Shown: piece after piece, positions 1 to 64,000 of the stretch | Layout: each line of letters begins with the position of its first letter | Numbering within the stretch: the stretch's first letter is position 1 | Assembly (NCBI GenBank): GCA_040220235.1 | Contig: JAVJTO010000084.1 | Reading direction: 5' to 3' (one strand) | DNA length: 64,000 bases | From: Coleofasciculus sp. B1-GNL1-01 | GTDB taxonomy: Bacteria; Cyanobacteriota; Cyanobacteriia; Cyanobacteriales; Coleofasciculaceae | Made by a program: the position numbers and the translations under genes | The notes under the pieces: model-generated | Seen by the model: only the letters and a program-made list of their open reading frames with translations | Database searches by the model: none | What the model was told of the DNA's origin: nothing

Positions 1-216
1 AATCCTTGCTACGCAAGAATCATGGAGATTAAAAAAAGCAATTCTAATAAAACAAGCTTTTGATTCTGTTGGAGCCTTTGCTACTTAAGAGTTTAAGCTC
101 ATTTAAATTGCTAATTTGCCATAACCAGTCTAAGAGAGCCAAGAAAAAAATGAATATGGCAACTAAAACGCCATAAATATTGGGAAATTGACCCATTCAG
201 CAATTCTCTATTATTA

Positions 217-319
217 TATAGCAATCCTATTTAGGTTGTGGCAATTTTTAAAACTAGAAACCTTGCTATACCTGGGTTTCAAGCCGTTCACTTGTTGCAT
301 CCTATTTAGGATTGCTATA
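217..319. mobile_element. MITE-like element, ~100 bp
   Basis: Imperfect terminal inverted repeats TATAGCAATCCTATTTAGG ... CCTATTTAGGATTGCTATA with TA at both ends; no coding capacity. Confidence 0.55.
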
Positions 320-503
320 CAATAGGTAGAGCAACTTGTCTTTGCCCAATTATTGCAGTATTTCTAAACTATAGCGCTACGCGCTGGCGTATTTACACAT
401 TAGAAATGGAAGCTTTATCAGGAGTGTTTTAGAACATTTGTCCTGTAACTACGCGAGAGGATACTGCTATAGAATTTTTGCCATAAATCTATTATATATA
501 AAA

Positions 504-1373
504 ATGACAAATTTTCCTATTTTTTTCGGACAGTTTACTTTACGCCAACGTCATCAGCTTCCCGAGCAAGCAGGCATTTATTTTGTCCTTGATGAACGCG
601 AACAATTACTTTATATTGGTCAAGCTAAAAGCCTGCGCGATCGCTGGGCAGGAACAACTCATCACCGATACAAGCAATTTGCCAGGAAAGGATTAGATAA
701 AATCATTCTTAGATATATTCTGACTTCCGTTTCTGAACTGGATAAGTTAGAGCGAGAGTATATCGAGCAGCTTAAACCTCTACTGAATGATAGCAAAGTC
801 AAGGAATATCTCCCCAAAACAAGTCCTCGGTTTTCAGAATTGCGACGCTTACTCAAACTCACAAGTCAGCCTCTCTTTCCTTCAGTGATGTCTACGTGCA
901 GCGAGGGAAAGACAATCCCTAGAGACGCTTGGGACTTGTTTCGAGGTTTTGTTGCAGGTGTATATGAAGAACGCCAGCCTTCCATTCTAGTAGTGTGCAG
1001 ACAGAATATGGGAAATATTTTGTTAAAAAGTTCATTACATCGAACTAAAAAGCGCTTTTACATAGAGACAGACCCTAAGTCTGTACCAATTTGTTATTTT
1101 TTCGATGCGAGACAAACAATTTTTGTATTTGTCGAATTATTTAATGATAATTGGGCAGATCAAGTATTCAAAGAGGTTTATCCAAACTTAGTGGATTGCC
1201 AGATCGCTGGCGTTGTCCTTAAGAAACTCGTCAATTCTAATTTATTAATGCCTGCCTTAGAAAAAATAATAGTTAACGGGGACAATGCAGCGCAATCTTA
1301 CCTTTTAAAGGTCTGTAAAAATTTACAACCTTTGCCTGCTGATTTCTCTTTAAACAAGCATATAATTTGGTGA
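504..1373 (+). CDS. GIY-YIG nuclease domain protein with uncharacterised C-terminal region
   Basis: AGIYFV..LLYIGQA..LRDRW..H..LEREYI..LKPLLN signature in the first ~95 aa; ATG at 504 preferred over TTG at 438. Confidence 0.8.
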   Translation: MTNFPIFFGQFTLRQRHQLPEQAGIYFVLDEREQLLYIGQAKSLRDRWAGTTHHRYKQFARKGLDKIILRYILTSVSELDKLEREYIEQLKPLLNDSKVKEYLPKTSPRFSELRRLLKLTSQPLFPSVMSTCSEGKTIPRDAWDLFRGFVAGVYEERQPSILVVCRQNMGNILLKSSLHRTKKRFYIETDPKSVPICYFFDARQTIFVFVELFNDNWADQVFKEVYPNLVDCQIAGVVLKKLVNSNLLMPALEKIIVNGDNAAQSYLLKVCKNLQPLPADFSLNKHIIW

Positions 1374-1493
1374 AATTTATCTCGGTGGCTTGTTTGGAGA
1401 CTTGATCATAGATAAAGACACCCCACCGGGGCGTCTCTACAGATTTTGACTGTCAACGGTTATTAACCGATGCCCTAGGGGATATTATTGGGC

Positions 1494-3374
1494 TTATGCG
1501 CCAACGGGTTGCTTAACTAGCGATCGCGCGGCTTCAACGATGGCATCGGCGTCAATTTTTGCCTCGTGCATCAGTTCTTGAGGTTTGCCAGAACCGGGCA
1601 TAGTTTGTACCGCTAACTTAATTAACTGGAGTTGAGAACCTTGATAGGTGGGTGCGGTATCAACACCAGCAAAGGCGTCCTGTACGGCGGCACCTAAGCC
1701 CCCTTCTAACCAATGATCTTCAACGACAATCAAGTTGCCCTCGGTATCTTGTGCCGCTTGATGCAGGGTTTCTGTATCAATGGGTTTAACTGAATAGGCA
1801 TCAATAATCCGGGCAGTGATACCCTCTTGTTTGAGCCGATCATACGCCTTCAATGCTTCGTGCAAGGTTACCCCGGCACCAATCACCGTCACTTGGTCGC
1901 GATCGCTACTGCGGAGAGTTTTGCTACCACCAATGGGAAATTCTTCCTCTTTTTCATAAATAACAGGCGTTTTCATCCGCGTTGTCCGCAGATAAACGAT
2001 CCCATCCCGGTCAACCATTTGACTCACCAGTTTAGCGGTTTGGTTACCATCACAGGGATACAGCACCGTACTACTCCAAACGGCTCGCATGGATGCCAAG
2101 TCTTCTAATGCCATTTGCGAGGGTCCATCTTGACCAATGGAAATTCCGGCGTGAGACCCCGATAACTTAATATTGGCGCGAGAAATCGCTGCCATTCGCA
2201 CGAAGTCATAAGCGCGACTCAGGAATGCACCAAAGCTAGAGACAAACGGCTTATAATGCCGTGCTTGTAATCCCATCGCTGCACCCACCATCTGCTGTTC
2301 AGCAATGAACATTTCAAAAAAGCGATCGCTATGGGTTTTGGCGAAGAATTTGGCGCGGGTGGAGTTACTTACCTCCCCGTCAAGTGCAACCACATCGGAT
2401 CGCGATGCGCCGATGGCGGCTAATGCTTTACCGTAGGCGGTACGGGTAGCAACGTTCTCTCCTTCGTCGTAGCTGGGGAGTTCCAAGGGTTGCGTCTCGC
2501 CAATGATGGCAGGTTCTCCCTCGTCTTCTGGTTTAGGCACGGAAATCTGAATATTGCGTTGACCGCCTAATTCCTCAATTGCCGCGTTTGCCTTCTCCTC
2601 ATCCAAATTCTTACCATGCCAACCACTCTGATTTTCTACCACAGAGGCACCTTTTCCTTTCACGGTGCGGGCAATAATGACGACAGGTTGGTTATGGATG
2701 GACAGTGCTTCACCGTAGGCTTGCTCAATGTCCTTAAAATCATGACCATCGATTTCAATCGCATGCCAACCAAACGCTCTCGCCCGGGTAGCATAGGCTT
2801 GGGTATTCCAGCCCAGTTCAGTTTGACCCCGTTGACCTAAGCGATTCACATCAATAATTAGAATCAGATTATCCAGATTATAGTAGGAAGCGTGATCAAA
2901 GGCTTCCCAAACTGATCCTTCAGCCGTTTCACTATCGCCTTGAAGTACCCAAACCCGATAGGGAAGTTGATCCAGGTATTTTCCAGCCAAAGCCATACCG
3001 ACACCAACGGATAAGCCTTGTCCCAGAGAACCTGTAGCCACCTCAATTCCAGGGATCAGGGGAACTGGATGACCTTGAACCGGACTGCCAAACTGACGCA
3101 GCGACATCATCTCCTCATCTGACATCACCCCCGCCGCTTTATGCATCGCATAGAGTAAGGGACAAGCGTGTCCTTTTGATAGGATAAAGCGATCGTTATT
3201 CGGGTTATCGGGATGGTCAAAGTCATAGCGGAAATACTTGGACATGAAGACAGCCATTAAATCCGCCGCCGACATGGAGGAGGTAGGATGACCAGAACCC
3301 GCTGCCGTTGTGGAGCGAATACTATCCACGCGCAGTTGTTGAGCGAGTTCGTGCCATTGATTCTGGGTTGTCAT
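1494..3374 (-). CDS. tkt: Transketolase (single chain, 626 aa)
   Basis: GSGHPTSS, SKGHA, ATGSLGQG, GDSE..EG ThDP motif, IAEQ, GQDGPSQ motifs. Confidence 0.93.
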   Translation of the reverse strand: MTTQNQWHELAQQLRVDSIRSTTAAGSGHPTSSMSAADLMAVFMSKYFRYDFDHPDNPNNDRFILSKGHACPLLYAMHKAAGVMSDEEMMSLRQFGSPVQGHPVPLIPGIEVATGSLGQGLSVGVGMALAGKYLDQLPYRVWVLQGDSETAEGSVWEAFDHASYYNLDNLILIIDVNRLGQRGQTELGWNTQAYATRARAFGWHAIEIDGHDFKDIEQAYGEALSIHNQPVVIIARTVKGKGASVVENQSGWHGKNLDEEKANAAIEELGGQRNIQISVPKPEDEGEPAIIGETQPLELPSYDEGENVATRTAYGKALAAIGASRSDVVALDGEVSNSTRAKFFAKTHSDRFFEMFIAEQQMVGAAMGLQARHYKPFVSSFGAFLSRAYDFVRMAAISRANIKLSGSHAGISIGQDGPSQMALEDLASMRAVWSSTVLYPCDGNQTAKLVSQMVDRDGIVYLRTTRMKTPVIYEKEEEFPIGGSKTLRSSDRDQVTVIGAGVTLHEALKAYDRLKQEGITARIIDAYSVKPIDTETLHQAAQDTEGNLIVVEDHWLEGGLGAAVQDAFAGVDTAPTYQGSQLQLIKLAVQTMPGSGKPQELMHEAKIDADAIVEAARSLVKQPVGA

Positions 3375-3804
3375 AATTATTCTTCTTATTGAACGTCAAC
3401 CAAAGGGGGAAAGTTCTCTAACCCCTTGAAATTCAGGATATAAGCCTTAGAGGAGTAAGGCTTAGATTAGGGATATTGCAAAAATTAGATCATGCCCAAA
3501 TCTAGAGGAAATGTCATCAATCGATAGCTACATAAGTAATTGCTACTAAGCCAAGTTCTAATATCCAATCCCTGACTAGGGCAACCATAACCTTAATAAA
3601 TTTGAAGCCTGCTTTACGTCTGCCTTATGGCATAAAAATAGCATTGATATCTTATCTATCTTAGGAGTGACGAATATCCTCGCTGAGGAGTTTTAGCCTA
3701 GTGAAGGCTTCGCTGGTACAGTCGGGTTAAGTTAAAGGGCTTGCCTTGATCAGCCAAAGCCTCAATTAGAAAAATTGAACGATAAAAAAATAAGGAGAAT
3801 TAAA

Positions 3805-4029
3805 ATGCCGACTCAAAGCGAACAAGTTACAGGAGTACAGAACACCAACTATAACCTGGTTAGTGTGTTGTATCACATGCTCAATGGTGCCGCTACTTAC
3901 GATGAGTATATCCAGGATGCCGAGCAATCTGGCGATCAGGAACTGGCTCAGTTTTTACAAAATGTTAAAAAGCAGAATGCCGAGTGCGCTAATAAAGCCC
4001 AAGAGTTACTGGCGCAGCGAATTAAATAG
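3805..4029 (+). CDS. Small hypothetical helical protein (74 aa)
   Basis: AGGAG RBS before ATG 3805; helical sequence YNLVSVLYHMLNGAATYDEYIQDA..GDQELAQF; followed by a terminator-like hairpin. Confidence 0.7.
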   Translation: MPTQSEQVTGVQNTNYNLVSVLYHMLNGAATYDEYIQDAEQSGDQELAQFLQNVKKQNAECANKAQELLAQRIK

Positions 4030-4067
4030 CCGCCAACCAGCGCTATTGGAATAAAATAAAGAAGTTA

Positions 4068-4098
4068 AGCTTCCTTTCTGCATGAGAGGAGGCTTTTT
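4068..4098 (+). terminator. Putative intrinsic terminator
   Basis: AGCTTCCTTTC-TGCAT-GAGAGGAGGCT stem (with G-U pairs) followed by a T run. Confidence 0.5.
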
Positions 4099-4236
4099 GG
4101 CTAGCTATTATCCCGGTTCTCTCAATCTCGGTAGCATTGTCATTGCTTATAAGGGAGGGGGTAAAAGGGTAATGCTTGTGTCCAAATCATTACGACTATG
4201 ATCGACGAATTAATTTAATTTTAGCGAGTTTTTATT

Positions 4237-5754
4237 ATGCATATTGGATTTCTTAACCCACAAGGTAACTTTGACCGCCATGATAGTTACTGGACAGAAC
4301 ATCAAGATTTCGGGGGTCAGCTCATCTATGTGAAAAATGTGGCGGTAGAAATGGCAAAGCATGGTCACAACGTAGACATTCTCACGCGCCAGATTATTGA
4401 CCCAGAGTGGTCTGAATTTTCCGAGAAATTTGATCACTATCCCGATGCACCCAATGTTCGGATTATCCGCTTACCGGCTGGACCCAAAGAATTTCTCCGC
4501 AAAGAATTACTCTGGTCACATCTAGTAAGAGACTGGATACCCAATATCCTACAATTTTATCAAGAAGAAGGGAATTTTCCTGATGTGATGACCAGTCATT
4601 ATGCTGATGGTGGCATATCGGGGGTTTTAATTGAAGCCGAAGTGGGTATTCCTTTCACCTTTACCGCCCATTCTCTGGGGGCGTTGAAGATGGATAAACT
4701 GGAAGTCACACCTGAAAATCTCCCAGAAATGGATGAGTATTATCACTTCGGACGCCGCATCATGGCTGAACGGTTGAGTATGAATCGCTCGGCTGTAAAT
4801 ATTACCAGTACAACGGATCAAGAACGGTTTAAACAATACGCTCATCCTGCCTATCGAGGGGCAGTTGATGTCAACAATGATGCTCGTTTTGCCGAAATTC
4901 CACCGGGAGTTGACCCTTCATTGTTCGATCTTGAATCCCGTTCTCCAAACGAGGAAGAAACCTATCAGTTAATTCAAGAACGATTAGCGCGGGATATTGA
5001 AGAAGAGCGACGAGATTTGCCAGCAATTATTGCAGCTAGTCGATTAGCGCCGAAAAAGAATCATCTGGGTTTAGTTCAAGCCTTTGCTGAGAGTGAAACG
5101 CTGCAAGAAAAAGCAAATCTGGTTATTTTCACCCAGGGGGAAGACAACCCACTGCGGGAACCTGTTAGCAATCATACAGCAGAAAAGGAGGTACTTATTC
5201 CCATACGCGACGTGGTGAACAATAATAACTTATGGGGTAAAATCAGTGGCTTTAGCCTCCCAGATCAACCCGCCCTCGCTGCTGCTTATCGATTTTTTGT
5301 CCAACGTCGTTCTGTATTTGCCCTCACTTCTCACCACGAACCTTTTGGATTAGGTCCAATAGAAGCCGCGTTAGCTGGGTTACCATTAGTCGTGACTCAG
5401 AACAGTGGTTTAAGGGAGAGTTTGCGAGAGGGAGATGAGGTTTATGGTATTCTCATTGATCCAGAGAATCCAACAGCAATTGCCCAGGGTTTAGAAGAAG
5501 TTCTTAGTGATTCTCAACGGTGGGAGAGGTTGCACAACGCCTGTCGCCAGCATGTATGGAACTATTACACTTGGAAGACAACGGCGATAGATTATCTGAA
5601 CTTAATCGAGGAAATTGTCGCCTCACCTAACGCCCGTCGTCCGGATGAATTGTTGCCGATTCATCCCTACTTCCGTGACCCGCGACCTGAAAATGATGTG
5701 TCTTTGGACGAGTTGAAGGAACTCTATTTCCAATCGTCATTGTCTTCATCGTAG
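4237..5754 (+). CDS. Sucrose-phosphate synthase-like GT4 glycosyltransferase without phosphatase domain
   Basis: FLNPQGNFD..DSYWTEH.DFGGQL.YVK, HYADGG, FTAHSLG, EPFGL..IEA motifs; recalled similarity to Halothermothrix orenii SPS. Confidence 0.8.
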   Translation: MHIGFLNPQGNFDRHDSYWTEHQDFGGQLIYVKNVAVEMAKHGHNVDILTRQIIDPEWSEFSEKFDHYPDAPNVRIIRLPAGPKEFLRKELLWSHLVRDWIPNILQFYQEEGNFPDVMTSHYADGGISGVLIEAEVGIPFTFTAHSLGALKMDKLEVTPENLPEMDEYYHFGRRIMAERLSMNRSAVNITSTTDQERFKQYAHPAYRGAVDVNNDARFAEIPPGVDPSLFDLESRSPNEEETYQLIQERLARDIEEERRDLPAIIAASRLAPKKNHLGLVQAFAESETLQEKANLVIFTQGEDNPLREPVSNHTAEKEVLIPIRDVVNNNNLWGKISGFSLPDQPALAAAYRFFVQRRSVFALTSHHEPFGLGPIEAALAGLPLVVTQNSGLRESLREGDEVYGILIDPENPTAIAQGLEEVLSDSQRWERLHNACRQHVWNYYTWKTTAIDYLNLIEEIVASPNARRPDELLPIHPYFRDPRPENDVSLDELKELYFQSSLSSS

Positions 5755-5813
5755 GGGGTGAATTTAGTAAGGTTTGGCGGTAGGGACAGGGCAATGTGGT
5801 GTCATCAGGACTG

Positions 5814-6422
5814 TCACTTATTCAAGCTTTGTAGAAGAATTTCAACGAGCCGATATACGTGTGTTCCTGGTGTAGGAGGCCAATTTTGTGTCGCTGTTGG
5901 ATGTAGCTGCTTGGCACGAGCTACCGCATCTGCGATCTTGGGTTCATCATATAAAGATAGATCAAGTTTACTACTATTGTAACTTCCTAAAAGCATTCTT
6001 AGTCTTGCTTTGAAATTTTTGCAACTTGTATCCTGGGGATTTAAATCGGAAAAGTGTAGACACAACCAAACTTCAAAACAGGGATTGCTGATAGCTAAAT
6101 AATAATTTTTTTGTTTAGCTTCACGACAAACTGAGCTTAAATTTTGAGACGTCCAACGATCTACATCAAAAACCAGCCAAAGCATATCATCGTCATTTAG
6201 ATCATACATCTCCTTAAAGTCATTTAAACGGGCTAAAACATACTGAGGAGCAGATTTATGATCATCTCCTGTAGCTAGGACTTCTACTTTAATTTTGGTA
6301 CTCTGAAACAGACCAAAATATTGCTTTTCGGTGGCTTCTCCTTCAGTAGCAATGATGAAAAGCTTTGCATCTCTTCGATCATGCTGACGATCTAGTAGCT
6401 TGGTTCGATTGATTCTGCTCAT
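5814..6422 (-). CDS. rloB: RloB family (TOPRIM-like) protein
   Basis: IATEGEATEKQYF, VFDVD and SNPCFEVWL.LHF motifs; 14 bp downstream of an ATPase gene. Confidence 0.85.
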   Translation of the reverse strand: MSRINRTKLLDRQHDRRDAKLFIIATEGEATEKQYFGLFQSTKIKVEVLATGDDHKSAPQYVLARLNDFKEMYDLNDDDMLWLVFDVDRWTSQNLSSVCREAKQKNYYLAISNPCFEVWLCLHFSDLNPQDTSCKNFKARLRMLLGSYNSSKLDLSLYDEPKIADAVARAKQLHPTATQNWPPTPGTHVYRLVEILLQSLNK

Positions 6423-6436
6423 TAGTTATAGCTGAT

Positions 6437-7828
6437 TTAAACAGACAAATCAGTTTCACAATTCAACCATCCTAAACGTTGTGGATCTCCAAAGAAAGGA
6501 ATAGCACCAAAACGACCGTTTAAGTAACCTTTTTCAACTTTCAAGTCAGGTCTGATTTTGAATTCGGCTAAAGAATAAAGACTTGATGCACCTTGCTGAT
6601 TCTTTTCAACAAACCAAATCTCATCCCGTCGCAGTAAATCTAAATCGAGTAGGTTAGTGTCATGAGTTGTAAAGATTAATTGATTACTTTTTTTTCTACA
6701 GTTTATTGCTGTTTGCACAAAACAATGAGACAGTAGCGGATGTAATCGTCTATCAAGTTCATCTAAAAAAATGACTTTTTCAGGTTCTTGCTTCAAAAGA
6801 AAGAGAATCGGGATAAGATTAAGTAAACGTTGAGTGCCTTCTGACTCTTCTTCAATTGTGAAATCAATCAGATTTCCGTTGTCATTGCGATGTTTAGTTT
6901 TCAATTGAATTAACCTTACTTTACCCTCTTTATTTTTGCGGATTAGATACCGTTTACCTCGAATATTACTCCCTATTAATGCTAGTGCTTCTTCATCCGC
7001 CTGATTAAGTTCTTGTATTAAATCATCTATGACAAGTTTAGGCATATTTGGAAAATGATAATCAATGTCGAGTTCAATTTCCTCAGTGCTGATCGAATCA
7101 ATCCCTGTTCCGGCAAATCGAAGAAATTCACTGATAAAATTGATATATGATTCATCACCAAGGATGCCAATTTCTAATCCCGGATAGTCAGCCTCGGCTG
7201 GAATAATAGTCAGTGCTTCTCTAAACCAGTTAGCCACCGGAACTAATACATCAACATTGCGGTCAATCGCTTCTGTTAAAAAAAGTTGGTTAGGGCGAGT
7301 CCCTTCAGCCACGAAATCAAGGAATTGTTTGCGTTTATTACTTCTACCTTTAAGAGGCGTGCCATAGTCTAAATTTGTTTCTTTTTTTGAAGAAGTGATG
7401 CGTTCAAAATACATTACTTCTTGTTTTTTGTCATGAGGAATACCATAAAGCCATTCCTCAAAAATTTGTTCTCTATTCAATCTAAATCCATAAGAGTACT
7501 GGATGCCTTGATACGTAAATATACATTCAAATTTACTGGGTTTTTGACTATAATTCCCCAGTTTAAATGGGATAACTGGAATTGATTGAGTGCTTCTAGT
7601 TCCTTCTACAACTAAATCTTTGGCAAACTTTACAGCCTCTATAAGATTTGATTTACCTGCTGCATTTGCCCCATAAATTGCGGCGAGTGGTAGCAGTGAG
7701 CGATCTTTCCCGGCTGCATTGTTAGCCAGATGTTCTAAATGTTTTTGGTCACTGTTAACGCCTAGCATACTGAACGTAACTTCATCTCTAAAAGATAAAA
7801 AGTTTTGTAAAGTTAGTTGAATTAGCAT
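6437..7828 (-). CDS. RloA/AAA_21-type ABC-like ATPase
   Basis: NFLSF, Walker A YGANAAGKSN, signature ESEGT, Walker B IFLDELD..LHP, QLIFTTH, Y..GRFGAIP. Confidence 0.88.
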   Translation of the reverse strand: MLIQLTLQNFLSFRDEVTFSMLGVNSDQKHLEHLANNAAGKDRSLLPLAAIYGANAAGKSNLIEAVKFAKDLVVEGTRSTQSIPVIPFKLGNYSQKPSKFECIFTYQGIQYSYGFRLNREQIFEEWLYGIPHDKKQEVMYFERITSSKKETNLDYGTPLKGRSNKRKQFLDFVAEGTRPNQLFLTEAIDRNVDVLVPVANWFREALTIIPAEADYPGLEIGILGDESYINFISEFLRFAGTGIDSISTEEIELDIDYHFPNMPKLVIDDLIQELNQADEEALALIGSNIRGKRYLIRKNKEGKVRLIQLKTKHRNDNGNLIDFTIEEESEGTQRLLNLIPILFLLKQEPEKVIFLDELDRRLHPLLSHCFVQTAINCRKKSNQLIFTTHDTNLLDLDLLRRDEIWFVEKNQQGASSLYSLAEFKIRPDLKVEKGYLNGRFGAIPFFGDPQRLGWLNCETDLSV

Positions 7829-8196
7829 GATTCTTCACCTATCTGTATCCCACTACTTATTCTATCTATAGTACGATAAAACGGCATTTTAGGAGCAAAA
7901 ATCTCCTAAATACTTAATTCTTGAGCAATTTATCCCTTTCAGTATAGATGGTATACTACTTTCGCCGCGATCGCACTCACCCACACTGGTTGTATCGGGT
8001 GCAGGTCAACGAGAGTTTGGGTCTTTGGAACCTAGACGGAGCCTTGTTTTTGAGTAACCTAACGCCCTCGCGCTTCCTGAACATTACGTGCTTTCCATCA
8101 TGCGTACCCCTTTTAACCTCATTATCGTTAAGGAGAAATCCATTAATTTTGTTGACTCCCCCTTATTTTTTGTTAACCCTGAATAAAGGATAAGGT

Positions 8197-8265
8197 GGTG
8201 GGTTACGGCGGAGTGATCATTAAATGATTTGTTTCCTAAATTGAACACCGCCTAACCCACCCTAC
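8197..8265. repeat. GTAG-type REP-like long palindrome
   Basis: GGTGGGTTACGGCGG ... CCGCCTAACCCACCCTAC inverted arms just downstream of the WD40 gene. Confidence 0.6.
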
Positions 8266-8275
8266 AGATTAAGGT

Positions 8276-10963
8276 TTATCTATCTATATTTACAGGAGTG
8301 TACTTTTGACAAAGGTGGAATGCATCAGAATGAGTCTTGGCGTGAACAGGATTGTCGTTTCCGATTAGGCTGACACACCCTTGCTGCAACAGCTTGTTCA
8401 GATTCAAATTCCACAAGCGAATTGTTCCATCCGAATTCGCTAATGCTAATTGTTCACCATCCGGGGAAAAGCTAACCTTGGCGACTGGATTTTTATGACT
8501 CGGTAAGGCTTTAAGTAATGTACCATTTTGATGCCAGAGTCTGACGCGGTTATCGGTACTTGTCGTGGCTAACATTTGGTTATCTGCACTAAAGCTAAAG
8601 CTGGTGACTGGCTTAGTATGGTGTAAGATGTTCTGCAATGTGCCATTTTTACGCCAGAGTTTCACTGTACCCTCTGTACTGCTAGAGGCAATGAGTTGAC
8701 TATTGGGACTAAATTGGATATCAATAATCGCATCAGTGCTTGCATCAAAGGTGTGGAGTAATTGACCATCCCGACACCGCCACAGTGCGATCGCGCCTTG
8801 GTGATCTACAGTTGCTAGTTTATCACCGTTGGCAGAAAAACGGACATGGGAAATATGGGGACGAGTTAACGTTTGCGCTAATTGATTCTCCAGATATTGC
8901 CACAGTTGAATCTCCTTATCGGTACTAATGGCAATTTGTTGGCGGTTGGGATTAAAACTGATACTGGTTATCGTATCAGCATCAACGTTTACAGTTGCCT
9001 GTCGTTGACCCTTTTGATCCCAAACTTGAATTGTACCATCAGCGCTAGCACTGGCGAGGGTTTGGCTATCGGAACTAAAGCTAAGATTAAGAATGCGATC
9101 GCCTGCTTCCTGTAAGGTATAAACTCGGTTAGATTTATCGGGATCACTCCGATGATGCCACAGCTTTACTGTACCATCCTGATAAGCGACAGCCACCATC
9201 TGACTATCAGGACTAAACTGAAACTGAGTCACTGGGGAAGAATGTCCGGGTAAAGTATTCGGCTGACTGAAACTCGAAATCACTTGATTGAATGCCATAA
9301 TTACCCGCATTTTGGTATCCGCTGTCACGCCGAGAGACTGTTTCAGTTCTTTGGTGGCGCGAATACTTTCGATGAGTGCATCTCGCGGTTTATTAGTGGC
9401 TAAAAGGGATTCGGATAATAAACTCAGGGTATTGATTTTAATATTCCGTTCTTCGATAGAGGGTTTAACCCAAAAGACACTTATTAATACTGTTATAATT
9501 ACCGCCGCTGCCCCCGTGAGATATTGAAATCTTAACTGCTGTTCCCGATTTAATTTCGCTTGGATTAATTTTCGCTGCTGTTGTTCTTTCGTCAATTCTT
9601 CCAGTAATTCTTTTTCGCGACGCAGTTGCTTAATTTCCGCTTGATTTTGGCTTTCGATTTGCCGTAACTGGGTTAGGGTTGCTTCTTGAGACGCCGCGAG
9701 GAAATGATAGTCGCGATCGCTTAAACTTTTCCCTGTCGCCCAATCTTGAGCATCTTGTAAAGCCTGTCCGCGCAATAATCGGGATTCATCTTGACAATCT
9801 GAGGCAAACCAAGCGGTTAACGCTTCACTGTATGGGCGTAATTCAGCCAGGGCATTTTCTACCCAATTGGCGGTAAAAATCGACTGATAAATTCGGTTTT
9901 TGACTCTGAGTTTTCCCCTTTGACAAACCACTAATCCACTCAGGCATAATTGAGCTTGTTCTGGACTCTCATCAGCAATCAGTTCTCCTTGGTGTAAAAT
10001 TCGCTGATAAAGTCCCAATAATCGACCCGCCAATTGCTCATTTTTGAGAATGCGATCGCGGATAGTCCGGATATGGGCAGGTTCATCCTGAGATTCCCAG
10101 TTTTCCAGGAGTTGAGATTGGACAATTTGCCCAATTAAGGGTGAATTTAAATCGTTGATTGAATCATTAATAGTCGAGTGATGCACCCCGACTAGGCTTG
10201 AATGTTGCACCACTACTTTACAGAGTTTTTGGGTTAAGAAAGGTTGTCCACCTGTCCAGGTTAAAATCTCTTGCAATACAGTTTCAGGATGATTAACATT
10301 TCCCGCTAATCCCTGAATCAACGGTTGGCAATCTTGGAATTGAAACCCCTGCAATTCTATCGCCCGACCAATATTAAAAGGGGTGCGAGTGGGGTCACTA
10401 ATTAAATCCGAGGGTGTAGCAACTCCGACTAGGACAAACGTCAGGCGTTGATAATCACTATTTTGGGCGCGTTTATTATAGCAGGCGCGAATCAAGGCAA
10501 AAAAGTCATCGGCAGCTTCCTGCAAGCTGAGAATACTATCGATTTCATCGATAAAAATAACAATAGGTTGAAATAACTCTTTCAGCAGTACCGTTGAAAG
10601 AAGTTCACTCAATCGCTGCACCGGAGACATCCAATCTCGCCCTTGCCACCAATCCATAAATTCCAGGGGATTGAATAGATTAAAGCTATTCAATAACTGA
10701 TAGGCTACACCGCCATACCACTGATCCAGGGATTGGCTACCAATATCCGATAAATCAATTGCAGCACAGGCAAATCCTTCCGCAGATAGCTTTTGCATGG
10801 TGCGAACCAGTAAGCTAGATTTACCCATTTGTCGGGAATTAAGGACATAACAAAATTCTCCAGCTTTGAGTCCTTTATAGAGTTCCGTGTCTGCTTGTCG
10901 GATAATATAGGTGGGGGCATCTTCAGGTAGACTACCACCGATTTGGTAAGGAAAATTAGTCAT
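8276..10963 (-). CDS. AAA-like (AAA_35/STAND-type) ATPase - coiled coil - TM - WD40 repeat protein
   Basis: [15 protein letters not shown] (Walker A), IFIDEID (Walker B), GGQPFLTQK, one hydrophobic helix, ~7 FSPD/DGTVKLW repeats; ATG 10963 overlaps the upstream stop (ATGA). Confidence 0.88.
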
Positions 10964-12327
10964 AACTTCAGCCAATCTAATAGTTCTTGAATTAACCAGG
11001 TACTTTCCTGTTCACCCAAAGCACCGCCCAGTTTATACGTACCCCGTGTTGATGGAATTCTGACTTCATAAATAGACCCCCGATTCACTAGGAAGGGATT
11101 CCCAATATTTGTAATGGATTGCTGCTGGCGACCATATTTGAAGAACCCTGTCTGTCGCTCTAGCTGGAATAGGTTACGATGGCGATCCAATAAAACGTGA
11201 GTTTTTTGACCAAAAAAATTAGCCAGTAAAGCAACAAATGCTGTTAATAATGCTAAGACTATCAACAGCCCCATTAATGCTGGTTTATCTATTAGCAAAA
11301 TAACTTGATTTATCAAGGCAAAAAATAAAGCTAAAGTAAAGTAGCCGAAAATGATAGCTCCCAGCCAGCTATATTGGATTATTTTACGAAGTCCCGGTGC
11401 AGGAATTGTAATCACGAGTTGTTTCATGGATTTATTAATATTGATTTTAATCAGACTCCCTGACGGTTTATAAGTTTTGATTCGAGTCGGATTAGGCGCG
11501 GCAGTAGAGAGATTAACATGTCCTGATATTAGCGATTTCATAGCTTGTTTGGCGGTGCTAAAGCGCTTTTCTAACCCAATTTCCGTCATCTGCTCAATCC
11601 AAGGGATAAAATGGGAGTTAATACTTATGCGATCGCGAAAATAAATCCGCCCTTCTTTTTGAGGTAAATCAGCCGGGGCTGTACCCGTTAGTAGGTGAAT
11701 TAAAGTTGCGCCCAACGCATATAAATCGGAAGCCGCCACCGCCCGTCCCAAAAACTGTTCTAAGGGCGCATAACCACTCGTCCCCACCACAGTAAACGTC
11801 ACTCCGGTAACAGCCGCTTGCGCTTGTACTGCCCCAAAATCCACCAGATAAACTTGCTTGTCTTCACCTAAAATCAGATTACTGGGTTTAATATCTCGGT
11901 GCAATACGGGCGGACTCAATTCGTGTAAATAAATCAGAATATCTAGAACTTGAGTCGCAATCGCACGAACCTGTGTCTCACTAAACCGTTTATTTTTATC
12001 TAATAATTCTTGAAGCGAATCTCCCGGAATATAGTCTTGCACCAGTCCAAACCACGGCAACTGTAACCCCGCTTCTTTGTCTAAGGAAAAATAATCACGA
12101 TAGCGGGGAATTCGGGGATGATTCAGGGCTTGTAAAACTTGTGCCTCGCGTTCAAATAGTTTAAGTTCCTCCCACTGCATTTCCGGGCTAAAGGCTAATA
12201 GCTTAACCGTCACTTGTTCATTAGATTGTAAATCCGTCGCTAACCAAGTTTGTCGCCCTGCTGCTGTGCGCCCTAATCTTTGATGGAGCTGGTATTGTTC
12301 TTTTAAACATTGATCACGATTGAACAC
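10960..12327 (-). CDS. Ser/Thr protein kinase, class A copy A4 (kinase, 2 TM, C-terminal domain)
   Basis: [22 protein letters not shown]; two hydrophobic helices; GTG start with GAGGT RBS. Confidence 0.9.
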
Positions 12328-12485
12328 AAGATTACCTCGTTTTTCTCGATCATAACGTTCCTATCTTCCTGGGTACAGCGAAAGAGTCTGGTGCGTTACC
12401 TCCTTTTCGTTTCAGGTTGTAGAGGGTTGTGTACATTGCCGATTAAGTTTGATGTCTTTAACCGCTTATTTATAGGTTACATCTG

Positions 12486-13994
12486 TTACCCATAGTCCGC
12501 TAGCCAATCTTGAATTTCTTGACGCAGCCAGTTCGCTTCAGATTGAGTTAAGTAGTTTGCCAAGGGATAGGTATTAACTTCAGCCTGCCCAGAAACTGAT
12601 TGACCTAAACGTTGGCTACTATAATAGTTATTGGTTCTAGTTTGGAGATAGATAGCACGCCCATTGTTTCCTATAAATACGTTTTTAATGTCTGAAGTAT
12701 TTCCCCGGCAATGTAAATGCTCAATAACGAATTGATTAAAATTAATTTTTATTGAATATCCCCCCAGGTTAGCAATGCTTGTTTTTTTTATGTCCTGCAA
12801 ATACTTTCCTAGTGTATTGTAACCTAGTGACACCAAATGAGATAAGCATAAAATCAATATCCCGCTAACAAACGCAATCAAAAAAAACATGAGCAGGCTA
12901 GTTGATGAGAATTCTTTTAAGACTATGCTTACCACTATACCAAGTGTCGCAAATACAACTCCACCAGCAGCAGATACTAAAAGTAATGTCAGCAATGCCC
13001 AGACAATGAATAAGCTAAAATACAAGGCGCACTTTAATCCATTTTTAAACACTATTTCCCAAAATAGTAGTCTGTCTTGATGGATTTGCAAAATAATTTC
13101 TCGCGGCGATTTATGAACTTGAATTCGACTCAAAAAAGGAGGCTGAATAGTTTCCAATTGCTCAGGAATCGATCGCCCCGTTTCTAATGCATCAAGTGCT
13201 TGATTTGCACAACTCAAGCGTAAGCCTAAGTCAGGTTCCGTCAAGGCTTCAATCCAGCTGATCAACTGAGAATTAATACTCACCTGATTCCGAAACTGTA
13301 TCCGTAAATTCCGTTGGGGTAAATCCGCCGGCGGAATACCCGTTAACAAATGAATTAACGTCGCGCCCAAAGCATAGAGATCAGACGCAGGAACCGCTTG
13401 TCCCCAAAACTGTTCCAAGGGGGCATATCCGCTTGTCCCCACCACAGTAAACGTCACTCCTTCTACCGCCGCACTGTTTTGCACTGCACCAAAATCCACT
13501 AAATAAACCTGCTTCTCGTCTCCTAAAATCAGGTTACTCGGCTTAATATCCCGATGCAATACAGGGGAATTTAACCCATGTAAATAGGCGAGAATTTCCA
13601 GCACTTGTTTAGCAACTGAACGAACTTGTGACTCCGTAAACCGCTTTCCCTCATTCAGTAACTGCTGTAAGGATTTTCCGGGAATATAATCCTGTACCAA
13701 GCCAAACCAACACAACCCCGCGCCTATTTGTTGATCCAACGAAAAGTAATCACGGTATTTAGGAATCCGGGGATGATTCAGTTGCTTCAGCACCGCCGCT
13801 TCCCGTTCAAATAACTTAAACTCATCCCACTCCATCTGGGGATTAAACGCCAGTAACTTAACTGTCACCTGTTCGCCAGACTGTAAATCGTGAGCTAACC
13901 AGGTTTGTCGCCCTGCGTTATTCCCTAACTGATGTTGCAGTTGATAACGTTCCTTTAACGATTGATTGGGATTAAATAAATGATGATCTATCAT
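12486..13994 (-). CDS. Ser/Thr protein kinase, class A copy A3
   Basis: Intact Hanks motifs; long hydrophobic hairpin; C-terminal L...SEA.WL..EI.DWL motif shared with other class A copies. Confidence 0.9.
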   Translation of the reverse strand: MIDHHLFNPNQSLKERYQLQHQLGNNAGRQTWLAHDLQSGEQVTVKLLAFNPQMEWDEFKLFEREAAVLKQLNHPRIPKYRDYFSLDQQIGAGLCWFGLVQDYIPGKSLQQLLNEGKRFTESQVRSVAKQVLEILAYLHGLNSPVLHRDIKPSNLILGDEKQVYLVDFGAVQNSAAVEGVTFTVVGTSGYAPLEQFWGQAVPASDLYALGATLIHLLTGIPPADLPQRNLRIQFRNQVSINSQLISWIEALTEPDLGLRLSCANQALDALETGRSIPEQLETIQPPFLSRIQVHKSPREIILQIHQDRLLFWEIVFKNGLKCALYFSLFIVWALLTLLLVSAAGGVVFATLGIVVSIVLKEFSSTSLLMFFLIAFVSGILILCLSHLVSLGYNTLGKYLQDIKKTSIANLGGYSIKINFNQFVIEHLHCRGNTSDIKNVFIGNNGRAIYLQTRTNNYYSSQRLGQSVSGQAEVNTYPLANYLTQSEANWLRQEIQDWLADYG

Positions 13995-14089
13995 AACTCT
14001 CTGTTGCTATAACGGCTCAACGTGCTGAAACATCAAAATCGGCAAAACTACTCCCTATAAAATGGCTCAGATTCATAATTTTTGACGCA

Positions 14090-16096
14090 TCACGGTGAAG
14101 GTTTATAACGCTCAATTGCCGTCATTGCTTTATCTTTACCGCCATAGTATAATTGAATGGTTTCAGTAATCTGAACCGCTCGTTTCTGCTCACCTATAGC
14201 CACTAACCGACGCACCATCGCATCTAAGGCTTTAGCTTTTTGTTCGTAGTTGGTGATTGTGTTAGCCACCTGAATTGCTTGTTCATACTCAGTCGCCGTG
14301 GTTAAATACGGTGCGATCGCTGCTATGGTATTACTGCGAATCGAGTCATGGGGGATAGTACGAGTCACTGTCAGGGCTTGGGTATACTCACCAGCATCTG
14401 TTAAGTTGAGTGCGATCGCTTGTACCCTTTCGATGATGGGCAAGGCTGGATCATATTCACTAGCCGCCGCTAACTCCAAGGCAATGACGGCTAATACCTT
14501 TGCCTTTAGCCATTCGTCTGTAATCGTTTCCGCAATCTGAACCGCTTGCTCAGTCTTACCTGTAACCGTTAAATTAGTGGCAATAATCTCCAATGCCTTT
14601 GCCTTAAACCATTCGTCTGTAATCGTTTCCGCCGTATCAAGGGCTTGATTATACTCACCAGCACTGGCATAATTAGCCGCACGCTCTGCTAAATTCCAAT
14701 CGTTCCCGATAAAAGAGCCTCCATTAATTTTTACTGTATTCGGGGCGCATTGAATCACCCCCTCTTGCACAATTGGTGCTGGGGGGCGATTAGTACCCAA
14801 AGATTTTGCCTTACACAGAATTGTAAATGTCGATCCTCTTGTTCTTTCAACGCTACCCCAAAAAACACCGCCAACATAGCTCTTTTAATTGGATTTACGG
14901 GAAACACCATAGTTAATGGAACTCAGGGGCGTGGTATGACTGGAATAGCTATAGTTTTTTGTTTCAGAGATAATACCTAATTCCAGATTTTTTACATTAT
15001 CAGTAAATGCATTTTTATCGAGGAAGTAGGCTTGCTGGGCGCGATTCATTGCACCAACATATTGTTTAGCTTCTGACTGCTTAGCTTGATGAGCCGCATT
15101 TGAAAAGAATAGAGAAATTAGTCCCCCCAAACCAATTAGTCCGAGCAACGCTAAACAACCACAACCATACCCACCATCTGTGTCAGATAAAGGGCTAATT
15201 GATTTTTGGGCGGAGAATTTACTGGGGTGAGAAATAAAACAAGATTGCAACGAAGACAACGCTTGACGTGCTGTACTCAACCGTTTTTCCGGTGCAGGTT
15301 GAATTAACTGGTTAATCCAGTTGGCAAAATTCGGATTAATTCGGACTTTATCTTGAAACTTGATCCGCATTTGCTGCTGGGGCAATTCCGCCGGCGGAAT
15401 CCCTGTTAATAAATGAATTAGCGTTGCACCCAAGGCATAAAAATCAGAGGCAGGTACAGCCTTTCCCCATAACTGTTCTGGTGGTGCATAACCACTGGTT
15501 CCCACCACTGTAAACGTAGCACCTTCAGCTTTGGCTTTGTCTTGCACAGCACCAAAATCTACCAGATAGATTTGGTTATTTTCCCCCAAAATCAGATTAC
15601 TTGGCTTAATATCGCGGTGGAGAACAGGCGGACTTAATTCGTGTAGCTCGATTAAAATCTTGAGCAAATCCTCAGCAAACTGACGCACCTGATTTTCGCT
15701 AAACGGTTTCCCTTGCTCTAATAACTGTTTGAGAGAGTCACCGGGAATATAGTCTTGCACCAAACCAAACCACGGTAATCCGGTGACATGGGAGGTATCA
15801 CTATTATTATCAGCAGAAGATGCTTCTAAACTCGCTCCAACACCATCCACAGAAAAATAATCCAGATATTTAGGAATGCGAGGATGATTAAGATTTTTGA
15901 GAACTTGAGCTTCTCGTTGAAACAACTTTAAATCATCCCACTGCATCTGAGGATTAAATGCCAGCAATTTAACCACAACATCTGCTGGTGGTGAGGCTTG
16001 CATATCCGTGGCTAACCAAGTTTGTCGCCCCGCATTTTGCCCCAATTTTTGTTGTAGCTGATAGCGATCGCGTAAAACTTGTCCTGCACTTAACAT
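14090..16096 (-). pseudogene. Class B kinase-TM-pilin G/H-helical repeat gene (B3) split by an in-frame stop
   Basis: ORFs 14885-16096 and 14090-14800 are in the same frame; TAA at 14885-14887 aligns with TTA (Leu) in paralog B1 and the intervening 28 codons read KSYVGGVFWG... Confidence 0.85.
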
Positions 16097-16257
16097 AATT
16101 GACTCCTTCCTGCTTCATCCGTCACATCCCTGGCTAACAATTCTATGGCTCTATAGATTATCTCTCATAACGGATTACCACCTCTATTGTGATAACGGCT
16201 CAATCAGGTGAACTATCCGAATCGGCAAAATTCGTCTATAATATTCATGATGACGCA

Positions 16258-18189
16258 TCACTGTGAAGTTTTATAACGCTCAATTGCCGCCATCGCTTTT
16301 CCTTTACCACCATAATAAGATTGGATGATTTCAGCAATCTGAACCGCTCGTTTATGGTTCCCTGTAGCGACTAATCGGCGTACAATGGCATCCAAGGCTT
16401 TGGCTTTTGGTTCATAGTCCGTAATCGTTTTAGCTACCTGAATGGCTTGTTCATACTCAGCAGACGTGGTTAAATAGGGTGCGATCGCTTGGATAGTTTT
16501 ACTCTTAATCGAATCATCGGTGATATGACGAGTTACTTTCAAGGCTTGCTCAGACTCACCAGCATCAGTTAACTTGAGTGCGATCGCTTGTATCTTTTCA
16601 ATGATTGTCAAAGCTTGCTTAGACTTACCCATCGCCACTAACTCCGTGGCAATAACCTCAAGTGCTTTGACTTTAACCCAACGCTCTGTAATCATTTCCG
16701 CAGTATCAAGGGCTTGATTGTACTTACCAGCTTTCGCGTAATTAGCCGAACGATAAGCTAACTTCCAATCTTCCCCCAGAAAAATTCCTTTTTCATCCTC
16801 TCCATAAGACTTGAGCTTTACTGTCTCCGGGGCGCATTGAATCACACCATCTTCTACAATTGGTGCTGGAGGGCGATGAGTACCGGGAGATTCTGCCTCA
16901 CACAGAATTGCAAATGTTGTCATCTCTCCTGTTGCTGCAGCGTCACCCAAAAATACAGCGCCCACATAGCCTTTCATCTTTGATTTTTTGGAAACGGCAT
17001 AGTTAATAACGCTCAAGTAATTTGTATGCATTGAATAGGTATAGTTTTCTGTTTCAGTGTTAAATCCCAGTCCCAGTTCAGCAATAGCATCAGTAAAATT
17101 ACTTTCCTCTAAAAAATAAGCTTGCTGGGCGCGATTCATTGAACTAATATATAGTTTTGCTTCTGACTCTCTGGCTTTACCAGCGCTATTAAGAAATGAA
17201 GGAATTACTATGATAATAAAGCCAATTCCCATTAGTCCTAGCCAAGCCAAGCAGCCACAACCGTAACCACTTTTCGTATCCGATGAACGGTTTATTGATT
17301 GTTGCACAGGAATTTGATTCTGGTGATAAATAAAACAGGATTGCAGCAAAGAAAAAGCCTGACGTGCCGTACTCAACCGTTTTTCCGGTGCAGGTTGAAT
17401 TAACTGCTCAATCCAGTTAGCAAAACTCGGCTCAATCTTGACTTTATCTCGAAACTTAATCCGCATTCGCTGCTGGGGCAATTGAGACGGCGGAATCCCT
17501 GTTAATAAATGAATCAAAGTCGCACCCAAAGCATATAAATCTGATGCAGGTACAGCTTTTCCCCATAACTGTTCAGGGGGTACATAACCACTGGTTCCCA
17601 CTACTGTAAATGTAACCCCTTCAGCTTTGGCTTTGTCTTGCACAGCACCAAAGTCTACCAAATAAATTTGGTTATCCTCCCCCAAAATAAGATTACTCGG
17701 CTTAATATCACGATGGAGAACAGGCGGACTTAATTCGTGTAGCTCGATTAAAATCTTGAGCAAATCCTCAGCAAAATGACGCACCTGATTTTCGCTAAAT
17801 CGTTTCCCCTGATCCAATAGCTGTTTGAGAGATTCACCGGGAATATACTCTTGTACTAAAGCAAACCAAGGTAAGTCAGTTACATTAGACTTATCATTAT
17901 TATCGGCAGCATATTCTTCTAAACCCGCCTCGATATCATCCATTGAAAAATAATCAAGATACTTCGGAATGCGAGGATAATTGAGATTATTAAGAACTTG
18001 AGCCTCTCGTTTAAACAGCTTCAACTCATCCCATTGCATCTGGGGATTAAACATCAAAAATTTAACCACAACGGTTTTTGGCGGTGAGGCTTGAGTATCC
18101 ATCGCTAACCAAGTTTGCCGCCCTGCATTATGTCCCAACTGTTTTTGTAGCTGATAGCGATCGCGTAAAACTTGTCCTGAACTTAACAT
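16258..18189 (-). CDS. Ser/Thr kinase fused to type IV pilin-like G/H domain and helical repeats (B2)
   Basis: Kinase motifs; GYGCGC + TM; KARESEAK.YISSMNRAQQAYFLE..F..I.ELGLG pilin G/H-like signature with two Cys; 33-aa repeats. Confidence 0.88.
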   Translation of the reverse strand: MLSSGQVLRDRYQLQKQLGHNAGRQTWLAMDTQASPPKTVVVKFLMFNPQMQWDELKLFKREAQVLNNLNYPRIPKYLDYFSMDDIEAGLEEYAADNNDKSNVTDLPWFALVQEYIPGESLKQLLDQGKRFSENQVRHFAEDLLKILIELHELSPPVLHRDIKPSNLILGEDNQIYLVDFGAVQDKAKAEGVTFTVVGTSGYVPPEQLWGKAVPASDLYALGATLIHLLTGIPPSQLPQQRMRIKFRDKVKIEPSFANWIEQLIQPAPEKRLSTARQAFSLLQSCFIYHQNQIPVQQSINRSSDTKSGYGCGCLAWLGLMGIGFIIIVIPSFLNSAGKARESEAKLYISSMNRAQQAYFLEESNFTDAIAELGLGFNTETENYTYSMHTNYLSVINYAVSKKSKMKGYVGAVFLGDAAATGEMTTFAILCEAESPGTHRPPAPIVEDGVIQCAPETVKLKSYGEDEKGIFLGEDWKLAYRSANYAKAGKYNQALDTAEMITERWVKVKALEVIATELVAMGKSKQALTIIEKIQAIALKLTDAGESEQALKVTRHITDDSIKSKTIQAIAPYLTTSAEYEQAIQVAKTITDYEPKAKALDAIVRRLVATGNHKRAVQIAEIIQSYYGGKGKAMAAIERYKTSQ

Positions 18190-18231
18190 GAGTTACTCCT
18201 GGGAATTATAATTTATTAATTACATCCGTTG

Positions 18232-19635
18232 TTAACAATTTGCCAGCCAATTTTTAATTTCACAAACCAGCCAACTTGATTCAGATAGTGTTAGTCGATT
18301 TGCCAAACAATAGTCTTCCTTTCTTGTCTTGAGATAGATGGCTTTACCTGAATGGTTACTACCTACTCCTTGAATCTCTGAAAGGAGTAGATGGAAATCA
18401 AATCTCTGACAAGTCAATTCCTCCATGTCAAATACTACAGAGTATCCCCAGAAATTAGCACGTATAAGATTACGGATATCTCTGTACATTTTTTTTAAAT
18501 GAATCAGCCCTTCTTTATTCAAAAGAATCCAAAGCCCAAATATATAAAGACTTGCTATTATTGTTAAAAATGGCATAAAGAATAAATTCTTTAATATATT
18601 AAACCCAATTAAGGTTAGGCATAAATCTACAAATAACAATGATAAAATTAAACTAAAGAATAGAATTAATTTCATGAATAAAAATACGGGAATATTCACA
18701 AAGCACATTATTCCTTTTGCAGCAAAATAAACAATAAGTTTATTTTTGTTTTTCTCAAGCTTAATTCGTGTTGAAAAAGGCGGACATACAGTTTCTAACG
18801 GATAACGAATAGATTGCCCTGTTTCCAATGCATCAAGAGCTTGACTAGCACAACTCAAGCGCAAATCTAGGTCAGGTTCCGTCAAGGCTTCAATCCAACT
18901 TATCAACTGAGGGTTAATACTCACCTGCTCCCGAAATTGTATGCGTAAATTTCGTTGCGGCAAATCAGCCGGAGAAACACCTGTTAATAAATGAATTAAC
19001 GTCGCGCCCAAAGCATAGAGATCCGAAGCCGGAACCGCTTGTCCCCAGAACTGTTCCAATGGTGCATATCCACTCGTTCCCACCACGGTAAACGTCACTC
19101 CTTCTACCGCCGCACTATCTTGCACCGCACCAAAATCAACTAAATAAATCTGCTTATCCTCTCCTAAAATCAGATTACTCGGCTTAATATCTCGGTGTAA
19201 TACTGGAGAATTTAACCCATGTAAATAGATGAGAATATCCAGCACTTGTTTAGCAATCGAACGAACCTGTGACTCCGTAAAACGCTTTCCCTCATTCAGT
19301 AACTGCTGTAAAGATTTGCCTGGAATATAATCCTGCACTAAGCCAAACCAACATAACCCCGCCCCAATTTTTTGATCCAAGGAAAAATAATCCCGATACT
19401 GAGGAATTCGAGGATGATTCAGTTGCTTTAGCACCGCTGCTTCCCGTTCAAACAACTTAAACTCATCCCACTCCATCTGGGGATTAAACGCCAGTAACTT
19501 CACCGTCATCTGTTCACCAGACTGTAAATCTTGAGCTAACCAGGTTTGACGCCCTGCATTGTTCCCTAATTGCTGTTGCAGTTGGTAACGTTCCTTTAAG
19601 CATTGGTTGGGATGAAACAAAAAATTATCTCTCAT
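18232..19635 (-). CDS. Ser/Thr protein kinase, class A copy A2
   Basis: Kinase domain nearly identical to A1; divergent AT-rich TM hairpin. Confidence 0.9.
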   Translation of the reverse strand: MRDNFLFHPNQCLKERYQLQQQLGNNAGRQTWLAQDLQSGEQMTVKLLAFNPQMEWDEFKLFEREAAVLKQLNHPRIPQYRDYFSLDQKIGAGLCWFGLVQDYIPGKSLQQLLNEGKRFTESQVRSIAKQVLDILIYLHGLNSPVLHRDIKPSNLILGEDKQIYLVDFGAVQDSAAVEGVTFTVVGTSGYAPLEQFWGQAVPASDLYALGATLIHLLTGVSPADLPQRNLRIQFREQVSINPQLISWIEALTEPDLDLRLSCASQALDALETGQSIRYPLETVCPPFSTRIKLEKNKNKLIVYFAAKGIMCFVNIPVFLFMKLILFFSLILSLLFVDLCLTLIGFNILKNLFFMPFLTIIASLYIFGLWILLNKEGLIHLKKMYRDIRNLIRANFWGYSVVFDMEELTCQRFDFHLLLSEIQGVGSNHSGKAIYLKTRKEDYCLANRLTLSESSWLVCEIKNWLANC

Positions 19636-19734
19636 AATACCCTTTCTCTGTAATCATGCAACGAATAAATCCTCTGGGCTATCGCCACCAAAATAGTTCT
19701 TATTAAGATGTATCAGATTCATGATGTTTATGCC

Positions 19735-21777
19735 TCATCGGTAATTTTTATAACGCTCAAGTGCTGCCATCGCTTTATCTTTACCACCATAGTAAGATTG
19801 GATAGTTTGAGCAATCTGAACCGCTCGTTCAGGGTTTCCCGTAGCGACTAATCGGCGTACAATGGCATCCAAGGCTTTGGCTTTTAGTTCGTAGTCTGTA
19901 ATCGTTTTAGCCACCTGAATCCCTTGTTCATACTCAGCAGACGTGGTTAAATAGGGTGCGATCGCTTGGATAGTCTTACTCTTAATCGACTCATCTGTGA
20001 TACTACGAATTACTCGCAAGGCTTGTTTATACTCAGCAGACGTGGTTAAGTAGGATGTGATCGCTTGAATCGTCTTACTCTGAATCGAGTCATCGGTGAT
20101 ATGACGAGTCACTCTCAGAGCTTGGGTATACTCACCAGCATCAGTTAACTGGAGTGCGATCGCTTGTATCCTTTCAATAATTGTCAAAGCTTGCTTAGAC
20201 TTACCTACCACCATTAACTCCGTTGTAATTAAGTCCAGTGCTTTTACCTGAATCAAGTCATTTGTAATCGTTTCCGCAGTATCAAGGGCTTGGGTATACT
20301 CACCAGCTTTCGCGTAATTAGCTGAAACATCTACTAACTTCCAATCTTCCCCCAGAAAAATGCCCCGATCATTTTCTCCATCAAGATTTTCTGTACCCGG
20401 AGCGCATTGAAGCATACCATTTTCTACAATTGGTGCTGGGGGGCGATTAGTACCCTTATCTTTTGTCTCACACAAGATAGCTAATGTTGTTAATTCTCCT
20501 GTTGCTTCAACCCTACCAAAAAACACACCGCCCACATAACTCTTTAAATCGGATTGGCGGGAAACACTATAGTTGATCGAACTCAAAAGAGTGGCATAAG
20601 TTGAATAGGTATAGTTTGTGGTTTCACTTTTTACACCAAGTCCTAGCTCGTCAAATTCATTCGTAAAATTAGCCTTCTCTAAAAAATAAGCTTGCTGGGC
20701 GCGATTCATTGAACCAATATACTGTTTTGCTTCGGATTGCATTGCTTTATCAGCGCTACTAAGAAATGAAGGAGTTAATAGGAAAATAAAGCCAATTCCA
20801 ATTAGTCCGAGCAAAGCCAAGCAGCCACAACCGTAGCCACTATCATTATCAAAATAGCGATCATCTACATAGCGTCTTGAGTGTTGAGCAGGGATTTGAT
20901 TGTGGTGAGGAATCAAAGAGGATTGCAGTGCAGAAAAAGCTTGACGTGCCGTACTCAACCGTTTTTCCGGTGCAGGTTGAATTAACTGATCAATCCAGTT
21001 AGCAAAATTTGGCTCAACCTTGACTTTATCTTGAAACTTAATCTGCATTCGCTGCTGAGGCAATTGAGATGGCGGAATCCCTGTTAATAAATGAATTAAA
21101 GTCGCACCCAAGGCATATAAATCTGATGCAGGTACAGCTTTTCCCCATAACTGTTCAGGGGGCGCATAACCACTGGTTCCCACTACTGTAAATGTAACCC
21201 CTTCAGCTTTGGCTTTGTCTTGCACAGCACCAAAGTCTACCAAATAAATTTGGTTATTTTTTCCTAAAATTAGATTGCTGGGCTTAATATCACGGTGAAG
21301 AACAGGCGGACTCAATTCGTGTAAATAGATTAAAATATTGAGCAAGTCCTCGGCAAAATGACGCACCTGATTCTCCTTAAACCGTTTCCCTTGATCTAAT
21401 AACTGTTTGAGAGAACTACCGGGAATATACTCTTGCACTAAAGCAAACCAGGGTAATCCGTTTACGTTAGACTGATCACTATTTTTATTATCGATAGAAG
21501 AGTCTTCTAAACCCGCTTCAACATCATCCACTGAGAAATAATCCAGATACTTCGGAATGCGAAGATGGTTTAGATTCTTTAGAACTTGAGCCTCTCGTTG
21601 AAACAGCTTCAACTCATCCCATTGCATCTGGGGATTAAACGCCAGCAATTTAACCACAACGGCTGTTGGCGGTGAGGCTTGTGTATCCATCGCTAACCAA
21701 GTTTGCCGCCCTGCATTATGTCCTAATTGTTTTTGTAGCTGATAGCGATCGCATAAAACTTTTCCTGCGCTTAACAT
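19735..21777 (-). CDS. Ser/Thr kinase fused to type IV pilin-like G/H domain and helical repeats (B1)
   Basis: Same architecture as B2 with one extra 33-aa repeat. Confidence 0.88.
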   Translation of the reverse strand: MLSAGKVLCDRYQLQKQLGHNAGRQTWLAMDTQASPPTAVVVKLLAFNPQMQWDELKLFQREAQVLKNLNHLRIPKYLDYFSVDDVEAGLEDSSIDNKNSDQSNVNGLPWFALVQEYIPGSSLKQLLDQGKRFKENQVRHFAEDLLNILIYLHELSPPVLHRDIKPSNLILGKNNQIYLVDFGAVQDKAKAEGVTFTVVGTSGYAPPEQLWGKAVPASDLYALGATLIHLLTGIPPSQLPQQRMQIKFQDKVKVEPNFANWIDQLIQPAPEKRLSTARQAFSALQSSLIPHHNQIPAQHSRRYVDDRYFDNDSGYGCGCLALLGLIGIGFIFLLTPSFLSSADKAMQSEAKQYIGSMNRAQQAYFLEKANFTNEFDELGLGVKSETTNYTYSTYATLLSSINYSVSRQSDLKSYVGGVFFGRVEATGELTTLAILCETKDKGTNRPPAPIVENGMLQCAPGTENLDGENDRGIFLGEDWKLVDVSANYAKAGEYTQALDTAETITNDLIQVKALDLITTELMVVGKSKQALTIIERIQAIALQLTDAGEYTQALRVTRHITDDSIQSKTIQAITSYLTTSAEYKQALRVIRSITDESIKSKTIQAIAPYLTTSAEYEQGIQVAKTITDYELKAKALDAIVRRLVATGNPERAVQIAQTIQSYYGGKDKAMAALERYKNYR

Positions 21778-21816
21778 GAGTTACTCCTTGAAATAATAAT
21801 TTATGAGTTACGTCCG

Positions 21817-23220
21817 TTATTGACAATTTGCTAGCCAATCTGTGATTTCACCAACTAACCATTTTGATTCAGATGGTTTTAGTCGATTGACTAAACAGTA
21901 GTTTCCTGTTCTTGTCTTGAGATAGATAGCATTACCCGAATGATTACTACCTACTTCTCGAATCTCCGCAAGGCGTAAATAACGATCAAATCTCTGACAA
22001 ATAGATTTTTCTGCATCAAACACTATAGAGTATCCCCAAAAAACAATTTTTAAACTGCTAATATCTCTGTACATTGCCTTTAAATGAGATACTCCTTCTT
22101 GTAGTAATTTTATAGTTAAAGTTATCCAAAATATATTTGTCATCAATACAAATATATTCATCAAATTCACCAAAGCTCCAAAAATACTAAATATTAGAAC
22201 TAAAACTATAATTATTAAAAGTATAATCAAAGCGACAAAAGGAATTAGTTTCAACATAAAAAAGTAAGCTTCTAGGGGAACCAAGAGTCGGCTTGTAGGC
22301 AAATCAATGACAAGTTTATTTTGACTTTTTTTAAGCTTAATTCGTGTTGAAAAAGGCGGATGTACAGTTCCCAATGGATAACCCATAGAACGAATCGATC
22401 GCCCGGTTTCCAATGCATCAAGAGCTTGACTCGCACAACTCAAGCGCCAATCTAGGTCAGGTTCCGTCAAGGCTTCAATCCAACTGATCAACTGAGAATT
22501 AATACTCACCTGATCCCGAAATTGTATGCGTAAATTTCGTTGCGGTAAATCAGCCGGAGAAACACCTGTTAATAGATGAATTAACGTCGCGCCCAAAGCA
22601 TAGAGATCCGAAGCCGGAACCGCTTGTCCCCAGAACTGTTCTAAGGGTGCATATCCACTCGTTCCCACCACAGTAAACGTCACTCCTTCTACCGCCGCAC
22701 TATCTTGCACCGCACCAAAATCAACTAAATAAATCTGCTTATCCTCTCCTAAAATCAGATTACTCGGCTTAATATCTCGGTGCAATACAGGTGAATTTAA
22801 CCCATGTAAATAGATAAGAATCTCCAGCACTTGTTTAGCAATTGAACGAACCTGTGACTCCGTAAAGCGCTTTCCCTCATTCAGTAACTGCTGTAAGGAT
22901 TTGCCGGGAATATAATCCTGCACTAAGCCAAACCAACATAACCCCGCCCCAATTTTTTGATCCAAGGAAAAATAATCCCGATATTGAGGAATTCGGGGAT
23001 GATTCAGTTGCTTTAGCACAGCCGCTTCTCGTTCAAACAGCTTAAACTCATCCCACTCCATCTGGGGATTAAACGCCAGTAACTTAACTGTCACCTGTTC
23101 GCCAGACTGTAAATCTTGAGCTAACCAGGTTTGACGCCCTGCATTATTCCCCAATTGCTGTTGCAGTTGGTAGCGTTCCTGTAAACGTTGCTTGGGATTA
23201 AACAAGAGATTAGTTTTCAT
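21817..23220 (-). CDS. Ser/Thr protein kinase, class A copy A1
   Basis: [24 protein letters not shown] hairpin; conserved C-terminal domain. Confidence 0.9.
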   Translation of the reverse strand: MKTNLLFNPKQRLQERYQLQQQLGNNAGRQTWLAQDLQSGEQVTVKLLAFNPQMEWDEFKLFEREAAVLKQLNHPRIPQYRDYFSLDQKIGAGLCWFGLVQDYIPGKSLQQLLNEGKRFTESQVRSIAKQVLEILIYLHGLNSPVLHRDIKPSNLILGEDKQIYLVDFGAVQDSAAVEGVTFTVVGTSGYAPLEQFWGQAVPASDLYALGATLIHLLTGVSPADLPQRNLRIQFRDQVSINSQLISWIEALTEPDLDWRLSCASQALDALETGRSIRSMGYPLGTVHPPFSTRIKLKKSQNKLVIDLPTSRLLVPLEAYFFMLKLIPFVALIILLIIIVLVLIFSIFGALVNLMNIFVLMTNIFWITLTIKLLQEGVSHLKAMYRDISSLKIVFWGYSIVFDAEKSICQRFDRYLRLAEIREVGSNHSGNAIYLKTRTGNYCLVNRLKPSESKWLVGEITDWLANCQ

Positions 23221-23324
23221 AAGGATTGACCGCCTCTATTGCTGTAACTGTTCAACGTAATAAAAAATCTGAATGGGCAAAAATAGTTCGGATGAGATGT
23301 ATCATATTGGCGCTTGTTTACGCC

Positions 23325-24359
23325 TCACTGGGAATATTGATAACGCTCAATTACTGCCATTGCGTTATCTTGACCGCCATAGTAAGATTGGATAGTTTGA
23401 GCAATCTGAACCGCTCGTTTAGGGTTCCCTGTAGCAATTAATCGACGTACAATGGCATCCAAGGCTTTGGTTTTTGGTTGATAATCTGTCATCGTTTTAG
23501 CCACCTGAATCGCTTGCTCATGCTCAGTCACTGTGGTTAAATAAGGTGCGATCGCTTGGATAGTCTTACTCTTAATCGAGTCATCGGTGATACTGTGAGT
23601 TACTCTCAAGGCTTGCTCAGACTCACCAGCATCAGTTAAGTTGAGTGCGATCGCTTGTATCTTTTCAATAATTGTCAAAGCTTGCTTAGACTTACCAGCA
23701 GCCGCTAATTCCGTGGCAATAACCTCAAGCGCTTTAGCTTTAACCCAGCTCTCTGTAATCGTTTCCGCAGTATCAATGGCTTGATTGTATTCACCAGCTT
23801 TCGCGTAATTAGCTGAAATATATGCTAACTTCCCATCTTCTCCGATAAAAATTCCCTGATTATTCCCTCTATCAATACTTTCTGTACCCGGAGCGCATTG
23901 AAGCGTACCATCTTCTACAATTGGTGCTGGAGGGCGATTAGTACCGGGAGATTTTGCCTGACATAGAATTGCAAATGTTGTCGATTCTCCTGTTTGTTCA
24001 ATGTTACCAAAAAACACACCGCCAACATGGCTCTCTAAATCGGATGTTCGGGAAACGCTATAGTTAATGACGCTCAAAGGAGTGGCATGACTTGAATAGG
24101 TATAGTCTGTGGTTTCAGTGCTAATACCTAGTCCCAGTTCAGCAATATTATCGGTAAAATTACCTTCCTCTAAAACATAATCTTGCTGGGCGCGATTTAT
24201 TGAGCCAATATAGTGTTTAGGTTCGTATTGCTGTGTTTCACGAGCGATATTAGTAAATTCAACTAATAGATAATATAGTCCTAACAAGCCAATTAATCCC
24301 AACAAAGCCAAGCAGCCACAACCATAGCCACTATTTGTATCATTTGTATCAGCAGTCAT
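23325..24359 (-). CDS. Kinase-less type IV pilin-like G/H + helical repeat protein (B0)
   Basis: Starts MTADTNDTNSGYGCGC with AGGAG-containing RBS; collinear with the C-terminal half of B1-B3. Confidence 0.8.
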   Translation of the reverse strand: MTADTNDTNSGYGCGCLALLGLIGLLGLYYLLVEFTNIARETQQYEPKHYIGSINRAQQDYVLEEGNFTDNIAELGLGISTETTDYTYSSHATPLSVINYSVSRTSDLESHVGGVFFGNIEQTGESTTFAILCQAKSPGTNRPPAPIVEDGTLQCAPGTESIDRGNNQGIFIGEDGKLAYISANYAKAGEYNQAIDTAETITESWVKAKALEVIATELAAAGKSKQALTIIEKIQAIALNLTDAGESEQALRVTHSITDDSIKSKTIQAIAPYLTTVTEHEQAIQVAKTMTDYQPKTKALDAIVRRLIATGNPKRAVQIAQTIQSYYGGQDNAMAVIERYQYSQ

Positions 24360-24445
24360 TGAACTCTCTCTCCTACGAAGTAAACCGCACAAAACCACCC
24401 AACTTAAAGCCAAAAATTAATCATTGCCCCTTTCACCTCTCTCTC

Positions 24446-24487
24446 CCTCTGCGTACCTCTGCGCGAACCTCTGCGAACCTCTGCGTT
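24446..24487. repeat. Short tandem repeat of CCTCTGCG x4
   Basis: CCTCTGCGTA CCTCTGCGCGAA CCTCTGCGAA CCTCTGCGTT. Confidence 0.7.
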
Positions 24488-24515
24488 TCAAAAAAACTAA
24501 CATTAGCCCCTTCAA

Positions 24516-25322
24516 CTACCCTTGAAGCTGCATCAAATAATAAGCCATGGGAATAATTCCAAAGGAACCCACTTGCATCGACATAACCGTCATTGCCAGA
24601 TTAGGATGCTTCTGCTTTAATAAACCTGCGATCGCAAACCCCTTCGTTACAAAACCCAAAATAAAGCCAATCAGCAGTAACCCGGCTGTCACAGCATACA
24701 GAAAAGCTAGGTTTGCCGAACTATCCATAGCGCTAATCAGAACTAACGTAGCAAAGCCCAAAGCCATGAAGAAAAGATAAACACAAAACTTAAACATCCC
24801 TTGACTGATATTTTTCAAATACCCCCGACGCTGACAGAATGAAAGACACATCGCCGCCGATAAAATCGAGCCAATGAGAGCCAGAGGAAACATTACACTT
24901 AAAGAAACCCAACTAACCAAACTAGCCAACAGATAAAACCCATTCGCCAACCCTGCTATCACAAAAGCTTTTCGGAAAGGAATTAACTCTCGTTTGCACA
25001 GGATAAAAGATTCAATTAAAACCGTAGCCAATAAGGGTAATCCATACCCATACATCAATGACATAGCCGGAAGTGTAATTAGACTAGAGCCAAATAACCA
25101 TCCTCTATTCAATCCACCACAAGCCAAGGCGGGTAATGTCAGCATTAGCAGTAAGGAGACTGTACCTCCTGTCACCTTGAGCCAAGATAGTCTCGGCGAC
25201 TGCGGCTTAACAGGGATACCCCGGAAAGGAACCAAGGGAGCAGGTGTCAGAGGAAGCAGGGTTAAATCCAGGCTTGGCTTCTGTGTCATTGGTATTCTCC
25301 AGCAACTCGTGTTATGTCCCAT
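24516..25322 (-). CDS. Multi-pass membrane protein, first gene of the kinase array
   Basis: About 6-7 hydrophobic segments after a signal-like PALA site; start may be the second Met (25289). Confidence 0.7.
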   Translation of the reverse strand: MGHNTSCWRIPMTQKPSLDLTLLPLTPAPLVPFRGIPVKPQSPRLSWLKVTGGTVSLLLMLTLPALACGGLNRGWLFGSSLITLPAMSLMYGYGLPLLATVLIESFILCKRELIPFRKAFVIAGLANGFYLLASLVSWVSLSVMFPLALIGSILSAAMCLSFCQRRGYLKNISQGMFKFCVYLFFMALGFATLVLISAMDSSANLAFLYAVTAGLLLIGFILGFVTKGFAIAGLLKQKHPNLAMTVMSMQVGSFGIIPMAYYLMQLQG

Positions 25323-25493
25323 CTAATCAGTCCCGTCTTTGAGATCCCATCGGAGTTATTCGAGAACTCATCGACTTCTCATTGACTTCGTTGAGATGAG
25401 GTTACTGGACTATATCTCTCCAACTTCAGGGGCTTATGCAATGGGTGTCCCATTTTTATCACCTGGTCTTTTTTCAGTCGCTTCTGCCTCTCA

Positions 25494-25606
25494 TAAGCTG
25501 TCACGCCTTTAAATTGGGAATGGCTAGCGAGCAAGATGCTCAATGCAGTGAGCAAGATGCTCACACTACAACAAGGATTTCGTCATTATTGATATTAAGG
25601 TTTAAA
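25494..25606 (+). mobile_element. MITE family 1 copy, right end missing
   Basis: TAAGCTGTCACGCCTTTAAATTGGGAATGGCTAGCGAGCAAGATGC matches 51005-51132. Confidence 0.65.
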
Positions 25607-25776
25607 ATTTCACCCATGCGGGTATCACTTTCACCCATTCGGGTGTATTTATTAACTTCAAAAAGTGATATTTTTATACAAACTAGTCAACCAAGGTCGT
25701 ATCATTTTGTAAATAAAATACAAAGTTGATTTGTTGCCAAAATAAAATAGAATTAAAAAGATACATAGGTGCAACC

Positions 25777-26211
25777 ATGCAACTTAGAAACGAGAACTAT
25801 TCAAAGTTGCCTCGTTTCCTCCATCGCTATTTTCCGCTTCAGAGGATAGGGGCAAAACGATTAGCAGGCTCAACGTTAACCCAAGTCCTAACCCTAGCCA
25901 TTGCTGTTGGCTTGACCAATCTGGGAGCAACGTTAGCTCAAGTTCCGGGAAATAGTACGATAAACTCGCCAACACCGCAGTCTTTCCCCTCTCCTCGATT
26001 GCCTAGGCGTGAGCTCAACGTAGAACCTGTGCGACCTGCACCAATTCCCGCTCTCTATGAACATCCTGATTTCTTTGAGGAAGGACACGAAGATTTCGAG
26101 GAAAAAATTGACCAGTTAAGACTCCAGAATACGCCAGATTCTTCCGAAGACGAGGTACTCACAATTGAAGAGTCAGCGTACTGGGAAAATCAAGACCATG
26201 GAGAGAGTTGA
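25777..26211 (+). CDS. Putative secreted Pro-rich protein, short paralog of the next gene
   Basis: Signal-like helix ending LAQ; YEHPDFFEEG and VLTIEE.AYW.N.DH motifs shared with 26410-27318. Confidence 0.7.
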   Translation: MQLRNENYSKLPRFLHRYFPLQRIGAKRLAGSTLTQVLTLAIAVGLTNLGATLAQVPGNSTINSPTPQSFPSPRLPRRELNVEPVRPAPIPALYEHPDFFEEGHEDFEEKIDQLRLQNTPDSSEDEVLTIEESAYWENQDHGES

Positions 26212-26246
26212 TTGACGAACAAATCCCACCTTGACCTAAATTAACT

Positions 26247-26301
26247 GTTGGTAATCAGCGCTTAAGCGCTTCTGCCACTAAAGTGGCTACTACGAACTCA
26301 G
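26247..26301. repeat. Double-hairpin repeat (family 2), degenerate copy
   Basis: AGCGCTTAAGCGCT and GCCACTAAAGTGGC hairpins followed by TACTACGAAC; related to 31408-31472 and 58755-58819. Confidence 0.65.
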
Positions 26302-26409
26302 GTATAGAGATGTGTTAATTTGTCGCTAGAAATAAGCCCATTGATAGAAGGTAAACCCTTCTATTTTTTTTAGAATGAACGTAAATCCAATAAAAACGGA
26401 GGTTAAATT

Positions 26410-27318
26410 ATGACTACTCAACGCAACAAGTATTCAAAATTACCACGTTTACCCGATCGCGCCCCCGATTCTCAAGCGTCAGAGTCTAGACTAGGCGTGG
26501 GTTCTACCGTTGCCAAACTAGGGACTCTAGCCATCGCCCTAGTTATAACGAATCTAGGCTTGACCCATTCAGCGTTTGCTCAAACTCAAATTCCCAGGAA
26601 TCCTAACTCGCAAACGCCACAACCCTTACCATCCGATCAAACGCCGAATATAGACCTCCCTGACGCCGAACCGCCGCAACCCTTACCCCCGCATGGTATC
26701 TATGAGCATCCCGACTTCTTTGAGGAAGGCGAAGAAAAACTAGAACGACGCATTGACAGGCTCAGAGAAAGACGCGATGAAGACGAATCTGAAGAGGATG
26801 TACTCACGATTGAAGAGCAAGCCTACTGGCAAAATCGAGACCATCCAGATAGTCTGCTGACGCTGCGTGATCCAGAAACGGGATGGACGAGAGTGGTTTC
26901 CCCCCAAGGAGAATTTGCGGTTTCTCTACCCAAAAAACCTACAGATGTCACAGCCGTTCCAGCCAATCAAGCAACTAATCTTGATCTAGAAGCGTATCGA
27001 CTAAACCAACCTCCCCAAAAATTCGTCATCGCTTATTCTGAAGAAACTGCGTTAGCTGAACCAGAAGCCAAGTTACGCCAAGTCCGCGACCAAATTTTAG
27101 CCGAAACTGACGCTCAATTACGACGCGATCGCCCAATTTCCCTGGATGGTTATCCCGGTCGATCTTTTCAACTGAGAACCCCCAATCAAGTGATGACGTA
27201 CAGGTTGTATTGGGTGGACAATCGCCTATATGTTTTGAGAGCCAGTCAACAGCATCCAGGGGAGACTGATTATCAAGCGGCTCAGTTTTTCAATTCCTTT
27301 GAGCCAATTTTTCAATAG
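26410..27318 (+). CDS. Putative secreted protein with C-terminal PsbP/Mog1-like domain
   Basis: GGAGG RBS; SAFAQ cleavage-like site; W..VVSPQGEFAVSLP..ISLDGYPGRSF..RLYVL..FFNSF pattern. Confidence 0.65.
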   Translation: MTTQRNKYSKLPRLPDRAPDSQASESRLGVGSTVAKLGTLAIALVITNLGLTHSAFAQTQIPRNPNSQTPQPLPSDQTPNIDLPDAEPPQPLPPHGIYEHPDFFEEGEEKLERRIDRLRERRDEDESEEDVLTIEEQAYWQNRDHPDSLLTLRDPETGWTRVVSPQGEFAVSLPKKPTDVTAVPANQATNLDLEAYRLNQPPQKFVIAYSEETALAEPEAKLRQVRDQILAETDAQLRRDRPISLDGYPGRSFQLRTPNQVMTYRLYWVDNRLYVLRASQQHPGETDYQAAQFFNSFEPIFQ

Positions 27319-27459
27319 GATAATTAGAGTCTGCTGAATAAGTCTTGTGGTGGGGAGAGGCAATAGGGAATAGGCAATAGGCAATAGTTTTTGTCCTCAG
27401 AATCTACTCTAGGTAAAGGTTTCAAGGATTAAGATGGCAAAACTTGTGAGAAATGCGGG

Positions 27460-28368
27460 TCATAGGGATTTGGTATCATGGGTTTGCTCAGATCCTTTAT
27501 GGTGAAAACGAATTCCCAGGAAAACATCATAGACGAAACTTAAGAAATCTTTGCCTTGTAGTAGTCCCAACGACTGATGACAGCCCTTTTGTTCTAATAA
27601 AGGCTGAGTGGCTCGATAGGCTCCTTGATATTTGTACCAGGGAATAGAGGGCCACAGATGATGAATCAAATGGTAATTCTGACCCATAATCATAATATTC
27701 AGGATGGGGCTAGGATAAACCCTGGCATTTTTCCAGCGATCGCGTTCTTTGAAGGGGCGATGGGGTAAATAGTCAAAAAACAAGCCCAATGCCAACCCCA
27801 CAACCAGGGCTGGGGTAAACCAAAAGTTCATGATATAGCCCAAAAAGCCATAGTGACACGCCAGGTAAATCACCCCCGCCACAAACGCTCGGCTCAAGAA
27901 CCATTCCAGCAGTTCATACTTACGCCACAAGCGACGCTTAAAGAAAAAGACCTCATGGTAAAAGAAGCGTGCCGCAATTAGCCACAGAGGACCCCCGGTT
28001 GAGACAAAATGATCGGGATCGTTTTCTGGATCATTCACATTGGCATGATGCTGCATGTGTACCCGGGTAAACACTGGGAACGCAAACCCCAACATCAACG
28101 CACTCCCATGACCCATCAACGCATTCGCGATCGGATTTTTGTGGGCGACATTGTGAGAGGCATCATGGATTACTGTACCCGCCATATGCAATGCTAGGAC
28201 ATTAATCCCAAAGCACAAGGGTGCGGGTAACTCCCACAGCCAGTAACCGCAGGTCGAGAAGACTATCAGAGCCATCGCTACTATGAACATTAGTAACGTG
28301 AGATTAAAATCTTCGGGGGCACCCAAGAATTCTCTGGGTACGGTCAGTGGCTTGATTGCCTCCGACAT
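27460..28368 (-). CDS. crtR: Beta-carotene hydroxylase (membrane desaturase superfamily)
   Basis: His boxes HDASH, HMQHH, HLIHH; KPLTVPREFL N-terminus and NDPENDPDHFVSTGGPLW typical of cyanobacterial CrtR. Confidence 0.9.
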   Translation of the reverse strand: MSEAIKPLTVPREFLGAPEDFNLTLLMFIVAMALIVFSTCGYWLWELPAPLCFGINVLALHMAGTVIHDASHNVAHKNPIANALMGHGSALMLGFAFPVFTRVHMQHHANVNDPENDPDHFVSTGGPLWLIAARFFYHEVFFFKRRLWRKYELLEWFLSRAFVAGVIYLACHYGFLGYIMNFWFTPALVVGLALGLFFDYLPHRPFKERDRWKNARVYPSPILNIMIMGQNYHLIHHLWPSIPWYKYQGAYRATQPLLEQKGCHQSLGLLQGKDFLSFVYDVFLGIRFHHKGSEQTHDTKSL

Positions 28369-28508
28369 CGTTGTTTGTACTCCTTATTAACTATCCTTTG
28401 GTAGTATAAGATGTCTTAACAGAATTATAAAGTTTTGTTGACATCAGGTCATTTAATCAAAATTGACCGACTGATAAGCTTAACACGTTTTGGCGGCTTC
28501 GCTCAGGA

Positions 28509-28655
28509 GATGGGGGAGCTGGGGGAGCTGAGGGAGCTGGGGAAGCTGGGGAAGCTGGGGAAGATGAGGGAGTAAACGAATGACGAATGACGAATGACAA
28601 ATGACCAATGACAAATGACCAATGACAAATGACCAATGACGAATGACCAATGACT
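28509..28655. repeat. Composite STRR array: 9-bp GGGGA(A/G)GCT-type units then 7-bp ATGAC(G/A/C)A units
   Basis: Directly visible tandem repeats. Confidence 0.9.
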
Positions 28656-28735
28656 GAAGCATTCAGGGAAACTCTTATCGTACTGCTATGGTCTTAACCT
28701 CATAAGTCGTCGATTATCCACAACGTATCCAGACC

Positions 28736-29530
28736 ATGAAAGCTTCTTCCCGATTCCCTGTTCCCTCGACTCAGATGACCCGCAATCGGTTAGCCAATAG
28801 GGTGTCTGTGGGGTTAAAAACTACGGGTTGGTCAGCGAGTTTAGCTATTGTCCTCGCTAGTACCAATGGTTTAGCCGTCAACCCTGTCAACCAAAACCTC
28901 CCTGTTCAAAATCAGCTTCAGCGTGATGCTACCGTTGCTCAGAATAACACTGATGACCCGCGATTCACCTGCCAATTCTTTGAGGGGGAGTATACGGTGA
29001 TGTATCATCCCGAAAGTCAACCTGAACAGGCTTATGCTTGGGCGACTCCTAGTTTGATGGGTGGGGGTTGGACTCCAGAACGCCGATGTAATGAAATTAG
29101 CCGCCGTTTGGAGTTTTATCGACCGGATGGGTTATTGGAAATGCGGACAGCGACGGAAAATAACTACAACATTATTTGTGTCACCACGCAGAAGAACCCA
29201 GATTGTCAAATTGTCCTGACTGTACCGCCCGGTCAAGATCCTCAACTCACTCGCGATCGCGTATTTGAAAATTTGACGGTTGCTGATAGTGGTCAAGCGA
29301 CGGATGCTGTGACCACCTTTATTGAAGATGAGAACCGTTCAGATCTGCTTGATCGGGTGTTAAATGAAGGATTATCAGTCTTGGGAATGGGTAAACCGTC
29401 TAGACCGAGTTCTGAGTCGATCAATTTGCGACCTTTTCTTGATCCGGCTGATGGTGGAACAGGAACTCAATTGCGCCAGGAGACACCAGGACGATCCACT
29501 CCCCGTCTAAACCCTGATAATTTCCGATGA
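28736..29530 (+). CDS. COP23 domain protein
   Basis: RFTCQ, GGGWTPERRC.EISRRL, ENNYNIICV, C.IVLTVPPG.DP motifs. Confidence 0.8.
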   Translation: MKASSRFPVPSTQMTRNRLANRVSVGLKTTGWSASLAIVLASTNGLAVNPVNQNLPVQNQLQRDATVAQNNTDDPRFTCQFFEGEYTVMYHPESQPEQAYAWATPSLMGGGWTPERRCNEISRRLEFYRPDGLLEMRTATENNYNIICVTTQKNPDCQIVLTVPPGQDPQLTRDRVFENLTVADSGQATDAVTTFIEDENRSDLLDRVLNEGLSVLGMGKPSRPSSESINLRPFLDPADGGTGTQLRQETPGRSTPRLNPDNFR

Positions 29531-30346
29531 ATCAGGTTCAATTTGGGGTTGAGGCACACTGAGATCTAAGAAATTTTGGTGTTTTAATATTTCAAATAGG
29601 TTGACATCGGTTTCCAGTAAACAGGCATGACCTGACTTCGGCAATACCGACATCGTAGCGTTTGGCAGATAGTTGACTAAGGCTTTGGCTTCTGAGACGG
29701 AAGACCACAAGCGATCCAACGCGCTGGCGAGGATGAGGGTGGGTTGGGTCAATTGTTCGAGTTGTTCTGGAGAAACTTGAAAATTTCTCAGCATGGATAC
29801 TCGCCAATGCATGGTTTTGGCAGGTAATGATCGCATTGCTTCTAAGAGGGCGCGGCGATTTCTGGGAATCATCCGATTGAGAGATGATAAGACGGGCAAT
29901 AATGTCAGAGTTGAGAGGTGATAAATATTCTCCGGTAATACGCCTAACCATTGTGATCCCCACAGTAACCATGAGGGTTGACTCACGGAGGTGGCTGGGT
30001 TACATAAAATGATTCGGTGCAACAGATGGGGGGCGGTGAGGGCGACCTTTAGGGCTAAACAGCCACCAAAGGACTCGCCACAGAGATAAACGCTTTGGCT
30101 GTTTCTTTGGCTGAGTTCTGTGGCAATTAAGCTAGCCACCTGATTGGCTAAGTCTTGCCAGTCACTCAAATAGTGGGGCGGAATGACCAAACACCGAACA
30201 TCAAACGCTGCGGCTAAGTTGGGTATCTGCGATCGCAAGAGTTGACCGGTTCCATCCATCCCCGGTAAATAGACGAACAAGGGATAATCCGGATTGGGCG
30301 ATCGCGGTGTCAGAAAATAAGGATGACTTTTTAGCTCTGGCATCAT
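29507..30346 (-). CDS. Alpha/beta fold hydrolase
   Basis: YLPGMDGTG, GESFGG nucleophile elbow, DRLW, SGHACLLE; start uncertain. Confidence 0.85.
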   Translation of the reverse strand: MMPELKSHPYFLTPRSPNPDYPLFVYLPGMDGTGQLLRSQIPNLAAAFDVRCLVIPPHYLSDWQDLANQVASLIATELSQRNSQSVYLCGESFGGCLALKVALTAPHLLHRIILCNPATSVSQPSWLLWGSQWLGVLPENIYHLSTLTLLPVLSSLNRMIPRNRRALLEAMRSLPAKTMHWRVSMLRNFQVSPEQLEQLTQPTLILASALDRLWSSVSEAKALVNYLPNATMSVLPKSGHACLLETDVNLFEILKHQNFLDLSVPQPQIEPDSSEIIRV

Positions 30347-31407
30347 TGACTTTAGGTAGCCTTCGCTTATACTAGACAATTTCCCCCCTAGGGGCTTTCT
30401 CGGCTAAAGCTGAGATCTGTATCGATTAGTCTTGACACAACCCTTAGGGATAGTTATTTAATCTTTCTTTACAATAAGCGGTAATACGGCTGACTGGCAA
30501 ATATTCTGAAAGTGGGGATGATTGAAATGCTGGGAAATATGGGAACAATTAGGGAGCTGGCGCAGCTTATCGCAGTAGTCTTAGCCCCAATTCAACAACA
30601 GGAGTTGACAAAATCGCTATTATATGGATAGACGGCAAATTGCCAAGACTTACCTCTGCTGCTGCCTTGACTTCATCTCAGTTCCGTTGACCTGTCACTC
30701 AACCTAGAGATGAGCTTGAACTCTCCTAAATTTAACGAAATAATTCTTTATATTGAGAAATAACTCCTTTGTTTTAGTTAGTTCAAGCATTTTTAAACAA
30801 AATTTAGTAAAGTTTGTTAATGTTTTGTAGTATTTAATACTTTGTTTTGTCAAAATGCAAAGTAAAGCCAACTGGATATACCATAACAACCAAGTATAGG
30901 GAGGGTGTTTTTGTAAACAATCGATGACTTCTAATCGGACTCAAAGAAACACATTGACCGTTAAAAGTAACGTAGCCCACAAACTCAGGGACTTCCTGTG
31001 CCGAAGCCTAGGTAAGAGGAGTCCCGATTACCAAGAGGCTAGGGTAGAGAGTATCCACAAATACAGGAGGACAGATCATGGTTTAGAATCTATCGAGCAA
31101 CGGTTAAGCGATCGCACGGCTAATATAGAAACTGTCCTCCCTTTGAGGCAAGTCGGCAAAACCATCATTTGGGAAATTAATTTCCTTAACTCATTTAACC
31201 AATTCCTTGTCAAACAAGAGTTTGGCAGTTCGTCCAAGATACGGAAACACTACTCTAACTGTGCAGGTCTTGTACAGTATCGGGGAATCAGCTAGACTAA
31301 CAGCTTGTCTACTCGCGCTGACTATTCCCAATCAACATCGATATCTACCAAAAACCTGGCTACCCTAGTGACTTTAACCAAAAAACTCTCATTTAAGATG
31401 AATATCG

Positions 31408-31472
31408 CTGACTTAAGCTGGGTTCGTAGTAGACACTTTAGTGCCAGCAGTGTTAAAGCGCTTACTACAAAC
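31408..31472. repeat. Double-hairpin repeat (family 2), intergenic copy
   Basis: 65 bp, 6 mismatches by hand count to the reverse complement of 58755-58819. Confidence 0.8.
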
Positions 31473-31701
31473 TCTAAATTCAGTGACATTCCATTTAAGA
31501 TCATGCAACATCAGTCATTCATTGGCATTGGGTAACCTTAGCGAATGATCGCTAAAGGGCATTTACGCCTGTTTTTGGGCGATGGAAGCCTGATAGTGTT
31601 CCGTCGTTTTCAGCCAAAATCACACTTACGGCTGACTAAACGAGAAGATGGTTGGGAAGGGAGCATCTATTTCTTTCATAAAAAACTGAGGCATAAAAAT
31701 C

Positions 31702-32319
31702 ATGTTGAATAATTTTAGTACCGATCCCATTTTTACACCTGAGCAAGTTTTAGAAAATCGCGGTCGGGTTGCCATATTCATTGATGGATCAAATCTGTTT
31801 TATGCAGCCCTGCAATTAGGCATTGAAATTGATTACACCAAACTGTTGGTTCGTTTAACGGCTGGTTCACGACTGCTGCGCTCCTTCTTTTACACGGGTG
31901 TTGATCGCACCAATGAAAAGCAGCAAGGGTTTTTGCTGTGGATGCGCCGCAATGGATACCGGGTCATTGCTAAGGATTTAGTGCAGTTACCTGATGGATC
32001 GAAAAAGGCGAATCTAGATGTGGAAATTGCTGTCGATATGATGGCATTAGTGGGATCTTATGATACTGCCATTCTCGTCAGTGGCGACGGTGATCTGGCG
32101 TATGCTGTAGATGCCGTCAGTTATCGAGGAGTACGGGTTGAGGTGGTTAGTTTACGTTCAATGACTAGCGATAGTCTGATTAACGTCGCGGATCGGTATA
32201 TTGATCTGGATCAGATTCAAGAAAGTATCCGCAAATCCCCACGACAAAACTATACCTATCGTCCTTTATCCGGTATTGGTATGATGGATGATCCCGGAGA
32301 TCCTTCCATGGGTCATTAA
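31702..32319 (+). CDS. lalA: NYN domain LabA/DUF88 family protein (LalA-like)
   Basis: RVAIFIDGSNLFY, KANLDVEIAVD, LVSGDGD motifs; symbol from recalled similarity. Confidence 0.8.
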   Translation: MLNNFSTDPIFTPEQVLENRGRVAIFIDGSNLFYAALQLGIEIDYTKLLVRLTAGSRLLRSFFYTGVDRTNEKQQGFLLWMRRNGYRVIAKDLVQLPDGSKKANLDVEIAVDMMALVGSYDTAILVSGDGDLAYAVDAVSYRGVRVEVVSLRSMTSDSLINVADRYIDLDQIQESIRKSPRQNYTYRPLSGIGMMDDPGDPSMGH

Positions 32320-32426
32320 GCTGTTCGTCATTGAAACGTTATTGTCAATGATGGCAATGGCGAAATTCTGGTAATGCGAGTACCTTGCTCGCTACGAATA
32401 CCCGAATTTGAATTCATGACAGCTTA
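32317..32426 (-). mobile_element. MITE family 1 copy overlapping the lalA stop codon
   Basis: Ends TAAGCTGTTCG ... CATGACAGCTTA; internal CTTGCTCGCTAC is the reverse complement of the family core. Confidence 0.65.
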
Positions 32427-32512
32427 CTCATGAGTTATGAGTCATTAGTCCTGGCTGTTTTACGGTTAAGGACTAATGACTAACCATCCAAATTTAAAAT
32501 AAGCTGGCTCCA

Positions 32513-33655
32513 ATGATTTTGAGTTGGAAACAATGTTTAGCAATGAGCCTCTGTCTATTGGCATTGGCTCCGCTTTTTGGCTGTCAGACTGAAAGCCAAA
32601 CGGTCAAGAAAATTCAACAAGATACAGAATCTACCGATATTGAAGGCTCTCTCGTCTTCAATAATGTCACCTTAGAGCAAGCCGATGAACAAGGGCGTCC
32701 TTTGTGGCGGGTAAAAGCGAACCAAGCAACCTATACTAAAGACAAAAAAATAGCTAAAGTTGAACAGCCCATCGGTGATTTATTTCAGGATGGAAAGGTT
32801 ATTTTAAAAGTATCAGCCAAGAGTGGGGAAGTTCGGGAAGATGGGAAACAAATTTTTCTGCGAGGAGATATTACGGCTACCGATACCCGCAATGGCGCGG
32901 TTTTTAAGGGTGAGGAATTGGAGTGGTTACCCCAGGATGAGTTGTTAGTGGTACGCCGAAACTTAGAGGGACGCCATCCTGAACAAATCGAGGTCACGGC
33001 TAATGAAGGACAGTATTTAACCCGCCAAGAGCAAATGGAACTGAAAGGCTCGGTTCAAGCAATCTCGAAAGATCCCAATGTGCAACTGAAAACAGAGCAG
33101 TTACTTTGGCAAATCAAAGGGCAAAAGTTAATTGGGGATCAACGGACTCAAACGGAACGGTACAAGGATAACACTGTGACTGATCGCGTAGTCGCTAACC
33201 AGACGGACTATAACCTTAAAACCAAAGTCGCGATCCTAAAAAAAGATGTTCAGCTTACATCTATTGATCCCCCGGTTTTAATATCCAGCAATGAAGCAAT
33301 CTGGGATGTCAAGGCGGAAACAGTCCGCTCAAATCAGCCTGTTCAAATTGTCTATCAGGACGAGAAGGTAGTGATTACGGCGAATCAGGGACAGGTAGAT
33401 TTAGAGAGCGAAGTCGCCAATTTAAAGGGGGGTGTCCAAGGTGTGGGTAGTCGCAATCAAGCCGAACTCTACGCCAATCAAGTCAGGTGGGACATTCCCA
33501 CTCAGAATATGCAGGCGTCGGGTAATGTGATTTATAAACAAGTTGATCCCCCCTTTAATGTCACCGGAGCCACCGCCGTGGGTAAATTACAGGATCAAAG
33601 CATGATCGTCAGGAGTGGATCGAGCGATCGCGTCGTCACCGAAATTGTCCCCTAG
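32513..33655 (+). CDS. lptC: LPS export periplasmic protein LptC (cyanobacterial long form)
   Basis: Cys-containing signal region; VTLEQADEQGRPLWRVKA..A.Y and repeated beta-rich segments. Confidence 0.8.
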   Translation: MILSWKQCLAMSLCLLALAPLFGCQTESQTVKKIQQDTESTDIEGSLVFNNVTLEQADEQGRPLWRVKANQATYTKDKKIAKVEQPIGDLFQDGKVILKVSAKSGEVREDGKQIFLRGDITATDTRNGAVFKGEELEWLPQDELLVVRRNLEGRHPEQIEVTANEGQYLTRQEQMELKGSVQAISKDPNVQLKTEQLLWQIKGQKLIGDQRTQTERYKDNTVTDRVVANQTDYNLKTKVAILKKDVQLTSIDPPVLISSNEAIWDVKAETVRSNQPVQIVYQDEKVVITANQGQVDLESEVANLKGGVQGVGSRNQAELYANQVRWDIPTQNMQASGNVIYKQVDPPFNVTGATAVGKLQDQSMIVRSGSSDRVVTEIVP

Positions 33656-33829
33656 AGGGAGATGGGGGAGCTGGGGAAGATGGGGGCGCTGGGGGAGCTG
33701 GGGAAGCTGGGGGAGCTGGGGGAGCTGGGGGCGCTGGGGGAGCTGGGGAAGCTGGGGAAGATAGGGAATAAAATTTACAAATGACGAATGACGAATGACA
33801 AATGACGAATGACGAATGACGAATGACGA
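33656..33829. repeat. Composite STRR array (9-bp and 7-bp units) between convergent genes
   Basis: Directly visible tandem repeats. Confidence 0.9.
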
Positions 33830-35770
33830 CTAAGGCACATCAAAGAGAATACTATTGGGCAGATTACTAATAGCACGTTGCAGGGTGGCTAGCGCTCGGT
33901 TGTAGTCTAGTATTGCCGTCAATAAGTTGACTCTGGAACGAGTTAAGGCTGTTTGCTGATTAATTACATCGGTTTGAGTACCCACCCCAGCACCAAATCG
34001 TAATCGTGCCAGTCGTAAGCTTTCTTGTGCTTGTTCTAGGGCAAAGGATGCCGTTTGAATATTCTCCTGGCTAGCTGTTAACTGGAAAAAAGCTTGTTCA
34101 ACCTCAAGGCGAATTTGGTCACGCTCATTGGCAAAATTAGATTCCGCGATCGCCACATCCGCTTCGGCTTGTCTGGCTCTGGCTTTCGCGGCTCCCCCAT
34201 CAAAGAAATTCCACTGGAGCCGCGCTCCTAACGTTAAGCCATCGGTCGGACCATCACTATCATCCAACTGGGTGGAAATATTATATTGGGCAAACAGATT
34301 CACCTGGGGTTTATTGTCCGCTAGAGCAATGCGCCGTTGTTGTTCATTGATATTGCGTTGTGCCAGTTGCTGTTCTAACTCCGCCCGGTTTTTCAGTGCT
34401 AAAATAATACTTTCTTCTAGGGAAAGTTCCCAGTCCCCTGCCACATCGATGGGATCAGCTGCAGAAATTCCCACCTGCTGATCCAAACTTAACAATTGTG
34501 CAATTTGGCGGCGGGCAATGCGTTGCTCACTGATGGCGTTGGTTAACGCTTGATTATTATTGGCGAGTTCCACCTGCGCCTGCAACACTTCAAATCGAGT
34601 TCCTAAGCCAGCTTGTTCGAGTAACTGGGCATCCCGTAGACTGCGAGCCGCATCATTAACCGCCGCTTGGCTAATTTCGACTTCGGCATCTGCCTGTTGT
34701 AAATCGTAGTAAGTCCTCGTGACATTTAGTCGTAAATCTGCCAGGATGCTTTCTAAACCCAGTTGTTGGAAGCGTACCCGTTGTTCGGCAGCTTGAATAG
34801 CCGCAGGACGACGCCCAGCCGTATAAGCGGCATAGTTTAATTCCAGCCGGGTATCAAAGTTTGTCGATGTGATTGTCCGATTCGTCTGACCCAGTAGCTC
34901 TTGTAAAAAACCTTGCTGACCTCCTGTTTCCGACTCGGTTCGGATAAATTCGGCAATGGCACTAATCGATGGAAACTCGGCAGCTAGCTGTTCTTGCAGC
35001 GCAAACTCCGCTCGTTCTAACTCGAGTCTAGCAACTTGTAACTGTTGATTGTTACGTCGTGCCAATTCTATTGCCTGTTCTAGGGTAATTGGCTGAGTCG
35101 TTTGCACTTGGACTTCTTCAACTTCGGTGGGAAACAGCAATGGATTAGCACTGGGATTGAGCAATTCTGATATCGGTAGATCAGGAGTGGTAGACGGTAT
35201 CGGCACAGATTCGATCTCTGGTGTGAGAAAGTCGGGTGAAGGTGTTTCGGGTTCCTCTAACGTGGGAAGGGAGGGAATAGATTCAGGGGTTTGACCAATC
35301 GAATTCTCTGGCTGTTGGGTAACGAGTTGCTTAGAGTCTTGAGCCAGTTCTGTGGAATTAGGGGAATGTTCAGTCTCAGAGGTTACGGGTTCACTTGTAG
35401 AGTTCAAGGACTCACTTGTCTGAGCATGGGTTGGTTCCTCTGTCGTATTCCGGGGGGAATGAAGCCCTTGCTCCCTTTCAATCGCGTCTAAGCTCGTGCT
35501 GAGGGCATCAGGATCAATCCCTTCTGCCATCTGCCATCTGCCCTCTACCTTTGTTCGGTCATCAGCCGCATCAACGAGTAAGTTTTCCTCAGTCGATGGG
35601 GGAGCCACGTCTGTCAATCCTCTCTGGGTTACCCGATCACGTTGATGAGTCGGGGCTTGACGTTGAAAGCTAAGCGGCGACGATAAATCTTGAGAGGCGC
35701 TTGGTTTTGTATAGATCAGAGCGATCGCAGTCCCCACACCTAGAGCTACAAAATCACGAAACGTTGGCAT
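33830..35770 (-). CDS. TolC family outer membrane efflux protein
   Basis: NPLLFPT..EEV, ITLEQAIELARRNN, AGLGTRFEVLQAQ, RF.AGVGTQTDV motifs; long low-complexity N-terminus. Confidence 0.9.
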   Translation of the reverse strand: MPTFRDFVALGVGTAIALIYTKPSASQDLSSPLSFQRQAPTHQRDRVTQRGLTDVAPPSTEENLLVDAADDRTKVEGRWQMAEGIDPDALSTSLDAIEREQGLHSPRNTTEEPTHAQTSESLNSTSEPVTSETEHSPNSTELAQDSKQLVTQQPENSIGQTPESIPSLPTLEEPETPSPDFLTPEIESVPIPSTTPDLPISELLNPSANPLLFPTEVEEVQVQTTQPITLEQAIELARRNNQQLQVARLELERAEFALQEQLAAEFPSISAIAEFIRTESETGGQQGFLQELLGQTNRTITSTNFDTRLELNYAAYTAGRRPAAIQAAEQRVRFQQLGLESILADLRLNVTRTYYDLQQADAEVEISQAAVNDAARSLRDAQLLEQAGLGTRFEVLQAQVELANNNQALTNAISEQRIARRQIAQLLSLDQQVGISAADPIDVAGDWELSLEESIILALKNRAELEQQLAQRNINEQQRRIALADNKPQVNLFAQYNISTQLDDSDGPTDGLTLGARLQWNFFDGGAAKARARQAEADVAIAESNFANERDQIRLEVEQAFFQLTASQENIQTASFALEQAQESLRLARLRFGAGVGTQTDVINQQTALTRSRVNLLTAILDYNRALATLQRAISNLPNSILFDVP

Positions 35771-35968
35771 AAGTTTAAAGTTGGGTCTTTAGTCTAAAAA
35801 AAATTATTTTGCTTACATTGAGTAGAGTCACCATAGGCAGAATAATCGCTTATCTGTGAGGTTGGCAAACTGGGTCAAGATTAGAGTATCTCAATCAAGC
35901 TTGACACAAGCAATCACCAGCATCTAGTGCATCCCGGCAGAAATAACTAACCAGCTCCCCTAGCTCCC

Positions 35969-35992
35969 AGACGTAGCATGCTACGTCTCTAC
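35969..35992. repeat. Perfect palindrome (REP-like) at the TetR gene 3' end
   Basis: AGACGTAGCATGCTACGTCT followed by CTAC. Confidence 0.65.
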
Positions 35993-36630
35993 ATTGCTTC
36001 CCCAGCCGCCATTAGCTGAATTAGACCATTGACCATGCGATCGCGGTCTAAGGGCAGAATTTCACCCCCCTGTAGGATGTTTTGAATGATCAGGTAATGA
36101 ACCAGAGAGCCTGTAAAAATTCGGGCGGCGACGACGGGATCGGGCAAGTTGAGTTGGGGTTGAGAGGCTAAGTACAAGGACAGCCGTTCCATTAAGGGTT
36201 TGATAATTTCGCGCACATGGGTTTGAGCTAATTCCGGAAACCGCTCAGACTCGCCAATGATTAACCGCATTAAGGTTAACAGCGCTGGATTGTTCGCAAA
36301 CTCGTCGAGTACCGCCATTGCCATTTGACGCAGAACCTGCTCAGGAGGCGTTTGCAAGTCCGGCTCAGTGGGCAAATTGAGGATGAGCTGACTGTTGTTT
36401 TGGGTGAGTTGGTGGATTAAGGCGACAAATAATCCCTGTTTATCTTGAAAGTAGTTATACAGCGTGGGTTTGGATACTCCTGCCGCTGATGCAATCCGAT
36501 CCATGCTCGCTGCTGTGTATCCATGCTTGGTAAACACTTGCAAAGCACCTGCCAAAATCGCTTGGGCTTTATCGGGTTTTTCTTTGTTGGATGAGTTGGA
36601 TGACTTGGGTTGAGTTGAACGATTCACCAT
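35989..36630 (-). CDS. TetR/AcrR family transcriptional regulator
   Basis: AILAGA..VF..HGY.AASMDRIASAAGVSKPTLYNYF.DK..LF HTH. Confidence 0.93.
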   Translation of the reverse strand: MVNRSTQPKSSNSSNKEKPDKAQAILAGALQVFTKHGYTAASMDRIASAAGVSKPTLYNYFQDKQGLFVALIHQLTQNNSQLILNLPTEPDLQTPPEQVLRQMAMAVLDEFANNPALLTLMRLIIGESERFPELAQTHVREIIKPLMERLSLYLASQPQLNLPDPVVAARIFTGSLVHYLIIQNILQGGEILPLDRDRMVNGLIQLMAAGEAM

Positions 36631-36650
36631 TTGAGTTTTGAGCTACGTCT

Positions 36651-36711
36651 GTAGGGGCGGGGTTTACGACTATCATTTTTTCACTGACCCAGAGGTAACT
36701 AAATCCGCCCC
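36651..36711. repeat. GTAG-type REP-like element
   Basis: GTAGGGGCGGG ... CCGCCCC; inverted homolog at 38071-38130. Confidence 0.65.
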
Positions 36712-36724
36712 AATCCATGTTATT

Positions 36725-36768
36725 TTACTAAACCGTGTAGTTGACATTACTAAACCGTTTAGTAAAAT
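36725..36768 (+). promoter_or_regulatory. devB promoter with two tandem palindromic operators (probable TetR sites)
   Basis: TTGACA at 36741 and TAAAAT at 36763; perfect TTACTAAAC-C-GTTTAGTAA at 36747-36765 and imperfect copy at 36725-36743. Confidence 0.75.
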
Positions 36769-36809
36769 CTAGATATAGATAAAGCTTTTCTCTGAGAGGG
36801 AGAAAGTCC

Positions 36810-38006
36810 ATGACCTTAGACCTGTTGAACCATCAGGCAGCATCGGCAAAATCACCGCGTCGTTGGCTAGCGTTTGTCGGCGTAGCAATTTTGGGGCTGG
36901 CTGGAACAGGATGGGGAGTCTGGCAATTTCGAGCGGCTCAGATGAGGGAGGCTCTAACGGAAGTCTCAGTTGTGCCTGAAATTAAAACGGTGACTGCATT
37001 GGGGCGGTTGGAGCCAGCCGGAGAAATGATTAACCTCACGGCGTCAACCTCAACTCAGCAAAGCCGAATTGAGGAACTGTTGGTTGAGGAGGGCGATCGC
37101 GTCCAAACCGGACAGATTATTGCCATTTTAGATAACCGCGATCGCTTACAGGCATCCCTCCAAAAAGCCGAGAATCAGGTTCGCGTCGCTCAGGCAAAAC
37201 TGGCACAGGTAAAAGCTGGAGCCAAAACGGGTGAACTGCAAGCCCAGCGTGCTGAAATTGCCCGACTTCAGGCAGATCGAGCTGGAAGTTTAGCGGCTCA
37301 ACGGGCGGCGGTGGATCGGCTGGAGGCAGAAGTACAAAATGCCCGCTTGGAATATGAGCGATACGAATCCTTGTATCAGCAGGGTGCTGTCTCCGCCTCT
37401 CAACGGGATGCCAAGCGGCTGGCTTACATCACGGCTCAACAACAGGTTCAGCAGGCGCAAGCGGAGTTAGGGCGGATTGAGACAACCAGTCAAGAACAAA
37501 TTCAACAGGCACAAGCCACCCTGGATCGACTCGCCGAGGTGCGTCCCGTAGACGTAGAAGCAGCCGAGGCAGAAGTCCAATCAGCAAAAGCCGCCGTTGT
37601 CGAAGCCCAAGCCAATTTAGAGCAAGCCGAAGTGCGATCGCCCCGTGCGGGTCAAATTATTAAGATTCACACCTATCCAGGTGAAAAAATAGCGGATCAG
37701 GGCATTGTTACCTTAGGACAAACCCAGCAGATGAAAGCGATCGCGGAAGTTTACCAAAGCGACATTCTCAAGATTCAGGAAGGTCAACCTGCCACGATTA
37801 CATCACCCGTCATTCCTGACTCACTCCAAGGTACAGTCGAGCGGATTGGCTTACAAATTGAGCAACAACAGGTTGTCGATGAAGATCCCGCCGCCAACAT
37901 TGATGCCAAAGTCGTTGAAGTTCACATTCGTCTCGATCCCAACTCAAGTCAGAACGTGGCAGGATTAAGCAACTTACAAGTTACAGTCACCATTCAAACC
38001 GAGTAA
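36810..38006 (+). CDS. devB: DevB family membrane fusion protein
   Basis: VTALGRLEP.GE, coiled coil, AEVYQSDI, D.KVVEV.IRLD, NLQV.V.I. Confidence 0.9.
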   Translation: MTLDLLNHQAASAKSPRRWLAFVGVAILGLAGTGWGVWQFRAAQMREALTEVSVVPEIKTVTALGRLEPAGEMINLTASTSTQQSRIEELLVEEGDRVQTGQIIAILDNRDRLQASLQKAENQVRVAQAKLAQVKAGAKTGELQAQRAEIARLQADRAGSLAAQRAAVDRLEAEVQNARLEYERYESLYQQGAVSASQRDAKRLAYITAQQQVQQAQAELGRIETTSQEQIQQAQATLDRLAEVRPVDVEAAEAEVQSAKAAVVEAQANLEQAEVRSPRAGQIIKIHTYPGEKIADQGIVTLGQTQQMKAIAEVYQSDILKIQEGQPATITSPVIPDSLQGTVERIGLQIEQQQVVDEDPAANIDAKVVEVHIRLDPNSSQNVAGLSNLQVTVTIQTE

Positions 38007-38196
38007 TTTGTCATTTGTCATTTGTCATTTGTCATTCGTCATTTGTCATTCGTCATTTGTCATTTGTAAAGGGGCGGGTTTAGTTACATCTGGGTATAAC
38101 CACAAAGATAGTTGTGAAACCCGCCCCTACAAAATTTCCCCATCTCCCGATAACTGACAACTGATAACTGATAACTGATAACTGATAACTGATAAC
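38007..38196. repeat. STRR arrays (TTTGTCA)n and (GATAACT)n flanking a REP-like element
   Basis: Directly visible repeats between devB and devC. Confidence 0.85.
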
Positions 38197-38220
38197 TTCA
38201 CCAACCCCGAATCAGAAACC

Positions 38221-39396
38221 ATGCTTGGCTTACTTAAAACGTTACAACAGCGCACTCCCCTAGGGCTATTGCAGCTTAAACATGACCGAATGCGGCTGTT
38301 AACCGCGATCGCAGGAATTACCTTTGCCGATGTGCTGATTTTTATGCAACTGGGGTTTGCTGATGCTCTCTACAGAACAAATACCCAATATCCTCGCACC
38401 CTACAAGCCGATTTGGTCTTAATTAGCACGCAAGCTCAGAACTTTGGACAATTACGAACCTTTACCCGACGGCGACTTTATCAAGCTCAAGACGTGCCAG
38501 GAGTCGCCTCTGCTGATGAATTGTACCTGGGTTCAGTCCAATGGCGAAATCCCCAAACCCGCGAAAAGACATCCATGCTCCTGATTGGACAAAACCCGGA
38601 TCGCCCTGCTTTTAATTTACCTGAAGTTAACCAGCAACTCGACGCGATTCAGCTACCGGATACGGTTTTATTTGACCAAGCTTCGCGGGGGGAATACCAG
38701 GATTTGATTACCCAAATCCAACGGGGAGAGACAGCCACGACTGAAATTGGACAGCGAACCGTAACTGTTGCTGGATTATTTCAAGTTGGTGCATCTTTTG
38801 CTGATGATGGCGCACTGATTACCAGCGATCAAAACTTTCTGCGGCTATTTCCCAAACGGGATGCTGGATCGGTAAGCTTGGGGTTAATTCGTCTGCATCC
38901 GGGGTATGAGCCAGAACAGGTGAGAGACGCTTTAGCGGCGCGGTTACCGGAAGATGTGCAGGTGCTGACGAGTCAGGGTTATGTAGATTTTGAGATCGCT
39001 TATATTCAATCGAGATCACCGATTGGGTTTGTTTTTGGCTTAGGCACAATTATGGGATTGATTGTCGGTACGGTGATTGTTTACCAAGTGCTTTCGACGG
39101 ATGTGAATAGCCACTTGGAAGAGTATGCCACGTTTAAGGCTATGGGTTATCGGAATGCTTACTTGTTAGGAGTGATTTTTGAAGAAGCACTGATTCTATC
39201 GGTGTTAGGGTTTATACCCGGTTTAGCGATCGCATTAGCAGCTTATCAAGTTACAGGGGCTGCAACCGCGCTACCTTTGGCGATGCCGTTGAGTCGGGCT
39301 ATTTTTGTGCTTTTGCTGACATTTATCATGTGTGGCGCATCAGGTGCGATCGCGACTCGCCGACTCCAAGCGGCTGATCCGGCTGATATTTTCTAA
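38221..39396 (+). CDS. devC: DevC family ABC transporter permease
   Basis: TPL..LQL, AGITFADVLIFMQLGF, HL.EYAT.KAMGY, ADPADIF. Confidence 0.92.
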   Translation: MLGLLKTLQQRTPLGLLQLKHDRMRLLTAIAGITFADVLIFMQLGFADALYRTNTQYPRTLQADLVLISTQAQNFGQLRTFTRRRLYQAQDVPGVASADELYLGSVQWRNPQTREKTSMLLIGQNPDRPAFNLPEVNQQLDAIQLPDTVLFDQASRGEYQDLITQIQRGETATTEIGQRTVTVAGLFQVGASFADDGALITSDQNFLRLFPKRDAGSVSLGLIRLHPGYEPEQVRDALAARLPEDVQVLTSQGYVDFEIAYIQSRSPIGFVFGLGTIMGLIVGTVIVYQVLSTDVNSHLEEYATFKAMGYRNAYLLGVIFEEALILSVLGFIPGLAIALAAYQVTGAATALPLAMPLSRAIFVLLLTFIMCGASGAIATRRLQAADPADIF

Positions 39397-39540
39397 AGCT
39401 GGGGAAGATGGGGGAGCAGAGGGAGCAGGGGGAGCAGGGGGAGCAGGGGGAGCAGGGAGAGATGGGGAAGGAAGAGTGAATCGTTACCAACTTTTGGCAC
39501 AAATGACGAATGACGAATGACGAATGACAAATGACAAATG
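39397..39540. repeat. Composite STRR array (9-bp and 7-bp units)
   Basis: GGGGGAGCA repeats then ATGACGA/ATGACAA repeats running into the devA start. Confidence 0.85.
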
Positions 39541-40245
39541 ACTAATCAACCCGTAATTTCTATTCATCAACTTAACCACTACTTTGGCACAGGGAAACTG
39601 CAAAAGCAGGTGTTATTCGACATCAATTTAGAGATTTTTGCTGGCGAGATTGTGATTATGACAGGTCCTTCTGGATCGGGAAAAACCACGCTACTGACTT
39701 TATTAGGCGGCTTGCGATCGGCTCAGTCAGGCAGTTTAAATGTGTTAGGACAAGAACTTTGTCAAGCTAGCCAGAATATTTTGGTACAGGCAAGACGACA
39801 CAATGGTTATATTTTCCAAGCACACAATTTACATAGCAGCTTAACCGCGCTTGAGAATGTGCAAATGGGGTTAGAAGTTCATGGCATTTTTTCCAAGCCA
39901 GAACGCCACTATCGGGCGGCGGAAATGCTCAAGCAGGTGGGTTTAGAAGAGCGAATCAATTATTATCCAGCCGATCTATCAGGTGGACAAAAACAGCGAG
40001 TCGCGATCGCCCGCGCTCTTGTCAGCCGTCCCCAAATCGTGCTGGCTGATGAACCCACCGCCGCTTTAGATAAAAAATCTGGACGGGATGTGGTTGATAT
40101 TATGCATGATTTAGCCAAGCAACAGGGGTGTACAATCTTGCTTGTAACCCACGATAATCGCATTTTGGATATTGCGGATCGGATTATTTATATGGAAGAT
40201 GGGCGCTTATCCAAGCAACCTGAATCAGTAGCGATTTCCCAGTAA
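39538..40245 (+). CDS. devA: DevA family ABC transporter ATP-binding protein
   Basis: GPSGSGKT, LSGGQKQR, LADEPT, VTHD. Confidence 0.93.
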   Translation: MTNQPVISIHQLNHYFGTGKLQKQVLFDINLEIFAGEIVIMTGPSGSGKTTLLTLLGGLRSAQSGSLNVLGQELCQASQNILVQARRHNGYIFQAHNLHSSLTALENVQMGLEVHGIFSKPERHYRAAEMLKQVGLEERINYYPADLSGGQKQRVAIARALVSRPQIVLADEPTAALDKKSGRDVVDIMHDLAKQQGCTILLVTHDNRILDIADRIIYMEDGRLSKQPESVAISQ

Positions 40246-40251
40246 TCCAGT

Positions 40252-41483
40252 TCAATCATTGATATTTTGAGGTAATAACAAATTTAATAAAATTCCCACA
40301 ATACTGCATAAACCGATTCCTTCGAGAGCAAAATATCCGGTTTGAAAACTCATCCCGCCAACTCCAAAAACTAAAATTACCGAAATAATTGCTAAATAGC
40401 GAGGTTTCATTAAATTTTCACCGTAATTAAGCAGACTTTGCATCCCTACCACTACAATAGTCCCAAACAAAATTACTAAAATCCCCCCATGACTGGTGCA
40501 GGTATAGTTTGTAAAACAGCACCTAATTTCCCACAAAAAGATAATATAATTGCAGAAATTGATGTCCATGTCATAATTGCAGGATTCTTAATTTTGGTAA
40601 TTGCTACTGCCCCGGTTACCTCAGAATAAGTGGTATTGGGGGGACCACCTAAGCAAGCTGCTACCGAAGTGGCAATACCATCACCTAATAAAGTTCGATG
40701 TAACCCCGGATCTCGAACATAGTCTTCTCCTGTAACTGACTTAATGGCTAGAATGTCTCCAATATGCTCAATAGCTGGAGCGATCGCAATGGGTAAAATA
40801 AAAATAATAGATGGTAAATGAAATTTAGGAAAGGTAAAAGGGGGGAGAGTAAACCAATTTGATTGTGCAATTACAGAAAAATCCACCATTCCTAATGGTA
40901 AAGCCACTAAATAACCAGCAACTAAACCTGTAAAAATGGGTAGTAAACGCCATATTCCCTTGGCAAAGACGGTGGTAAGAATAGTAACGGTTAAAGTCGT
41001 TAAAGAAACAGCCATCGCCATACCAACGGAATAGGAATTTCCAGCTTCGGAAGCCATTTTTACTGCCGTGGGGGCTAAAGATAAACCAATTACCATAATT
41101 ACGGGTGCAGTGACATAGGGGGGTAAAATGCGATTAATAATCTTTTCACCTCCCCAAAAAATCAACAAGCTTAGAAATACGTAAACCATTCCTGTTGCTA
41201 ATAAACCAGAAAGAGTTTCGGCTAAACCATATTGACTAATCCCTAATTGCATCGGTGCAATAAAAGCAAAAGAAGATGCTAAAAATGCCGGAACTTTACC
41301 TCCGGTTATGACCTGAAATATCAAGGTTCCTATACCTGCGCTGAAAAGGGCTACATTGGGATCTAAACCAGCAATTATTGGGACTAGAACTAAAGCCCCA
41401 AATGCAACACACAGGATTTGAATGCCAAAGATTAAATCCCGCAAACGTAGTTGATAAATGGGGGATTTTTCTGTAGGTAACAT
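40252..41483 (-). pseudogene. uraA: Uracil/xanthine (NCS2) permease with 1-bp frameshift
   Basis: SSFAFI, EHIGD, GGPPNTTYSE motifs; PVMGG-ILVILFG is restored by adding one base to the C6 run at 40483-40488. Confidence 0.82.
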
Positions 41484-41563
41484 ATTGAAATCGTTTAATT
41501 AGGGTCTGCTGAATAAGTATTATGGTCTTGATTTTGTCCCCTGCGTTTCAGCTTAAGTTGACA

Positions 41564-42739
41564 TCAATGAAAGACGTGCGCCCCTATAGTATCTGAAACC
41601 TGCTGTAGTATCGGTTGATAAAGTGTATCGCGTTGCTGGTAGGGACGCCCTAGCGAATGAATCGCTTTCTGAAGAGTCTCGACTTCCATACAGGTTCCCC
41701 CTTGAGCGCCTGCCATGGTTGTGATATGTTCTTCCATTAACGTGCCGCCAATGTCATTACAGCCCCATCTGAGAGCTTCCTTCGCACCAGCCAGACCCAA
41801 TTTCACCCAGCTTGGTTGATGATTAGGAATCCAATTACCCAGGAAAATTCGCGCCACCGCCGTTAATAATAGGGCATCTTTGAGAATCGGTTGATCTTGC
41901 CCCACACGCTGACGCAACGGTTTAGGGGCATCTTGACCAACAAATGGCAGTAGAATAAACTCTGTGATATAGCCCTGATAGCCTTGAGTACGAGTTCGTT
42001 GCTGAAGCGATCGCAGCTTGGCTAAATGCCCCATCTGCTGTTGGTTCGTTTCAATATGACCGGAAAGCATTGTGCTAGTTGTTGGCATTCCCAATCGATG
42101 CGCCGTTCCCACAATGTCTAACCAGGTTGTCGTATTTGTCTTTTCCGGACAAAGGATGCGGCGAACCTCATCATCTAATACCTCAGCCGCCGTTCCAGGC
42201 ATTGAACCAACCCCAGCCTTTTGCAGTGCGGCAATGACCTCAGCGTAACTCAATCCATCTTGTTCAGCGATAAATTGGACTTCCTGGGGAGAGAACGCAT
42301 GGAGATGTAATTGGGGAAAGGCTTGCTTAATCGTTTTCACCAATTCCAGATAATAGGGTAAAGCCGCACCATTAATAGTGGCTTCCGGGTTTAATCCCCC
42401 CTGCATACAAATTTCCGTCGCCCCCCGTTGTACCGCATCCCCTGTCTTTTCCAGAATTTGCCCCCAATCTAGCCAATAAGCCCCCTCTGTATCCCCATCG
42501 CGGCGAAAAGCACAGAAACTACAGTGCTGAGTACAAATATTGGTAAAGTTGATATTACGGTTAATCACGTAGGTGACGCGATCGCCTGCTTGGTCATGGC
42601 GCAATTGATCAGCCGTTTCCTGAATCGCCGCCACAGCAGTCGGTTCAGTTTGTTCCAGGAGAATAACGCCTTCCTCTGGAGAAATGTCTTTACCAGCTAA
42701 GGCGTGGTTCAGAATTGCGTCAACGGAGTTGGTCATCAC
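41564..42739 (-). CDS. cofH: FO synthase subunit CofH (radical SAM)
   Basis: [46 protein letters not shown]. Confidence 0.9.
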
Positions 42740-42832
42740 GGGATATCTGGAAAAGATAGGGAAACACTCATCTTGATACTACTATGTCCTAGAGTATCGA
42801 GCCAGTCATAATTTATTTATCATCTCTTTCGT

Positions 42833-44314
42833 TTATCGATTTAAGACATACTGTTCAAAGGGAACTTCTTTATCTGTATTTTTACTTGGATAAATTTTCC
42901 TATAGTTTTTATCCAGATAATTTTTGATCCCTTGATGAGATGTAAACTTGTATTTCCATCGTGCCAAAACTATTTGCTCGGGTCGATAATTTTGCAAAAC
43001 TGATTGAATATCATCCAGGGTAATATGGTTTGATGAAAATCGCTTGGATGACAATACTGCTACTTGGGGAGGAACGGGTAAATCAGCGTAAAATGCAATG
43101 ATTGGACTATCCGTAAACACCCACTGTGTAGATTTTTTATTTTCTATAAGAAGTTCTACGGCTTTAACTCTTAAGTTTTTTTCTACTGGCTTTAAGTTAG
43201 CAAGTTCGTTGGTAGAATTCGCCATAAATTTTATTAATAAAATCACGGTCAAGCTAGGTATAATTAGTTTCTTTATTTGCCGCAATCTTAAATAAAAGTA
43301 CCCATTCTTCTGTTGGCATAAATTAACCACTACGAGAATTGTATAAGCAGATAACCATGCCATCGGCATAAAAATCAAGAGGTAGTGATGATACCAAATT
43401 GGTCTGTGGTTCAGCATAAACACTAGAGTACTCCCCAGCCAAGCTAAGGGAATAATTCCTTCCCATCGCCTTTGAGAAAAAATTGCCAGTATTCCTAAAA
43501 AAGCTAAAAGCGAAAATACACGGCGATTTCCAATTACCTGATTCATCACTAAATTGATATTATAATCTTTGCTGTAGCTATTCGTATTTCCTATATTGTG
43601 AGCTTGCCATAGTTGTTCATAGTTCAGAGAGTTTAACAAAATGCTTGAAATTAAAAAAGACAATCCAATAGTGACTAGCCAAAAAATAACATCAAATAAT
43701 AATTTATTGTAGGATAATTTTACTGGGTTGTTTTTTAACTTTAAATAGGATATTAAAACAACAATTGGTGGAATCAAAACTACAGATATTAGCTTGATTT
43801 GTAAAGACAATGCCCATAAAATCCCTGATATAATCAAAAACTTTTTTTCCTGTTTTTTGTGATAAATAAGCAATGTATAAATAGACAACAGGCTCATTGA
43901 TAAACACGGAATACCAACCATCACCGAAACGCTAAGTTGAATAAAATTGCTTGAAAACACTAATAGCAGGGTTCCCGCAATAGCCGGAAATATTCCAATA
44001 AAATAGCGCAATAATTGATAGAAACAGTAAACTAATACTGTAGAAAAAAATAAAACTAAAATTCTTGATGCAAAGACTGAACGTCCAAATAAACTGAACC
44101 AAATTGACAGTAAAATAGTGAAAACTGGTGGTTGATCACTCCAGATTTCTGTGTAAAGAGAAAAGCCTTGGGAATAGAGTAAGGCTTTCATCAACTGTAG
44201 TCCTTCATCGGGATCAAATGAAAAAACTTGCTGAATAGGGATTGTGTAAAGGACAAACCCTACAAATAGAATTGGTATCGATAGATTTAAAATATACTTA
44301 TTCATGTCATGCAT
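42833..44314 (-). CDS. ArnT/PMT-like GT-C membrane glycosyltransferase
   Basis: DPDEG, SDQPP motifs, ~11 TM helices, HHYL; AT-rich; start uncertain. Confidence 0.75.
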   Translation of the reverse strand: MHDMNKYILNLSIPILFVGFVLYTIPIQQVFSFDPDEGLQLMKALLYSQGFSLYTEIWSDQPPVFTILLSIWFSLFGRSVFASRILVLFFSTVLVYCFYQLLRYFIGIFPAIAGTLLLVFSSNFIQLSVSVMVGIPCLSMSLLSIYTLLIYHKKQEKKFLIISGILWALSLQIKLISVVLIPPIVVLISYLKLKNNPVKLSYNKLLFDVIFWLVTIGLSFLISSILLNSLNYEQLWQAHNIGNTNSYSKDYNINLVMNQVIGNRRVFSLLAFLGILAIFSQRRWEGIIPLAWLGSTLVFMLNHRPIWYHHYLLIFMPMAWLSAYTILVVVNLCQQKNGYFYLRLRQIKKLIIPSLTVILLIKFMANSTNELANLKPVEKNLRVKAVELLIENKKSTQWVFTDSPIIAFYADLPVPPQVAVLSSKRFSSNHITLDDIQSVLQNYRPEQIVLARWKYKFTSHQGIKNYLDKNYRKIYPSKNTDKEVPFEQYVLNR

Positions 44315-44327
44315 GTCAATTAAACAG

Positions 44328-45296
44328 TTATTTTTGGCGTTTATTTGAGTTACTATTTTGACTGGCAAATCCACCAACTTCAGCTAGGGTGTATAGGGGT
44401 CTGGCTTTGACCTCTTCATAAATTCGCCCAATATATTCGCCTAATATGCCAATACTGATAAGCTGAACTGATCCCAGAAAGAAAATAGCGATCGCGATCG
44501 TGGCAAATCCTGTTAAAGGAGAATCGGGTGAGGTTAAACGCCAGTACAGGACTAACACTGACATGAATAAAGCTAACGCCGCCGACAGCAATCCCAGATA
44601 CGTGGATAGTCGTAACGGTACTTTAGAGAACGAGACTAAACTGTTCACGGCTAACCCTAGGGATTTACGAAATGTGTATTTGACATCCCCAGCAAAACGG
44701 GGATTACGTTCAAACCGAATGGCAGTCTGCTGAAAACCTACCCACGATCGCAAGCCTCGAATGTAGCGGTTTTGTTCGGGCATGGCATTGAGCAAATCTA
44801 CAACTTGCCGATCCATTAAACAAAAATCACCCGTATCTGTGGGAATATCCACCTCGGCTAGAGACTTGAGTAAACGATAAAATACATAAGCAGTGAAGCG
44901 CTTAAACACAGTTTCCTTTCGGCGTTTAAGGCGTTGTGCATAAACCACTTGATAACCTTGCCGCCATTTTTCCACCATATCGGGGATCAACTCCGGTGGA
45001 TCTTGCAAATCCGCATCTAGGACGACAATAACCTGACCTCGGGCAAAATTCAGACCTGCCGTTACCGCCATCTGATGCCCAAAGTTACGTGCCAAACTAA
45101 GATAACAGACTCGCTTGTCTTGCTGGTGCAGTTCTCGGATAATCTGGAGAGAGCGATCGCGACTGCCATCATTAATCAAAATGAATTCTACAAGACCATC
45201 CATGCGATCAGCAACAGCGCTGATCCGACGATACATTTCCCGGAGGGTTTCTTCTTCGTTATAGATGGGAATGATCCAAGAATACTGAGGCGGCAT
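44328..45296 (-). CDS. GT2 polyprenol-phosphate glycosyltransferase (GtrB-like)
   Basis: [26 protein letters not shown], two C-terminal TM helices, GEYIGRIY. Confidence 0.9.
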
Positions 45297-45405
45297 CGTC
45301 TATTGTCTATGAAATAGGGGATGGGACACTAGGAACAGGCAAACCCTGACATAAGACGTAGCTTACTTCTCGAAGAGCGAGTATGACATAAGACGAATGA
45401 CGATC

Positions 45406-46227
45406 CTACTTACCCAGTTGTTGAGAGCGCTGATAAGCGGCTTGTACAGCTTCTATCAGCGCCGAACGGAAACCAGAACGCTCCAATTTAGCAATTCCAG
45501 CAATTGTAGTGCCCCCTGGACTTGTCACTTGATCTTTAAGTTGAGCGGGATGGATTTGTTTATCCTGTAACAGTTGTGCTGTTCCCAATACCGTGGAAAG
45601 TGCTAATTTAGACGCGATCGCTCTGGGTAGTCCGGCAGCTACACCCCCATCGGCTAAGGCTTCAATCATCACTGCCACATAAGCCGGTCCCGATCCTGAT
45701 AATCCAGTAACAGCATCCATTAAGGATTCCGACACCTCCACCACTTCACCCACTGCACCCAAAAGGGTTTTTGCCACCTGTAGATGCTTAGCGGTGACAG
45801 TTTTTCCGGGTGCGATCGCGGTTATTCCTGCTCCTACCGTGGCTGGGGTATTGGGCATCGCCCGAATGACTGGCTGATGCTCAAATACGGCTTCGAGTTT
45901 CCCTAAAGATACACCCGCTAAAATCGAAATCACCAGAGGCAGGGTTTCGGAAGCTGAGGGATTATGGTCATCCTGTGACAAGTCACTCGCCACCGCCTTA
46001 AACACTTGAGGTTTAATTGCCAAAAGTAAAACCTCGCCAGCTTTAGCCGTCACCCCGTTATCCGAGGTGACATTAACCCCATAGCGCTGGCTTAAATCCT
46101 CTCGTCGCTGGGCTTGGGGATCACTAACCAGCACCTGATCAGGGCGATAAACTTGCTGTACGATCAGGCGGGATAAGATCGCTTCTCCCATTACCCCGCC
46201 GCCGATTATGCCAAGTTTGATAGACAC
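45406..46227 (-). CDS. proC: Pyrroline-5-carboxylate reductase
   Basis: GGGVMG, RAMPNTP, LSGSGPAY, VTSPGGTT. Confidence 0.95.
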   Translation of the reverse strand: MSIKLGIIGGGVMGEAILSRLIVQQVYRPDQVLVSDPQAQRREDLSQRYGVNVTSDNGVTAKAGEVLLLAIKPQVFKAVASDLSQDDHNPSASETLPLVISILAGVSLGKLEAVFEHQPVIRAMPNTPATVGAGITAIAPGKTVTAKHLQVAKTLLGAVGEVVEVSESLMDAVTGLSGSGPAYVAVMIEALADGGVAAGLPRAIASKLALSTVLGTAQLLQDKQIHPAQLKDQVTSPGGTTIAGIAKLERSGFRSALIEAVQAAYQRSQQLGK

Positions 46228-46278
46228 CCACCCTTCCTTTAGTGAACGGACATTCGATGTTCGACAATCTCAATTGAA

Positions 46279-46863
46279 TTACTGAGCCATACGTTCCGGC
46301 TCAGACGTCCAACTGGGAGGAGGCGCTGAACGTGACCCACGAGTTTGTTCAGCAACTTCGTGAATGACACCCGATTGAGTACTTACCTGTACACAGCTTG
46401 GTGTAAACAAGAAAATACTTTCACCAATGCGCTCTTGATGACCGTCGATCGCATAAGTTCCGCCCGCCACAAAATCCACAGCTCGTTGAGCTTGATCAGG
46501 GTCCATCATGGTTAGATTTAAAACCACAGACTTGCGTTCTCGCAGGGCTTGAATCACCTGGGGCATTTCTTCAAACGAACGCGGCTCAATCACGGCGACT
46601 TCCGAAATCCCGTTGACCGCTCCCGGCATACCAATCACATTATTCATGTTTACCGCTCCCATTCCTGAATCCGATCCTACAACAGGACGTTCCCGAACCC
46701 GACGTCGAGGAGGACGTTCTTCCTCCGCAGGCGCTGGCATAGGTGGTTCTTGCTGATATAGATTTTGATAGGTCTCACCATCCACGTCCTCGTATTCATA
46801 CTCATATTCGGGATCATTGGGACCGACCACAAAATCTCGCAGCTTGTTAAAAATATTGTTCAT
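46279..46863 (-). CDS. sepF: Cell division protein SepF
   Basis: [31 protein letters not shown]; conserved synteny. Confidence 0.95.
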
Positions 46864-47200
46864 TGGAACTACTCTCCATCACAACTTTAGGGTTTGTTGG
46901 GGAAACGCTAGAATCGACCCTCGTTGAGGTATCGGTTCTTAACTCTTGCGGGTTGAGACCGAAACCCCAAGCAAACGGCTAGCTTACCCCGCGATCGCCT
47001 AACATTTCCTACCACCGGAGCTTGTCAAAAGTAAGCCCTTAGTATACACCCGCTTTTAGTCAAACGGGTAGTTCGATGCCCATAGCGGCGAACACACTCA
47101 GGGATTACTTACAAGACAATACATATCATAAGAGTTATTTTGGCACTATACAGCAGTTGCTTACTCATAATGCTAATTAATCGCTCCATTCCTCGCCGAC

Positions 47201-47872
47201 TTAATCCCCGCGTTCACCAAAAATAATCCGCCCTAGTCGTACCATCGTTGCCCCCGCTTGGATGGCAAGGGCATAATCCTCTGACATTCCCATAGAAAGC
47301 TGCTGCATCCCCAAATTCGACCAATTTTGCCGTCCAATTTCATCAGCCAGATCACGAGTCCGCTCAAAGACACCCAGAGTTTCCTGGGGGGACAATCCCA
47401 ACGGTGGAATCGTCATTAATCCCTGAATTTGCAAAGCTTTACACTGATCCAGTTCAGGTAGAGCCTCCAGCAATTCCGGTATCGTCCAACCGTATTTATG
47501 GGGATCAGGCATAATTTTGACTTGCAGACAGATTTGGGGAGTGACAGCCAACTCACAAGCTAATTGATTCAGTCGCTGGGCTAACTTGAGGCTGTCACAG
47601 GAATGAATCCACTGAAATTGAGTTAAAGCTTTTTTTGCCTTATTGCTCTGAAGATGTCCGATCAAATGCCAGGTAATGTCAGGCAAATCTTGCAGTTCAT
47701 CCTGTTTAGCCGCCGCCTCTTGAACTTGACTCTCGCCAAAATCTCGCACGCCAGCTTGATAGGCTTCGCGTATCGCCTCTACCGATACTCGTTTAGTCAC
47801 AGCAATTAACCGCACGTCGGGCGGTAGCTGTTGGCGAATCTGAGCAATACGTTCTGGAATTGAGCCTGTCAT
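47201..47872 (-). CDS. pipY: YggS/PLPBP family PLP-binding protein
   Basis: LIAVTK, FGES.VQE, WHLIGHLQSNK, LSMGMS.DY, VRLGR.IFG. Confidence 0.93.
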   Translation of the reverse strand: MTGSIPERIAQIRQQLPPDVRLIAVTKRVSVEAIREAYQAGVRDFGESQVQEAAAKQDELQDLPDITWHLIGHLQSNKAKKALTQFQWIHSCDSLKLAQRLNQLACELAVTPQICLQVKIMPDPHKYGWTIPELLEALPELDQCKALQIQGLMTIPPLGLSPQETLGVFERTRDLADEIGRQNWSNLGMQQLSMGMSEDYALAIQAGATMVRLGRIIFGERGD

Positions 47873-47938
47873 AATTTGAGATGAGCAATAAGGGAGTCAC
47901 GAGAGAGAGTGAATCATCCAAAAATCAACCGCTACTGC

Positions 47939-48202
47939 TCATTGGAACGTTTGCTTATGAATTTTCTGAAGCTGCTCAAAATCTTTGGATGCACCCATAC
48001 GACGGAGAATACGGAGACGATTTTCCACTAAATGGCGAGCATCTGAACGACTAATCGGTTCAAACGCCAAACCACTCGAGCCTGTCGTCACCAAAAAAAA
48101 TAGACGTTGGGCGTAAAGCGTGGTGAACAGTTCCTGGTTCTCTTCAACCATGCAAACGCGAAAAAGTAAACCAAAGGTGGGATGATTTAGATAGGTTTCC
48201 AT
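47939..48202 (-). CDS. pipX: PII-interacting protein X
   Basis: ETYLNHPTFGLL..LFTTLYAQRLFFLV. Confidence 0.95.
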   Translation of the reverse strand: METYLNHPTFGLLFRVCMVEENQELFTTLYAQRLFFLVTTGSSGLAFEPISRSDARHLVENRLRILRRMGASKDFEQLQKIHKQTFQ

Positions 48203-48548
48203 TAAAACCCTGCAATAGACCTGTTAGACAACAGATTGGACATAAGAGCATAAGTATGGGAAGAGATGCCGTATAGGTTAGTCATTGTTAAACACAATTA
48301 TCAATAGGTCAGCAAGAGATCAGCTAAATTAGTTTACAGCGTTATTATTGATTGCCCCAAACTTACCACAGCCCTTCAGAGTGCTACTATCCTCAAAACG
48401 TTATATCACGCTTAGCATCGCTTAAGGCATCCTCTGGTCATCGTAATTTCGCGTGAAACCTCTCCCTCAGCAAATCCTTTGCCAGCTCAGGATACTGCTG
48501 GTCATTAACTGAGGGGTTAGACCCCTCCCCTTTCCCCCCTCACAAGGG

Positions 48549-48671
48549 TAGTGGCGTGGCACACCTTATTTGGTGGATTAGAATTACGCCCGGAAACCGT
48601 AGGGGCGCAAAGACTTGCGCCCGATTCAATGGTCAAATCTAATCCACAATTTTAGCTGTGTCAGTCCAGTA
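48549..48671. mobile_element. MITE-like element with nested REP-like hairpin
   Basis: Imperfect ends TAGTGGCGTGGCACA / TGTGTCAGTCCAGTA, inner GTGGATTAGA / TCTAATCCAC, central GGGCGCAA..TTGCGCCC. Confidence 0.5.
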
Positions 48672-48839
48672 GGTTTTTTAAGATGGGGGTTTAGGTAAGA
48701 CAAGGGAGACAGGTAGACCATCACTTCGACTTCGCTCAGCGACCGTAGACAAGGAACGAGGGGGGTAGGGGGGAATTGTTCAATTAGAGCATCGTAGCAA
48801 TATTGGAATCTCCCTGCACCTGTGCGCTAAAAAGAAAAT

Positions 48840-48997
48840 TAAGTAGGTCGGACAAAAGAAAACGGCACGCTCACGCTTGTTTTGTAAACAAGCCTCAAAC
48901 CCTTACCAAGGACGTAGCTTGCTTCTCAAGGGAAGCGAGTATGACAAATGACGAATGATCATTTCCACCGTTAGCTTTTATTGTGTCCACCTACTTA
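48840..48997. mobile_element. MITE-like element (family 3)
   Basis: Ends TAAGTAGGTCGGAC / GTCCACCTACTTA; a lone matching end at 62456-62486. Confidence 0.6.
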
Positions 48998-49022
48998 TTC
49001 TCCATCTACCCACAAAGTCGCC

Positions 49023-49502
49023 ATGTCTATAGCCTCTCCCCAAAAACCGCAAACTAATGATAGCTTCGCCATAACCTTTGCTCCCCTATCCCTCGCCGAT
49101 GTCTATACCCTCGCCGATGATCCCGCCAATGGTGCCGTTGTCGTCATGAGTGGCACTGTGCGTAACCAAACCGAAGGCAAACCCGTTGTGTCACTGGAAT
49201 ATCAAGCCTACGAACCCATGGCATTGCGCGTCTTTGCCACCATTGCCCAAGACATTCGAGAGAAGTGGGCGGATGTTAAGCGCGTCGTCATTCACCATCG
49301 CATCGGACGCCTACAAATTGGTGAAATTAGCGTCTTAGTTGCCGTCGGCTGTCCCCATCGTTCAGAAGCCTTTGCTGCCTGTAAATATGCCATTGATACT
49401 TTAAAACATAACGCTCCTATCTGGAAAAAAGAACACTATCAAGATGGAGCCAGCACCTGGGTGAGTATTGGCGCCTGTGAACAAGTCAACGAGCCTTGCT
49501 GA
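49023..49502 (+). CDS. moaE: Molybdopterin synthase large subunit
   Basis: GAVV.MSGTVRN, LEYQAY, HRIGRL, PHRSEAF, PIWKKE. Confidence 0.93.
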   Translation: MSIASPQKPQTNDSFAITFAPLSLADVYTLADDPANGAVVVMSGTVRNQTEGKPVVSLEYQAYEPMALRVFATIAQDIREKWADVKRVVIHHRIGRLQIGEISVLVAVGCPHRSEAFAACKYAIDTLKHNAPIWKKEHYQDGASTWVSIGACEQVNEPC

Positions 49503-49642
49503 ACGTGAAGGTTTGCAAAACGTAACAAATGATACTCCCTGCCACGAACTTAAATTATTTCCATCGATTTCATCTGGGTTAATTGGGGAAATTGCCGCCC
49601 AATACCGGATAAAATCAAAAATCAATCCTTATAATCTTTCCT

Positions 49643-50995
49643 ATGAGCCATGCTTGTTGTGGACCCGGTTACGCTTCCCCTGAAGCGGCAATGAAAGCAG
49701 ACCGGGAAAAAGTTCTCTATACCATCGCCCTCTATACGGGGACGGGAGTTGAAGCACCCGACTACTTAGCCACGATTGATGTAGACCCCACCTCCCCGAC
49801 GTACTCCCAGGTGATTCATCGCCTACCCATGCCTTACATCGGGGATGAATTGCACCACTTCGGCTGGAATGCTTGCAGTTCTTGCCACGGGGATAGTAGC
49901 AAATCCCGCCGCTTTCTGGTTATCCCTGGTATCCGTTCCAGTCGGATTTATATTGTGGATACGGCTGAAGCCAAAGCCCCCAAACTGCACAAGGTTATCG
50001 AACCCGAAGAAATCAAAACCAAAACCAATCTGAGTGCGCCGCATACCGTTCATTGTCTGGCAAATAGTCAAGTAATGATCTCGATGCTGGGTGACGGCGA
50101 AGGAAATGCTCCGGGGGGTTTTCTGCTATTGGATGAAAACTTTGACATTGCCGGACGCTGGGAAAATAAAGCGGAGGGGATGAAGTACAATTATGACTTC
50201 TGGTATCAACCCCGCCATAATGTTATGGTCAGCAGTGAATGGGCTGCCCCAAACACCTTTTATCCAGGGTTTGACTTGAATGATGTGGCGGCGGGCAAAT
50301 ATGGTCAACAGCTTAACTTCTGGAATTGGGAAACCCACGATATTATTCAATCGGTAGACCTCGGTGAAGAGGGTTTAATTCCCCTCGAAGTCCGCTTTCA
50401 CCACAATCCCGGTAGCACTCACGGATATGTCGGGGCGGCGCTGAGTAGTAATATTTGGCATTGGCAGAAACAAAAGGGCGAGTGGCAGGTGAGTAAGGTG
50501 GTTGATGTGCCGCCTGTGGAGGTCGAAGGATGGTCTTTTCCTGTACCTTCGTTGATTAGTGATATACTCCTGTCCCTGGATGATCAGTATCTTTATTTTG
50601 CCAACTGGTTGCACGGTGATATTCGCCAATACGATATCCGTAATCCGTCTAAACCGAAGCTAACTGGACAAGTTTGGTGTGGTGGAGTTTTGGGTAAAGC
50701 TGCCCCTGTCAACGGACATCAATGGGTGGGAGGACCGCAAATGCTGCAATTAAGTTTAGATGGCAAACGTCTCTATGCCACGAATTCTCTATTTAGCAGT
50801 TGGGATAATCAGTTTTATCCGGATATCGCCCAAAAGGGTTCCTACTTAATTCAAATTTATTGCGATACCCAAAAAGGTGGACTCTCAATTAATCCAGACT
50901 TTTACGTCGATTTTGGTCAAGAACCTAACGGACCTGCCCGCGCCCATGAAATGCGCTATCCCGGTGGGGATGCTACATCCGATATTTGGATTTAG
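49643..50995 (+). CDS. Selenium-binding protein SBP56 / methanethiol oxidase family
   Basis: [59 protein letters not shown]. Confidence 0.92.
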
Positions 50996-51004
50996 GAGTA
51001 GGGG

Positions 51005-51132
51005 TAAGCTGTCATGCCTTTAAATTGGGAATGGGTAGCGAGCAAGATGCAAAGCCTGCGGCATGGCTTCGCTAAACGCATTACTTCGATTAGGCAGTTT
51101 TTGACATTAAGGTTTAAATGCCGAACAGCTTA
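51005..51132 (+). mobile_element. MITE family 1 complete copy
   Basis: Ends TAAGCTGTCATGCCTTTAAA / TTTAAATGCCGAACAGCTTA. Confidence 0.7.
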
Positions 51133-51413
51133 TCAACTGAACCAAAAGAAGCCCAGATTTATTGTGAGTGAGCGGCATTTTCAAAGATGCCGCTTGATTT
51201 CTATTGTTTAAGATTTAGCATCAAGATAGAGTGTGGTGAACAGGTATCCTTAAACGATTACGCGATCGCACTTACATTGCAGCTTAGTTGAAAAGGGTAT
51301 TTAGGTGAACTACTCCAACGTCAACACGCAGAAGGAATTGATCAGCTTATCTTGAATCATGAGGGCGAAAATCTGTCACAATAGAGTAGGTAGACGTTCC
51401 CATTGATGCCCTT

Positions 51414-52340
51414 ATGCCTCAAACACACATCCGATTTGATTGGGCGATTAAAAAATTACTGAGAAACAAGGCGAATTATGGTGTTTTAGCCGGGTTCTTG
51501 AGCGAGTTATTGGGGAAACAAATTAAGATTCAATCCATCCTCGAAGGTGAAAGCAATCAACAAACCGAGGATGACAAGCTCAACCGAGTCGATATTCTGG
51601 CGGAAAATGACCAGGGGGAATTAATTCTGATTGAAGTGCAAAACAATACAGAGCAAGATTATTTTCATCGGATGCTCTACGGCACGTCGAGATTAATTAC
51701 CGACTTTCTGGAAAAAGGAGAACCTTACGGTAAAATCAAAAAAGTCTATTCAGTTAATGTCGTCTACTTTTCGCTGGGGCAGGGGGAAGATTATATTTAT
51801 AAAGGGATATTAGATTTTCGGGGGTTGCACAGAGAAGACAGGTTGGGGTTATCAATCAACCAGCAGAAGCTATTTAATATTCACGAGGTATATGAGATTT
51901 TTCCAGAGTATTATGTGATTAAAGTCAACAACTTTAACGAGGTAGCGAAGACGCCTTTAGATGAATGGATATATTTCCTGAAAAAGAGCCAAATCAAAGA
52001 GGAATTTACCGCCCAAGGGTTAGCTTTAGCGAAGGAGAATTTACTGGTCGATAGCTTGAGTGAAGAAGAAAGAGCGAACTACCTGAGATTTATGGAGAAT
52101 CGGCGCTATGAAGTGAGCTTGATAGAAAGTTCGCGTTCAGAGGGAAGATTAGAAGGGTTAGAAGAGGGGATGGAGAAAGGAATTCAGGCAGGTATGGAGC
52201 AAGGAATTCAGGCAGGCATAGAGCAAGGCAAACAGCAGGAAAAGATGAACATAGCCAGAACCTTAAAACAAAAAGGGACTGAGCTTGATATAATCACAGA
52301 AATAACCGGACTGAGTAGAGAAGAAATAGAGAAACTGTAG
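51414..52340 (+). CDS. Rpn family PD-(D/E)XK nuclease / putative transposase
   Basis: FDWAIKKL, RVDILA..ILIEVQ, LDEWIYFLK, EG repeats and C-terminal I.EITGLS.EEI. Confidence 0.88.
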   Translation: MPQTHIRFDWAIKKLLRNKANYGVLAGFLSELLGKQIKIQSILEGESNQQTEDDKLNRVDILAENDQGELILIEVQNNTEQDYFHRMLYGTSRLITDFLEKGEPYGKIKKVYSVNVVYFSLGQGEDYIYKGILDFRGLHREDRLGLSINQQKLFNIHEVYEIFPEYYVIKVNNFNEVAKTPLDEWIYFLKKSQIKEEFTAQGLALAKENLLVDSLSEEERANYLRFMENRRYEVSLIESSRSEGRLEGLEEGMEKGIQAGMEQGIQAGIEQGKQQEKMNIARTLKQKGTELDIITEITGLSREEIEKL

Positions 52341-52477
52341 CACGGCTAGATAACTAAGGCTCTGCCATTATACCCTTTGTCCACTAACTGGCTGAATTAA
52401 GTTGAACCACTTATCCTGACTCATCAGGGCGAAAATCTGTCAAAATAGAGTAGGTAGACGTTCCCGGAAATGCCCTT

Positions 52478-53376
52478 ATGTCTCAAACACACATCCGATT
52501 TGATTGGGCGATAAAAAAATTACTGAGAAATAAAGCCAATTACGGTGTTTGGGCAGGGTTTCTCAGTGAGTTATTGGGGAAACAAATTAAGATCCAATCC
52601 ATCCTCGAGGGTGAAAGCAATCAACAAACCGAAGATGACAAGCTCAACCGAGTCGATATTCTGGCGGAAAATGACCAGGGAGAATTAATTCTGATTGAAG
52701 TGCAAAATAATACAGAGCAAGATTATTTTCATCGGATGCTCTATGACACATCCCGATTAATTACCGACTTTCTGGAAAAAGGAGAAACTTACGGTAAAAT
52801 CAAAAAAGTCTATTCCGTCAATGTTGTCTACTTTTCGCTAGGACAGGGGGAGGATTATATATATAAAGGGATATTAGATTTTCGAGGATTGCATCTAGAA
52901 GACAGGTTAGGGTTATCAATAAACCAGCAGAAGTTGTTTAATATTCACGAGGTATATGAGGTTTTCCCGAGTATTATGTGATTAAAGTCAACAACTTTAA
53001 CGAAGTGGTGAATATGCCATTAGATGAATGGATATATTTTCTGAAAAAGAGCCAAATCAAAGAAGAATTTACCGCCCAAGGGCTAGCTTTAGCGAAGGAG
53101 AATTTACTCGTCGATAGTTTGAGTGACGCCGAAAGAGCCAACTACCTGAGATTTATGGAGAATCGGCGCTATGAAGTTAGCATGATCGAAGGTTCGCGTT
53201 CAGAGGGAAGATTGGAGGGAATTGAGGAGGGAAGATTGGAGGGAATTGAGAAAGGCAAACAGCAAGAAAAGATTAACGTAGCCAGAAAACTCAAACAAAA
53301 AGGGACTGATCTTGACACCATTACAGAAATAACCGGACTGAGTAGAAAAGAGATTGAGAAACTTGATATACCGTAG
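52478..53376 (+). pseudogene. Tandem Rpn duplicate with 1-bp deletion
   Basis: Near-identical to the upstream copy; TTC CCG AGT at ~52964-52972 versus TTT CCA GAG in the intact copy splits the ORF. Confidence 0.82.
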
Positions 53377-53623
53377 GGTGGGCTGTGCAACGCCAGCATA
53401 CCAGGAGCGTGACATTGAACTTTAAGTGGGTCTTCCGGACAAGCCTGTGCTAGACTAGCTCTCTGATTTGCGATCGCACAGGCACCGCCAGCAAAGACAG
53501 CAATCTTAATTTATATCAAAGTCGTCGCCCACACCGATAACCCAGGTATTACGATCAGAGTATCCAACGTAATCCCCATAGAGTTACGGTAATATAGCTG
53601 ATCCGTTCGGACTTATAGCATCC

Positions 53624-55528
53624 ATGGTTGTATCTCAGAATCCCTCCGTACAGAAAACGTCTAAACTTGAAGGCATAAAAGAACGCAGTAACTGCTTACG
53701 CGAACCCGTCGCCAGTGAGTTGCTGGAAGACACCACCCACTTCAGTGGTGATGCCGTACAAATTCTGAAATTTCACGGGTCTTACCAGCAAGACAACCGC
53801 GATAACCGGGTTAAAGGGCAAGAAAAAGACTATCAGTTCATGCTGCGAACCCGTTCTCCTGGCGGGTTTATCCCCCCTCAACTCTATCTGACGCTGGATC
53901 AACTCTCCGATGAATACGGGAACCATACGATGCGAGTCACCACTCGCCAAGGGTTTCAGCTTCACGGTATTCTCAAAAAGAACTTAAAGGCAACCATTGC
54001 CGCGATTGTCCGCAATCTCGGTTCCACCCTCGGCGCTTGCGGGGACTTAAATCGCAACGTCATGGCGCCTCCCGCCCCGTTCAAAACTCGTCCAGAGTAC
54101 CAATATGCCTGGGAGTATGCCAATAAAATTGCCGATTTATTAACCCCTCAGACGGGCGCTTATTACGAAATTTGGCTGGATGGGGAAAAGGCAATTAGCG
54201 CTGAAGAAGCCCCAGAGGTGAAAGCGGCGCGTCAGCGTAATGGCAACGGTACGATATTTGCGGATAAAGAAGAACCGATTTACGGGGAACATTATATGCC
54301 CCGTAAGTTTAAGTGTAGTGTTACTGTTCCCGGCGATAACTCCGTTGATCTCTACACCCAAGACGTCAGCTTAGTGGTGATGATGAATCAGCAGGGAGAA
54401 TTGGAAGGATTTAATGTTCTCGCGGGTGGTGGTTTAGGGCGCACCCATAACAAAGAGGAAACCTTTGCCCGTATGGCTGATCCGATTGGCTATGTGGCAA
54501 AAGATGATATCTTTGATTTGATCAAAGCGATTGTGGCAACTCAGCGAGACTATGGCGATCGCGTTAATCGTCGTCATGCGCGAATGAAGTACCTGATCAA
54601 TGATTGGGGGGTTGATAAGTTCCGCGCTCAAGTTGAAGACTACTTCGGTAAGCCTATCGCCCCCTACAAACCCCTCCCCGCCTTTAAATACAAAGACTAT
54701 CTGGGATGGAACGAGCAAGGAGACGGTAAGTTATTTTTAGGCATTTCCATTGAGAATGGGCGAGTTAAAGATGAGGGCAATTTCCGACTCAAAACAGCCC
54801 TGCGGGAAATTGTCAAGCAATTTGACCTACCCATGCGGATGACACCCAATCACAATGCCATTCTTTATGAGATTGAAAAGGATCAGCAGCAATCCATTGA
54901 ACAGATTCTCAACCAACACGGGGTGCAAATTACCCCAGAGGGAATCGAACCCTTAGTCCGCTATTCCATGGCTTGTCCCGCCCTTCCCACCTGTGGGTTA
55001 GCAATTACTGAATCAGAACGGGCAATTCCGGGAATTACGGTGCGGATTCGGACATTGTTGGACAAGCTGGGATTAAAGGATGACCATTTTGTCATCCGGA
55101 TGACAGGATGTCCCAATGGATGTGCCAGACCTTACATGGCAGAATTAGGATTCGTGGGCAGTGCGCCTGGAAAATATCAGGTTTGGTTAGGCGGTTCACC
55201 GGATCAGACGAGGTTAGCACAAGCCTATATCGACAAACTACCGATTGAGGAACTCGAATCCTTCCTCGAACCCATGTTCATGCAATTCAAGCAACAGCGC
55301 GAACTCGGGGAAAGTTTCGGTGATTTTTGCGATCGCGTGGGATTTGATGCGATTCGAGACTATTCGGCTAATTATGAATTCCCCAAACCCACCAAGAAAA
55401 CCCGCCATCGGATTTCCCTCAATGATGATCTGTACAGCCGTCTCAAAGACGCCGCCGCCAGTCAAGGGAAACCGATTAGCCATCTGGCTGCTGACGCGAT
55501 CGAGGCGTTTCTCAATCAGTCATCGTGA
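53624..55528 (+). CDS. sir: Ferredoxin-dependent sulfite reductase
   Basis: [44 protein letters not shown]. Confidence 0.95.
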
Positions 55529-55765
55529 CATCCTCCCACACCAAATCAAAGATTATGGTGCGTTGCTCCCAACATCGCTGTTAGACATTTGATGTACCGT
55601 AGGGTGGGCATTGCCCACCAGCCTTAATTCAGTACCATTCATCTTAAATTAGATGTAACTGATTAAATTGATCAGGTAGGGGCACGATACTATCGTGCCC
55701 TTTATCAAATCCATGCTCCCATTGCACCTTCACCTTGTTGGGTTTCGTACCTCAACCCAACCTAC
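55529..55765. repeat. Cluster of hairpins and GTAG-type REP-like elements
   Basis: CACCAAATCAAAGATTATGGTG; GTAGGGTGGGCATTGCCCACC (55599); GTAGGGGCACGATACTATCGTGCCC (55676); GTTGGGTTTCGTACCTCAACCCAACCTAC (55737). Confidence 0.7.
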
Positions 55766-55796
55766 AACCTATCCCACAATTAACGATTCAACTGTT

Positions 55797-56420
55797 ATGA
55801 AAAGCAGTATGACATTTAGCACCATTGTTGCATTATTCAGTGCGATGGTTGTTCTGGCTTCTATTCCCAGTGTCAGTGTATTGACTGTCTCTACCCGATC
55901 CGCTACATCTGGATTTATTCATGGTGTTTTCACCACTCTAGGAATAGTAGTCGGTGACATTATCTTCATTATCATCGCTATTTGGGGTTTATCACTGCTG
56001 GCAGCAAAAATGGGAGGATTATTTTTCCTGATTAAGTACTTGGGTGGCGCTTATCTTATCGGGTTGGGAATAGGGTTATGTCGGGCAAAATTGAATAATG
56101 TGGAGACAGCCGCCGTTATGGAATCTTCTTGTCTGTCTAGTTTTATCGCAGGACTATCTATTACATTAGCCGATCAAAAAGCAACCTTATTTTATCTGGG
56201 GTTTTTCCCAGCTTTTATTGATCTGTCCCAAATCTCTTATCTTGATACTCTCATCATTATCGCGATTACTACCGTAGCTGTAGGCGGTGTTAAACTTGGT
56301 TATGCATTCATGGCGGATAAAGCGCGATTACTGATTAGTTCTAGAATCAGAAAAGGAATAAATATGATGGCAGGCTGTATCATGATTGCTGTGGGAGTGT
56401 TTTTGATGATCAAACCTTAA
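55797..56420 (+). CDS. LysE/RhtB family translocator
   Basis: G..TLGIVVGD, IKYLGGAYLI.LG, K..LFYL.FFP.F; six TM helices. Confidence 0.85.
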   Translation: MKSSMTFSTIVALFSAMVVLASIPSVSVLTVSTRSATSGFIHGVFTTLGIVVGDIIFIIIAIWGLSLLAAKMGGLFFLIKYLGGAYLIGLGIGLCRAKLNNVETAAVMESSCLSSFIAGLSITLADQKATLFYLGFFPAFIDLSQISYLDTLIIIAITTVAVGGVKLGYAFMADKARLLISSRIRKGINMMAGCIMIAVGVFLMIKP

Positions 56421-56477
56421 TTGACTTTATCGAATAATTATGTTATAATTAAGGATTGTTAAGTAATCTCATCCTTC

Positions 56478-57671
56478 TTAACCTCTCTCCCGTACCACCC
56501 ATTCCTCAAAGAGTTTTGAACCCATCCTGTATCGCTCATCATCTAGTTGGCGAATCACACCCGTTCCCGTCAAAACTTCCAGCGCATCCGCAACTTGTCC
56601 AAAACTCAATTGTGCTTGTTCTGCTACTGTCTCAGCCGTTCCCTCTCGCTGTTGAACGAGGGTACGATAAACAGTTTGTTCTACCTGACTAAAACCATAA
56701 GATCGTTGATCTTCATCCCACCAAGCGGAAAAATCGCGGTCATGTTTTCGTTGTTGATGCAGCATAAAACTCTCAGTCGAACGGGATTTACCCATCTGAT
56801 AATCATCGAAAATTTCATTCATGAGTTGTTGAGTGAGATAGGGATGATATCCAGCCCAATCTAGAATCGTATTAACTCCCGATTCTGTGAGGGGAACACC
56901 TTCATTTTGACTGCGTTGAACAATCAGCGATCGCGTGTCGGATTCAGTTAATGTCCCTAACCATTCTACATCAGCAATATTTAACAGCGGAGAACCGACT
57001 CGTTGCTGATAATCTTTCAAGTCACGATAGCCAGAGAAACAGAATCCTAAGAAAGGGTTGATAGCGGTGTCAGTGTCTTTTAATCCCCGCAGATAACTCC
57101 AAGCATCATTTGCCCACTCTTGGCGAACAATAAATTATGCGCCATCTAAGAGAAAGCAAATGCCTTCAAGGTTGTGCTTTTGCAGGTGTTTAATAATTCT
57201 TAATAAATCTTGGCGGAAGTCTTCGTGAATTAAACGCCGTTCTTGATGGGGATTGGTAACATTTAATTTAAATCCAGATATGCCAATTTCGCCGCCATAA
57301 AACTGTCTGAGTAAGCGGCGATAGGTTCGTCTCAAGCCTAATCGAGACTCAGCGTTTGACGATTGGGTTTGCTTTTGGATAAGCGCTTCTTGTAGTCGGA
57401 GAATGAGCAAATATCGGAAGTTATCTAGACTTTCGGGTTGCTCTTGTTGTAAATTAAAGAGAACGGGAAAAGCACGGCTATTTTGGTTAAATAGCGTCCA
57501 TTGAATGGCATTTAATGTGCTAGTTTTACCCAAGCGGCGTCCACCGAGAATGATTCTCACTTGAAAAGGCGATCGCATGACGTTGGCGAGGAGTTCCTGG
57601 CGTCCGAAAAAGTAGTCGGGCTTCGAGATAGCGAGTCTAAAGTTATCGAAGGGGCGATTGGTGTTGGTCAT
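56478..57671 (-). pseudogene. STAND-like P-loop ATPase with winged-helix C-terminus, split by an in-frame stop
   Basis: FFGR, GGRRLGKT, CFLLDGA-stop; ORFs 57135-57671 and 56478-57020 are in frame with 38 open codons between; AGYHPYLTQ. Confidence 0.8.
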
Positions 57672-57857
57672 TTGTCAAAACACTGATTTCACGGATTTAT
57701 TGCCGAGATTTGGGTAGGGAGGTGAGAGTTTATTCGCACTGATTACACAGAGAAGTTAGTTTTCTGTCAAGAGAGTGGGGATGAGGATTTTCCAGGAGAT
57801 GATTTCGTCATTCATCATTTGTCATTCGTTGTTGTCTCAATGGGTAAAATGATATTA

Positions 57858-60347
57858 TTATAGCTGCCATTGTTGCATCTGTTCGGGTTTCATTTGCATC
57901 TGTAGCCAGCGGGATAGAAGGGGAACCTGTAACTGATAGTAATCCTTATTCGCGATCGCGTCTCGATGGATTAATCCTACGGCTTCTAGCCAGAGGAGAG
58001 CGTCTAGACATTGGCTTTCGGTGAATTCGGGGTTGAGTCGGGCAAATAAGGCTTCCTCGGTTATCTGCGGCTGAGTCTCTTGGTTACAGGTGAGGAGTTT
58101 CAGCAGCGCGATCGCACAGGTAAAATTACGCTTGTCTAAATCTGCCCAAATATTTTGTCCAAAGTAGTCTTTGAGTACACCGGAATAGGTAAAGGGTTTA
58201 TTCAGATAGCGTTGGGCGGCGGATAGGTTAATTTTGCCCTTATTTTCCGGGGCGACTTTGTTAAAGAGTAAACTTGCCAATTGTCTGGCAATAAAGGGAT
58301 GTCCACCACTTTCTCGATGGATGGCGATTTGAGTAGCTTGGTCAAAGGTTACGCCCATTAGTTCACCAATATCCGTCAGCATTCGGGTTGTCTCAGATTG
58401 GGAAAAGGGAGAGACAAAGTATTCTTTAAAAAAGCTAAACACTGGATTGGTGGGGACATCCGGTTGTTGCCATTGATTAATCCGATTACAGTCCGCATGG
58501 ACATCAGCCACCAGTAAGGAGAGTTGGCGCTGTTCCTGACTTAATACTCGCAGTACGCCGAAACAAGCGTTGAATTCTTCGGTGCGTTCTTTGGGGTCAG
58601 TTTTTGTGGGAAGAATGCGTTCGATTTCATCTAAAAAGCAGAGAATGGGTAAGTGATATCCGGCGGCTTGGAGTAAGGGGGATAAGGTATTGATGCGCTG
58701 GGTGAATTCAGAGATTAAATCAGGCGCTGGGCTATCTTGGGGAAAGGGTTTAAAGTTTGTAGTGAGCGCTTTAGCGCTTCCGGCACTAAAGTGCCTACTA
58801 CGAACCCAGCTTAAGTCAGTACCCTTTGATTGAGGATGGTGTTCATTCACTAATTTGCTCAGTTGTTGTAGGATTTGATTGAGTAATTCAGCCCCATAAC
58901 GCTGTTTTCCGCCATAGCGTTGCAGGTCAATATGAACCACGGGATGCTGGCGCATGGCAAAACTTAGTTGTAGGAGAATGGAGGTTTTGCCAGATTTGCG
59001 TAAGCCAAAGAGTCCAATTCCTTGGTTACGACGTAGTTCTTCTTCCAGAGGATTGAGAAGTTCGACACGACCGAAAAACGAGAGAGTATCGCCAATAGCA
59101 TTCCGATCATCAAACAAGTCAGCACCGGGTAAATAGCGGTCTGTATATTGGGCTAAAAGTCCAGAAGCTTTGCTACTATCTAATAACGCCTGTTCAATCG
59201 CCGCCAAAGGAATCGGAATCAGGATAAAATGGTCGCGTAGTCTAACTTCCGCCATCCGCATTCGGAATAAGGTATCTGGTGGTTCTTGATACAACAAGAT
59301 ACCCGCTTTTTGTTGAGAGTTGTCGGTTAATTGGCTAAATTGTTTGACCAACTCCGTTACATCTTCGGCAACAGGTTGGTCAAGAGTTAGCATGATTGGT
59401 AAAGGTGTATAGGATTTCAATCTACCTGGAATTGAGATAAGTTTGAGACTCCGTTTCCCTTGACGGCTGGTGGTTGCGCCTGTGTGTTGGAAGAATTCCT
59501 GGACTTGTGAGCGAAAGTAATCAAATCTTTCTTTCTGTTCTCTAGATTGGACAAGAACTCGACTGAACTGCAAGAATAAGTCAGGGCGACGCCAGATAAT
59601 TATACCACCGATGATTGATAGTAATGCGAGGGCAATCAAGATTACATTCGAAAATTTAGATCGAATGCGATCGCCCCGTTCCGCGTTCAGAATAGTTAGA
59701 GAGTCTCGTATTGTTTCGATGTCTTCCTGTTTAAAGCTTTCATCAATTGGATTGAGGGTAGTCTCAATATTTTGGAAAGAAGTGATACGATTTTGAGCCT
59801 GTTCTAAATTAGAGATAGCTTGCACTAAATCAGATGTGGATAGACGCTCTACCTTATCTTGGCGATTTTCAGCAATTTTAGCGATAGCAGACGCTGCATT
59901 AATACGAATGAGTTCATCCTGACTCTGTAAAGCTTCAGTCAGGCTAGGAAAAGCCAGTGAACCCATTTGACTGAGAGCAAAAGTCGCACTATAACGAGCC
60001 GATACGTTTTTATGTTTAAGAGTTTCGATTAAGCTAGGAATAGCAGGTGAACCAATTTTGATTAAGGCAAAAGTTGCTCTGAGGCGAACCACCTCATCTT
60101 GCTCAGTTTTTAGGGCGGTAATTAACGCTGGAATAGCGGTTTCTGAACCCATTTCCCCCAACGCTGAAGCGGCTTGACTGCGCTTGCGCCAATCGTCATC
60201 TTTTTTTAATTGTTCTATATAAGAGGACGTCTCTTTATCAACAGATTCTTGTCCCCATCCCTGACTCACACTCACCAGAGGAAATGAGAGGCTGATACAG
60301 CAAATTATGATGAAGGTAAAACCATTTCGTTTAGCTTGTGTAAGCAT
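57858..60347 (-). CDS. Signal peptide - HEAT repeats - TM - STAND-like ATPase
   Basis: R..AA.ALG..AIPALI.AL HEAT repeats, TM near aa 235-252, FFGR, GLRKSGKT, CFLDEIE, SGGHPFIAR. Confidence 0.82.
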   Translation of the reverse strand: MLTQAKRNGFTFIIICCISLSFPLVSVSQGWGQESVDKETSSYIEQLKKDDDWRKRSQAASALGEMGSETAIPALITALKTEQDEVVRLRATFALIKIGSPAIPSLIETLKHKNVSARYSATFALSQMGSLAFPSLTEALQSQDELIRINAASAIAKIAENRQDKVERLSTSDLVQAISNLEQAQNRITSFQNIETTLNPIDESFKQEDIETIRDSLTILNAERGDRIRSKFSNVILIALALLSIIGGIIIWRRPDLFLQFSRVLVQSREQKERFDYFRSQVQEFFQHTGATTSRQGKRSLKLISIPGRLKSYTPLPIMLTLDQPVAEDVTELVKQFSQLTDNSQQKAGILLYQEPPDTLFRMRMAEVRLRDHFILIPIPLAAIEQALLDSSKASGLLAQYTDRYLPGADLFDDRNAIGDTLSFFGRVELLNPLEEELRRNQGIGLFGLRKSGKTSILLQLSFAMRQHPVVHIDLQRYGGKQRYGAELLNQILQQLSKLVNEHHPQSKGTDLSWVRSRHFSAGSAKALTTNFKPFPQDSPAPDLISEFTQRINTLSPLLQAAGYHLPILCFLDEIERILPTKTDPKERTEEFNACFGVLRVLSQEQRQLSLLVADVHADCNRINQWQQPDVPTNPVFSFFKEYFVSPFSQSETTRMLTDIGELMGVTFDQATQIAIHRESGGHPFIARQLASLLFNKVAPENKGKINLSAAQRYLNKPFTYSGVLKDYFGQNIWADLDKRNFTCAIALLKLLTCNQETQPQITEEALFARLNPEFTESQCLDALLWLEAVGLIHRDAIANKDYYQLQVPLLSRWLQMQMKPEQMQQWQL
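58755..58819. repeat. Double-hairpin repeat (family 2) inserted in frame inside the ATPase domain
   Basis: Encodes DLSWVRSRHFSAGSAKALTTN; matches intergenic copy 31408-31472. Confidence 0.8.
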
Positions 60348-60398
60348 AGCATTGATAAAAGTTCGTTCGTAGTTGCGCTTTAGCGCTATCCGTTCCGC

Positions 60399-61907
60399 TT
60401 AATTCAGTGATTTATCATAATCGGGAATTCGCCGAGTGCGGTAGGTTAGAGGAAGTGCATTTTGATTTTTTATTCTTTCGGTTAACCATTCAGGTTGCTC
60501 ACTTAGGGAAATTGACATTGTATCATCAGGAGACACTTGATAAACCCATTCAACACCAGGACAAATCTTAGACTCCATATTCGGGACTGACGGGGGCCAT
60601 TTTCCGGTTTTTGCGGCTATTGCTTTAACCTGCAATATTTTTTGAGTTAATTCTAATTCAAGCATATATTGGGTTGCTCTGTGATGTCCATTGAACCTGG
60701 CTGGTACTATTGTCTGACCGGGAATATTCCACCAGGCTGGAGTTGTATCAATTGTTGCTGATGCAGCTGAATCTGACAAACATATATTCTGTTGCTTCGA
60801 TTCTGCCAGACGTTTTATTTGTATATTATACGTATCAATTGCAGAAAAGCGACGATAAGGTTTGAAAATAGGAAATTTGATTAGGAAAGCCAATAATAAA
60901 TCTTCCGGACTAAACACCTCTTCAGTTGAATATACAAGAGGTAAATATAAAGGTGAACTTCGCATAAAGTTGAATTCAAATAAAAAATCTGTTTCTAGAG
61001 AAATTAACACTGATTGATGGTAGTCATGTTCTAGCAAGCGCTGCTGCCACTCTACGGGAAGATATTCAAGCTTTCTGATTACACCTGTACTATATCTACC
61101 CATAATTAAGACAACCAATTGACTAATAAGATAATAGTCGTTACGAAGTGACTGATTGAGTCTCCAGGATACCTCTAGCATTTCTTCGGCTTGTTTAACT
61201 TGACCACGGCTATTTTTTTCTAAGACATCCAGTAAAATTACCTTTTGTAAATTAATTAAATTCAAATGACTGGGAAAACCAAACGTATAATCACTCTCCA
61301 CTATTGGAGTCATATCTCTCTCCCACTGTGGAACTTCATTATTTAAGATATGCTGACGAATAGTTTCTATATTTTCCTTATTATTCATCAAATATTGCCT
61401 TAATTTATCGGGTATTGGATCGACTGTATCATTAGGTTTGCTTATTTGAGCATCCAAATAATCCCCTAGTTCTTCCCGAATTGCTTCAAAAGCCTGTCGG
61501 TCACTTTCAGAAACAGCAAAACCGGGATGAGACCTGGTATAAACGTCGAAAGTAAACTCAGTCGCACCACCACCAGGTATTCCCAATTTTGCCATCAAAG
61601 CTCGCAACTTCAACGCCGAATCATTTGGTTCAGTATCCGGAAACCGTTCGACAAATTCTTCGATATCCTGTTCAATTTCCTTTTCCTGCTGAGATGCGAG
61701 GAAATTACCGCCAATCATCCAGATAGCTAATAATCCAATTACACTCGGTACGAACCAGCGAAGTGACTTGAGGAGAAAAATTAAACTGGGAATTGACCAC
61801 TGTCTTAATTTAGCTGATGATATACCAATAACTCTGAACAGCCCTTGTTCTATACTTTTGGTTCCCGGAATAGGAGTAAATAATAGTTTAACGATTTTTT
61901 CTCGCAT
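60399..61907 (-). CDS. Hypothetical membrane-anchored protein
   Basis: 502-codon ORF, N-terminal hydrophobic helix, no family recognised; start uncertain. Confidence 0.7.
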   Translation of the reverse strand: MREKIVKLLFTPIPGTKSIEQGLFRVIGISSAKLRQWSIPSLIFLLKSLRWFVPSVIGLLAIWMIGGNFLASQQEKEIEQDIEEFVERFPDTEPNDSALKLRALMAKLGIPGGGATEFTFDVYTRSHPGFAVSESDRQAFEAIREELGDYLDAQISKPNDTVDPIPDKLRQYLMNNKENIETIRQHILNNEVPQWERDMTPIVESDYTFGFPSHLNLINLQKVILLDVLEKNSRGQVKQAEEMLEVSWRLNQSLRNDYYLISQLVVLIMGRYSTGVIRKLEYLPVEWQQRLLEHDYHQSVLISLETDFLFEFNFMRSSPLYLPLVYSTEEVFSPEDLLLAFLIKFPIFKPYRRFSAIDTYNIQIKRLAESKQQNICLSDSAASATIDTTPAWWNIPGQTIVPARFNGHHRATQYMLELELTQKILQVKAIAAKTGKWPPSVPNMESKICPGVEWVYQVSPDDTMSISLSEQPEWLTERIKNQNALPLTYRTRRIPDYDKSLN

Positions 61908-62724
61908 AGTTTTATTGCTCTGTGCATCTGTAATTAACGTATCTACACCACATATATATCTTGGCAAAGATGCGTTACGCTACGCTAACACACCCTACAC
62001 ATAGAACACTTAGAGGCTTTGCATAAGTCCTAACCTAATCATACCTATTTTAATTCCTGGCTAATGCACTAAACGACTTTTTTGTCAAATTCGTCCCTTT
62101 GTGAGTTCTAAAAATTAGGTAATGTAATATATTTGTATTTTTTAAATTTTTACGACAGTAGAGAGGATGAAAATACGCCTTTTCAAGGCGTTTAAGCGAT
62201 GTAGTTAAAAAATTTGCTACAAAAAACACCCAATACAACATTATCGCAACAACATACTACAACCTCAAACCCCCGTCAACTCAGGATTTGCCAGTGACTT
62301 TTTCTGCCAGCCCTAAATCTGACTATCTTGAGAATATTAAAACTCAAACATAAAATTGAAAAGTTTTACTTATTAAACCAGGCTTGATCAGCACCAAGCT
62401 TGGCTGAAAGCAAAGACAGCGCCACCACAAGCTAAGTTATCAGGGGTTGGTGGAATAAGTAGGCGGACACAATTAAAGTTAACGGTTGAGATTAGGGAAC
62501 AGTTTTCGCGTCCGGATTTTCGACGACAGGTGGTGAGGGTTTAACCGTGGAGGAGGGTTCGATATCCGGTTGGGGTGGCATTGGGTTAGTTTTCATCGTC
62601 ACGTTTCCTTAATGTCGCTTGCGATCGCAGGATTCGGCATTAGCCGTTTATGATCGAATAGGGTCGATCGACTTAGCTGTAAAGAACAACGCGATCGCGA
62701 CAAATCTGACTACCACCGACTGAG

Positions 62725-63426
62725 ATGATTGACTTTACCCTCTGGGATCAACTATTACGCCAATACGTTGATGAAAATGGTCGCGTCAATTATCAGGATT
62801 GGTCAAAACATTCATACCAAACCCTGATGAATTGGCTAAAGACTGTAGAACAACTCGATCCCAACTCTCTCTCCAATCCCGATGAACGATTAGCGCTATG
62901 GATTAACCTCTACAATGCCTCTGTGATTGCTTCCATTTTGGCACGCTACCCGATCAACTCCATCCTACCCCGGATTTTTGGTATCCCTAACTGGCTAGCC
63001 TTTCTCTGGTTCTTTATCCATCCTTTGCCACCCAATCGCCGTTACAGCCTCAACCAAATCGAACATAAAATCCTTCGCCGCGACTTCAACGAACCCCGCA
63101 TTCATTTTGCCTTGGTTTGTGCAGCAATTGGCTGTCCTTTGCTGCGTCCGGGTGCGTATTGGGCAGAATCGGTACGCAACCAATTAGAGGAAGACGCCAG
63201 TCGCTTTATTAATAATTCTGATAAAGTTCGATACGAGCAATCGAATCAAACCCTTTATTGTAGTCGCATCTTCAAATGGTACGGGGATGACTTTCTCAAC
63301 GTCGCTGACTCCATCCCCGATTATATCCGCGCTTACCTGAAAACTGAGAGTGCGATCGCGTCTGATACTCCTATTATTTACCTGGACTACGACTGGACAC
63401 TTAACGATCAGCGAATATCCTCGTAA
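62725..63426 (+). CDS. DUF547 domain protein
   Basis: G.VNY, LALWINLYNA, SLNQIEH.ILR, EPRIHFALVCAAIGCP, SRIFKWY..DF, YDW.LN. Confidence 0.9.
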   Translation: MIDFTLWDQLLRQYVDENGRVNYQDWSKHSYQTLMNWLKTVEQLDPNSLSNPDERLALWINLYNASVIASILARYPINSILPRIFGIPNWLAFLWFFIHPLPPNRRYSLNQIEHKILRRDFNEPRIHFALVCAAIGCPLLRPGAYWAESVRNQLEEDASRFINNSDKVRYEQSNQTLYCSRIFKWYGDDFLNVADSIPDYIRAYLKTESAIASDTPIIYLDYDWTLNDQRISS

Positions 63427-64000
63427 AATTTTTTCAGATAGGCTGCGGGCATTCCCAACCCCCACAAGACACCCACATAAATATAAATCGCCGTTGCTTT
63501 CAGTGATCCCCAACGTGCTACGCGGCGATCAGAACTCTGAACCACTCGATTCACCAAACGAATTCGTCCCCGCTTGACTAACTTCAGACATAAATCCGCC
63601 TCTTCCATAATCGGTAACGTGGGATCAAACCCGCCACATTCCCAGAAATCGAAGCGGCGAACAAACATCACTTGATCCCCAAACAGCAGGCGCAATCCCC
63701 GACAAAATAAATGAGGTCGAAATAGTAGAGGTGCATAGTAAGTTTTCAGGTAATTATGCAACGATATTCCCCAGCGTGTTGTTCGTGAACCTGCCATCAG
63801 GGAGATAAATCCGCCACAGACGACAGTGGGGTCAATTAAAGTCTGCTGAATCACTGATATTAAATCATCTGGCACTAATGTGTCAGCATGAAGAAAACAG
63901 AGAACCTCTCCTTTTGCCTGCTGTGCGCCTTGGTTCATCTGAATCGAACGTCCAGCGTCCTTTGAGAGTATAACCTGTACTCCGGCGGATGACGCGATCG
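63408..64000 (-). CDS. TIGR04283-like GT2 glycosyltransferase, 5' part outside the window
   Basis: GRSIQMNQGA..A.GEVLCFLHADT, FGDQ.MFV, GGF...PIMEE, SS.RR. Confidence 0.8.
   Translation of the reverse strand, partial: IASSAGVQVILSKDAGRSIQMNQGAQQAKGEVLCFLHADTLVPDDLISVIQQTLIDPTVVCGGFISLMAGSRTTRWGISLHNYLKTYYAPLLFRPHLFCRGLRLLFGDQVMFVRRFDFWECGGFDPTLPIMEEADLCLKLVKRGRIRLVNRVVQSSDRRVARWGSLKATAIYIYVGVLWGLGMPAAYLKKFYEDIR

Follow-up and report, generated by a model that had tools for sequence, protein, structure and literature searches.

Cyanobacterial pilin-like proteins with a Ser/Thr kinase domain, for example Oscil6304_4885, are described in passages of a study on core minor pilin complexes, whose authors suggest a regulatory role for the kinase-pilin protein and not one as a pilus subunit (PMC13759059). 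In Synechocystis, according to excerpts of a review, SpkA alters pilA operon expression and motility, and Slr1443 (SpkE) is cited as acting in pilin modification (PMC11863333). The STAND/NLR-like conflict systems are, in the sections consulted of two further papers, enriched in filamentous or multicellular bacteria, have variable components and use sensors predicted to be cytoplasmic or periplasmic (PMC7159879, PMC10907252). Here we describe a locus of Coleofasciculus sp. B1-GNL1-01 that has the look of a signalling locus for envelope sensing not described before, and that may have an immune role. Its class A proteins are Hanks-type kinases whose predicted membrane anchor is a two-helix hairpin interrupting a PH domain of EROS-like fold, and its class B proteins are paralogous kinases with one transmembrane (TM) helix and a putatively periplasmic pilin-like domain, which is here extended by helical repeats.

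Layout of the locus

The locus occupies the minus strand of positions 8276-25322 of the window (the whole stretch of 64,000 nucleotides that was analysed) and comprises, in this order, the following genes:

24516..25322, minus strand: M, polytopic membrane protein (no Pfam family; 5-6 hydrophobic segments)
23325..24413, minus strand: B0, class B protein without kinase, with TM helix, Pilin_GH domain (97 bits) and helical repeats
21817..23220, minus strand: A1, class A kinase, with Pkinase domain and a predicted two-helix hairpin within a split PH-like tail (Pfam, hydropathy, structure models)
19735..21777, minus strand: B1, class B kinase, with Pkinase domain, one TM helix, Pilin_GH domain and helical repeats (Pfam, hydropathy)
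18232..19635, minus strand: A2, class A kinase with a tail type differing from that of A1 (domain-wise comparison with A1)
16258..18189, minus strand: B2, class B kinase of mosaic make-up, related to B1 (domain-wise identities to L001 and L048)
14090..16096, minus strand: B3, class B kinase gene with an in-frame TAA (14885-14887, inside Pilin_GH)
12486..13994, minus strand: A3, class A kinase whose tail is of a fourth type (kinase tree, tail identities)
10960..12327, minus strand: 'A4', class C kinase with class A architecture (separate clade in the kinase tree)
8276..10975, minus strand: STAND-like NTPase, with AAA_35 domain, helical region and coiled coil, TM helix and WD40 propeller (Pfam, hydropathy, orthologs)

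The initial annotation had described ten co-directional genes with gaps below 200 bp, and this was confirmed, as every ORF is on the minus strand and the intergenic gaps are 39-161 bp with one overlap. Its view that the A-B pair was duplicated as a unit also held: the stop codons of A1 (21817) and A2 (18232) lie 3585 bp apart, and direct repeats in the array are spaced 3570-3590 bp. Pfam matches were obtained for Pkinase in A1, B1, A2, B2, B3, A3 and 'A4' (109-113 bits in all seven kinase-bearing ORFs; PF00069 gathering cut-off 31.7), for Pilin_GH in B0, B1, B2 and B3 (64-111 bits; cut-off 28.9), and for AAA_35 and WD40 in the last gene. Metatranscriptome contigs from four libraries span 30 of the 30 bins of positions 8000-25600 and join across the B2/B3, B3/A3 and A4/NTPase junctions, these being contigs only, for which DNA carry-over is possible. 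The genes AbiLi and AbiLii are found immediately downstream of the array.

The M ORF has 268 aa, with the likely true start at residue 12 (257 aa). M is single-copy in the window's own genome and has no match in Pfam, NCBIfam or PADLOC; its 48 relatives are all unnamed cyanobacterial proteins of ~257 aa.

Class A and class C kinases

The catalytic Lys, HRD and DFG motifs noted as intact in the initial annotation are invariant in all 33 aligned class A sequences (K46, H147-R148-D149, D167-F168-G169) and in all 29 class B sequences (K43, H161-R162-D163, D181-F182-G183). The glycine-rich loop in these alignments is unusual (LG.NAGRQTW). According to hydropathy and structure models, two hydrophobic helices precede the C-terminal domain of class A, and with this two-helix topology the C-terminal tail should be cytoplasmic. 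In the model of the A1 tail alone (pLDDT 92.8; 82 for the whole protein) the elements run from two beta strands through the TM hairpin to a beta sheet and then a C-terminal helix, consistent with an EROS-like split PH domain with a membrane hairpin, a likeness of fold only. EROS (8kei_D) was the best fold match to the whole A1 tail (Z 11.0 over 134 aligned residues, rmsd 6.5), and a protein-atlas search gave a weak lead to the EROS family (score 0.83).

A1 and A2 are 95% identical in the kinase domain (dS 0.20) and 34% identical in the TM part (dS 2.0). A3 falls in the A clade; its nearest kinase domain is that of L004 (98%), and its tail is 70% identical to that of L004 and 33-38% identical to the other tail types. 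'A4' had been counted as a further class A member; it shares the architecture, but its kinase belongs to a separate clade C (31 rows, support 99), whose members are often solitary elsewhere. Its TGA stop and the ATG of the NTPase gene overlap as ATGA (10960-10963).

Class B proteins

In B1-B3, about 310 residues of kinase and linker precede the pilin helix. All 29 class B sequences share two Cys in the pilin domain, and these, together with the TM helix and the Pilin_GH match, suggest that the outer part is periplasmic. True prepilins require an N-terminal leader with a methylation motif in order to be processed and assembled. The corresponding N_methyl model of Pfam matched none of the B proteins; it did match a free Pilin_GH protein adjoining a STAND ortholog (L109). 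The description of the locus as paired receptor kinases with pilin-like ectodomains fails, because class A has no ectodomain; the pairing of A and B is conserved and the ectodomain is confined to class B.

B0 aligns with the outer parts of B1-B3 and lacks the kinase domain, and kinase-less forms of this type (341-363 aa) are retained in the arrays of related genomes. Compared with the B protein of L001, B2 is 100% identical in the linker, 96% in the TM helix and only 72% in the pilin domain, which is 90% identical to that of B from L048. B3 is one frame broken by the single TAA, and ORF lists accordingly give it as two ORFs (403 and 236 aa); it is likely a pseudogene or a split gene. Contigs from the RNA libraries span the TAA site with 3 differences in ~1240 bases.

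The STAND-like NTPase and its cluster in other families

The last gene of the array, whose likely start is the ATG at 10963, encodes AAA_35 (127 bits, residues 14-257) and WD40 (180 bits, residues 573-880) domains, with legible Walker A (GKS) and Walker B (hhhhDE) motifs. The architecture of P-loop NTPase, helical region and C-terminal repeat sensor is that of STAND/NLR-like NTPases; NACHT and NB-ARC were absent among the Pfam matches listed (best 25 of 52 families), and a PDB sequence search gave weak RuvB/AAA+ matches only (best E 0.009). A hydrophobic segment (residues 485-503) separates the NTPase and WD40 parts and recurs at the equivalent position in each of the 15 orthologs examined. 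Since the propeller is C-terminal to this predicted TM helix, it probably faces the periplasm, as judged from a hydropathy scan alone.

Orthologs in other families are 59-67% identical over 559 aa and ~880-940 aa long, compared with 49-58% identity to other paralogs. The 14 STAND-ortholog loci from these families contain a divergent HTH-TIR-AAA_35 gene in 13 cases, NfeD and/or SPFH genes in 13, Pilin_GH genes directly upstream in seven (from four families) and an M homolog within or beside the operon in four. Other cyanobacterial families thus have a conserved cluster, newly described here, of HTH-TIR-AAA_35, NfeD, SPFH, a variable cassette (often free Pilin_GH prepilins or an M homolog) and AAA_35-TM-WD40. 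Given this conserved setting of the orthologs, the kinase array fills the cassette slot, and the occurrence of free Pilin_GH genes and M beside the orthologs indicates that the link between pilin and NTPase predates the array. The NTPase locus is probably envelope-facing and is older than the kinase array. No HTH-TIR-AAA_35, NfeD or SPFH gene was found in the flanks of the window or in L001-L003 and L120; the best TIR-AAA_35 relative (63% identity) is located on a different contig that has neither NfeD nor SPFH.

Distribution of the A-B pair and variation of the array

Class A and class B kinases proved to be linked elsewhere as well: of the 50 A-clade genes in 71 related loci, 38 have a B-clade kinase no more than 400 bp downstream. 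Pilin_GH is present in 30 of these 38 pairs, and seven are A-B-D triplets. The A-then-B pair is thus common to many filamentous cyanobacteria and not special to this locus. Cognate pairing of particular A and B kinases, as initially proposed, agrees with the conserved adjacency and with the parallel branching of the A and B clades in the kinase tree, but co-variation between A tail and B is weak and has clear exceptions.

The array form was found only in Coleofasciculus-like genomes, which differ in the pairs retained. Polymorphism of the array, which the initial annotation had anticipated, was borne out by comparing related species: there is one pair in L001 and L002, two in L003 and L120, and two plus B3-A3 in the window. 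L004, from a related species, has the order B-A-C without an orthologous NTPase. Kinase fragments occur in L001 (102 and 91 aa) and in L004 (152 aa, plus a shortened B).

The proposed connection of the kinases to an NLR-like gene drew a divided answer. In the window's own genome three of four B-kinase loci have an AAA_35 match at most 5 kb away, which is true of only 3.7% of the genome (binomial 2e-4, for four loci counted after the data had been seen), and AAA_35 genes also adjoin the A-B pairs of L007 and L017, from two other genera. Against it stand the missing NTPase of L004 and the 71 loci at large, where the A-B(-D) operon is mostly not beside AAA_35 genes. A Pkinase-AAA_35 fusion was found at C44, whose kinase shares only 30-34% identity with classes A, B and C.

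Divergence and selection

Between copies, kinase domains are 92-97% identical and tails 20-67%, which upholds the contrast between conserved kinases and diverging membrane and outer parts drawn earlier, except that the class A tail is not extracytoplasmic. Synonymous divergence (dS) is 0.15-0.26 for A kinase domains, in paralogs and orthologs alike, 0.14-0.39 for flanking genes and ~1-2 for the TM and C-terminal parts of class A. Each tail type is kept across species, as expected of old paralog lineages rather than strain-specific alleles. The kinase domains are homogenised and the tails are old, diverged types; much of the contrast is due to the kinases having been converted or recently homogenised, and to four tail types of old origin having been retained unequally, more than to fast diversification. 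No domain reaches a pairwise dN/dS of 1 (0.04-0.32 for kinase domains of paralogs and orthologs; 0.4-0.8 for the pilin domain, against a kinase value of 0.13-0.32), so that positive selection is not demonstrated and the idea of diversifying sensor parts was not sustained.

Proposed function and alternative explanations

The reading that we favour, though tentatively, is that a conserved cyanobacterial two-kinase operon underwent tandem expansion in this genus alone, in the variable cassette position of an older M/AAA_35 NTPase locus. The pilin-like and WD40 parts would sense an envelope cue, probably one connected with pili or pilins; B and A may function jointly as a heteromeric kinase pair, for which the A tail could be an intramembrane docking module; and the signal would lead to phosphorylation of cytoplasmic targets, including or in parallel to the AAA_35 NTPase. 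On gene content and sequence, a role in immunity or conflict would be plausible. The TIR-bearing AAA_35 partner of the STAND orthologs elsewhere fits the immune-receptor reading of the initial annotation, to which the dN/dS values lend no help; this partner, the neighbouring AbiL genes, the turnover within the array and the likely pseudogene favour conflict or defence over housekeeping. A more specific version, which we regard as unlikely, is periplasm-facing NLR-like surveillance, where the AAA_35 NTPase with its extracytoplasmic WD40 propeller and pilin-like baits would detect attackers or exploiters of type IV pili, pilus-dependent phages for instance. The baits would be B0 and the class B outer parts, or free Pilin_GH prepilins in other families, and in Coleofasciculus the paired kinases might relay the alarm instead of, or besides, the TIR-AAA_35 partner used elsewhere. 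If true, this would be a bacterial counterpart of the guard/decoy immunity of plants, with its receptor kinases and NLR proteins.

Less probable than the tandem expansion, but a serious possibility, is an ordinary regulatory function of the kinases in type IV pili, motility or exopolysaccharide, with A-B(-D) as a housekeeping module of envelope signalling that senses through the Pilin_GH domain, the array as a neutral tandem duplication whose copies are kept similar by gene conversion, and the NTPase as an incidental neighbour in one genus. The pair is indeed widespread, with several paralogous copies per genome, and all domains are under purifying selection; SpkA and Slr1443 offer precedents in the review excerpts (PMC11863333), as does the regulator role suggested for kinase-pilin fusions in passages of PMC13759059, and both L004 and the usual distance of the operon from AAA_35 genes agree with an incidental neighbour. 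Such a neighbour is harder to reconcile with the recurrence of AAA_35 genes near B kinases in the own genome and two other genera, with Pilin_GH genes and M beside NTPase orthologs and with the ATGA coupling of the last kinase and the NTPase, while gene loss, a nonsense codon and fragments would be unusual in core regulators. Nonsense codon, fragments (L001, L004) and variable copy number could alternatively mark a decaying cluster of mostly redundant duplicates without array-specific function; this is improbable, as all but one of the eight kinase genes are intact and retain every catalytic residue, the dN/dS of the kinase domains indicates continuing constraint and the tail types are conserved across species. 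Self/non-self or kin recognition, foremost in the initial annotation, in which polymorphic outer parts of B and B0 contact neighbouring filaments and cognate A/B pairs report match or mismatch, would suit the bundle- and mat-forming Coleofasciculus that are the closest named relatives, the different pair sets of related species, the B genes as mosaics of exchanged segments and the pilin-domain dN/dS above the kinase value. We nevertheless consider it equally improbable: divergence is greatest in the class A hairpin and cytoplasmic tail and not on an exposed surface, the pilin domains of class B retain 65-90% identity, contact with another cell would be difficult for a domain in the periplasm, enclosed by the outer membrane, and the tail types are lineages common to several species.

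Comparison with known systems

The kinase-pilin protein in the passages of PMC13759059 resembles class B in its N-terminal kinase and its pilin core without the conserved alpha1-N segment, and the initial claim of a layout without characterised precedent must be narrowed, as the fusion itself is already in print there. The same passages are silent on a class A partner, tandem arrays, a helical-repeat extension and an AAA_35/WD40 link, and the terms WD40, propeller, AAA and synteny are absent from that text as available. SpkA and Slr1443 are, like the A-B kinases, cyanobacterial Hanks-type kinases tied to pilin expression, motility or modification, but in the review excerpts have no pilin-like domain, A-B pairing or reported NTPase link (PMC11863333).

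Among defence models, PADLOC-DB 2.0 matched kinase domains only (PD-T4-6, mad6, MkoA), with no family for M, B0 or the NTPase, and NCBIfam BREX PglW and MADS6 scored far under their cut-offs. The A, B and C kinase domains match PD-T4-6, a single-gene Ser/Thr kinase anti-phage defence, with up to 203 bits; its models comprise many generic kinase clusters, and the match is limited to the kinase domain and leaves the TM, pilin and tail parts unmatched.

EROS (CYBC1), the membrane chaperone of NADPH oxidase 2, has a PH-like beta domain split by a two-helix membrane hairpin, as modelled for the A tail, and was the sole match covering this whole tail. It is eukaryotic, has no kinase and shows 11% sequence identity at a high rmsd; the modelled likeness gives nothing firm on function. 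In Pseudomonas aeruginosa, the six-TM histidine kinase PilS senses PilA pilin subunits in the inner membrane via TM-helix contacts. What is proposed for the A hairpin and pilin-like helices would be similar in kind, by analogy and not by homology.

With the STAND/NLR-like systems of PMC7159879 and PMC10907252 the locus and its relatives share, as far as the sections consulted go, a P-loop NTPase with a repeat sensor, TIR in partner proteins and kinase regulators. The cluster described here is absent from those sections, and no DGR, vWA or caspase genes were seen. The NTPase here is AAA_35 and not NACHT, NB-ARC or MoxR, its WD40 propeller is predicted to be placed outside via a TM helix, and its associates are pilin-like proteins, NfeD/SPFH and paired membrane kinases.

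Gene order and surroundings of the array

In the ORF map of the window all genes of the array, from the membrane protein M through the STAND-like NTPase, were located on the minus strand, with gaps of 39-161 bp between genes and an ATGA overlap joining the TGA of 'A4' to an ATG of the NTPase gene.

Genes of the array in the window and their Pfam matches
25322-24516, minus strand: M, membrane protein, 268 aa, 5-6 hydrophobic segments, no family
24413-23325, minus strand: B0, class B protein without kinase, Pilin_GH
23220-21817, minus strand: A1, class A kinase, Pkinase
21777-19735, minus strand: B1, class B kinase, Pkinase and Pilin_GH
19635-18232, minus strand: A2, class A kinase, Pkinase
18189-16258, minus strand: B2, class B kinase, Pkinase and Pilin_GH
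16096-14090, minus strand: B3, class B kinase, Pkinase and Pilin_GH, TAA at 14885-14887
13994-12486, minus strand: A3, class A kinase, Pkinase
12327-10960, minus strand: 'A4', kinase of clade C, Pkinase
10975-8276, minus strand: NTPase, 899 aa, AAA_35 and WD40

Pkinase was matched in seven kinase genes of the array. The stop codons of A1 and A2 are 3585 bp apart, repeat families with a spacing of 3570-3590 bp span the duplicated A-B unit, and B3 is a class B gene of full length broken by its single TAA. The gene order, the Pfam matches, the repeat spacing and the single interruption of B3 therefore show that the array described in the initial annotation is real, with corrections. Searches of the window gave no Rfam match and no tRNA gene, and the promoter and terminator scan returned sites no more numerous than in shuffled sequences, with no terminator-like site in the minus-strand intergenic gaps of the array.

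Directly downstream of the NTPase lies an AbiL-like defence pair (5814-7828, minus strand), a flank that differs among related species:

6437-7828, minus strand: AbiLi homolog, AAA_21, PADLOC AbiLi at 300 bits
5814-6422, minus strand: AbiLii homolog, RloB, PADLOC at 92 bits

On the other side, three plus-strand ORFs of 97, 161 and 302 aa at 25436-27318 are divergent from M and match no Pfam family; ORFs of similar size (155 and 305 aa) occupy the same place in the related loci L001-L003 and L120. At 25529-25563 a 21-nt unit with the palindromic core GAGCAAGATGCTCA stands twice in tandem, with no Rfam family match, and this core has 73 copies in the genome, often in runs of 21-nt period. Contigs from four metatranscriptome libraries (marine and hypersaline samples) covered 30/30 bins of 8000-25600 at a likeness of at least 92% and bridged the B2/B3, B3/A3 and A4/NTPase junctions. 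The strand, transcript ends and a single transcript are not resolvable from such contigs and DNA carry-over is possible, and they were rejected as proof of co-transcription. The GAGCAAGATGCTCA repeat is the probable cause of a contig depth of roughly 10,000-fold seen over 25023-25600.

Protein architectures

According to the hydropathy scan, B0-B3 have one TM helix each, placed between kinase and pilin-like domain, A1-A4 have two hydrophobic helices each, and the NTPase has one helix (residues 485-503) separating a helical/coiled-coil part from the WD40 propeller. In the alignment of 29 class B proteins two Cys are invariant across the pilin domains, as an exported pilin fold would lead one to expect. 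The N_methyl prepilin motif of Pfam was matched in none of the B proteins of the window and was matched in a free Pilin_GH protein of another genome. A GCGC motif before the TM helix was rejected as a general class B feature, being confined to array-type B proteins in the alignment. One class B kinase of 849 aa (L041:11727-14276) carries a second pilin-like segment after the helical repeats.

Two TM helices should leave the class A tail in the cytoplasm, which makes class A a kinase anchored in the membrane rather than a receptor with an ectodomain; the initial assignment of pilin ectodomains to both kinase classes is not borne out. AlphaFold modelling, applied to the whole of A1 (pLDDT 82) and separately to its tail (pLDDT 92.8), builds the tail from two beta strands, a long hairpin of helices, six further strands and a closing C-terminal helix. 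Among 48,161 chains searched, EROS (8kei_D) was the only whole-tail match (Z 11.0, 134 residues aligned, rmsd 6.5, 11% identity), the remaining top rows being hairpin-only matches. The protein-atlas search returned only unnamed clusters and weak leads for the A tail, the EROS family among the latter (0.83), and likewise only unnamed clusters and weak leads for M.

Kinase clades and the A-then-B pair

The 71 related loci came from filamentous, non-heterocystous cyanobacteria, and the closest named records were Coleofasciculus species. The FastTree kinase-domain tree (145 rows) resolved four clades.

Clades of the kinase-domain tree
Clade A: 53 rows, support 96, includes A1, A2 and A3
Clade B: 45 rows, support 86, includes B1, B2 and B3
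Clade C: 31 rows, support 99, includes 'A4'
Clade D: 11 rows, support 100, third genes of A-B-D triplets

Clade C genes often stand alone, as some do in Microcoleus. Within the 71 loci a B-clade kinase followed within 400 bp after 38 of 50 A-clade genes, confirming the proposed A-B pairing; 30 of these 38 pairs had a Pilin_GH match and seven were A-B-D triplets, and several of the 12 A-clade genes lacking a following B-clade kinase are located at contig ends. Since the same locus groups cluster together within clades A, B and D, the pairs were inherited as units. Adjacency and parallel clustering together therefore mark the A-then-B pair as an operon that is old, common and present several times per genome. 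Three further B kinases were found in the genome outside the window.

Variation and divergence within the genus

Only Coleofasciculus-like genomes showed the layout of M, B0, A-B pairs, C kinases and NTPase. Among them, L001 holds one A-B pair with kinase fragments, L002 one pair with two C genes, and L003 and L120 two pairs with two C genes each; L048, L025 and L022 are partial views of this layout, and L004 reads B-A-C with the NTPase ortholog absent. The upstream flanks of these loci are syntenic and the downstream flanks different. The number of pairs and C genes thus differs among L001, L002, L003/L120 and the window, in agreement with the predicted array polymorphism.

By Nei-Gojobori estimates dS between species was 0.14-0.39 for M and NTPase. 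Class A kinase domains gave 0.15-0.26, alike for within-genome paralogs and between species. In the TM hairpin and the C-terminal domain of class A, dS reached about 1-2 at 20-45% identity, except where the tails compared shared a type. The tails fell into four types: I (A1, L003a, L120a), II (L001, L002, L003b), III (A2, L048, L120b) and IV (A3, L004). Read most simply, these data describe an old array of multiple pairs, differing subsets of which are retained by species, with kinase domains kept alike by gene conversion or recently exchanged. The B genes are mosaics: B2 is identical to the B gene of L001 at 100% in the linker and 96% in the TM helix, and its pilin domain is 90% identical to that of the L048 B gene.

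dN/dS by domain
A kinase domain: 0.04-0.17
B kinase domain: 0.13-0.32
A hairpin: 0.3-0.9
A C-terminal domain: 0.26-0.64
Pilin domain: 0.37-0.82
Helical repeats: 0.35-0.58

All domain values are below 1, and dN/dS exceeded 1 at times in short linker/TM segments, but on about 20 codons; the estimates thus give no demonstration of positive selection. What they do demonstrate is that constraint on membrane segments and outer parts is relaxed or mixed; rapid diversification is not shown. Across nine array pairs the A tail co-varied with the B linker/TM (rho 0.39-0.46, p 0.01-0.02, 25 uncorrected tests) and not with the B pilin domain or repeats (rho ~0). Given clear exceptions (L002 versus L003b; the second window pair versus L001) and the uncorrected tests, this was too weak to claim the cognate A/B specificity that had been put forward.

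The NTPase and its conserved cluster

The N-terminal 559 aa of the NTPase belong to a very large family, with matches in 127/151 genomes of the order and up to 12 per genome. A subgroup of proteins about 880-940 aa long, at 59-67% identity to it, shares its TM helix (15/15). Fourteen subgroup loci, all from other families, were compared. A HTH-TIR-AAA_35 gene (~600 aa), divergent or adjacent, was present in 13/14, as were NfeD and/or SPFH (Band_7) genes (13/14). The genes immediately upstream of the NTPase orthologs were variable: one to three Pilin_GH genes stood there in seven loci from four families. A Peptidase_C39/PG_binding protein occurred in 4/14 loci and rhodanese proteins in 2/14, and the SPFH-NTPase interval was empty in 3/14. 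Pilin_GH proteins are thus a recurrent companion of the NTPase orthologs; one of six small free pilins scanned nearby matched N_methyl, and a 1024-aa VIT+Pilin_GH protein (L110:3822-6896) lies upstream of one ortholog. A homolog of M occurred in 4/14 loci, directly adjoining the NTPase in one, and M and NTPase therefore form an old association.

The order in these loci (L102-L115) is divergent HTH-TIR-AAA_35, NfeD, SPFH, variable cassette and AAA_35-TM-WD40, the cassette holding Pilin_GH prepilins, or an M homolog with rhodanese and Peptidase_C39/PG_binding proteins. The TIR-AAA_35, NfeD and SPFH proteins tested from this cluster matched no PADLOC model. In Coleofasciculus the variable slot is occupied by B0 and the kinases; no NfeD, SPFH or TIR-AAA_35 gene was found in the window flanks or the related array loci, and the best TIR-AAA_35 relative is on a different contig.

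AAA_35 genes near kinases and interpretation of the locus

The genome has 42 AAA_35 matches, with 3.7% of bases within 5 kb of one, and three of its four B-kinase loci are within that distance (binomial 2e-4; n=4, counted post hoc). On contig C17 an AAA_35 gene and an AAA_35-cyclase-CHASE2 gene precede a B kinase, and on contig C44 the distance between an A-B pair and a Pkinase+AAA_35 fusion is 2.2 kb; AAA_35 genes also adjoin A-B pairs in L007 and L017. The suggested link of the kinases to an NLR-like NTPase holds. Both own-genome fusions are unusual: an AAA_35+Guanylate_cyc+CHASE2 protein of 966 aa (L123:6867-9767, on C17) and a Pkinase+AAA_35 protein of 658 aa (L124:5329-7305, on C44), the latter rejected as a member of classes A-D at 30-34% identity to classes A-C.

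The AAA_35 genes of this genome are of two kinds, short (~445 aa, full AAA_35 domain, variable N-terminal head) and long (~800-1300 aa, partial AAA_35 match with WD40 or other sensor parts), often adjacent in a manner that recalls sensor/helper pairs (C96:15131-17197, C101:3165-5378, C12:25545-27592, C23:29968-32258, C88:31763-33834, C88:49726-52386, C133:24954-27017, C17:133865-135627). The window NTPase is of the long kind, without an adjoining short partner.

Our tentative interpretation has an envelope-sensing kinase module being recruited into a locus of AAA_35 and M that was already old, its role probably being related to conflict. In the chief rival reading, which we consider less likely, the kinases would serve housekeeping signalling of the pilus or envelope and the NTPase would be an incidental neighbour. 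Bearing on the choice are, on one side, the proximity of B kinases to AAA_35 genes and, on the other, the lack of an AAA_35 gene within the available flanks of most of the 71 loci and the review PMC11863333, in which the Synechocystis kinases SpkA and Slr1443 are reported to be linked with pilin genes and with the modification of pilin. The initial reading survives for pairing, polymorphism and the NTPase link, and is not borne out where it gives pilin ectodomains to classes A and B alike, has sensor parts diversify rapidly or matches A/B kinases as cognates. If the wiring proposed under the recruitment reading is right, Hanks-type receptor kinases, pilin-like proteins and NLR-like NTPases, three protein kinds usually studied apart, would be joined in one envelope-sensing pathway of a multicellular mat-building cyanobacterium. 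The conserved A-B pair, in which one kinase has an EROS-like membrane tail and its partner a pilin-like domain, is a defined target for studying heteromeric bacterial Ser/Thr kinase receptors.

Relation to known systems

Passages of a 2026 paper on cyanobacterial minor pilins (PMC13759059) report that pilin-like proteins without the alpha1-N helix bear Ser/Thr kinase domains and suggest them as regulators; its main text had no match for WD40, propeller, AAA or synteny. In the open-access and bioRxiv literature searched no description was found of the kinase array or of the NTPase cluster (L102-L115): Pilin_GH matched solely an unrelated plant paper, the AAA_35 matches listed were unrelated, and SPFH, NfeD, TIR domain and STAND in cyanobacteria yielded no paper on the cluster. 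NTPase-centred conflict systems of multicellular bacteria include TIR, kinases and periplasmic sensors in the available parts of PMC7159879 and PMC10907252. The HTH-TIR-AAA_35/NfeD/SPFH cluster is not among the systems described in those parts; with its variable periplasm-facing cassette and AAA_35-WD40 protein it is conserved in cyanobacteria and apparently undescribed, and, the WD40 sensor being probably outside the cytoplasm, it would allow periplasmic sensing by a STAND-like protein to be put to the test.

Follow-up and report, generated by a model that had tools for sequence, protein, structure and literature searches.

Kinase and pilin genes of the window

The stretch analyzed here, referred to as the window, comprises 64,000 nucleotides of contig JAVJTO010000084.1 from Coleofasciculus sp. 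B1-GNL1-01. It carries two types of Hanks kinase gene, designated A and B, and a kinase-less relative of B. In the motifs, a slash separates residues -1 and +1 of the pilin numbering.

B0, 23325..24359, minus strand: kinase-less; 11-residue leader, GYGCGC, helix, pilin head, and repeats
A1, 21817..23220, minus strand: Hanks kinase directly upstream of B1; its tail is predicted to be a split PH-like domain interrupted by a membrane hairpin
B1 (680 aa), 19735..21777, minus strand: Hanks kinase (aa 1-285), linker, G/YGCGC, pilin alpha1-N membrane helix, Pilin_GH head (aa 347-459), and 7 helical repeats
B1 GYGCGC, 20821..20838, minus strand: Gly-1 and Tyr+1 in register with prepilin G/F; Cys at the Glu5 position
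B1 pilin head, 20401..20739, minus strand: invariant Cys436/Cys458 pair
A2, 18232..19635, minus strand: A-type kinase directly upstream of B2
B2 (643 aa), 16258..18189, minus strand: architecture as in B1, with 6 helical repeats
B2 GYGCGC, 17251..17268, minus strand
B2 pilin head, 16831..17169, minus strand
B3, 14090..16096, minus strand: B1-type architecture; in-frame TAA at 14887-14885, within the pilin head
A3, 12486..13994, minus strand: kinase of the paired A clade, located downstream of B3
A4, 10960..12327, minus strand: kinase of the unpaired A clade, which is widespread

In B1 and B2, both the kinase (Pkinase; E values of 2e-32 and 1.1e-31, respectively) and the head (Pilin_GH; 1.4e-31 and 7e-32) match Pfam models above the cut-off. 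The motifs VVVK, HRDIKP, DFG, and P-P-E-Q are present, supplying the catalytic Lys and the HRD, DFG, and APE-type elements; the Gly-rich loop is atypical (G-x-N-A-G-R). Judged by these motifs, the kinases of B1 to B3 appear intact. After the linker, B1 and B2 share GYGCGCLA(L/W)LGL, one hydrophobic segment, and SEAKxYxxxMNRAQQAYFL, followed by the Pilin_GH head with its two cysteines and by 33-residue helical repeats. These repeats form an alpha-solenoid in the structural model, for which the best Foldseek matches are TPR proteins (E value of 6e-5, TM of 0.22); Pfam TPR scores stay below the cut-off. A hydropathy scan places the sole membrane helix of B between the kinase and the outer domain and detects no earlier signal, so the pilin head should face outward. 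The PASTA-kinase profile NF033483 gives B 107 bits, from the kinase part only, against a cut-off of 450, which leaves B outside the PknB/PASTA family.

The order kinase, linker, GYGCGC, membrane helix, two-Cys pilin-like head, and helical repeats, as proposed in a preliminary description of this locus, is thus confirmed in B1 to B3 by Pfam, hydropathy, and motifs. The interval it assigned to the fusion, 16258..21777, does hold B1 and B2, but B3 lies outside it, and A2, which is inside, is a different type of kinase. The B3 stop is a strain allele, since the position is a sense codon in 3 public runs and the homologue P0021 is whole, with the same stop found in 1 run. B0 is kept at the same place in relatives. 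The heads of the four copies (B0 to B3) are 62-71% identical, with dN/dS values of 0.47-0.81, versus 84-88% and 0.16-0.25 for the kinases; diversifying selection on the head was considered and rejected, as no dN/dS value exceeds 1. Also rejected was the idea that B0 and the upstream multi-pass gene at 24516-25322 are the split form of a multi-pass-pilin fusion on C75, there being no homology either way. The ESM Atlas returned no usable match for B1 residues 310-680. RNA runs contain the stretch only as contigs with a depth resembling that of DNA runs and thus give no sign of transcription.

A predicted pilin body anchored by its own helix

The AlphaFold model of the outer part (pLDDT of 88.9) shows a long helix broken at Pro22, a four-strand meander, a Cys-bounded tail, and then the solenoid. 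Aligned with VIA-align, the helix-plus-head model (residues 2-146) matches full-length Thermus PilA4 (residues 1-125) with a Z score of 10.6 and an rmsd of 2.4 A over 120 positions; a Foldseek search with the whole outer part gave solenoids only. In addition, a profile match links B to Myxococcus PilA (E value of 5e-10). The earlier suggestion of a pilin fold reused as a receptor ectodomain therefore holds for the fold, both by Pfam and in the model, with the outward position of the head implied by the single helix after the kinase.

The membrane helix likewise belongs to the pilin. Of 52 prepilins, 51 have a distance of 43 from F1 to Asn; the corresponding Tyr-to-Asn distance is 43 in both B1 and B2. 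G/YGCGC is in exact register with G/FTLIE, and the membrane helix of B is the pilin's own alpha1-N. In that register, B1 and B2 retain Gly-1 followed by a mostly hydrophobic stretch of 21 residues, a feature missing from most relatives. Glu5 is lost: B has Cys at +5, and G-F-T-x-x-E is kept in 0 of 66 kinase-pilin fusions. A hydrophilic leader of 6-26 residues is found in B0 only (11 residues); about 310 residues precede the site in B1 to B3. Rather than having been replaced by a kinase and a foreign CxC motif, as first proposed, the leader is degenerate. As in type IVa pilins (Thermus PilA4, 6XXD; Myxococcus PilA, 8TJ2; cyanobacterial PilA1; PF16734), B has alpha1-N, Pro22, alpha1-C, a beta-meander, and a Cys pair and, in the window's clade, Gly-1 and an aromatic residue at +1; unlike them, it lacks Glu5, carries a kinase region of 310 residues where they have a leader of 6-26, and ends in a solenoid. 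The anchor and outer part of B are thus predicted to be nearly a whole type IV pilus subunit.

Pilin_GH domains were expected to follow a GFTLIE leader as a rule. In an even sample of the cyanobacterial phylum, a prepilin leader precedes 71 of 131 such domains and is missing from the other 60; in this genome, only 1 of 15 follows one. Fusions of Pilin_GH heads to trypsin, caspase, vWA, pentapeptide, and secreted domains also occur, so a head of this kind need not concern pili. The B heads group with minor prepilins, albeit weakly, in a quick tree with mostly weak support.

GYGCGC, described as invariant, is so within the window; B0 orthologues elsewhere carry GYSCGW, and one B carries GYDCGF. 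Among 6553 mechanical ORFs of the genome, GC[GSA]C occurs 7 times, 6 of them directly before a hydrophobic helix and 5 of those in Pilin_GH proteins, which argues against a chance association. The CxC is present in 19 of the 66 kinase-pilin fusions and absent from 47; in other genera, 6 pilins that lack a kinase likewise have GCGC ahead of the helix, and CxC occurs in one unrelated single-pass membrane protein. Given this distribution, the CxC cannot be central to the receptor and is best described as a clade-level detail, not a hallmark of the family, although it may act as a juxtamembrane signal.

Gene pairing with an upstream A-type kinase

In the model, the A tail consists of two strands, a membrane hairpin, and the remainder of a PH fold. 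Its best structural match, over its whole length, is the EROS (CYBC1)/Ycf4 fold (8KEI chain D), with a Z score of 10.6 and an rmsd of 6.3 over 135 aligned positions at 12% identity; plain helical hairpins score within 1 Z. Unlike EROS, a free chaperone, the A tail is fused to a kinase. Foldseek matches to PH domains reach a probability of 0.99 with E values of only 0.03-0.2 (none below 0.001), no Ycf4 Pfam match was found in 59 A tails, and a PDB sequence search with the tail gave nothing under an E value of 0.7. Kinase-less A-tail proteins adjoin a pilin in 3 of 30 loci, all from this genus, with one more beside a B; a general pairing of such proteins with pilins was accordingly dropped.

The fetched loci contain 36 kinase-pilin genes, 31 of which have at least 600 bases of upstream sequence. 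An A gene, whole or partial, lies directly upstream in 29 of these 31 (26 intact, 2 represented by the tail only because the gene is broken or cut, and 1 truncated); of the remaining two, one follows another B and one follows neither. As a control, B follows A in 6 of 55 A genes. The loci are related to each other, and some perhaps come from the same genome. Within this genome, the A-B pair recurs on four unlinked contigs. The B kinases group in a single clade (SH-aLRT of 97), the paired A kinases likewise group together (93), separate from the unpaired ones, and the distance matrices of 20 A-B pairs correlate (Spearman coefficient of 0.56, reached in 0 of 5000 shuffles). Counted against an A+B receptor is the fact that linkage makes genes co-inherit even if their products never make contact. 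Three kinases in the B position behind A have the helix but little or no outer domain. One pilus gene, pilD, was found among 56 scanned neighbors, 5.5 kb from one locus. A link to AAA_35 ATPases was discarded: these lie near few loci, and the genome holds 37 such ORFs.

The position of B almost always directly behind an A-type membrane kinase suggests that A and B form a two-kinase receptor. An A+B complex, raised only in passing in the preliminary description, is the best-supported extension of it, as judged from gene order and phylogeny. Newly found here are the A gene, whole or partial, directly upstream in 29 of 31 kinase-pilin genes and the predicted form of the A tail, which resembles EROS most closely: a split PH domain that holds a membrane hairpin.

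A candidate two-kinase receptor

Tentatively, we favor a reading in which B1 to B3 are single-pass Ser/Thr kinases mounted on a nearly whole pilin and, together with the upstream A kinase, make up a two-kinase receptor in which they are the sensing half. It builds on what the analysis shows, namely the domain order, the modelled pilin fold, the loss of Glu5, the A-to-B gene order, and the separate, covarying A and B clades. The kinase of B would be cytoplasmic and its head and repeats periplasmic, the repeats being an optional add-on. Lacking Glu5, B would not polymerize and would remain a pilin parked in the inner membrane. EROS binds its partner through its two helices and PH domain, according to the available part of 10.1101/2023.09.11.557130, and the pilin helix of B may pack against A, at its hairpin and PH-like domain, in the way that EROS clamps NOX2. 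A signal reaching the pilin body would then shift A-B pairing, allowing the two kinases to phosphorylate each other's activation-loop threonines. The most likely input, and the least certain step, would be the pilus assembly platform or pilin subunits that share the membrane with B. Elsewhere, pilins in the membrane are known to serve as signals, as in the PilS inventory model cited in the available part of PMC9210963.

It is also possible, if somewhat doubtful, that the A+B pair is a real receptor whose pilin head is a recycled, disulfide-stabilized periplasmic module with a ligand unrelated to pili, paralogues diverging to widen the ligand range. The many leaderless Pilin_GH domains on unrelated proteins, the scarcity of pilus genes near the loci, the faster divergence of the heads relative to the kinases, and the recruitment of many accessory domains by cyanobacterial kinases (available text of PMC2176072) fit such a module. 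It accounts less well for the whole alpha1-N helix and Pro22, which are kept in register in B and dropped in secreted Pilin_GH fusions, for the weak grouping with minor prepilins, and for head dN/dS values that never exceed 1.

Less probably, the kinase acts in the window's clade as a giant prepilin leader: PilD would cut at G/Y, freeing the kinase to the cytoplasm and leaving a repeat-bearing minor pilin. The exact register of Gly-1 and the hydrophobic stretch in B1 and B2 is compatible with cleavage, and B0 and its orthologues have leaders of 8-11 residues ending in SG/Y even where the CxC is lost. According to the accessible part of PMC4471445, processing requires Gly-1 but not Glu5, and pilins mutated at Glu5 are assembled together with the wild type; the same source, however, gives known prepilin leaders as 6-26 residues. 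The G/Y site is also limited to the window's clade and absent in most of the 66 fusions, its distance varies from 41 to 47 within the clade, and Tyr-Gly occurs as RYG in relatives that do not look cleavable. A combined version, in which B sits in the pilin pool beside A as both sensor and switch until PilD frees the kinase and the repeat-tipped minor pilin enters the pilus, we likewise regard as unlikely; if true, the cut would wire pilus assembly directly to phosphorylation.

That A and B are independent kinases, their adjacency only a trace of the duplication by which B arose from A, is very unlikely. Kinase identity of 61-72% within pairs does indicate that the adjacency began as a tandem duplication, A stands alone in most cyanobacteria sampled, and one B lacks an upstream A; against this, the A-B order persists in several families and in many chromosomal contexts that are unrelated to one another, the pair has been reduplicated as a unit in the window, and paired A kinases form a distinct clade. 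Least probable is a working role for the CxC in acylation, metal binding, or covalent dimerization, as first suggested, since despite its recurrence at the inner edge of membrane helices, also in kinase-less pilins, most fusions lack it, B0 orthologues and one B have lost it, and an unrelated single-pass protein has it.

Outer sensor domains are found on membrane Hanks kinases such as PknB, PrkC, and StkP, which carry PASTA repeats. Unlike these, B has a pilin body as its outer part, is encoded as a fixed pair with a second kinase, and does not come near the PknB_PASTA cut-off. PilS is a histidine kinase that is not known to have a pilin fold; B, by contrast, is a Ser/Thr kinase that is itself a pilin, its sensing putative. 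The proposed logic is common to both, a membrane kinase that would read pilin by contact within the membrane, as put forward for PilS-PilR of Pseudomonas (Kilmury and Burrows 2016, via the available part of PMC9210963). With membrane Hanks kinases and the cyanobacterial STKs of PMC2176072, as far as its available text goes, B shares an N-terminal kinase with intact catalytic motifs, a linker, one membrane helix, and an outer domain; that text lists 14 accessory domains and contains the word "pilin" 0 times. A literature search at the level of titles and abstract openings found no publication on a kinase-Pilin_GH fusion.

The analysis also suggests an EROS/Ycf4-type partner-clamping fold for the uncharacterized tail of A, a very common cyanobacterial kinase family. 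Synechocystis SpkA, SpkB, and SpkE are, like B, cyanobacterial Ser/Thr kinases and affect pili or motility, their mutants having pilus and motility defects; the available part of PMC11863333 mentions no pilin domain for them and names no linking signal or sensor domain. Were the head only a recycled module, it would be one more accessory domain, of modest interest. From sequence, the pilin-kinase of filamentous cyanobacteria and its partner A kinase likely constitute an unstudied two-kinase receptor, possibly reading pilus subunits, and the fixed combination of a pilin-based kinase and its partner kinase offers a concrete candidate pair in gliding filamentous cyanobacteria.

Array layout and the B proteins

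The kinase-pilin fusion is genuine. As the preliminary description had read them, B1 and B2 each join a kinase, GYGCGC, a membrane segment, a pilin-like head, and helical repeats in one protein, a reading borne out by Pfam, motifs, and the hydrophobic segment. Both belong to a minus-strand array running, in reading direction, B0, A1, B1, A2, B2, B3, A3, A4 (A1 to A4 being A-type kinases), and an AAA_35-WD40 gene.

B genes of the array
24359-23325, minus strand: B0, all parts of a B protein except the kinase
21777-19735, minus strand: B1, Pkinase and Pilin_GH over Pfam cutoffs
18189-16258, minus strand: B2, Pkinase and Pilin_GH over Pfam cutoffs
16096-14090, minus strand: B3, in-frame TAA within the pilin head

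The B1 and B2 kinases retain VVVK, HRDIKP, DFG, and PPEQ; the single hydrophobic segment starts at GYGCGC, and six or seven helical repeats, mostly of 33 residues, lie C-terminal to the head. B3, proposed as a third fusion, shares the array, but its reading frame is stopped by the TAA, a position that is a sense codon in three of four public runs and a stop in the fourth. The nearest named relatives are from Coleofasciculus.

A multi-pass membrane gene (24516-25322) heads the array; in other genera (loci L228-L231) a kinase-less A-tail gene and an AAA_35 gene come after a homologue of it, hinting at an older neighborhood into which the kinase array fits. The AAA_35 ATPase with WD40 repeats (8276-10975) shares 16 bases with the end of A4 and is of a type found in 37 ORFs of this genome. 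An AAA_21 ATPase and RloB-like gene pair (5814-7828) is possibly a defense module.

Pilin fold, register, and leaders

The outer region was expected to model as a pilin fold, and it did. In the AlphaFold model of B1 residues 314-680 (pLDDT 88.9), a helix (6-20), a break at proline, and a second helix (23-55) are followed by a four-strand meander, a Cys-bounded tail, and an alpha-solenoid; both head cysteines are invariant across the underlying 90-sequence alignment. VIA-align places model residues 2-146 on Thermus PilA4 1-125 (Z 10.6, rmsd 2.4, 120 aligned), with PilE and gonococcal pilin also among the matches, although the alignment included true prepilins, which may have aided the predicted fold. 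Because this match is joined by independent matches to Myxococcus PilA (B1 sequence alone, E 0.005; family profile, E 5e-10), model and sequence together identify the membrane helix as the pilin alpha1-N.

In 51 of 52 prepilins Phe1 lies at a distance of 43 from an Asn, and the GYGCGC Tyr of B1 and B2 lies equally far, 43, from the same Asn; G|YGCGC thus occupies the place of G|FTLIE, keeping Gly-1 and an aromatic +1 (Tyr for Phe) but carrying Cys where prepilins have Glu5. The proposal that a kinase and CxC had replaced the leader is not supported as put.

The premise that Pilin_GH usually follows GFTLIE holds only in part. An even draw of 121 genomes across the phylum contained Pilin_GH in 45; among the 131 matches from genomes other than this one, all fetched, a canonical prepilin motif precedes 69, a near-canonical one 2, a kinase 3 (two genomes; one match under the cutoff), and something else 57, including trypsin, pentapeptide, and secreted domains. 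Within this genome, GFTLIE precedes 1 of 15.

Kinase-pilin fusions are already present in databases, with Pkinase and Pilin_GH together in 36 of 51 matches, query included. CxC occurs in 19 and G-F-T-x-x-E in none of 66 distinct fusion junctions, a sample in which the window's clade is overrepresented. GCGC also precedes the helix in six kinase-less pilins from other genera and is lost in B0 orthologues. CxC is a juxtamembrane trait of certain lineages and does not mark the fusion.

GCGC also follows basic N-terminal residues and precedes the helix of an unrelated single-pass protein (411-aa ORF, contig C79 of this genome), suggesting a general juxtamembrane Cys signal. Loci L026, L027, L032, and L033 contain, in another family of cyanobacteria, small tandem GCGC-helix pilins without Glu5; at two of them, the neighbors resemble SPFH/NfeD pairs and AAA_35. 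In a cluster of six Pilin_GH genes (L085:82-3506) the leaders grade from a canonical G|FTxxE into a degenerate G|W, a possible route from prepilin to anchored pilin, and one kinase (L146:5986-8532) has a pilin head on either side of its helical repeats.

Gene pairing of A and B kinases

The fetched loci held 36 kinase-pilin genes (duplicate contig dropped; window and unrelated C17 fusion left out), 31 with upstream sequence and 5 without. An intact A directly precedes 26 of the 31; the others follow an A tail from a broken or cut gene (2), a truncated A (1), another B (1), or none of these (1). In the control direction, B follows only 6 of 55 A genes. Records labeled Coleofasciculaceae, Oscillatoria, and Phormidiaceae all contributed loci, in a scan that covered 13 of the collection's 64 parts. 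The loci lie in many chromosomal settings and, in this genome, on four contigs, and do not count as independent samples.

A quick tree built from 95 kinase domains groups the B-position kinases in a single clade (SH-aLRT 97) and the paired A kinases in a second (SH-aLRT 93), separate from unpaired A. Over 20 pairs, A and B distances correlate at 0.56 (0 of 5,000 shuffles as high), and the nearest neighbor is the same for both in 10. This agreement and the clades show long co-inheritance, not contact. The C17 fusion (L129:6796-8736) has a different kinase clade and head group, a long Pro/Ser linker, and neither A nor alpha1-N; several other genomes of the genus have frames equally long, and the fusion looks like a separate origin.

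A-type genes encode a kinase related to that of B; behind it the model (pLDDT 88.8) predicts two strands, then a membrane hairpin, then what remains of a PH-like fold. For its tail, Foldseek ranked EROS first (E 0.013) and PH domains next, none under E 0.001; VIA-align also ranked EROS first, with an alignment that runs the full length (135 aligned, Z 10.6, rmsd 6.3), and plain hairpins scored nearly as well. EROS is described as a Ycf4 orthologue in which two membrane helices, used to grip NOX2, interrupt a PH domain (10.1101/2023.09.11.557130). On contig C30, a kinase-less helix-pilin gene (L132:4594-5708) adjoins a kinase-less hairpin-PH gene weakly matching the A tail (E 0.006), an adjacency found only in this genus.

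Proposed mechanism and candidate ligands

The mechanism we propose takes in the observed architecture, fold, Glu5 loss, gene order, and phylogeny. In it, B would be a pilin that escapes cleavage and stays in the inner membrane, with its kinase cytoplasmic and its head and repeats periplasmic; its helix would pair with the hairpin-PH clamp of A, and the two kinases would activate one another by cross-phosphorylation. We favor a pilin or the pilus platform as the ligand because B retains the entire alpha1 helix, because a membrane pilin is already known as a signal (the PilS model, as cited in PMC9210963), and because Synechocystis spkA, spkB, and spkE mutants show pilus or motility defects (PMC11863333). 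Three observations count against a pilus ligand: the Pilin_GH head turns up on many unrelated proteins, a single pilus gene appears among the 56 neighboring genes scanned out of 93, and the outer domain is all but missing from three kinases in the B position. A generic ligand is nearly as likely. Cleavage of B by PilD at G|Y is the boldest reading, favored by the normal length of the B0 leader and by processing that needs Gly-1 and not Glu5 (PMC4471445), but the site is confined to one clade and known leaders span 6 to 26 residues.

A search of publication listings (Pilin_GH/PF16734 with kinase; subscription papers and supplements outside its scope) found none on the kinase-pilin fusion or the A-B pair. 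Hanks kinases that sit in the membrane and have acquired outer domains are a well-known class (PMC2176072), and "pilin" does not occur in the text of that paper. The kinase-pilin fusion is a variant within this class.
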